Source: Mizuhopecten yessoensis (lineage: Eukaryota). From it: DNA of 64,000 bases. The notes beneath the pieces were generated by a model. The model saw nothing but the letters and a program-made list of their open reading frames with translations, made no database searches and was not told where the DNA came from. Where the stretch lies: contig NW_018403589.1 in assembly GCF_002113885.1 (NCBI RefSeq), forward strand, positions 787,678 through 851,677, written 5' to 3'. The translations under genes were made by a program, and so were the position numbers. How positions within the stretch are numbered: position 1 is the first letter of the stretch; each line of letters opens with the position of its first letter. Positions 1 to 64,000 of this stretch are shown one piece after another.

Positions 1-15083: not shown

Positions 15084-15203
15084 CGTTCATCTGACGTCTC
15101 AGACTACACGAGTTCATAGCTATCTTTCACGAGGGTTTAAGCCCAAGAGATATATGTATACATTCAAACACTAAATGTGTGCAATCGAGACATCAGATGA
15201 ACA
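15084..15203. mobile_element. Short palindromic (MITE-like) element
   Basis: gttcatctgacgtctcagact vs aatcgagacatcagatgaaac are inverted arms. The same arm recurs at 30098-30130 (caatctgagacgtcagatgaacac). Confidence 0.55.
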
Positions 15204-15329
15204 CATATAGGTATAATGTTGCTTGTATTACCTCCTAATAATTATTTTTGTTAGTTATGCATGTTATATCTTCTGCAAAACAGTACGTATTATTACCACG
15301 TATGAAAGTACTCGACCTGAATCTTTTCT

Positions 15330-15450
15330 GTTCTCTCCTCCTTCCGGTTCTGGTTCTCTCCTCCTTCCGGTTCCCTCCTCCTTCCGGTTCTCTCCTCCTT
15401 CCGGTTCTCTCCTCCTTCCGGTTCTCTCCTCCTTCCGGTTCTCTCCCCTT
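15330..15450. repeat. 18-bp pyrimidine-rich minisatellite (GTTCTCTCCTCCTTCCG-type), ~6 copies
   Basis: Direct repeats; explains the repetitive ORFs at 15223-15634. Confidence 0.92.
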
Positions 15451-16231
15451 TTCGGCGACCTCTCACTAGACGTCCGTCCTGATATAACCATTTCTGTTGT
15501 AAAAATGTTACACCGCATGTACAGTGTATATATACAAACATAGAAACAAAAATCTTAACAACTGAACAACAATGGTAGACAAAATGACGTCGATGACGAA
15601 ATAATGACGTACTGTATAATTTCAGTACGTACATTGACTCTTAAATGTACGAAAACCATTCTTGTTTCGTTTCGTCAATTCGACCAAAGGATAACGACCG
15701 ATGAGTGACAGCGGAAACATAGTTCTGGCTCCTGGGATAACACAACAGCTTGTGTTATCACGGTATGAAATAATCAGCTTGTGTGACATAGCGTAGACAC
15801 TGACTAAAGACATTGGCCAGATATGTCATCAACTTTAATACTTCGATAAAGTCTAGCATTCAAATATAATAGTGTTTAGATATAGTCCATCATCTAGTAT
15901 TTTGATATTATAATCTAGTATTCAATTACATATATTTCAATTCCTACTCAAGTTGGACTCAATGCAACCACCAAATGTAACCTGTTTCATTTGCCGATGC
16001 ATTTGACCAGATTAACATTGCCTGTGCGTATGATTTTGAGATTTTACGTTTTTATTGAAGCAACACAGGAAATTGTTCAAACAACCAAAAACGATCAATC
16101 AGCAATATATTATCAGCTCACGGTTGCTAGCGGTAGTGACAAGTCTTGTACTGCCCTAAAAATTCTCCTTCCAGCTACCCATTTTGCCTTGTGTAAGTAG
16201 GCAACCGCCGGAACAAACCGAAAACGTAGAT

Positions 16232-16392
16232 CCACAGGGGTTCGTTACAAATATCTGAAATACACATATCATGCCATAACTAATATGGGTCACAGCACAC
16301 ATAAACAAACATATAAATGTATGTTTATGTGTGCTGTGACCCATATCAGTATATCATATATGTATTTCAGACATTGTAACGAACTCCTGTGG
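16232..16392. repeat. Long inverted repeat (fold-back), ~72-bp arms, ~14-nt loop
   Basis: ccacaggggttcgttacaaatatctgaaatac...tatgggtcacagcacacataaaca pairs with tgtttatgtgtgctgtgacccata...gtatttcagacattgtaacgaactcctgtgg. Confidence 0.9.
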
Positions 16393-17676
16393 TAGATCCA
16401 TGTGGTCCCGTCTTATTATTACGAAACATTTAATATGTTTCATTCATTTTGCTCTTTACCCGATAGCCGTATACACCATTTCACCAAAGCAATATTGTAC
16501 AGCAGTAGGATGTGGAATAACGTAATAATAAGTCTGTATAATAAACTGCTTTTGGTAAATATTTAAATTAATATGCTTAAGGCGTTGATTAATCGATATT
16601 GATATCTCAATTAACGTTTGTTTTGTCGTATAGCAATTAGAAATAACTTTTCGAAAATATCAATTCTTGTAAATTTCTTCTTTGACTGTCAGATATGGTC
16701 GGAAAGTTTGAACCCTGAAGCATGCATTTGACTTCAGGTGTCTGGAGGTAACACGTGTCGGGCGTCTAAACAGTATGAATATTGGTATTATTTATCTGTG
16801 GGCAGATCTGGGTAATGTCACCACTTTTTATTACGTCTAATTACATGTCTGTGTGTCCAACAGCGATAAAACAAACGGTAGTAAAAAACCCGGGAACAAA
16901 CGACATTCAACAATTTACAGTTTACAGTCAGAAAACCACTCCGGGTGATAAAAACATTGGCAATTGAGTATTGCAGCATCAGTTTTGGACGCAATTGTTT
17001 GCAAGCAAACAAATAATTACTGGAAATGAAATCCATTGAGTGATTTTATTTATTGGCCGTCCTTAAATACAGGCGAGACGGACCTCGTTTTACTCTGTAT
17101 GGTTTACCATTATTTCCGGGACATATCATGTCAGCGGTTTCAGATGAAAACGATCTATTTGACCGAATGTCATTTAGGATTTTTGTGGTGATGTGAAGTG
17201 TATGTTGTATATACTTAATATTAAATGTGTGTGCGGTTGACTTTGAACATGATACTCATCTTTTTCACGTTTGTGATACAAACCCTGACTTTGGTGGCGA
17301 TACCCCAAATGGCGTTGAACACGATACTCCCAGGGACCTGTGAACTACCACAATCTTTTTTTTTATTGATATGTGAATGTAAGCAAAGTCGAAAGCCTGA
17401 ACCTGCATGGTTGTGTTTTACCGATTGGCCATACCTAATATGGTTGTAGGGGGTACACGTATAAATGGAATATATGGTTTTCCGTTTATTACCATATACA
17501 TTGTATGAGTATAGCAAAACACCGGTATTTTTTAATACCAAAACAACATCGCTTCATCTGGATCTTAACAGAAAGTCTGCGACTGTGGGAATGAAGTGAA
17601 TAGAAAGAACCTTTCTGATTGGTCAATACCGTAAGTTTTATAATGTTTATAGGATTCGATATCTCACTGGCAATAT

Positions 17677-18607
17677 GTTGACCGTCACGGGCCTTTGAGT
17701 TTGTGTTGATCGGTACCAGGGCGCTACAGTAGCTATATTGCGGTAATGATATCGTTGTTGACCGTCACGGGTCTGTGTTTGTGTTGAACCGGACCGGGCG
17801 CTATAGAGTAGCTATATTGCGGTAATGATATCGTTGTTGACCGTCACGGGTCTGTGTTTGTGTTGAACCGGACCGGGCGCTATAGAGTAGCTATATTGCG
17901 GTAATGATATCGTTGTTGACCGTCACGGGTCTATGAGTTTGTGTCGATCCGTACCGGGACGCTACAGTAGCTATATTGCGGTAATGATGTATGGTTGTTC
18001 ACCGTCATTGGTCTATGATTTTGTGTTAATTCGTACCGGGACGCTACAGTAGTTATACTGCGGTAATGATATCGTTGTTAACCGTCACGGGTCTATAAGT
18101 TTGTGTCGATCCGTACCGGAACACTACAGTAGCTAAATTGCGGTAATGATGTATGGTTGTTAACCATCACGGGTCTATGTGCTGGTGTCGATCCGTACCG
18201 GGGCGCTATACAGTAGCTTTATTGCGGTAACGATGTATGGTTGTTGACCGTCACTGGTCTATGTGTTTGTGTTGATCCGTACCGGGGCGCTACAGTAGCT
18301 ATATAACGGTAATGATGTATGGTTGTTGACCTTCACTGGTCTATGTGTTTGTGTTGACCGTCATTGGTCTATGAGTTTGTATTGATTCGTACCGGAACGC
18401 TTCAGTAGCTATATACGGTAATGATATCGTTGTTGACCGTCACTGGTCTATGAGTTTGTGCTGATCCGTACCGGGATGCTTCAGTAGCTATATACGGTAA
18501 TGAGTTGATCCGTACCGGAACGCTTCAGTAGCTATATACGGTAATGAGTTGATCCGTACCGGGACACTACAGTAGCTATATACGGTAATGATATCGTTGA
18601 TGACCGT
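17677..18607. repeat. Tandem repeat, ~79-82 bp unit (GTTGACCGTCACGGGTCTATGAGTTTGTGTTGATCCGTACCGGGACGCTACAGTAGCTATATTGCGGTAATGATATCGTT), ~11 copies plus half units
   Basis: gttgaccgtcac at 17677, 17757, 17836 and onward. Confidence 0.95.
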
Positions 18608-20869
18608 GTCTGTGTTGATAGATTTCCACCTTGGAGATATAATCAAAGCCTGCGATGTGCTGCGTCATGTGTACATATCTAATATTCAAACATTCCAAAT
18701 CACGTTGAGTAATTATTTTTTCGCCGTTATGTAATATTCCATTCGTATTTCCGGTCGTTGGGAACTATTTACAAACAAACCTAGAGGCATTTTTTCCACA
18801 TTGGAGTCGAATATCGGCGGTGTTTATTTGTTTTTTATGCTTTTTATTTTTCAATGCACTTCCGATGTATAACCTAAAAATAGTCCAACAACTTTTAAAG
18901 TTTCGAAAGCACGACACCAACAAGTATTACACGTAATTTTATTTTCTAATTTGAAGGTTTTGGGGTATTTCCGTCATTCTGTGTTTGTATCTGGATTCAG
19001 TCATGTTGTGACGTCAATGTGAAACTTTGACGGAAAACCGCCGATGAAGGACGTTTGTCGAGTGAAGGAAATCATGTTACAATAGAAAAGCAATGCCCTG
19101 TTGCAAATTAAAACGAAATGAAAGATAAATGAGTTAAAAGACCTGTTCATTCGGTTAAAAAGTCTATTTAAATTGTATCACGAATAAAAAGAAACCGCTT
19201 AGAGATATGAAATATACATTTGCTGTATATGATTTATGAATCATACCATTCTGTGTGAATACCATAATTATATATTTTTCAATGGTCTAGTTTAACATAA
19301 TTTAGAGATATTTGTTAATATGATTTAGAGAGATATGTGAATATAATATGGGGAAATATGTTAATAATTATAGGGAAATAGGATAATACAATACACTCCT
19401 GTAGAAATATATGTAAATATAGTGATAACTTAAGAGAAATAAGTTAATACATAATAATAAAATATTTTATTTAAGTGTCACACATATCATAGGGATATAG
19501 GTTAACGAAATATGCAATAACATCGAGATTCGCCTATGAACGGGAGATAACTCTATTGTGCCCGACCCAATGTCTCTCCTAGGCCAGGGTTCCCTTTTCA
19601 CTATTTAGACTACCGAGACGAGTAACACATCAAGACCTGTAAGCTTTGGTAGGTCCCATTCATCAAGATTTCGTATTTGTTTGACAAGTAGATTTAACCC
19701 TGTCACTTACCACATATATAAAACACTTGTTTTCGGTGTTTAAATCATTTCATTGTAATACATTTATCGGTGACTTTTAGTCGTTATAATGTTGACGGAA
19801 TGACAAACAACGCTCGCCGACCTTATAGAAGTTAAAGTCCGTCTGTATTATTCAAATATCTTACGTCAAGTTTGCTCTTTCATATTTTCAATAGATTCTT
19901 CAGTATTTACATGAGTTACCATTTTCTTCCTAACAGTAAGTACCCCACCCAGTATTGTACAGAGTCGTGCGTTTACACCAATGAAATTTGATATATAATA
20001 GTAATTCTATCATCGCTCAAATACGCATTATAAGTTTCTAAAACTAGGAATAATACACCTGATTACGAGCAAACTTCGTCACTGTATCAGGTGTGTTGTC
20101 CTTTCCTATAACTCTGATGTCCTTCACAGGTAACACTATATATTATTATAGATATCTTTGTTACTAAGTCTTAACAATACCACCCACTGGCCTTTGTCTC
20201 TCAATGTACCTACACAGTATAAGTCTCATATACGATCGTTTCAGTTTTGTGATACTGGAGACACGGTTTTTGCAATGATCCCGGCTCACCACATGTAGGG
20301 GTGCATTCACATGTCTAGATTGTGTCCTGGGTCAGACCTCTGTATGTAATTATATTAAATATCGTGGCGTACCTTATTCATTATACACGATATACGGCCG
20401 ACTGCGCTGTATGCTCCTTTCTAGCCGCTATATACAGTAAACTGGAATACTGGTTTCGCTTTATACCGAACAATTACATTCTTTAAGAAATGCACATTGC
20501 TGAAAGACGTTTATTTATATTAAAAGTTGTATAAAAAGACTCATGAATAAATGGTCTTTATGAAAGAAGTCTTTGGAACTGAATATGGCTATACAATTTT
20601 TTCATTCAATTCATTTCCTCATGTTTGCTCAAATCGACAGCTTCGGTGACTCGTGATAGGTATAATATTAAACCTACACATCACAGCACTAGGTTATCAT
20701 ACGTTAGGGACGAGTGATATCTGCTATATACCAGTGAATGTAAGTTCGTTCATCCTTCCGATTTGTGTTCGGGACATAAAATCGTCTAGAACAAAGATTT
20801 GACGAAATTTCACACATTTTTTTCTAAACTTGCCCAATAATCGCGAACTGTTCTCACTTTTCTGGACTG

Positions 20870-23162
20870 GAATCGTTTGATTGTGAAAACTAACGTCGAT
20901 AGACCCTAAAAAGGGCATTCGTTATATTTTGAACGCTGATAATAGATCTGAGAGGGGAAGTATTGAATTATGAACGCTACCGTCCATAGATCTGAAATAG
21001 AAACGATGAATTAAGAACAACACCGTCGATAAATTTTACAGGGCAAAGTTGAATTGTGAACGCTACCGACGACAGATCTTATAGGACAATGTTGAATTGT
21101 GAACGCTACCGACGACATATTTTACAGGGCAATGTTGAATTGTGAACGTTACAGACGGTATATCTTATAGGACAATGTTGAATTGTGAACGCTACCGACG
21201 ACATATCTTATAGGGCAATGTTGAATTGTGAACGCTACCGACGACATATCTTATAAGACAACGTTGAATTGTGACCGCTACCGACGACATATCTTATAGG
21301 ACAACGTTGAATTGTGAACGCTACAGACGGCATATCTTATAGGACACCGTTGAATTTTGAACGCTACCGACGACATATTTTATAGGACAACGCTGAATTG
21401 TGAACGCTACCGACGACATATTTTATAGGAAAATGTTGAATTGTGAACGCTACCGACGACATATCTTAGAGGACAACGTTGAATTGGGAACGCTACCGAC
21501 GACATATTTTACAGGGCAATGTTGAATTGTGAACGCTACCGGCGACATATTTTACAGGGCAATGTTGAATTGTGAACGTTACAGACGGTATATCTTATAG
21601 GACAATGTTGAATTCTGAACCCTACAGACGACATATCTTATAGGACAACGTTGAATTTTGAACGCTACCGACGACATATTTTATAGGACAACGCTGAATT
21701 GTGAACGCTACCGACGACATATTTTACAGGGAAATGTTGAATAGTGAACGCTACCGACGACATATCTTATATGACAATGTTGAATTGTGAACGCTACCGA
21801 CGACACATCTTATAGGACAATGTTGAATTGTGAACGCTACCGACGATATATCTTATAGGACCACGTTGAATTGTGAACGCTACCGACGACATATCTTAGA
21901 GGACAACGTTGAATTGTGAACGCTACAGACGACATATCTTATAGGACAACGTTGAATTGTGAACGTTGAATTGTGAACGTTACAGACGGTATATCTTATA
22001 GGACAATGTTGAATTATGAACGCTACCGACGACATATCTTATAGGACAACTACCGACGACAGATCTTATAGGACAATGTTGAATTGTGACCGCTACCGAC
22101 GACATATTTTACAGGGCAATGTTGAATAGTGAACGCTACCGACGACATATCTTATAGGACAACGTTGAATTATGAACGCTACCGACGACATATCTTATAG
22201 GACATCGTTGAATTGTGAACGCTACCGACGACATATCTTATAGGTCAACGGTGAATTGTGAACGCTGCCGACGACATATCTTATAGGACAACGTTGAATT
22301 GTGGACGCTACCGACGACATATCTTATAGGACAACGTTGAATTGTGGACGCTACCGACGACATATCTTATAGGACAACGTTGAATTGTGAACGCTACAGA
22401 CGGCATATCTTATAGGACAACGTTGAATTTTGAACGCTACCGACGACATATTTTATAGGACAACGTTGAATTGTGAACGCTACCGACGACATATCTTATA
22501 CGTCAACGTTGAATTGTGAACGCTACCGACGACATATCTTATACGTCAACGTTGAATTGTGAACGCTACCGACGACATATTTTACAGGGCACTGTTGAAT
22601 TGTGAACGCTACCGACGACATATCTTATAGGGCAACGTTGAATTGTGAACGCTACCGACGACATAACTTATAGGGCAACGTTGAATTGTGAACGCTACCG
22701 ACGACATATTTTACGGGGCAATGTTGAATTGTGAACGCTACCGACGACATATTTTACAGGGCACTGTTGAATTGTGAACGCTACCGACGACATATCTTAG
22801 AGGACAACGTTGAATTGTGAACGCTACAGACGGTATATATTACAGGGTAACGGTGAATTGTGAACTTTACCGTTGATAGATCTTACAGGGTAACGTTGAA
22901 ATGTGAACGCTGCAAACGATAGATATAACATGGCAGCGTTTTAATTCTGAACGCTACCGACAATATGTATTACAGGGTAACATTGAAACGTGAACGCTAC
23001 AGTCGATAGATATTACAGGGCAACGTTGAGTTTTGAACGCTACCGACTGCAGATATTACAGGGTAACGTTGAATTGTGAAGCTACCGTCGATTTAACTTA
23101 TAGGGCAACGTTGGAATTGTGAACGCTTACGTTAAAACTTCGCTGAATAGCAAACGCTACCG
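20870..23162. repeat. Satellite, 43-bp unit (GTTGAATTGTGAACGCTACCGACGACATATCTTATAGGACAAC), ~50 copies, degenerate edges
   Basis: gttgaattgtgaacg at 21048, 21091 and onward (period 43). Confidence 0.96.
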
Positions 23163-25482
23163 CTAATACATAATGTAGTCAGTTAGGCGTATTGCGTCAC
23201 GTGTCGACATGCTTACTGGAGGTCCCATATTTTGATATACACTGCTGGGATCCGACACTACGTATTGGAATGCGATAGAAGTCTATATTTATAAACTCTT
23301 CCATATCAATGAATACGTACAAAACTGTAGGTAATACAATCTTAACACGGATGTAAAAGTCATATTTTGGTAAATTAGAATATAATTTGTACATGGAAGT
23401 GAAATTCACCGTTAAGTTTAATTAAATCAGCCGACGATTTGGCTCAATTTCGGGTGGTTAACACCATTGGTTCTTCAATTTAATTTCACTCCTGCCACCA
23501 AAGACATTACTTCATGGTATAGAAGACAAACATAAACAGCTACTGCCGTTTTATCCTTCACGATACCCTTTTCGATGTTCTTTCTTATCAGTTATCCCAT
23601 TTGGCGACCAAGTTATAAATGATATAAGAAAAAAATTAACGTATGTGCGAGTATTATCGGGTGGAATAAATAACCAGGGGGAGAAATGCCGCATTGGCCT
23701 GGGTTAATAGTTTACATAATATTTACGATTTCGAGTTATACATGTATATTCCATCATAATATACAAACATATGTCGATTATATCTATTCCAGCACGTAAT
23801 GAACACGTGTTCTCGTGCCTACTTCAGTACCTTTACGCCCATAGTATACAAGATGACCTAGATTGTCCCACGATTGTTTTTCATATTGGGCTATTCTTTT
23901 GCGTGTGCAAATATTTGTCACGTGATGCATTTTCTTCATTTCACAGCTAGCTTCAAGCGTTTTTATAATTTCTGACTCTCCGGACAAAATTTAATGTCCT
24001 AGTTTGCCTGTTTAACCTATATATATTAGGAAATGATAATGTATGCCTTTTAATGTATTGCTTATCGTTAAAGTACAAGAATTGAATAAAGAAATGCAAA
24101 TTGACTGCTCCCTTATCGGTACTCTTCATCCTGAGCAAGTTGAGCGATTTCGAAGTTTCTGTATGGCTAGAGGGTGGGGATGATATTGTATATAGGAAAA
24201 AAACACCGTAGCGGGACAGAGATCCTTAGTACATACCTGTAGTGATAGGTATCGGTTAAACATAGAAATCTGGGGTCTATATGCCATCCCACCCAGGTAA
24301 CGGTCGCGGTATACGCTAAACTAGATACATGTAGTTATGCAAGTCCTAAACTAACGTTACGTTAATGATGATGTAAGTGGGCGTATTGACTATCACAAAC
24401 AGAGCACGACTGTGACACCCATGGGGACACACAAGGGGACACCCACGGGGACACACAAAAAGACACCCGCTCGAGTCTCATTTTCTGGGAGATTATGCCA
24501 GACACAAGTCTATATGATCTGATCATAGCATGTGGTGTTGTTTATCACTATGTTTGGGGGTTTAACGTCAATGGAACAGCCAGGGTCATATTGTTTATCT
24601 CCTGAACTATATGTTTTTGAAAAGACTATTGAATAACATTTATCAAGAAAGAATGACCCTTACCAACTTTACCAATGTTTTCAACCGACTTACATCTCAT
24701 GTTTTACACTGTTATTTCAATAGGCCAGAAACATCAACCTTTTGACATCGGTCTTCAACGGATGAATTCAGGTCATCTTTACGGTAAGTTCGGCGGAACA
24801 TTCTGATCGTGAGGTTTACATATTTAGGTAATTCTTCAGGTTGAAATACAAAAGGTGCGTGTACTTTACCCTTACTCGGCAAAGAATAGCAACTCCGCGT
24901 TTTTATTTGCATTACAGGAAAGTTTATAGAAAGAGCGTTGCACGTGCATGGCTTGTCGGAAGTATAACACATGAACGCGCATGCGTTATCGTCCAAAAGT
25001 GTCTTTCATCACAGACGTGGTAGAATACATACTTTATTGTAATGACCGTGGCGCTTTTTTGTATCAAATATTGTCCAAACCAAACGAAAAATATTTTTAT
25101 AGCAATCAGGTTTAATTGGGCCCGGCTGTGATATTTCATCTTAAGACAGTAGAGATAAACGAGACATGATCCAAAAACTCTTGTAGAAATCAGAAAAAAA
25201 TGGGAAAGAAGTGTATTTCCAACTTTTCTTCTTAGGTGGAAAAACAATCAATATAGAGGTTGAATGACAGAGATACAATAGACAACACTGAACAACGTTA
25301 ATTTGTAAACAGCACTGAAGCAGTAACCTGTTTGTATAAGTTTTAGTGTATAACAGTTGTGTTTACCTAGCTAATTCGTTTTCAATTGCACAAATATTGA
25401 CTCGATGTATCCTGAAATTGATTGCAAGATGCGCATGCGCTCAACTGTTACAGTAGATTGGTTCCTTCGTTCGGAACACGCT

Positions 25483-26493
25483 CGGGTATAAAGTGTTTCT
25501 CTAGTCTCTGTAGAACGATCGGGTATAAAATGTTTCTCTAGCCTCTGTAGGACGATCAGGTATAAAGTGTTTCTCTAGCCTCTGTAGAACGATTAGGTAT
25601 AAGGTGTTTCTCTAGCCTCTGTAGGACGATCAGGTATAAAGTGTTTCTCTAACCTCTGTAGGACGATCAGGCATAAAGTGTTTCTCTAGCCTCTGTAGGA
25701 CGATCAGTTAAAAAGTGTTTCTCTAGCCTCTGTAGGACGATCAGGTATAAAGTGTTTCTCTAACCTCTGTCGGACGATCAGATAAAAAGTGTTTCTCTGG
25801 CCTCTGTAGGACGATCAGTTATAAAGTGTTTCTCTAGCTTCTGTAGGACGATCAGGTATAAAGTGTTTCTCTAACCTCTGTAGGACGATCAGGCATAAAG
25901 TGTTTCTCTAGCCTCTGTAGGACGATCCGTTATAAAGTGTTTCTCTAGCCTCTGTAGGACGATCCGTTATAAAGTGTTTCTCTAGCCTCTGTAGGACGAT
26001 AAGGTATAAAGTGTTTCTCTAGCCTCTGTAGAACGATTAGGTATAAGGTGTTTATCTAGCCTCTGTAGGACGATCAGGTATAAAGTGTTTCTCTAACCTC
26101 TGTAGGACGATCAGGTATAACGTGTTTCTCTAACCTTTGTAGGACGAACAGGTATAACGTGTTTCTCTAGCCTCTGTAGGACGATCAGGTATAAAGTGTT
26201 TCTCTAACCTCTGTCGGACGATCAGATAAAAAGTGTTTCTCTGGCCTCTGTAGGACGATCAGTTATAAAGTGTTTCTCTAGCTTCTGTAGGACGATCAGG
26301 TATAAAGTGTTTCTCTAACCTCTGTAGGACGATCAGGCATAAAGTGTTTCTCTAGCCTCTGAAGGACGATCAGGTATAACGTGTTTATCTAGCCTCTGTA
26401 GGACGATCAGGTATAAAGAGTTTCTCTAGCCTCTGAAGGACGATCAGGTATAAAGTGTTTCTCTAGCCTCTGTAGGACGATCAGGTATGAAGT
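25483..26493. repeat. Satellite, 37-bp unit (AGGTATAAAGTGTTTCTCTAGCCTCTGTAGGACGATC), ~27 copies
   Basis: Direct periodic repeats. Confidence 0.96.
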
Positions 26494-27708
26494 ACATATT
26501 ACCAGTCCCTGGTGGACTTTACACGTATTTATCATCCGCCAACAATTTTATTTACATAATGTTCAAATACCAATGATAGGATCAAACAAGACTGATATTT
26601 GATATCATTTCATAATCTGGAAATCAATGAGATTATATTATCAGTTTGTTTATTATAACGATCGATTGTATACTGTTTAATTTCAAATTTATTTAATTAC
26701 TCTTGTATTAAGTAATTTACAGGTTTAAACAAAACCTTCATGGAATTGTAATCGACTTGAAGCTCCGCAGTACTCGAGGGGTACATGTAATGTTGTTTTC
26801 CTGTCGTTCAGGTGTGAAACTCACCTCTAATTTGTTCATGTATACCTCGTGTACGGGCCACGAGATACGTGAAAGAATCGAAAAGAAAAAAAAAAGAATA
26901 TAGGATCTTTTCAATGGATCTTTATAACACGGTGCTGTCGCTAACCTGGGATTTACGTATCATCAGCTTTAACAATATCAAATATACAATTGAAACGTTT
27001 TAACAGTAGCACGCGCGCTGTGTTTTAACTGGACAGTCCAATGTGAAGACAATGTGTGATGTCATGCAGTACACGTCACTCGCTGACTTAGGAAATGGAT
27101 GTGTTCGAGTTAATACACGGGGCCATGTTAAGTTGACGGGGCCCGAGTTGAACGTTTTGATTGTGAAATGAACAGCTATTCAGGAGATTTTGGCGTGTTC
27201 GTATAAACAGCGATTCCATACAGATGACGGGACTATAAAGAAGAATTATCTATAAATGGAGTCACGATAACGGGATTTCAATCTAAATATCCCACTGGCT
27301 ACCTGAACATGCGATTTATGATCTTATAACTGCAATTATTAGCATGACAAGGGCAGCGATCTCATGATGGCTTGTTGGTATTTATCGTGTATTATAACTC
27401 CCCGGAACAGTGTACATGTATTACCGGTGAGAGGGAAGGTGATGGTTTAACTTTTATTAACGGTAGTCATATCTTACCTGCGGATGTGCTATCTTACCTG
27501 TATTTTACCTGGGGATGATTAGCTGTGTGTCACCTTTTTACTGATTTGTACACCATTGTGACTGGAGATATAAGTGGCGTGCATTGTTACGTGCGATGGA
27601 CACGAGATTCCTGACGGACTGGGAGATACGTATGGTAACTTAGGTCCTAAGCCCCTGTGGTATTAATGAGGCTGTATTTTGAGGGGGTGCTACTTACTTA
27701 ATACAGTC

Positions 27709-27738
27709 ATGGAAGGTTACGATCGGATACCGGCATTT
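27709..27738 (+). CDS. Putative first coding exon of module A (MEGYDRIPAF), spliced to 32869
   Basis: gtcATGG Kozak-like context; 10 codons, then canonical GTAAGT donor at 27739 in phase 0; joins in frame to the phase-0 acceptor at 32869, giving MEGYDRIPAFVSGGLDTYRRDRF. Confidence 0.6.
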
Positions 27739-28821
27739 GTAAGTATATACAGTTGTTGATAATTCAAAAAGATAAATTATTTGTAAACGGTTATTTGTAA
27801 ATATATAAAGATTCGGTTAGTTATGAATTCAAAAAGATAAATTATTTGTAAGTTTATAGTTTAAGTTATTTGTAAGAATAGAAAACTTCAGCTATTACCC
27901 AAAGTTATGTGTAAGTAAATAGACAAGTGTATGTCTTCTGTGATAAGACCTTGATCTGAAATAAGGGATTCTATTCATCATTTATATAAAAATATTGATA
28001 TCTTGCAGGTATGACTTTTTTGCCTGTTGATTTAATTTCACTTTTAAACATAAATTAACGTTCAAAATCAGTACATTTTGTTTGACACACGTTATTTAAA
28101 CTTAAAGAGCAATATTTTGATGATATGATTTCATAGACATCGAATTACAAATCACAAAAACAAATGAAGTCAGAATCGACAATTTGTATGTAAAGTTCAT
28201 CATCAAAATCTTTGGCCTAACTTCATACAATGATTATATACCAATGAGCCTTTTTTAATTCATCATGCCAGTTTCGGGAACTTTCTATGGCGCCGACAAT
28301 AAGAAACGTTCCACATGGGAACTCTGACGGCTGATTCGTACCATGTTATTATATTTGGTCTTTTGGCGATTGAATACGAAACGACGATATCTATTGTTAA
28401 AATACTATGATAGAAACATTTGAATTGTAATAATTGTGACGTATACGATGTCGATACGTTTTTAACCTAAACCGTTAGTAGTGCAACCTTTGTAGATTAA
28501 TATCGATTTTGGTCAATGTTTATTTTCAACAAGGGGTAAGTTAATCCTTTCCATGCCGCTGAAACTATCGTCAAGTGAACGGCCGTCTAATTTCAATATA
28601 TGCCCTACCACCTCGTTATAATCACTTATGATCTCGTGAAGTGAAAACCGGAAGTGGTTTTGGGATCAGTGTCTGTCTTGGTAGTTGCACATACGGAGAC
28701 CAAAATCGCCCAAACTGTTGTTATACAAACTATGCATGATGTTTGGAAGATGATGATGAACCGGAAGTTGAAAATAATATTTCTTTAATAATGATTCTTC
28801 CAATTTGGGAAGACAGCATTA

Positions 28822-28978
28822 CAGGGCCCGTATATTCATGAAACCGTTCTCATGCTCAATCATGGATTTTGTGTTCAAACCAACTTATTTATTAATTTCT
28901 TATCAGATCAATATGTTAGGCATGGGCCAAATATCCATGCTTGACCGTGAGAACGGTTTCATGAATATACGGGGCCTG
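28822..28978. mobile_element. PIF/Harbinger-like MITE with TIRs CAGGGCCCGTATATTCATGAAACCGTTCTCA
   Basis: Left and right termini are reverse complements. A longer, left-truncated copy of the same family follows at 29044-29290 (ends gcatgagaacagtttcatgaatac). Superfamily call is inference. Confidence 0.7.
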
Positions 28979-30538
28979 TAATGCTGTCTTCCCAAATTGG
29001 AAGAATCATAATTAAAGAAATATTATTTTCAACTTCCGGTTCACGAAACCGTGCTCAAGCATGGATTTTGTGCTCAAGCTTAATTTCTTGTTCTGGTTAT
29101 AAATTCATAAACAAATCATATTTTGCCAAAGGTTTGCAAACATTTTGAAGAGACTTGACCCTGAATACTGTTTTCAATGTTTACATTTGACATTTTAATC
29201 GTTTGACTTGATTTAAGTGAGTAACAAGAATGTTGGTTTCAGCACAGACTCCATACTTGAGCATGAGAACAGTTTCATGAATACAGACTAGGCTGCAATT
29301 GCACCCACTAATGTTAACCATTTACGTTACACTAATAGACGATACTGTAAATTACAATGTTCTGTATCGACAATGCCAACCACTGGTGTAACCAAGGTTA
29401 CTGTAGTGGTAGTTGACATGTAAGCATATTCACCACTATTTGTTTTACCATGGTAAACGTGGTAAGGATTTGAAACAAACCTCATACATACATTCTAATA
29501 TCGCTTAAGAAAGACCTTCAGTTTCGGGGATCATTAGTTTGTTCGGGTTTAACGTCCTCACAAGAGCTAAGACCATATGAAGACGGGTACCCGGGGAGAT
29601 ATTACCGGGAGCAATCAGTGGGGAAGCACGAGAAAAGAATATACAGATATCCAAAGTTTGACAATAAGGGCAGCACTAATACATATTATTATGTGTCTAG
29701 GAAAGGCTCATAAAAGAAGACTCTAGATCCTTCAGGGGGCCATGCTAGTCACCTATTGAAGAATTATTTCACTAAACCTGCAGGACTTACAAGGATTACA
29801 ACTTATTAAACGCAAAACCCTGACAAACAACACAGACACATATACATGGTTGACCTCTTTTATGTTTAAACGCGAAATACGGTGTAATAAATAGACTCAG
29901 TTTTAGTTTATTTATTTCTGAGAGCCAGCCGACTCATAGGTTAAATATCAAACCATTACATCATGTAGTACATGTATATCGAAATTATGTATACAAATAT
30001 AAACTAATAAGTGGAGAGTGAGCTTACAAAGTACATGGGTAGTTTTTCATATCGGACATTGATTTCTCTACGTTTTCTCGTAGCACAATTTAAATATGCA
30101 CTCGTACAATCTGAGACGTCAGATGAACACTTTTATCACATAATGTACTGTGTTATCCAGTGAATATACCAATGTCATATTTTTTTGCGTATTAACCCAT
30201 GTAATATTACCTATCAGCCCTGTGAATAGTTGTAAGCTTCAATTGTTTCAATTGTGACGTCACGCCTAGGACAAGTACATGACGTCACAGGCTAACGCAC
30301 TTAAGTCAAAATGGCGACTTTTTACATTTCGAGGTTGCATAAATGATGACGTTGTACACGAGTAAATGCCACAAATCTTGGTTATGTGATAAAAAGGATC
30401 TTACACTCGTTTTCATTTGATATGAAATGGAAACTCCTGTCAGATCCTATATATATGTGATATATTGTCTATTTATTACATACCTGTTACATACCAATTG
30501 TATTATATATTTTGCAAAACATTTTGCATCATTACTCC

Positions 30539-30735
30539 GGGCCGCGGCGGCCGAGTGGTTTTCTTCGATCACTAGCCCTCCACTGAGTCGCAGGTTTGAG
30601 GTCTTCGTGGGGGCAGTCGTCATGTACCGCCCGCAGGTCGGTGTGTTTTCTCCTGGTGTTCCGGTTTTCCTTTTCGACCAAAACCTGACTTGTTTTTAAA
30701 AGACCATAGATGTTAATAACCGTATTAAGTTCAAT
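30539..30735 (+). mobile_element. V-SINE-like tRNA-derived SINE
   Basis: Head ggccgcggcggccgagtgg (A-box), cactagccctccac, degenerate B-box ggtttgagg, V-domain-like ttttctcctggtgttccggttttcc. Same family at 50816-50950. Confidence 0.7.
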
Positions 30736-30924
30736 TTGCTTTCTGGAAAATTGAACCGAAAAAACAATGGCGGACAAAACGACGCTAATGGCGTAATAAC
30801 GATGTCACGTAGGGTTAAATGACGATACAATATTCGGAAAACCCTAATTGTTTAAACTTTTCGATTTGATGAGTGAACAACAAGAGATAAATTCCTGCCA
30901 AATTACTTCGGCTAGTTGTAGATA

Positions 30925-31255
30925 AATAAATAAATAAATATACAACATTTGATATAGCGCCCTATCTAGCTAACATAAACCACTCTAAAGCGCTTTACAG
31001 TACATAGATAGACAATTGTAAACAGTCAATACAATTAGCATATATATTCATCAATACAATAATGAGGAATTCGTCGGAGCTGCCTTATCAGGCGCTAACT
31101 ACTAGTCCTATGCCACCTGGCTAATATCTCCCTATGTGCGTATGCCTGTTTTCGTGCTGGAGATGTATTGTGTTCCGTTTGTAGTGGGACCGTACTTCAA
31201 ACGGTATCATTTACAGTGCCACCTCACTTGAATGCTACAGCACAGATACCAATAA
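30925..31255 (-). mobile_element. SINE with Meta-like plus Deu-like domains and L2/CR1-type tail (MD-SINE-like), 5'-truncated
   Basis: Minus strand reads ttcaagtgaggtggcactgtaaa...ttagcgcctgataaggcagc...tgtaaagcgcttt...ggcgctatatcaaat...(ATTT)n. Confidence 0.65.
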
Positions 31256-32868
31256 CTTGTATTATCTCACTGTGAAATGCAGCAACTTTTATTACATGGC
31301 TTAAGGACTGGTTGTAACTGTGTATTAAGGTTCACCCTGCTCCTGGGTATGTACAAAATATGTATGGTCAACAACTTAAGTGAAGTCAGCGGCCATCGAA
31401 TCAAAGCCGTTCTTTGATAACTGTTTATCAATTTATTTATTTCTGTATATATTTTTAATGCAAAGATATTAACGAAACACATTCCGCCAATCTTAGTCAC
31501 TTGAACGATTTATTGAAAGCGATTCATGGTGTTATTAAAAGCGGATTACCAAGTATAATGATGTCAAATATAAACATGGCGTCATTACCAAACGAGGTAG
31601 GCTCTGTTGGTGGCGCTCGAAATAGTCTCGTTCGTCGTTAGATCATAACAATAAAAAGGCGGGAAAAAATACGTACAAAACAATTAATTTCGTATTTTCT
31701 TATGAAACCCACGCATTTTATTATCGTTCAGTATACATGTCGATGACACATGCTGATTTAAACAGAAATTAGTAGGTTTCTGCGTGCGTTACTATTGCCT
31801 TTCTTTCAGTGTTGACTCACTTTGCTCTTGTTATCTACTTAGTCACAACTTAACAAGAATGGTTTAACTGCATGACTGTTCTATTTTATACAACGAGTCT
31901 TAAACTGAGGCTGGTTTCTGGTCTATAAGCATTACTTAGGGTTTAATATGGTCCTAAATGTCCCTCATATTTTCATACTTTGCACATAGTCTTTTTATTT
32001 TAGTTTATATATAAAAAAAATGCCGTTATTTTTTTTTATTTATTTGATTTTTCTCCTTCTCTGGCTTTGTTTAGAATTTGGTTAAATAACATAATAGCTA
32101 AAACGACGGAGTCCACGCGTTGCTACCGACATCCCAATCTGACTGTACGTATCCCCGCACCGGTCTTAATTCCTCACATATTGTTAGAGTGACATAACAC
32201 TGCACTTACTTGAAATATACGAAGAAATCTTCCAGTTTATCAATCCTAAGTGCTCTGTATGACTTGTGGAAATGTGGATTGTCTTATGTGAGAATTTGGA
32301 CCAAGATACGGAAATATAAAGACTCGAGCTCCGGTCCGAGTTCCCGGTGATAAATCGTGCTTAATGTTTTCTGGTGTAAATCCGCTAATACTCGGCTTGT
32401 AGTAACACATTCATCGGTGGATTATTGGGGTCCTGGTCCGCTCCAGTACCTCCGGTTACTGATTGAAATTGATGAACACGAAATATGTCATTATTTTGCA
32501 ATGAATGTCGTGTAATAATTGAAACTGAATCTGGACTAGCCTGTTAGACGTACGGGAGACAAGGCAATCCCCAGTCGTTATTATCAAACCCAAAGTGTCA
32601 CAATATCTCTATTTCGTATTCATTAAAAATCAATTGTCGACAGTCAATTCCGTCCTACGTCATTGTCCATAGTTAATGTGCTCCACTACAAATAAAAAGG
32701 ATACAATTTATTTGCCCTTACTCATAAAAAGGAGATTTTCCGAGGATCAACGCGGAAATTTATGTAGAAATTATATAACTTATTCGATTTTAATCACGAA
32801 CTGGTGGTTTGGAGCCGGGCTATAATATCGTATCGGCGTTTTCATTGAGATATTGTTTTGTTTTATAG

Positions 32869-33798
32869 GTTAGCGGTGGCCTTGATACTTACCGCAGAGA
32901 CCGATTTTATAGCGAGAAACAGAAGTATAAACAGTTGTTAGCCTCGCACGAACGTAAAAAGGAGAGGTACAAAAGACGGGACAAACACGCCAAACACAAA
33001 CAGTTCGGACGACCGGACGACATAGTCAGAACCGGAAGTGAGGAGGAAAATGAAACGCACGTCCGACAACGGAGGAACACGCGTAAAAGGAGCATGCGCA
33101 AACGTGACGATGAATTAATGGCGTCAATTGAGCGCCGGGAGAGGATCTTACGCATACACATGGATAGAATGAACCAGCATTACTTGTCCCCTACAGATAC
33201 AAAGGTGCCTAGTGAATATTCGTATAGGTCGTCTTTCCAGCAAGAGTCAAATGATTACCCGTCATACACTCGAACACAAATGGCTGAAACCGGTCGTCCG
33301 CTTTATCGATACATGGAGCCCGTTAATAGACCACCCCAATATCCCGTGGAACCCGAACAGCGCCCATTACATGCGGGACAGTCTGAACTTCCGGTAATCC
33401 CGACCAAGCCGAAGTATTATACACACATTCCACTCCCAGAAAATGTAGAAAGTGAAAGACAACCGGTATTGGAGAACGAACGCGAGGATGCCCGCCACAA
33501 ACGAGCCTCTGTGTTAAACAGGGTGGAGAAACTGCTAAACGATATGGACAGACAAATGAACGGAGGAGAAATTATTTTAAAATCCAAAGCAAAACGTAGT
33601 AGAAAAAAGTTTATAAAGAAAAAAGAGGATACGGATTCCGGAGATGACAGCTACGTGTTCGTGAAGACAACTGTTACGCCGACGCCGCCTCCTTACTCGG
33701 AGTCCCACTCCGATGTAGATGTATCCCTCCCAAGTCTCCCCGCCAGCTCCCTGGGTCCACAGATAGTGTCGAGGATGTCATTTCCGTCCGGAGTTAAG
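32869..33798 (+). CDS. Large coding exon (310 codons) of module A; basic/charged then Pro/Ser-rich, predicted disordered; no recognisable domain
   Basis: Polypyrimidine tract with acceptor ttgttttgttttatag|32869; open frame (ORF 32935-33870 extended upstream); donor AAG|GTAAGA at 33799; phase 0-0; GC richer than flanks. Confidence 0.82.
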
Positions 33799-33989
33799 GT
33801 AAGATACAGTAGAATTAAAACCATATGTATACCATTGTACATGACGTATTCAAAATACATCAGCAGATAAGTTTAACCGGATGGAGTCAAATAGATTGTG
33901 AAGTAATCGAACTGAATCCATGATTAAACATAGAAATATTTAAGAGTTTAATTCTGAGAATTATTATATCATTATTGAAGTTGGATTAT

Positions 33990-34750
33990 GTAAAGTGTAT
34001 TTTGAGAAGCATCCTTTAATTATTTGATGTCCGATAGGTGGATTTATTTCTGTTAAACATCCAATCACAATTGGAGTCTGGTGTGCTAAATACTTCTAAG
34101 GGATATTCTGTCAGCGTCAATGTGTTAAGTTTATTTCTCAGATACGATCTGCCATTGTTGGATTTCTCTGTGTTGAATTTGTTTTCTAAGAGACATTTGT
34201 TTTCATTTTTGGAGTTCCGGCATGTTACATGTATTAAGGTGTATTCGGAATACCTCGGTCGATATTTACTTTATATTTACTTTATAATAACAGAACAAAA
34301 CGTATGTGTTAGAAATTATCGAATGTTCTATTGAGTGTAACATGTAAGTATGAAGAACATAATAATTGAGTAGGTGGAAGGGTAGATTATATCCACATTT
34401 CAGGGATGTCTGGGTGAGACTCTACTTGTTCTAGTCTGCACAGCTGTATAATTGAGTATTATGTAACATCCTAAGCAATCATATACCGAACACTTATCAA
34501 TGAGGCAGAGATTGTCTTTGCCTTTTGGTCCGGACGCCAACTGATGCATTGTCGCGTCTTGCTTTCTATAAGTATGGCGTAATTATATATAGAATCATTT
34601 AGATACTTTTTCTCCAGAGCTACATTGTTAGTAGGATGCCTGCTCTGTATTACGTTTCCTTATCGTATTGCCACTTATAGGTCCAGATTTGTTTCGAATT
34701 TTCGTGAAGCTATATCTAACATAATGTGTTTTGTGAAATACAGTAATAAC
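33990..34750 (-). pseudogene. Possible highly decayed LINE APE-endonuclease relic
   Basis: Minus-strand fragments in the expected order: FETNLD, HTYRK, EVFSTPDSNCDW (cf. ET.L, YR.DR, GDFNCD motifs); many stops. Confidence 0.25.
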
Positions 34751-35309
34751 CCGATGGCGTGATTTTTAGATGACGTTTATCTTGTAGCATTTTGACACGT
34801 AGTGTTGATACTTGTCTTTATTTTTTTTAAATTAGACTTTAGGAAATGACTTGTTTTTTTGTTCATTATATTAGAAATAAATAAAACATGTATATTAAGG
34901 TTATTTAGGACATTACCCTCCGCTTCTTATAGTTACAGAGAATTTCCTGAAACATGAGACACATTTTATTTCCGCATTATCGGTATTAAAGTTCAGTTTA
35001 TATATCGATTTAAGTTACAAAGAATATGGCATAACACATAAAACCTCTTATGTATACATGACAATCAACAAACAATCGTAAACCAAAGAGATTCCAATAG
35101 CTCTCCCACACCATCGCCTTTTCAGAGTTTTGTATAATGCCAAAGCTCCACAGAAGTGAACGAGTTTAGAAACCACGCTGTCTCAATCCTTAGCTTATTT
35201 GAAAGACGCAATAATTGAAAAAAAAAATCTAGGCCAATGTGACGTCAGACAATTCGGAGAATTTAAGAAAAGAAAGTTCGATCGATACGTAAAGTCCAGA
35301 TCTCTTTAC

Positions 35310-36700
35310 ATATATTATAGTTATACGTTCATTGTTCTGTAACTACTGTAGCTATGCGTTCATAGCTCGATAAATGATGTAGGTATAGGTTAAGATTAAT
35401 TTCCATTAAAGAAGTGTGTTCATAGCTCTGTAATTACTATAGCCATATCTTAATATAAACGGTTTAGTAATATTTCTGTTTTGATTAAAACATATTTCAT
35501 TTGCAAAAAATACAAAAAGGATTAGACACAAGTTAAAAAATAATAAGTCGACTCCATCTCTTTAAACAACATGTTCATGGTTCTGTCATTACAGTTTCTA
35601 TAAGTACTTTAAACATATTGTATTGGCAATTAATTTGACCAAGGGATTAGGCACAAGTTTTTACAACTTACCGCAGCCTTCTCCCGTCGTACAATTAGGC
35701 ATAAACATGAAGTAGATACATATATAATATTCACACAGGTACAAAAACACAACATAAAAAACACCGTTCAAAATATAACGCTTGATTTAAATTGATGAAG
35801 TGGTGCACATGGCTAAAAATGTCAGAGCTAAGGTCCACCGAAAGATCTGAACAGCCAAATAAAAGAAGCTCCAAATTAAAGTCTATACCTAAGGCATTCA
35901 AGTTTTAAAACAAAATACGCCTTTCATTGCATAAAAGTTGACACTCTAAGAAAACGTGAAAGGAATTCTCACAGATGCAAACTGGATTTTCGACAAGATT
36001 AACTCTAAAACGGTCATACTAAAGGGAACTACACTTGTGCCTCAGTTTAGGAGGGGATGTTGTACATTTAAANTAAAAGAGTTTTTTTTTTTTTTTTTTT
36101 TTTTCTAAAATAAATATATTAGTTATACGTTTACAACTCTGTAAATATTAAAGCTATCATTTCATAGCTCTATAAATAGTATAACCATAGGTCTAAAACT
36201 GTCATAATTATAATCTCTACAAATATATGAGATATACGTTCATTGCTCCATGAATGTTGTAGCGATAAGGCATACTTTTACTTCTATATATTATATCTAT
36301 AAATTAAAATCTCTATAGTATGATCACTATCAGCTATTAGCTATATTAACTGCTGTTATATATTCATAGCTCGGATAATATGACAGCTTTAAATTCATTG
36401 CTCTTTCAGTGTACTAGCGATAAGCCATGATTTTATAGATATGTTAGCTACCGTTGTAAGTTTAAAGCTCTCAAAGTATAATGGAATTGAGCAATTTCAT
36501 CTTGTTATCAAGCCCATACATACATACATTGTACATACATGTAGCTCTGTATATTATTATTAAAGCTATACACGTTTATAACTCTGTATAAATGATAGTC
36601 CTTATGTTTATAGCGCCGTAACGATTACATATAAATATATAACTCCAGAGCGTGGTTCAACAGTAGTAGAAATAGAATTATAAGTTCGTAGCTGTGTTTT
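35310..36700. repeat. Ancient degenerate ~33-bp tandem repeat (tagctatacgttcatagctctgtaa-like), interrupted
   Basis: Recurrent ttcatagctc / agctat motifs at 35320-35450 and 36120-36695. Confidence 0.4.
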
Positions 36701-37393
36701 CCGACACTGATTGCACGGTTAATGCCGATAATACACTGCTGCTTTCACGGTTATCTCCCTCTAAGCACACAAGTCCAGAAATTGCACAGTTCGACATGCA
36801 TTGCAAGTTGTATTATCTGGACTCGACTGAAAAATAAACATGGCGTCTGATGTCTCATCAAAATTTAATGTATAGGTTGCCAGAAAAAGCAGTTGTTTAC
36901 AAACTAATCAGTATGTATGCTTGTATTATTGTGGATGTAAACCGAGGATGACAAAATACAAATGACAAAAAACAATTAATGAAAGCCCTTAATTTCCAAA
37001 TTATCGAATCTCGACTATCGTACTATAAAACGAATACCACCAAATATATGCAAGAATGTATTGATTTTAGCTGGTCTACCGTGAAAAAGGGATTAAATTA
37101 ACTTCACATATTGTCAGGTCGCTAGACCTAGATATCTATTAGTTGTCACGTGATTTCTCGTTTTCATTTTACCAACAGGCCGATGTAACATTCTATGTTA
37201 TCATTCCTGACGCTGCAGCCAGTGGTCGTGTTTGGCTAATTAAAATGGAACATTTTAAGATGTACAAGCCCGCGTGCATCCTCACTCGACAAAGCTAATT
37301 TGTGAAAGACCACTGGCTCATACACAGCACATTTGTTAACCCTTAAAGCACTAAGCCCTTTGTCAGAATAATGTCACCTATGGGCGGCCGTTT

Positions 37394-40300
37394 TACATTG
37401 TCGGTAGAGAGCAGTATGTCAACATGGGGACACAAACTTTTGAAGGTCTTTATTATACATTGACAGTAAAGAGCAGTATGTCAACATGGGGACACAAACT
37501 GTTAAATGTCATTATTATACATTGACAGACGAGAGCAGTATGTCAACATGGGGACACAAGCTGCTGAATGTCTTTATTATACATTGACAGTAGAGAGCAG
37601 TATGTCAATATGAGGATACAAGCTGTTGAAGGTCTTTCTTATACATTGACAGTAGGGAGCAGTATGTCAACATGGGGACACAAGCTGTTGAATGTTTTTA
37701 TTATATATTGCGGTAGGGAGCAGTATGTCAACATGGGGACACAAGCTGTTGAATGTTTTTATTATACATTGTCGGTAGGGAGCAGTATGTCAACATTGGG
37801 ACACAAGCTGTTGAAGGTCTTTATTATACATTGTCGGTAGGGAGCAGTATGTCAACATGGGGACACAAGCTGTTGAATGTTTTTATTATAACATAACTTG
37901 ACAGTAGAAAGCAGTATGTCAACATGGGGACACAAGCTGTTGAATGTCTTTATTATAACTTGACAGTAGGGAGCAGTATGTCGACATGGGGACACAAGCT
38001 GCTGAAGGTTTTTATTATACATTGACAGTAGAGAGCAGTATGTCGACATGGGGACACAAGCTGTTGAATGTCTTTATTATACATTGACAGTAGAGAGCAG
38101 TATGTCAACGGTCTTTATTATACATTGACAGTAAAGAGCAGTATGTCAACATGGGGACACAAAATGTTGAATGTCTTTATTATACATTGTCGGTAGAGAG
38201 CAGTGTGTCAACATGGGGACAAACGCTGTTGAATGTCTTTATTATACATTGACAGTAGGGATCAGTATGTCGACATGGGGACACAAGCTGTTGAAGGTCT
38301 TTAGTATATATTGTCAGTAGAGAGCAGGATGTCAACATGGGGACACAAACTGTTGAAGGTCTTTATTATACATTGTCGGTAGAGAGCAGTATGTCAACAT
38401 GGGGACACAATCTGTTGAATGTCTTTATTATAACTTGACAGTAGGGAGCAGTATGTCGACATGGGGACACAAGCTGTTGAAGGTCTTTAGTATATATTGT
38501 CAGTAGAGAGCAGGATGTCAACATGGGGACACAAACTGTTGAAGGGCTTTATTATACATTGTCGGTAGGGAGCAGTATGTCAACATTGGGACACAAGCTG
38601 TTGAAGGGCTTTATTATACATTGTCGGTAGGGAGCAGTATGTCAACATTGGGACACAAGCTGTTGAAGGTCTTTATTATACATTGTCAGTAGAGAGAAGT
38701 ATGTCAACATGGGGACACAAACTGTTAAATGTCTTTATTATACATTGTCGGTAGAGAGCAGGATGTCAACATGGGGACACAAACTGTTGAATGTCTTTAT
38801 TATACATTGTCAGTAGAGAGCAGTGTGTCAACATGGGGACACACGCTGTTGAAGGTCTTTATTATACATTGACAGTAGAGAGGAGTATGTCAACATGGGG
38901 ACACAATCTGTTGAAGGTTTTTATTATACATTGTCGGTAGAGAGCAGTGTGTCAACATGGGTCCACAATCTGTTGAAGGTCTTTATTATACATTGTCGGT
39001 GCGAGCAGTATGGCAACATGGGGACACAAACTGTTGAATGTCTTTATTATACATTGTCGGTAGAGAGCAGGATGTCAACATGGGGACACAAACTGTTGAA
39101 TGTCTTTATTATACATTGATAGTAGAGAGCAGTATGTCAACATGGGGACACAATCTGTTGAAGGTTTTTATTATACATTGTCGGTAGAGAGCAGTGTGTC
39201 AACATTGGGACACAAGCTGTTGAAGGTCTTTATTATACATTGTCAGTAGAGAGCAGTATGTCAACATGGGGACACACGCTGTTGAAGGTCTTTATTATAC
39301 ATTGACAGTAGAGAGGAGTATGTCAACATGGGGACACAATCTGTTGAAGGTTTTTATTATACATTGTCGGTAGAGAGCAGTGTGTCAACATGGGGACACA
39401 AGCTGTTGAATGTTTTTATTATACATTGTCGGTAGGGAGCAGTATGTCAACATTGGGACACAAGCCGTTGAAGGTCTTTATTATACATTGTCGGTAGAGA
39501 GCAGTGTGTCAACATGGGTCCACAATCTGTTGAAGGTCTTTATTATACATTGACAGTAGAGAGGAGTATGTCAACATGGGGACACAATCTGTTGAAGGTT
39601 TTTATTATACATTGTCGGTAGAGAGCAGTATGTCAACATGGATACACAATCTGTTGAAGGTCTTTATTATACGAGCAGTATGTCGACATGGGGACACAAG
39701 CTGTTGAAGGTCTTTAGTATATATTGTCAGTAGAGAGCAGTATGTCAACATGGGGACACACGCTGTTGAAGGTCTTTATTATACATTGACAGTAGAGAGG
39801 AGTATGTCAACATGGGGACACAATCTGTTGAAGGTTTTTATTATACATTGTCGGTAGAGAGCAGTGTGTCAACATTGGGACACAAGCTGTTGAAGGGCTT
39901 TATTATACATTGTCAGTAGAGAGCAGTGTGTCAACATGGGGACACACGCTGTTGAAGGTCTTTATTATACATTGTCGGTAGAGAGCAGGATGTCAACATG
40001 GGGACACAAACTGTTGAATATCTTTATTATACATTGACAGTAGAGAGCAGTGTGTCAACATGGGGACACAAGCTGTTGAATGTCTTTCTTATACATTGAC
40101 AGTAGAGAGCAGTATGTCAACATGGGGACACAAACTGTTGAATGTCTTTATTATACATGTATACATTGACAGTAGAGAGCAGTATGTCAACATGGGGACA
40201 CAAACTGTTGAATGTCTTTATTATACATGTATACATTGACAGTAGAGAGCAGTATGTCAACATGGGGACACAAACTGTTGAATGTCTTTATTATACATGT

Positions 40301-42338
40301 ATACATTGACAGTAGAGAGCAGTATGTCAACATGGGGACACAAACTGTTGAATGTCTTTATTATACATGTATACATTGACAGTAGAGAGCAGTATGTCAA
40401 CATGGGGACACAAACTGTTGAATGTCTTTATTATACATGTATACATTGACAGTAGAGAGCAGTATGTCAACATGGGGACACAAACTGTTGAATGTCTTTA
40501 TTATACATGTATACATTGACAGTAGAGAGCAGTATGTCAACATGGGGACACAAACTGTTGAATGTCTTTATTATACATGTATACATTGACAGTAGAGAGC
40601 AGTATGTCAACATGGGGACACAAACTGTTGAATGTCTTTATTATACATGTATACATTGACAGTAGAGAGCAGTATGTCAACATGGGGACACAAACTGTTG
40701 AATGTCTTTATTATACATGTATACATTGACAGTAGAGAGCAGTATGTCAACATGGGGACACAAACTGTTGAATGTCTTTATTATACATGTATACATTGAC
40801 AGTAGAGAGCAGTATGTCAACATGGGGACACAAACTGTTGAATGTCTTTATTATACATGTATACATTGACAGTAGAGAGCAGTATGTCAACATGGGGACA
40901 CAAACTGTTGAATGTCTTTATTATACATGTATACATTGACAGTAGAGAGCAGTATGTCAACATGGGGACACAAACTGTTGAATGTCTTTATTATACATGT
41001 ATACATTGACAGTAGAGAGCAGTATGTCAACATGGGGACACAAACTGTTGAATGTCTTTATTATACATGTATACATTGACAGTAGAGAGCAGTATGTCAA
41101 CATGGGGACACAAACTGTTGAATGTCTTTATTATACATGTATACATTGACAGTAGAGAGCAGTATGTCAACATGGGGACACAAACTGTTGAATGTCTTTA
41201 TTATACATGTATACATTGACAGTAGAGAGCAGTATGTCAACATGGGGACACAAACTGTTGAATGTCTTTATTATACATGTATACATTGACAGTAGAGAGC
41301 AGTATGTCAACATGGGGACACAAACTGTTGAATGTCTTTATTATACATGTATACATTGACAGTAGAGAGCAGTATGTCAACATGGGGACACAAACTGTTG
41401 AATGTCTTTATTATACATGTATACATTGACAGTAGAGAGCAGTATGTCAACATGGGGACACAAACTGTTGAAGGTCTTTATTATACATTTTCGGTAGAGA
41501 GTAGTATGTCAACATGGGGACACAAACTGTTGAATGTTTTTATTATGCATGTATACATTGACAGTAGAGAGCAGATTGTCAACATGGGGACACAAACTGT
41601 TGAATGTCTTTATTATACATGTATACATTGACAGTAGAGAGCAGTATGTCAACATGGGGACACAAACTGTTAAAGGTCTTTATTATACATTGATAGTAGA
41701 GAGCAGTATGTCAACATGGGGACACAAACGGTTGAAGGTCTTTATTATACTTTGTCGGTAGAGAGCAGAGTGTCAGCATGGGGACACAAGCTGTTGAAGG
41801 TCTTTATTATACATTGTCAGTAGGGAGCAGTATGTCAACATGGGGACACAAGCTGTTGAAGGTCTTTATTATACATTGTCAGTAGGGAGCAGTATGTCAA
41901 CATGGGGACACAAGCTGTTGAAGGTCTTTATTATACATTGACAGTAGAGAGTAGTATGTCAACATGGGGACACAAACTGTTAAAGGTCTTTATTATACAT
42001 TGACAGTAGAGAGCAGTATGTCAACATGGGGACACAATCTGTTGAAGGTCTTTATTAGACATCGTCGGTAGGGAGCAGTATGTCAACATGGGGACACAAT
42101 CTGTTGAAGGTCTTTATTAGACATTGTCGGTAGGGAGCAGTATGTCAACATGGGGACAAAAACTGTTGAATGTCTTTATTATACATTGACAGTAGAGAGT
42201 AGTATGTCAACATGGGGACACAAACTGTTAAAGGTCTCTATTATACATTGACAGTAGAGAGCAGTATGTCAACATGGGGACACAAACTGTTGAAGTTCTT
42301 TATTATACTTTGTCAGTAGATAGCAGTATGTCAACATG
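37394..42338. repeat. Satellite, 62-bp unit (GACAGTAGAGAGCAGTATGTCAACATGGGGACACAAACTGTTGAATGTCTTTATTATACATT) with an internal homogeneous block of a 70-bp variant (~40100-41470)
   Basis: About 75-80 copies; 70-bp units carry an 8-bp duplication (TATACATG TATACATT); degenerate monomers continue to ~43350. Confidence 0.97.
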
Positions 42339-42349
42339 TTAACATCACT

Positions 42350-42925
42350 TCAAAAGTGGTTTGATGGTATTGAAATCTCCTCTCGACGACAGATGTACTC
42401 AGTTTTCAAGACACAATTTAAATTTGAAAAATATCTTTTGAAATTAAATACCAAAGACAGAAAATACATTATAAAATTCCGTACTTCAAATATACATTGA
42501 CCATTAGAAACACGCCGATGGACTGGCTTGCCACGCCAGGATTAAAAGTGTGAATTATGAAATGTGGAAATTGGGGATGAATTTCACTATTCATTCAAAT
42601 GTGAATATGATTTGATATGCAATATTAGAAAATTATTCATACCAGATTACTGTTGTAAAAATCCACGCTTGGCTAAAATACAAGGTCTTTGCACAATTTG
42701 TAATACACGAGTTCTGACTCGTATTAGTAGATTTCTAGAAAAATTAGACAGAATTTTGAAAGCATAGTTATATTTACATAGTAATGTTTTTTTCTGTTAT
42801 GTGATGTACTTTCTTCTATATCAACTTCCTACTGTATCATATTATGTTCCGCCATGTTTAAAATGTGTCAACTGTATGACCTCTTGTTTCGCACTAGTGC
42901 GACTGAGTGAACAAATGAAATCTTG
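42350..42925 (+). mobile_element. 5'-truncated non-LTR retrotransposon (RTE-X/CR1-like): ORF2 C-terminus with zinc-knuckle region plus 3' UTR
   Basis: Single frame QKWFDGIEISSRRQMYSVFKTQFKFEKYLLKL...KFRTSNIH*PLETRRW...KCEL*NVEIGDEFHYSFKC matches the FK..F.FEKYL / KFR.S.H.L.IE.GRW / C..C...GDEFHY...C pattern; three in-frame stops. Confidence 0.85.
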
Positions 42926-42941
42926 GTAACATATATATTAC

Positions 42942-43070
42942 TGTATAGCGGAACTGGACTGGGTCAATCGCCGGCGACCAGGTAGCTTAATTGGGTAGAG
43001 CATCTGTCTAGACTTCGGAGCTCCTATGTTCGAATCCCAGTCCACCCTGAATAATTAACCCATCTGTTGA
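42942..43070 (+). mobile_element. tRNA-containing short element, left copy (more decayed)
   Basis: tagcggaactggactgggtcaatcg leader, A-box TAGCTTAATTGG at 42983, B-box GTTCGAATCC at 43028; homologous to 43133-43252 in opposite orientation. Confidence 0.75.
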
Positions 43071-43132
43071 TGGTAACAGTATGTCGACCGATGTTAACAT
43101 TACGTTTATATACAGAAATACCATACATGTTG

Positions 43133-43252
43133 TGTAACAGGAGATGCACGGCCATATCAGGGTTCGAACCTGGAACCCTCCGAACCCTATACAGACGCTC
43201 TACCAGTTGAGCTACCTGGTTGCCGCGATCGACCCAGTGCAGTTCCGCTACA
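43133..43252 (-). mobile_element. 120-bp solo-LTR-like element with internal tRNA-like Pol III promoter
   Basis: Minus strand TGtagcggaac...TAGCTCAACTGGTAGAGC...GGTTCGAACCC...ctgttaCA; TG..CA ends; GTTG direct repeat at 43129-43132 and 43253-43256 (4-bp TSD). Confidence 0.8.
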
Positions 43253-44565
43253 GTTGATTATCCTTATCATACAATTGTAAGCAGACAACAGTATTACAAC
43301 ATGGACACATCGATAAATCACAAAATTGTCGATTATCCTTACCATTCATTACAGCAAGGGTAAACATTCATATTGGGACTGACAACAATAACAAGGGACA
43401 CTAAAAATACACCAAAGGAAACTGAATAGTAAAAACCGTATTCAGAATTACGCAGCGAAATGGTTAGATATCATTATAACAATTTTTTAATATTTCAAGT
43501 CTTGCGGTATAGACCAATTTTACGTAATTGTGATATATTAATGGTACAGAACAATGATTTCATATTAGAACTACATCAGATTTTCCTCGAATCTGTCTCA
43601 AAAAGGAACATTCGATTATGTGCGAGGAACAGTTTGACAAAGGGCTGATCCTTTCCCCAGAGTAGGAACGCATGCGATATATATATCCTATGCGAAGCAT
43701 TGAGAGGACGACCTTCTTTCTATGGGAATTTTGAACCCACCGTAGGTTGAATAAGCAAACTACGATGATTGTAACATAAAACAACAATTGCGTGTCTGTT
43801 CGCCTGAGATACAAAGGAAACTATTGAATTTCAACCCGATCTGGTTTATAGTTTTTCTAACCCCAGGAAATCACTAAGTTACGTGTATAATCATCATAAT
43901 AATTCTACCAGGAAAATTAGATATACTTCATCTTTACAACGCTTGAAAATGAACCTAAGGTAAAGAAACGGAAGGTTCACCGCATTCCGGACGTGTCTGA
44001 TAATATAGATGGCGCTGTCATAAAGTATAATGTTATAATGCATTGTCATACTATTGTGGCTTTGTGTTTCATAATGTAATATTGATATAGTTGATATACT
44101 GATGAATGACTCCATTTAGATTGATACATATGCTGTACGCTACCGGATGCTGCCTTATTATGGTGGCGAATGACACGTTTATAAACATGGTCAATAATTC
44201 ATCTGTTTTGTAGGAGGGATGCGCTACGATGCATGATTTCATAGCATAACAGATCGAAGGATGATATTGAGGTTGTCGGACTAATGATAATAATAAGGCT
44301 TATTTTGAAAAACGTACTGAGCGTTACTGGTGAAACGGTGTAAAAAAAAGACTAGGTTCGAAGGATGGAGTTATAGCAAAACCATTTATACGTACATGAA
44401 TATTTAATATCTGCTCAAGGAAAAAGAAGATATAAACGTCAACTTTCAAAGGATATAAACACCATGTACAGTAAATAACAAACAAAACATAATTGTGAGC
44501 TTAAAGATTGGACGTGCTTGCATTTCTAACGGAAGTTACCGAATAAACCAGGAAGTGACATTTTT

Positions 44566-44664
44566 ATGGCGTACGACAAGTACAACTCCCGCGTTGTGTT
44601 CGGACCGATGCGTTCGTACAGAAGTCAGCTATACGGAAGTAACTCATCGTTCAATACTCACGAG
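44566..44664 (+). CDS. Putative alternative first coding exon, module B (MAYDKYNSRVVFGPMRSYRSQLYGSNSSFNTHE)
   Basis: ATGG start with upstream in-frame TAA at 44527; 33 codons, GC-rich; GAG|GTAGGT donor in phase 0; candidate UTR acceptor tctgttttgtag|44214. Confidence 0.55.
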
Positions 44665-45454
44665 GTAGGTATCCGCGGTGCAGCTTTCCTCACTTTAAGT
44701 CTATTCTAAAGGATGCAGCAGCACTGGGGCGGTACTAAAGTCTGGAATTTTCTCCCNCCCCCCCCCCCTTTTTTTTTGGCGGCGGACTGACCTTTTCCGG
44801 GCTGGCCCGAAATGGTCTGATCGGCCGGGAAAGATGCATAATTATATTATTGACCGCTCGTTATAAAGATGATCTGAAAATTGATACTTTTTATTGTCAT
44901 CTTCCTAACCGCCCGGGCGATATTAATCATATCATTATACAAGAACGATAAAGTTTTTTTTCGGCTGACAATATTTAGTGAATGAGTCAACAATTATAAA
45001 ACGCGAGACTATATAGCTAGTGGACTTAATTGGGTGTCGCACTGATTTGAACTTATCCGTTTGTTTAGCAACTTAGTGATGCCAAGAGTAACTCATTAAT
45101 TAAACAGCAACGATGTTATGGTGTTATTTGTTCTTTTGTACGACAAACTATTACATGAAGTACTGTACTGTAGGTACAATGTCTGAAGACTAGATATTGG
45201 GCGTCCCTACACCTATTTTTTGACGGTGGACCTCTCGTATCCCCCTTGCGGGCGGGACGCCAAATTAGGTAATAATGAACAAGCCCCCTGTGGATTCAAA
45301 CATTTGTCATTACCAGGTTGCCCCTATAATAATACCATCTGACTTCTAAAACACGCTGTTGATAGAGAATTTGAACCGAAACTTTAATTTTCTTTCCAGT
45401 ACACAAAGTCTTTGGGTCATACTTAAAATATGCTTTTTTCTTCTTGTTAATTAA

Positions 45455-45683
45455 ACATAAAAACAATCCTCAGAACACGGGAAATCGCTTCTGAGACGTT
45501 CTAGAAAACACAGTTTTTGGGGGGAGATCCCCAGATCCCCCATTCCGGCAGGGGGAAGACCCCCTCCCGTACCCTCCGCCTCCTCGCGCTACGCGCTCGG
45601 GGTGCTACCTTCCGCACCACACCGTTGACCATTGAGAAAAATTTCTCGGCCCCTCCATTCAGGAAATCCTAGATCCGTCCCTG
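45455..45683. mobile_element. Non-autonomous DNA transposon right end
   Basis: GC-rich hairpins (gggggagatccccagatccccc; ggggaagacccc) ending gaaatcctagatccgtccctg, resembling the common CAGGGGCGGATCCAGG-type TIR (recalled). Confidence 0.55.
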
Positions 45684-45737
45684 GTCGCCTTCATATTTCC
45701 TCAGCTTACCTTGTATGTTTCTTCGTTATAACATACA

Positions 45738-45963
45738 GCAACAATACCAAGTACAGGGGCTTAAAGCCTCATTTTAATACTTGCCTCTCGTACGTACCTC
45801 AATAATACATTGTTCAGGCCGATTCAACCTCGTTTTAACACAGTGAGTCGTGCGGTCCTCAATAATACCCCGTACTTGGCTATACAGACTCGCTTCAACA
45901 TCTCTCTATCGTGCGGTCCTCAATAATACCATGTATATGACAATACAGCCTCGTTTTAACATC
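45738..45963. repeat. Degenerate ~60-bp tandem repeat, ~4 copies
   Basis: Recurrent cctcaataatac...cctcgttttaaca...tcgtgcggt. Confidence 0.7.
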
Positions 45964-46726
45964 GTACAAAGGTGAACTTTATTCAACGTAAAGTACAATT
46001 GTTGATTTCGTTTAATCAACAAGAACCAGGTTCAAGCGTTCTATAAATTGTAACACTCCTTTTAACGAGGACAAATGTACTGGACATGTGTTCAGTGTTA
46101 ACAGAGGGCCGCAATAGCGGGGTGGTATTTGTTCACGGTTGACGATACATTACAAGACCGGAAATGACACGACCGGAAATGTTGTTTGTGTAGTATGAGA
46201 GTAGTACTCCTACTCTGAATATACTTCACATAAAGCTTAAACTCGTTCTTGTTTATTTTAACTATTTAATGCAAATGATAATTTTAAGAATATCAAAATA
46301 GAAAAATATGTTTTTGACAATACAATTATATATATGAAGAGGTATTGGAATTTTAACATTCTAGAAACTGTTAATTAATATTGACCCACATTTGAACTGA
46401 CAGTACTTTGTACTGTACACCTTTCCTATTTAACAGGATGTGGTATTATTTACAGACGTTTTGAATGCCAAAAGTACGTATAATCATTTCGTTGTTCTCG
46501 CCCTTTCTCCTCACCATTTCGGTTGTACCCTAACACGAGAAAGGTCCCCGTCAAATTGTGGGAATGTTTCACATTTCGCGACTTGTTGGAAATATGGGTA
46601 CAAAGTACCATGGCTTATTACCTTACGCTTATTTTCTTACCTGAAGTCAATTATGAAAAGATATCGATTGTTTTTGAATGTGTAGTTTAAACAAAACTCA
46701 TCCTAAGGAGGAGAAAAAGTCGGGAA

Positions 46727-48769
46727 ATGTCACGACATATGTTAAGAAGTACAAGGGAAGGAGATTCTGGCTCAAGGACTCTTCCTACTTTGTACAAACA
46801 ACGCTTAAAAAGCGCTCGGAAACGAAGTGAGAAAACACGGAAACAGGAAAGTTATCGAAAGAGTGACCAGGGAAAATATATTGGTGCAAAATCGTCTGAA
46901 GGAAACTTCATTACACCAAGTTTTAACTTGAATAATACAGATTGGATTTCGCCAAAATATCAACCCGAAAATGATCATGACTTACATAGCTCAAAGACTG
47001 GGATAACTAGAAGCAAGACGGTGTCAACTCAGACCCAGAGACCAAGACTACTTCAAAAACAGATAATTCACAGATACCGGGACGTGACTAAGAGATTTCC
47101 CGAGAATTACACACCCGAATCAAAACATCTAGTGAAAGGTTCTGATTTCAAAACAGAAAACAAGTTTAAAACGTCTAAACACAAGTTCACCTCTACAATG
47201 GACCAAATGAGAAAAGACGAAACGAGCATGGAAACAGTAGACATGGCAACGTCCGCCACTGATATATCTGAACAATCCGTGACAGATAAACAATCAACAA
47301 AGTTAGATGATAGTCAGGACAATGTTGTTCTTAACACAGTTCAACAACCTGATATAAATAGCCATGGTGACCCAGCAGCAGCTGGCATTGAGATGGTACC
47401 AAGGAGGAGAAAGGGTAAGACGTCCAAGAGCTATTCGGTGGCCTTTGGATCTACCGTAGGGTTCAATCCTCTTGTAATGGAACATTCCAAACGTAAACAA
47501 CGCCACAATGTACGCGTTCTTCAAACGAAGATTGTAAGACCAAACATTGCAGTGACTAAAGCAAAACGTAACGTGAAATCGAAAAACAAGAAGTCCAAAG
47601 AAATCCTTGGAAGTGTCTCAACAATTTGTGGTGAAACACAAGATTCCGTAAATCTACCTGAATTGGAGAGAAAGGCCATCGACAGATCACGTGACCAAAA
47701 CATAGCTCGCTACGTCAGCTCAGTACCTCTCCGAGTTGACCGGGCCACCTCGATGTCTGACGTCACTAGCACGTCAGTCGGCATCACTGCTGAAAAGCCA
47801 ATCACTTCATCAGCATCGACACCATTGGCATTTCATTCTTTTCCTAAGTCACGTGGTATAAATGATACCGTTGCAAATGTAAGGTCCTTTGTTTCCGTGC
47901 GACCCAAACGTTCTACTGACAGGGATGTCCTCGATAGAGAGCTAAACGTATTTAAAGCGCTTGACCCCAATAGGAAAAATGATGTGGAATTATTCAGAAG
48001 TGAATTAACGGACCACGAGGAACATGAAGTGAGTAATTTGTCAGGAAGAAAGTTCCCACTAGCGACTCAATCCGCCAAGGTAAAGGTTCTGAAAGAACTC
48101 AACAAGAACAGGTCGTTCCTGGATACCGATAGTGTAGCAGGGTATAGTTTAAGTCGCCAAAACACATTGTCGTCTTCACATCTGAAGATGGAGACAAGAA
48201 ATGTATCTTCAGACGTTAGAACCTCATCTAGGCAAGATCAACTTAACATCACAAGTGATATTTCCAGCAACGATCAGCGTTATTTAATTCACGATGATAT
48301 CAGGGCTAATAAATACGGACAGGACCGAGCAAACGTTGTCTCGAAATACGGGAAAACGTCGAAAGCAGCTGCTATAGTCATGCCAACAGTTCGTGTCAAT
48401 CGGACACCGGAAATGGTACCGCGCATGAGCCAGGGGGTACGTTCATCAATGAAAAACTCCACAAACATCAGCCAAACCACATCCGGTAACAGTCCGATCA
48501 TAGAAATAACAAGAGAAGGGGCCATACCTGTACTGCCCGAGTCGACGAGCCCGAGGCAGCTGTCGCATGCGTCAAAGTACCCTACTGGTTATTTGCATAA
48601 CCACGCAAAGACATCAACTATCTCACTTCCCGGAAGTATAACGACTCTTAATTCAGTGAATACGCCGATGCCTGTACGCAAACAATATATATCGAATAGA
48701 ACCATGAACGACAGTTTCGTATTATTCGACGGATATGACGTCAGACGTTGGGAAACAGTGACTCCATTA
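46727..48769 (+). CDS. Very large first coding exon, module C (681 codons); Ser/Thr/Lys/Arg-rich, predicted disordered; no recognisable domain
   Basis: 2.1-kb open frame in AT-rich DNA; in-frame TAA at 46688 upstream of ATG; GTAAGT donor at 48770 in phase 0 (…WETVTPL|), after which the ORF runs into AT-rich intron-like sequence; candidate UTR acceptor ctttcctatttaacag|46437. Confidence 0.85.
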
Positions 48770-50815
48770 GTAAGTTGGTCCCTTTTCCCAATTGTAACAA
48801 ATGCGCTGATCATTATATATTATACACCATTCATATTTTTAGTTTTGTAATTAGTTCAGTTTGTAATTAACATTTAAAGTTGTTGTTTGTTGAAACGACA
48901 AAACGATGGCTTGCTGTACCACGTCTACTGAAACACAGATATAATTATGATGGCTGGCTCAGTGAGACGATTTGTGACTGCCTACAAGTATTATTGATTT
49001 TTGTATCAGATAACAGCTGTAGTTGATAAATTATTTATAGAATTTAGTAATAACGACACCCGACGTAGGCTATACTATGTAGACATAATTTATGATGAGT
49101 ATCTATAAACGTTTCAGGTGTTGGTATCAGGACATCCTATCAGTGTTGTCCATCCAATATCCCCTTGTTAAAGTATTCCCCCTCCAAACTAATTATTTCG
49201 GGTGGAGGTAACTGATTGAACGAATTGTTAAACAGGATTTTTTATCAATCTTATCCTGACAACCTCACTTAATAATTCACAAATTAAGGATTACCGGTCG
49301 TTGTTGAGTCTGTAACAGAACATAACTCAAGACCCCTTTATTAGATTTTTAAGATTATGTCTGGATAAAGTGTCAACTTCTTACTCTCACTGGGACAGAC
49401 ACATTCCATAGATATATGTATGTAGTCAGTATAAGTAATGTAACTCAGGTAGATTCTCATAGCTGTCATCAAAATGATCGGAAACATACTTAGTATGGTC
49501 TTTAAAACCTAATATAAACTATTCATGCGCCTACAATATCACTATATATATATATTTCCATTGTCACTGTTCTAAACAACCATTATAATCACCGCTACAG
49601 GTTTGGGAACAGAATAATTAGACCTTCTATTTGCCACTGCATGTCATTTTCAATAGACAGGGGTTACGCTTGCGTAGCCCCTGGGTATCGAGACAGACTG
49701 CATGTACACATGCACGTAAGCGGCGGTTTAGGTAGACCCCTTCACATTCATGGGTGTTCTTCCTGTCAACTTATTAGGGGACATCATAAAACCCAAATTA
49801 ATCTTCTGCCATCATTGCACCTCCTGATAGCTATGTCTTTTCTCTTATTCCTGTTAATAGGTAGACAAACTGACACACACTAATGTGTCGAGCCCCTGTG
49901 TCTATTCCCACGTGCATTATATCAACGTTTCGAACCCCTGTGACTATTCCTATGATCAATCTAATAATGTGTCGAACCTCTGTGTCCATTTCCACGTTCA
50001 TTATATTCAACTTTTTGGAACAATGTGACTAGTCCTTGGACTATTTCTGCACTCATTAAATATGTTACACCCGGTTACCTTGTTTAATTATACGAAAACA
50101 TCAAAATAATTCAACGGCAACTCTCTAGGGACGAAATGTGATACAGCTAGGCTGCTAATGGGTCTCTTATCCACCGAAGCACACATTATTGTCTAAAATT
50201 ATTGTCACCGATACAGTATATTGTGTTTTCTACTGAAACATATTTGTTAAGTTCGTTTATCAATGTTTATGATGATTTATTTTATACCAAGCTCATTCGT
50301 TAAAGCATAGTTTTTAAATTCTGTCAAAGTGAAAAATAAAACTTTTCCTCACCGACTGAAATTTACATCGACTCGTCGATATACCGAAAAACTATCTTCA
50401 AATTTTCAAAATCTGTTAAAATGGTGAAAAAAAAAAAGTTGTAAGACACATTTTAAAGCAAGCCATTTTACAGGTACAATCTGTCCAACTGGTTGTATCT
50501 TGTACATGTTAGATGTAGCCGGCCTTTTACTGGAACAACCTGTCCAATTGGCAGTGTCAATACATGCATTTTGTATAGGTTAGTTGTAACCAGTCATTGT
50601 ACATGACTAGTATCGGGGAAAGATCCGCCTTTTATGAAGAAGGGACATCGTAAAGACCAGCAGAATTGATATCTGTTATCCCTATACTCTATTGTCTGTA
50701 TCATACGATATATTACTGTTGTTATACTCGAATGCTCTCCATCCTGTAGTGTGCCTTATGAGACTCATCGCTATATCTCCATGTGCTACTTTTATTAGCA
50801 GCTATGATCATTTAA

Positions 50816-50950
50816 GACCCGCGGAAAAATCCTCGACCTGAGGACTGTACCTGGTGACTGCCCAATGTAGGCCTCGAACCTGCTACCTAGTGGTGGAGGG
50901 CTAGTGACCGTAGACGGTCAACACACCTTAATCACTCGGCCACCACGGCC
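50816..50950 (-). mobile_element. V-SINE-like tRNA-derived SINE head
   Basis: Minus strand ggccgtggtggccgagtgattaagg...cactagccctccacc...GGTTCGAGGCC...gggcagtc; homologous to 30539-30735. Confidence 0.75.
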
Positions 50951-51710
50951 TCTTTCTCTACTTTTGCTGTCTTTTCCATGACGTCACTGTATATATCCTT
51001 CGTCATATGTCATGTGTTGTTTCTCTACTATTTGATGTCCATTCTTTGTGGCCTCCTGACATTCAACGTCACGTGACCTTTGTGTTGCTCTTCTATCCCA
51101 CCCTTGGCGTCACACTGCAGACTCGTCGCCATAGAGACCATACTTCGTTACAACAGTGTAAAACATCGAACGCATACTGAACATCACGGTGACGAATGTA
51201 AACGTTTGCTGTGCTCATTTGTTTATCAAGATAGAAAATCACATTATCTACCAGGTCCTCTGGTAGATATATTGGTTACGGTTATAGTATATGGTTACTA
51301 TGGACAGTTTATGTCGGCCTTTATAAGGAGGTTTCCAGGTGTGACGACTTCGGGGTGGCAGTCACTATGACTGTTAGAAAGTTATTATCTCTGTGACCGC
51401 CCCCTTAGATACCTGATGTATGTCTGCGTGATTCCTTCCTTATACATTGCTGTCGTCTCATTTCTTTTCTCGACACATTTCTATCGCTTTTTCCCATTTC
51501 TCTACATATTCTTATCGTTTTATCATTTCTTGACTCTTTTCTCTCCTTTCATTTTCCGTCATATTTCTATTTTTTTCTTTTTTCTTACTCCGCACACAGC
51601 TATCATTTTGTTACTATGATCCACAATGCTTTTCTTTTCTTTTTTTTTACCTCTAAACATTGCTTTTATTTTCTTCTTAAAACTGCACAACAGCTCGATT
51701 CGAACGGTTT

Positions 51711-54700
51711 CAGCCCTAATGGTTAATGCAGTGTATGTACAGGTATACCAGCCCTAATGGTTAGATCAGTTTTTGTACAGGTATACCAGCCCTAGTGGTT
51801 AGATCAGGGTATGTACAGGTATACCAGCCCTAGTGGTTAGATCAGTGTATGTACAGGTATACCAGCCCTAATGGTTAGATCAGTGTATGTACAGGTATAC
51901 CAGCCCTAGTGGTTAGAGTAGTGTATATACAGGTATACCAGCCCTAGTGGTTAGATCAGTGCATGTACAGGTACACCAGCCCTAGTGGTTAGAGCAGTGT
52001 ATGTGCAGGTATACCAGCCCTAGTGGTTAGAGCAGTGTATGTACAGGTATACCAGCCCTAGTGGTTAGAGCAGTGTATGTACAGGTATACCAGCCCTAGT
52101 GGTTAGAGCAGTGTATGTACAGGTATACCAGCCCTAGTGGTTAGAGCAGTGTATGTACAGGTATACCAGCCCTAGTGGTTAGAGCAGTGTATGTACAGGT
52201 ATACCAGCCCTAGTGGTTAGAGCAGTGTATGTACAGGTATACCAGCCCTAGTGGTTAGAGCAGTGTATGTACAGGTATACCAGCCCTAGTGGTTAGAGCA
52301 GTGTATGTACAGGTATACCAGCCCTAGTGGTTAGAGCAGTGTATGTACAGGTATACCAGCCCTAGTGGTTAGAGCAGTGTATGTACAGGTATACCAGCCC
52401 TAGTGGTTAGAGCAGTGTATGTACAGGTATACCAGCCCTAGTGGTTAGAGCAGTGTATGTACAGGTATACCAGCCCTAGTGGTTAGAGCAGTGTATGTAC
52501 AGGTATACCAGCCCTAGTGGTTAGATCAGTGTATGTACAGGTATACCAGCCCTAGTGGTTAGAGCAGTGTATGTACAGGTATACCAGCCCTAGTGGTTAG
52601 ATCAGTGTATGTACAGGTATACCAGCCCTAGTGGTTAGAGCAGTGTATGTACAGGTATACCAGCCCTAGTGGTTAGATCAGTGTATGTACAGGTATACCA
52701 GCCCTAGTGGTTAGAGCAGTGTATGTACAGGTATACCAGCCCTAGTGGTTAGATCAGTGTATGTACAGGTATACCAGCCCTAGTGGTTAGAGCAGTGTAT
52801 GTACAGGTATACCAGCCCTAGTGGTTAGATCAGTGTATGTACAGGTATACCAGCCCTAGTGGTTAGAGCAGTGTATGTACAGGTATACCAGCCCTAGTGG
52901 TTAGATCAGTGTATGTACAGGTATACCAGCCCTAGTGGTTAGAGCAGTGTATGTACAGGTATACCAGCCCTAGTGGTTAGATCAGTGTATGTACAGGTAT
53001 ACCAGCCCTAGTGGTTAGAGCAGTGTATGTACAGGTATACCAGCCCTAGTGGTTAGATCAGTGTATGTACAGGTATACCAGCCCTAGTGGTTAGAGCAGT
53101 GTATGTACAGGTATACCAGCCCTAGTGGTTAGATCAGTGTATGTACAGGTATACCAGCCCTAGTGGTTAGAGCAGTGTATGTACAGGTATACCAGCCCTA
53201 GTGGTTAGATCAGTGTATGTACAGGTATACCAGCCCTAGTGGTTAGAGCAGTGTATGTACAGGTATACCAGCCCTAGTGGTTAGATCAGTGTATGTACAG
53301 GTATACCAGCCCTAGTGGTTAGAGCAGTGTATGTACAGGTATACCAGCCCTAGTGGTTAGATCAGTGTATGTACAGGTATACCAGCCCTAGTGGTTAGAG
53401 CAGTGTATGTACAGGTATACCAGCCCTAGTGGTTAGATCAGTGTATGTACAGGTATACCAGCCCTAGTGGTTAGAGCAGTGTATGTACAGGTATACCAGC
53501 CCTAGTGGTTAGATCAGTGTATGTACAGGTATACCAGCCCTAGTGGTTAGAGCAGTGTATGTACAGGTATACCAGCCCTAGTGGTTAGATCAGTGTATGT
53601 ACAGGTATACCAGCCCTAGTGGTTAGAGCAGTGTATGTACAGGTATACCAGCCCTAGTGGTTAGATCAGTGTATGTACAGGTATACCAGCCCTAGTGGTT
53701 AGAGCAGTGTATGTACAGGTATACCAGCCCTAGTGGTTAGATCAGTGTATGTACAGGTACACCAGCCCTAGTGGTTAGAGCAGTGTATGTACAGGTATAC
53801 CAGCCCAAGCGGTTAGAGCAGTGTATGTACAGGTAAACCAGCCCTAGTGGTTAGAGCAGTGTATGTACAGGTATACCAGCCCTAGTGGTTAGAGCAGTGT
53901 ATGTACAGGTATACCAGCCCTAGTGGTTAGAGCAGTGTATGTACAGGTATACCAGCCCTAGTGGTTAGATCAGTGTATGTACAGGTATACCAGCCCTAGT
54001 GGTTAGAGCAGTGTATGTACAGGTATACCAGCCCTAGTGGTTAGATCAGTGTATGTACAGGTATACCAGCCCTAGTGGTTAGAGCAGTGTATGTACAGGT
54101 ATACCAGCCCTAGTGGTTAGATCAGTGTATGTACAGGTATACCAGCCCTAGTGGTTAGAGCAGTGTATGTACAGGTATACCAGCCCTAGTGGTTAGATCA
54201 GTGTATGTACAGGTATACCAGCCCTAGTGGTTAGAGCAGTGTATGTACAGGTATACCAGCCCTAGTGGTTAGATCAGTGTATGTACAGGTATACCAGCCC
54301 TAGTGGTTAGAGCAGTGTATGTACAGGTATACCAGCCCTAGTGGTTAGATCAGTGTATGTACAGGTATACCAGCCCTAGTGGTTAGAGCAGTGTATGTAC
54401 AGGTATACCAGCCCTAGTGGTTAGATCAGTGTATGTACAGGTATACCAGCCCTAGTGGTTAGAGCAGTGTATGTACAGGTATACCAGCCCTAGTGGTTAG
54501 ATCAGTGTATGTACAGGTATACCAGCCCTAGTGGTTAGAGCAGTGTATGTACAGGTATACCAGCCCTAGTGGTTAGATCAGTGTATGTACAGGTATACCA
54601 GCCCTAGTGGTTAGAGCAGTGTATGTACAGGTATACCAGCCCTAGTGGTTAGATCAGTGTATGTACAGGTATACCAGCCCTAGTGGTTAGAGCAGTGTAT

Positions 54701-56848
54701 GTACAGGTATACCAGCCCTAGTGGTTAGATCAGTGTATGTACAGGTATACCAGCCCTAGTGGTTAGAGCAGTGTATGTACAGGTATACCAGCCCTAGTGG
54801 TTAGATCAGTGTATGTACAGGTATACCAGCCCTAGTGGTTAGAGCAGTGTATGTACAGGTATACCAGCCCTAGTGGTTAGATCAGTGTATGTACAGGTAT
54901 ACCAGCCCTAGTGGTTAGAGCAGTGTATGTACAGGTATACCAGCCCTAGTGGTTAGATCAGTGTATGTACAGGTATACCAGCCCTAGTGGTTAGAGCAGT
55001 GTATGTACAGGTATACCAGCCCTAGTGGTTAGATCAGTGTATGTACAGGTATACCAGCCCTAGTGGTTAGAGCAGTGTATGTACAGGTATACCAGCCCTA
55101 GTGGTTAGATCAGTGTATGTACAGGTATACCAGCCCTAGTGGTTAGAGCAGTGTATGTACAGGTATACCAGCCCTAGTGGTTAGATCAGTGTATGTACAG
55201 GTATACCAGCCCTAGTGGTTAGAGCAGTGTATGTACAGGTATACCAGCCCTAGTGGTTAGATCAGTGTATGTACAGGTATACCAGCCCTAGTGGTTAGAG
55301 CAGTGTATGTACAGGTATACCAGCCCTAGTGGTTAGATCAGTGTATGTACAGGTATACCAGCCCTAGTGGTTAGAGCAGTGTATGTACAGGTATACCAGC
55401 CCTAGTGGTTAGATCAGTGTATGTACAGGTATACCAGCCCTAGTGGTTAGAGCAGTGTATGTACAGGTATACCAGCCCTAGTGGTTAGATCAGTGTATGT
55501 ACAGGTATACCAGCCCTAGTGGTTAGAGCAGTGTATGTACAGGTATACCAGCCCTAGTGGTTAGATCAGTGTATGTACAGGTATACCAGCCCTAGTGGTT
55601 AGAGCAGTGTATGTACAGGTATACCAGCCCTAGTGGTTAGATCAGTGTATGTACAGGTATACCAGCCCTAGTGGTTAGAGCAGTGTATGTACAGGTATAC
55701 CAGCCCTAGTGGTTAGATCAGTGTATGTACAGGTATACCAGCCCTAGTGGTTAGAGCAGTGTATGTACAGGTATACCAGCCCTAGTGGTTAGATCAGTGT
55801 ATGTACAGGTATACCAGCCCTAGTGGTTAGAGCAGTGTATGTACAGGTATACCAGCCCTAGTGGTTAGATCAGTGTATGTACAGGTATACCAGCCCTAGT
55901 GGTTAGAGCAGTGTATGTACAGGTATACCAGCCCTAGTGGTTAGATCAGTGTATGTACAGGTATACCAGCCCTAGTGGTTAGAGCAGTGTATGTACAGGT
56001 ATACCAGCCCTAGTGGTTAGATCAGTGTATGTACAGGTATACCAGCCCTAGTGGTTAGAGCAGTGTATGTACAGGTATACCAGCCCTAGTGGTTAGATCA
56101 GTGTATGTACAGGTATACCAGCCCTAGTGGTTAGAGCAGTGTATGTACAGGTATACCAGCCCTAGTGGTTAGATCAGTGTATGTACAGGTATACCAGCCC
56201 TAGTGGTTAGAGCAGTGTATGTACAGGTATACCAGCCCTAGTGGTTAGATCAGTGTATGTACAGGTATACCAGCCCTAGTGGTTAGAGCAGTGTATGTAC
56301 AGGTATACCAGCCCTAGTGGTTAGATCAGTGTATGTACAGGTATACCAGCCCTAGTGGTTAGATCAGTGTATGTACAGGTATACCAGCCCTAGTGGTTAG
56401 ATCAGTGTATGTACAGGTATACCAGCCCCGGTGGTTAGAGCAGTGTATGTACATGTATACCAGCCCTAATGGTTAGATCAGTGTATGTACAGGTATACCA
56501 GCCCCGGTGGTTAGAGCAGTGTATGTACATGTATACCAGCCCTAATGGTTAGATCAGTGCATGTACAGGTATACCAGCCCTAGTTGTTAGATCATTGTAT
56601 GTACAGGTATACCAGCCCTAGTGGTTAGAGCAGTGTATGAACAGGGATACCAGCCCTAGTGGTTAGAGCAGTGTATGAACAGGGATACCAGCCCTAGTGG
56701 TTAGAGCAGTGTATGAACAGGTATACCAGCCCTAATGGTTATATCAGTGTATGTACAGGTATACCAGCCCTAGTTGTTAGATCAGTGTATGAACAGGTAT
56801 ACCAGCCCTAGTGGTTATAGCAGTGTATGTACAGGTATACCAGCTCTA
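51711..56848. repeat. Satellite, 38-bp unit (CAGCCCTAGTGGTTAGAKCAGTGTATGTACAGGTATAC), ~135 copies, with 76-bp alternating G/T dimer over ~52500-56330
   Basis: Period 38 (tagtggttag at 52021 and 52059); near-identical copies; strict agagcag/agatcag alternation. Confidence 0.98.
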
Positions 56849-58407
56849 TATGTAATCAATGGCATGTTTTATGCACGAGTAGAGAAGGACCCAACACCTG
56901 GGATATAGGTACTGAACATTCACCTACGACTACACATACACATAAACAAAAACAGAGGTATTTGTTGTCGGTAGAGCGACCATATTAATTAAATCGCAGG
57001 CACAGCCAACGTTTTTGTTTTACTACCAGTGTTTGATTAGCACTGCATGGAAACCGGGATAGTGTGAAGCTTGCTGTAGTTATTGATACAGAAGTTAGTG
57101 ATTTACTGCCCATTCTGGATAGACTTGTAATCTAAATTCAAAATAGAAACAAAAGTGAAAAGGATAAATGTTCTATTATCATGTTCAATATCAGTGCATA
57201 ATAAGTGTTTCTAACTCAACTGACCAAAATGAGATTTTTTTTATTTTATTTTTAAATGATAATAAAAAAATATATAGAATGAATAAACTCTTTAAAATTA
57301 ATAACACTATTTAAAAAAAAAAAAAAATACACTGAGTAGATCATTTATAAGTAGGAAAACTTTTTTTCTTCAAATGAGCAAGACAACGTGTGCTTTTAAA
57401 GTTTTAGTACCCTAGTAATGACCGGAAATGTATATCGAAAATCTCCATAAAGGATAATGCACTTATCGTTAATAGTATCACTTTTTTCCTCTTCAAAATA
57501 TGAGGCAGAGCGTATCATTAGAAAATAGCTACAGTCTGTAGTACCACCAGGATAATATTCAAACGTTCACCTTTACTGGAAACCATAACAAACACAGGGG
57601 GTGTTTTAATCAGGAAAAGAATGCGTTCATCAACCTCGGTCTGACTCTCCACGTGAAGTCGATCTGTTACCTAGTCTCCAAGCCAACTATAACCCTGTAT
57701 CAGTTATGTCGTAGACTTGCCCATTGTTTCTCAGTGGTATCACCCTTTATTTCGTTGTAATTATTCATGACAATACAATATCTACAACTACCACACAGCC
57801 AGTACCACATATCGTCCTTTTTATGACACGACAGATTCCCCTAGCAACAATAGCATCCTTTCCTCCGCATCATCAGATCTACCTATAAATTGCTAATGAA
57901 GAAATCGACTTCTTGCCCCGAACCCATCGATTGTTCCAAATGAACACGAAAGATAGGTACTCGCGTGCACGTTGTGGTCATTCTGCATGTGAAATACCTG
58001 AATAGTGTGTGTATTGGAATTACTTTTAGAGTAACCTTGTCGTTGGCTTTTGACATAGAACATGACTGATGCCCTAGTGAGTGGGAAGACATTTTATAAA
58101 CCATTGTTGGAGAGTACATACAACTAACAATACAGGTAGTCTCTAGATAACTCATACTAACAGGAGGGAAGGAATGTAACATCACGTGGTTAGGTTAACT
58201 GCTTCTAGACATTTTAACTTTCCTTACATTAATGTGTCATGGAGGATATATCAATTTAGAACCGTTGTGATTTACATGACTAGGAAAGGGAAATAAGTGT
58301 GTTTTTGTTTGTAAGAAAGTTACAATAACATTGTACCTGCTCTATACAAGTATCTAGACAATCGTCGATGGTAAATATGTGAGAGGGCTTTCAAAATCTG
58401 TGGAACA

Positions 58408-58662
58408 ATGAGTCTCAACCGGAAACCTTTAAAGGATTTAGAGAAAAACAGTGTGGAGCCCGTAAAAGTGACAAGGAGGGCCTCTAAACAGTCAGTGAAC
58501 AGTATAGATGTGAGAAATGGTTCAAAAGTACCAATATTGAGTAAACAGATTTCCAAACGTTATGTTACCGGAGATTATGAGTCTGGTTCTCACAGAGGAA
58601 GTGTCATAAACAGTCATGATACCGGAAGCGCATCTGCCGAAACTGATATTCCGGAAGCCTAC
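58408..58662 (+). CDS. Putative alternative first coding exon, module D (85 codons, MSLNRKPLKDLEK...ETDIPEAY)
   Basis: acaATG context, upstream in-frame TAA at 58372; Ser/Lys-rich frame; TAC|GTAAGT donor at 58663 in phase 0. Confidence 0.75.
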
Positions 58663-59544
58663 GTAAGTATAGGACACATGATATTGAGAGATGTACATGG
58701 GTTAACAAAATTTCCTTTTAGTCAATTGTTCTTTTGCACCATTCGGAACCCATAATAAAGTTATCAGAGGCAGAGTATGTGCTTTACTGTTTTGAGTTAA
58801 TCGGCTCTAAGCAGGACAAAATTTTATGGATTGCAAACAGCGAACAAAACACGTGCGAGAAGCCATTGTTAAAATGAACCCATGTACAGATTTTTGTGTC
58901 CACTGAAAACCATGCTTACATGTTCCTACGTGGTTCCGAAAGCTTCATTAACTGCTATTTATCATGTTGTTTTAGTATGGAGTATGCACCATGTTTTAAA
59001 TGAGATGTATATAACTACTGATATAAAACAATTGTTTATACGTCTTGAACAAGACAATTAATTTGAATATAAAAACTATGATAATTTTTTAACCTGTTAT
59101 TATCTCATCAGAAGGCACCATGTTGAGCTTCACGCATGATTCCGGAAGTGCATCTGACTGAGCAAGTCATGACTTCTTATGTATATAAAATCTGATGTTA
59201 CATACTTTCGACTATATTAGTATTAATTAGACGGGTATCTTATATACTCATCAGCGGACAAAACATAACGACAAACGTGCTGATCCAAGTAACAAAGAAA
59301 ACATATCGAGCAATCGATCCTGTTTATTTTTAAATGCCTTTTTACAATGACATTTGTTTATAACTGGGATCAGTACTTTTGTTAAGGGGGACAGTTCTTC
59401 CTATTGTACAAGAAAGAGATAAAAGGATAATATTGAAATATTGGCAAATGTTAAAAAAAAGTATATGATATATGAATATTTTCCTAAAAATAAAATTAAC
59501 ACAGTTATCATAGAAATAGTAATAATAACAACAACAAATGATTT

Positions 59545-61530
59545 AAGTTAACCATGTAGTGTAATTAAGTTTTCCAAGGATAAGGGAGATCCATACCAGC
59601 AAGTCTAAGTTAACCTTGTAGAGTAATTAAGTTTTCCAAGGATAAGGGAGGTCCATGCCAGCAAGTCTAAGTTAACCATGTAGTGTAATTAAGTTTGCCA
59701 AGCGTAAGGGAGATTCTTACCAGCAAGTCTAAGTTTACCATGTAGAGTAATTAAGTTTTCCAAGGATAAGGGAGATCCATACCAGCAAGTCTAAGTTAAC
59801 CTTGTAGNNNNNNNNNNNNNNNNNNNNNNNNNNNNNNNNNNNNNNNNNNNNNNNNNNNNNNNNNNNNNNNNNNNNNNNNNNNNNNNNNNNNNNNNNNNNN
59901 NNNNNNNNNNNNNNNNNNNNNNNNNNNNNNNNNNNNNNNNNNNNNNNNNNNNNNNNNNNNNNNNNNNNNNNNNNNNNNNNNNNNNNNNNNNNNNNNNNNN
60001 NNNNNNNNNNNNNNNNNNNNNNNNNNNNNNNNNNNNNNNNNNNNNNNNNNNNNNNNNNNNNNNNNNNNNNNNNNNNNNNNNNNNNNNNNNNNNNNNNNNN
60101 NNNNNNNNNNNNNNNNNNNNNNNNNNNNNNNNNNNNNNNNNNNNNNNNNNNNNNNNNNNGGTCCATACCAGCAAGTCTAAGTTAACCATGTAGTGTAATT
60201 AAGTTTTCCAAGGGTAAGGGAGGTCCATACCAGCAAGTCAAAGTTAACCATGGAGTGTAATTAAGTTTTCCAAGGGTAAAGGAGGTCCATACCAGCAAGT
60301 CTAAGTTAACCATGTAGAGTAATTAAGTTTGCCAAGGGTAAGGGAGGTCCATACCAGCAAGTCTTTGTTAACCATGTAGTGTAATTAAGTTTGCCAAGCG
60401 GAAAGGAGGTCCATACCAGCAAGTCTAAGTTAACCATGTAGTGTAATTAAGTTTTCCAAGGGGAAGGGAGGTCCATACCAGCAAGTCTAAGTTAACCATG
60501 TAGTGTAATTAAGTTTTCCAAGGGTAAGGGAGGTCCATACCAGCAAGTCTTAGTTAACCATGTAGTGTAATGAAGTTTTCCAAGGGTAAGGGAGGTCCAT
60601 ACCAGCAAGTCTAAGTTAACCATGTAGAGTAATTAAGTTTTCCAAGCGGAAGGGAGGTCCATACCAGCAAGTCTAAGTTAACCATGTAGTGTAATTAAGT
60701 TTTCCAAGGGTAAGGGAGGCCCATGCCAGCAAGTCTAAGTTAACCATGGAGTGTAATTAAGTTTTCTAAGGGTAAGGGAGGTCCATGCCAGCAAGTCTAA
60801 GTTAACCATGGAGTGTAATTAAGTTTTCCAAGGGTAAGGGAGGTCCATACCAGCAAGTCTAAGTTAACCATGGAGTGTAATTAAGTTTTCCAATGGTAAG
60901 GGAGGTCCATACCAGCAAGTCTAAGTTAACCATGTAGTGTAATTAAGTTTTCCAATGGTAAGGGAGGTCCATACCAGCAAGTCTAAGTTAACCATGTAGT
61001 GTAATTAAGTTTTCCAAGGGTAAGGGAGGTCCATACCAGCAAGTCTAAGTTAACCATGGAGTGTAATTAAGTTTTCCAATGGTAAGGGAGGTCCATACCA
61101 GCAAGTCTAAGTTAACCATGTAGTGTAATTAAGTTTTCCAATGGTAAGGGAGGTCCATACCAGCAAGTCTAAGTTAACCATGTAGTGTAATTAAGTTTTC
61201 CAAGGGTAAGGGAGGTCCATACCAGCAAGTCTAAGTTAACCATGGAGTGTAATTAAGTTTTCCAAGGGTAAGGGAGGTCCATACCAGCAAGTCTAAGTTT
61301 ACCATGGAGTGTAATTAAGTTTTCCAAGGGTAAGGGAGGTCCATACCAGCAAGTGTAAGTTAACCACGGAGTGTAATTAAATTTTCCAAGGGTAAGGGAT
61401 TTCCATACCAGCAAGTCTAAGTTAATCATGTAGTGTAATTAAGTTTTCCAAGGGTAAGGGAGGTCCATGCCAGCAAGTCTAAGTTAACATTGTAGTGTTC
61501 CGAAGGATTGGGTGATGTAAATACCAGCAA
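59545..61530. repeat. Satellite, 62-bp unit (AAGTTAACCATGTAGTGTAATTAAGTTTTCCAAGGGTAAGGGAGGTCCATACCAGCAAGTCT), spanning an assembly gap
   Basis: aagttaacc at 60427, 60489 and onward; unrelated in sequence to the 37.4-42.3 kb 62-mer. Confidence 0.96.
59808..60159. other. Assembly gap (352 N) inside the satellite
   Basis: Run of N. Confidence 0.99.
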
Positions 61531-63081
61531 TGTAGTTTAGAGGTCAAGTTGATATATGTCAAAGGGAATACTACTTTCTGTAAAATTGTTTCAGACTGTC
61601 CCTTGGTATTTAAGTAAATATGTAAAATAAGTATTATCTTGTGAAACTTAACCGCAACGGCTTATTAAATGATGTACATTGATTATTTCACAGACTGCTA
61701 CGTTCTCTGTAAACATTATACAAACGATTACAAATGCATTTTCTGAAGACATTATAAGATTTATGTTTTCCGTATTAATATTACGATATGAAGTAAGAGC
61801 CGATAACTTTTGCCAAATTATTTATGTACACAAAGAAATCGTCTGCGATGCATTACAACCTTGTTCCATCCTCAATTCACTGGGACTGGGTAATGCTAAA
61901 ACATGGTTGATTATATTACTACATTTTCATAGTAAATCGTATTGATGTCATTGCTTTCAAAAATAAGTTTAACCGAAAATGTCTAGTTTACCCTATAAAA
62001 TAAAACCTTCTGTATAATCAAAGAGTTATCCACATCAGCAAAACATACAAAAGCAGATTTTCCTTGATTTTTCTGTTGTTCATTATACCCTACAACTGAT
62101 ATTGGTGGTCTTATCAGTGATATTTATCTAATAAAACCGCCGTATCTAACACACCATCGTACTAGGATACAATAGTACTCTGATTATTTCTTACAGATCT
62201 TCTAAATCCGTTGCTTCCAAGCTTTTTAACTACAAACGAACGCTACAACAACTTATTAAGATGACCTTAGATTTACCCTTCCGCATGACCTTATTCTTTA
62301 TCCCCATACAACTATGGTCCATCTGGATATATAGTAACTGCCAGTCTAAAATATTATCCAAAATGCAAACCTACGAATGCATTTAATGAAAGGTAATAAG
62401 TATTGATGTAAAACGACTATCAGGTGGCGGTTTATCAGCCCGGACGTCTGAACCTCACTCAACATACTATATATGATAGGTATGTTATGTTGTCTGTAGA
62501 CAAGCATCTAATAGATTAATCTTTGTATGCAAGCACTATTCCCGGTTCGCAATAAGTACTTGGCTTGCTTACTAAGGAAATGCTGATTTATATTCCATGT
62601 TTTCCTTCAGACGGAATACTTACTGATCGCGACTCTGTATTACAATCTTTCCGAATACCATGTAATAATAAGGATACAGCCTGATCGTTTGTATTTGCTT
62701 ACGCAACTTTATATTAATCCTTATAAACAACGTTTTATAACTGGCCTAATTAGTTTATAAGTCATACGCTTATCATTTCCATTCTTATCAGGGTTACATT
62801 CGTATAATGACTCTTTTTAAAAAATGGACGTTATTAAACGTTCATTTTAAGGAAGTCAGAAGGTCTTTTAATCAATCTTGATCATCCTCTCCTCAATTTT
62901 TTTTTTTTGTGACTTTTCTACTCTTTTTACAACCATACCTCATACCATACTAAATGTGTTCGTTCACTGTTTACTAGATCTTTCCTTTCCAAGAAAGGCG
63001 AACGACGAAAACGACACAAGGCTGTAAACAATTTGGGAACATATTTAAGTGGAAAACACGACAAAGGCTTACATGCAATGT

Positions 63082-63360
63082 CCTGATGATGAATTCGTGA
63101 GAATGACAGAGTTCCTCGTTGACGATATCTTTGTTAAGTTCGATGACAGAATAATACAGCAGGCTGAAGGCATTCTCGACGTGCCCATCTTCTGTTTTCA
63201 CCTGCGCCTGAATGATTGAAGAGCCTATCAGGACTATATTGACGATGTATTATTTGTAACTGATAAGAAATTGATTTACCACGATCGTACATATATGCCC
63301 TCAAGAACGTGAAACTTAGAGCAAGATACACCCTTTTACTTCAGCACTTCCCTTGATCAT
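63082..63360 (+). pseudogene. Decayed Penelope-like element reverse transcriptase fragment
   Basis: Frame from 63082 reads PDDEFVRMTEFLVDDIFVKFDDRIIQQAEGI (cf. mollusc PLE RT ..IIKMLEFLIDNIFV.FGG..FQQ..GIPMG, recalled). Downstream frameshifted text resembles IYP.ELEIKDT..SASYLD. Confidence 0.7.
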
Positions 63361-63530
63361 AAGTACCGACAGACGAGATTACAACACGGGGTTTCACGAG
63401 ATGTAGGTTGTAAGTTTTCTGGTCAGCACTGAGACCTCATTCGGAAATAGACTATTTCCTGGTATGATATGAAGGTCGATGTTTCTGATAACTTGGATTT
63501 GACCAAGATTTAATGGCGGGTGTCGTCGAT

Positions 63531-63924
63531 GAGACAGAAGACACTAATCCTCTTGAGACAGAAGACACTAATCCTCTTGAGACAGAAGACACTAATCTCT
63601 TGAGAGAAAAGACACCCTCTTGAGACAGAAGACACTATTCCTCGTGAGACAGAAGACACTAATCTCTTGAGACAAAAGACCCCCTCTTGAGACAGAAGAC
63701 ACTAAGCCTCTTGAGACAGAAGACACTAAACCTCTTGAGACAGAAGACACTATCCCTCTTGAGACAGAAGACACTAAACCTCTTGAGACAGAAGACACTA
63801 TTCCTCTTGAGACAGAAGACACTAATCTCTTGAGACAAAAGACACCCTCTTGAGACAGAAGACACTATTCCTCTTGAGACAGAAGACACTAATCTTCTTG
63901 AGACAGAGGACACTAATCTCTTGA
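63531..63924. repeat. Minisatellite, 23-24 bp unit (GAGACAGAAGACACTAATCCTCTT), ~17 copies, embedded in a retroelement 3' segment
   Basis: Direct repeats flanked by ggcgggtgtcgtcgat and gaacaccctgtcttattttcc. Confidence 0.93.
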
Positions 63925-64000
63925 ACACCCTGTCTTATTTTCCTTATTAACTATCAAAGGTTTCTATTTAAATATTTCTTTGTTAATAATTTGGTCTAGT

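Follow-up and report, generated by a model that had tools for sequence, protein, structure and literature searches.

What kind of gene begins with several unrelated coding starts, each closed by a splice donor that falls exactly between codons? The question is raised by a stretch of 64,000 nucleotides of the Mizuhopecten yessoensis genome (hereafter the window), for which a sequence-only reading had proposed that ATG-initiated modules, labelled A to D, put variable N-termini onto a shared part encoded further downstream, the gene itself being left without a name. Our analysis bears all four out as genuine alternative first exons, with coding sequence, of the scallop DCX-EMAP gene, C and D through their counterparts in sister scallops. 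In all likelihood, at least five alternative first coding modules (A-D in the window and E beyond it) serve one DCX-EMAP core; the array as first described thus stood in its four members and was incomplete, since its fifth lies outside the window.

Architecture of the first coding modules

The modules were recovered as they had been described (forward strand, ATG starts, lengths of 10 + 310, 33, 681 and 85 aa), and they are given below together with the features to which they relate.

27709-27738, + strand: module A, exon 1 (MEGYDRIPAF; phase-0 donor gtaagt), identical to residues 1-10 of RefSeq isoforms X1-X3, P0163 and P0001
32869-33798, + strand: module A, exon 2 (310 aa, basic, disordered; acceptor ttttatag, phase-0 donor gtaaga)
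44324-44664, + strand: first exon of module B (33 codons, CDS 44566-44664, behind a 5' UTR of 242 nt or more; phase-0 donor gtaggt)
46727-48769, + strand: module C, single exon of 681 codons (ATG, phase-0 donor gtaagt)
57665-58037, no strand assigned: conserved non-coding block containing TATAAA, which precedes the D ATG by 370-740 nt
58408-58662, + strand: module D, first coding exon of 85 codons (ATG, phase-0 donor gtaagt)
72116-72184 (window numbering; 8.1 kb past the window): module E, 23 aa, RefSeq isoform X5
16,926 nt past the window end (contig coordinate 868603), + strand: acceptor of the common DCX exon (phase 0, 243 codons, ttatttttcag/AGT)

As all module lengths are multiples of three, all donors are in phase 0, in keeping with the earlier description. 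In-frame TAA codons precede the ATGs of B, C and D by 39, 39 and 36 nt, respectively (the short distances that had been noted), and between these stops and the ATGs no pyrimidine-rich phase-0 AG acceptor was found. At this locus, several 5' exons thus start with an ATG of their own behind an in-frame stop. The frames of A exon 2 and C are not products of chance, since they stay open for 333 and 719 codons and are the only ORFs longer than 150 aa in the window; that of D is open for 126 codons. Modules B and D are too short to be judged on length alone and are supported by the gene model, RNA contigs and orthologues.

An all-against-all BLASTP comparison of modules A-E gave no match better than E = 1, and the modules are mostly disordered (as is the AlphaFold model of module C), so that both the lack of paralogy and the disorder claimed for the N-termini were borne out. 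Pfam returned no match on modules A-D (a 13-bit match to ALMS_repeat, with E 0.07, is noise), and Rfam no family over 27-64 kb, the conserved block at 57665-58037 included.

A doublecortin and EML core beyond the window

The first phase-0 constant exon, which the sequence-only reading had expected past the window, was found 16.9 kb beyond its end. This DCX exon begins AGTGAAATCCAATACGCC and, when used as a query, was 100% identical to P0001 over residues 321-563, the first 320 aa of that protein being module A (exon 2 makes up residues 11-320 of both P0001 and P0163, with the DCX exon directly after). The P0001 cluster contains RefSeq isoforms X1-X5, which carry A, B or E as N-termini. By Pfam, the DCX and EML propeller matches fall in exons downstream of the window: on P0001, DCX (PF03607) covers residues 406-459 (38.2 bits, cut-off 22), the HELP motif (PF03451) residues 668-707, before the propellers (29.3 bits, cut-off 27), and the tandem EML beta-propellers residues 715-998 (Beta-prop_EML, PF23409; 292 bits, cut-off 88) and 1018-1286 (Beta-prop_EML_2, PF23414; 246 bits, cut-off 90). 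The doublecortin domain(s) are thus N-terminal of HELP, where EMLs have a coiled coil; residues 528-570 match DCX a second time at 12 bits (E 0.22), below the Pfam threshold.

Judged by this predicted domain content, the gene that the sequence-only reading had left without a name is the M. yessoensis orthologue of DCX-EMAP. RefSeq calls it "echinoderm microtubule-associated protein-like CG42247", and it is from this name only that one-to-one orthology with Drosophila CG42247 may be read. The region in the window would form the 5' part of a single gene of ~86 kb, the Yesso scallop DCX-EMAP, whose product would be a microtubule-associated protein with doublecortin domain(s), a HELP motif and two EML beta-propellers. 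At its N-terminus, the constant core of 975 or 1007 aa would bear one of several extensions (23, 33, 85, 320 or 681 aa long) that are unrelated to one another and mostly disordered.

Splicing to a common acceptor

In the arrangement that we propose, each module would use its own ATG and phase-0 donor and be spliced, mutually exclusively, to one acceptor at the 243-codon DCX exon. The RefSeq isoforms of this one gene carry module A (X1-X3; P0163, P0001), module B (X4; P0164) or module E (X5; P0162) ahead of the constant part, and all of them join it at .../SEIQYAYSDEE. The annotated starts in M. yessoensis are therefore three of the five; the remaining two, C and D, are annotated only in sister scallops and were absent from all M. 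yessoensis protein models found. A word search of proteins in the 375-1192 aa range gave no match to module C, owing to this length window and to the absence of C from the models of this species.

A 1636-nt contig from RNA run X5 is colinear with the genome over 44324-44664 and continues into the first bases of the DCX exon. The same junction is present in a contig of run X2, and the loose ends at 44664 in both runs map to the acceptor of the DCX exon (the runs stem from different studies; X5 is on record as RNA and X2 is guessed to be RNA). This junction skips C and D and, by coordinates, E. Modules A, B and E are shown to share a junction in this species, with contig support for B (one run on record as RNA). 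The common acceptor is used in one phase by A, B and E here and by C and D in the orthologues of Argopecten irradians, Pecten maximus and Ylistrum balloti, and not a single model or contig joins two modules. The expectation that a single gene carries unrelated N-termini on a shared downstream part was thus upheld, and, of the listed donors, 44664 was seen joined to the common acceptor in the contigs of two runs; from 48769, the donor of module C, no junction was seen in four runs of unspecified tissue. None of the outcomes named beforehand as contrary to the proposal was encountered: there were no separate terminal exons and no joined modules, B is transcribed and D is conserved.

Conservation across scallops and competing explanations

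By protein comparison, a check that the sequence-only reading had suggested, four of the modules correspond to isoform N-termini of the orthologous A. irradians gene: C matches X1/X2, D matches X4, A matches X3 and E matches X5, all joined at S[ED]IQ. The second exon of module A is 67% identical to the N-terminus of A. irradians X3 and is related to that of Mytilus edulis X2 (E 3e-18). Against the N-terminus of A. irradians X1/X2 (548 aa), module C shows 31% identity (E 4e-56), with the same residue at the join to the constant part; against an ORF that lies upstream of D in P. maximus and is not annotated, its identity is 43% over 670 aa. For module D, identity is 64% with P. maximus (isoforms X1-X4, residues 1-86), 62% with Y. 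balloti and 56% with A. irradians X4, and these orthologues are all joined at ...PE[AV]Y/S[DE]IQ. Modules A, C, D and E are thus conserved as a set between scallop genera, and B was found only in M. yessoensis. Compared as a profile with the long N-terminal parts from Mya, Mactra and Dreissena, C showed no deeper homology (probability 0.1%), and P0172, a Logan-derived Argopecten protein, covers the C-terminal part only and is uninformative on junctions.

In P. maximus (the one species in which module order was compared), C, D, E and the DCX exon follow one another as they do in M. yessoensis and stand out as islands of DNA conservation, which is confined to these exons and to short upstream blocks; the island at 58397-58670 brackets the D exon exactly. 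With dS ~1, the dN/dS ratio is lowest in the DCX exon (0.05), followed by module D (0.20) and module C (0.40). Orthology thus shows, at the level of sequence, the same use of C and D in sister scallops, under purifying selection. In the P. maximus assembly the frame of C is in phase 1 when it arrives at the conserved donor, and over the final ~17 codons homology exists in the phase-0 frame only; this may reflect either decay of C in that lineage or a 1-nt error in the assembly.

It is unlikely, in our view, that C and/or D are relicts in M. yessoensis, no longer transcribed or spliced, which would leave A, B and E as three working starts. The absence of both from every RefSeq model of this species would fit such decay, as would the depth over C in the four runs, which was low and flat (3-8), continued into both flanking introns like intron background and included a contig of run X2 reading colinearly through the donor at 48769. 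Set against this are two intact frames (719 and 126 open codons) with ATG and gtaagt donor kept, the dN/dS below 1 at dS ~1, and the fact that only four runs, of unspecified tissue, were compared for a gene likely restricted to certain cell types.

The modules might instead be mutually exclusive exons selected by splicing, with a single upstream promoter or non-coding leader for all of them, and variation of the 5' UTR does exist, because RefSeq X1 and X2 encode an identical protein. We regard this as improbable, since over the 242 nt that precede the ATG the B contig stays colinear with the genome and meets no acceptor (its end is not a start site, and B is the only module with a colinear 5' UTR), and no good acceptor is found immediately ahead of the ATGs of B, C and D. 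Moreover, the comparison with P. maximus places conserved non-coding blocks directly upstream of D and E, as promoters would give. The block at 57665-58037 is 78% identical to the matching P. maximus position upstream of D, compared with 73% for the D coding exon, and it is possibly the D promoter or 5' UTR. We infer that each module has its own promoter.

Module C as a separate single-exon gene inside the DCX-EMAP intron (a 707-aa ORF, 46727-48850, running through the donor) is very hard to sustain: although the ORF continues 26 codons beyond the donor to its stop and the run X2 contig is colinear across 48769, no such protein is on record, the P. maximus DNA similarity stops at 48776, at the donor, the last conserved motif (LFDG[YF]) reaches the donor, and the orthologous A. 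irradians module is joined to the DCX exon. Serial A-B-C-D exons in one mRNA were rejected (upstream in-frame stops, no acceptors, the B-to-DCX junction), and so was an origin of the modules from a repeat or transposon, as every module is single-copy in the genome.

Known architectures and a possible role of the extensions

In genes of the plectin and PDE4 type, ATG-bearing, non-paralogous first exons spread over tens of kb are joined in the same phase to a common exon. The scallop gene resembles them in setting different N-termini on a constant body, and differs in having only five modules, with N-termini whose targeting function is putative. Clustered protocadherins and UGT1A likewise splice variable first exons to constant exons; there, the variable exons are tandem paralogues encoding the main functional domain, whereas the scallop modules show no mutual similarity and are mostly disordered extensions.

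Drosophila DCX-EMAP (CG42247) is a microtubule-associated protein of mechanosensory cilia (PMC2892299, PMC10471123), and the fly gene also yields a variant without the first exon (PMC2892299). The 819-aa fly protein shares the domain order of the scallop one (doublecortin, HELP, EML WD40 propellers), and the first DCX domain is missing from its short variant; unlike in the fly, the scallop core is constant and 23-681 aa are varied in front of it. Long disordered extensions ahead of the DCX domains are not described for the fly protein (PMC2892299, PMC10471123).

The extensions would set the cell type, subcellular address or partners of the microtubule-binding core. A tentative idea, which we put forward with low confidence, is that the five unrelated extensions (four of them conserved across scallops) are address labels that sort the core among cell types or among ciliary or microtubule structures (mechanosensory cilia, mantle-eye ciliary photoreceptors or sperm flagella, for instance); module C would add conserved short motifs and a basic helix as putative extra binding sites.

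In itself, this is an ordinary alternative-first-exon gene conserved across scallops, with a familiar layout and a commonplace mechanism. The gene is now named and its architecture settled, and C and D constitute two conserved first coding exons that are new to the M. yessoensis annotation. Since the fly protein is an organiser of mechanosensory cilia, the scallop isoforms offer a handle on which ciliated cells of the animal use which form.

First coding modules and the shared downstream part

A single gene occupies the locus. It has five or more alternative first coding modules, distributed across 44.5 kb, and all of them lead to one phase-0 acceptor. The sequence-only reading had placed several unrelated N-termini (modules A to D) on a common part encoded downstream, and its description of their positions, ATGs, donors and upstream stops holds in the sequence (G000:C262:787678-851677, from a 987.6-Mb assembly in 82,659 contigs). 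A fifth module, E, was found 8.1 kb past the window end and encodes the N-terminus of RefSeq isoform X5 ("full" coordinates carry the window numbering into the downstream DNA).

Modules and first constant exon
Module A1, 27709-27738, + strand: 10 aa, ATG to donor gtaagt
Module A2, 32869-33798, + strand: 310 aa, acceptor ttttatag to donor gtaaga
Module B, 44566-44664, + strand: 33 aa, ATG to donor gtaggt
Module C, 46727-48769, + strand: 681 aa, ATG to donor gtaagt
Module D, 58408-58662, + strand: 85 aa, ATG to donor gtaagt
Module E, full 72116-72184 (G000:C262:859793-859861; L009:8116-8184): 23 aa, ATG to donor gtgagt
DCX exon, full 80926-81654 (L010:6926-7654): 243 codons, Pfam DCX domain

In B, C and D alike, the ATG is preceded at 36-39 nt by an in-frame stop, and the interval between them lacks a pyrimidine-rich phase-0 acceptor. 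The open frames of A2 (333 codons) and C (719 codons) are the only long ones within the window. Every module has a genome copy number of 1, a Pfam search of the modules gave no match, and comparing them with one another revealed no similarity.

By examining the 80 kb 3' of the window (database queries were single exons or stored proteins, the A1 and A2 translations being joined only for local BLASTP) we located the expected phase-0 constant exon, the DCX exon at full 80926. In a representative search it retrieved P0001 (RefSeq XP_021353447.1, 1295 aa) with 100% identity over residues 321-563; residues 1-320 of this protein are exactly A1+A2. Whole-protein Pfam annotation of P0001 (DCX 406-459, HELP 668-707, Beta-prop_EML 715-998, Beta-prop_EML_2 1018-1286; a second DCX-like repeat scores below threshold) matches the domain architecture known from Drosophila DCX-EMAP (PMC2892299). 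Exons at full ~108.9-113.2 kb match the second EML beta-propeller (Pfam), and the coding sequence extends over roughly 86 kb, between 27709 and full ~113,648. The next gene downstream (full ~119.2 kb, L014:5189-5326) has a PDZ-like N-terminus, MADGSIPILLRRFDTSQPWGFKMQGGVD; a PDZ-domain gene occupies the matching relative position in Pecten maximus, and synteny is thus kept.

Three introns carry tandem arrays. The A2-B intron holds a ~5 kb satellite (37394-42338; ~77 copies of a 62-bp unit, 89-91% matches), which explains both the strong local GC skew and the repetitive ORFs there (37.5 and 41.3 kb). The 5.1-kb array of the C-D intron (51711-56848; GC 0.46, GC skew +0.2) is very homogeneous (76-bp unit, 67.6 copies, 98% matches), each unit being two copies of a ~38-bp subunit, and another 62-bp array follows D (59544-61498, broken by an N run at 59808-60159).

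Isoforms and RNA contigs

The 90% cluster of P0001 comprises four different proteins from this gene, all sharing the junction at which the constant part opens with SEIQYAYSDEE.

RefSeq isoforms in M. yessoensis
X1/X2 (P0163), 1327 aa: A + constant part, including the 32-aa cassette
X3 (P0001), 1295 aa: A + constant part, without the cassette
X4 (P0164), 1040 aa: B + constant part
X5 (P0162), 1030 aa: 23-aa N-terminus MADRDHQIGRYVDENLHIENLSV (module E) + constant part

The cassette (GQKRTAPSSNSSNESVASRGSRQKKMQKSFDY; full 91546-91641, L011) lies 3' of the DCX region, is present in X1, X2, X4 and X5, and is skipped in X3.

Four sequencing runs were placed on 44001-50000; runs X2 and X5 (not the isoforms so named) come from different studies, and X5 is on record as RNA-Seq. 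In contigs of both, the match stops at 44664 and is followed by AGTGAAATCCAATACGCC, with which the DCX exon opens after the acceptor ttatttttcag (full 80926). B is therefore spliced directly to the constant exon through the junction predicted at its donor, skipping C and D (and, judged from coordinates, E). The 1636-nt contig of run X5 follows the genome without a break from 44324 to 44664, which gives module B an unspliced 5' UTR of at least 242 nt. Depth across C is low and flat in the four runs (3-8) and extends into both flanking introns; one run X2 contig continues across position 48769, the C donor, and within 44001-50000 none of these runs yielded a C junction. A stretch reaching into the B-C intron (44600-45600) attains a summed contig depth of ~1,570 in the RNA runs, against 3-11 for the gene. 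It is full of loose ends and variants and behaves like a dispersed repeat with high expression.

Joining of A, B and E to the constant part is thus observed in M. yessoensis; for C and D, orthologous use and conservation are apparent from sequence comparison. We infer that each module has its own promoter.

Conservation in other bivalves

Module translations were compared with fetched proteins by local BLASTP and the junctions then aligned. A, C, D and E match isoform N-termini of one protein in other scallops, in agreement with the proposal of a single gene, and S[ED]IQ marks the join to the constant part in every matched isoform.

Orthologous N-termini
A: A. irradians X3, 67%; more distantly Mytilus edulis X2, E 3e-18
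C: 548-aa N-terminus of A. irradians X1/X2, 31% over 555 aa, E 4e-56
D: residues 1-86 of P. maximus X1-X4 (64%), Y. balloti (62%) and A. irradians X4 (56%)
E: A. irradians X5, 70%

Among the fetched proteins B had no match outside M. yessoensis, and the orthologous proteins of Mya, Mactra and Dreissena have long N-termini that bore no detectable relation to C.

In the P. maximus locus (L020) tblastn placed C at 681-2576 (a single frame carrying no annotation there, 43% over 670 aa), D at 10001-10258 and E at 18134-18202, the DCX exon following at ~30,378. DNA similarity is limited to C, a block 5' of D, D, E with ~184 nt upstream, and the DCX exon. The islands over exons break off very close to the donors, at most a few bases away. 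The only further shared blocks are a 70-nt one ~0.9 kb 5' of the DCX exon and two short matches within introns, which both hit one Pecten site and probably represent a repeat. The non-coding block upstream of D (57665-58037) is 78% identical, above the D coding exon itself, and is a candidate promoter or leader of D; a TATAAA lies inside it at ~57885. The P. maximus C has 682 open codons, its main frame meeting the conserved gtaagt in phase 1 (L020:2560-2637), and homology of its last ~17 codons is confined to the phase-0 frame. The cause is either an error of 1 nt in the assembly or decay (a real frameshift) in that lineage.

By the Nei-Gojobori method, with dS near 1 in each case, dN/dS came to 0.40 (C), 0.20 (D) and 0.05 (DCX exon). 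These values point to purifying selection that acts less strongly on the extensions, the usual pattern in disordered regions. A, C and D contain ~72% disorder-promoting residues and are K/R- and S/T-rich. The AlphaFold model of C (mean pLDDT 37.6, few isolated helices, best at residues 21-50) was built on a 3-sequence alignment, so its low confidence agrees with disorder and is no proof of it. Short blocks are conserved in C (e.g., YSVAFGSTV, ARYVSSVP.LVDRSTSMS, LNVFK.LDPNRK.DVEL, KYGK.AA.VMPTVR), and the extensions may have a targeting or regulatory role.

A literature search found no publications on scallop DCX-EMAP isoforms. The alternative-first-exon layout is ordinary and, because the modules are not paralogues, resembles plectin and PDE4 rather than protocadherin or UGT1A. 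Variation of the DCX-EMAP N-terminus is widespread in bivalves, with modules that differ between lineages.
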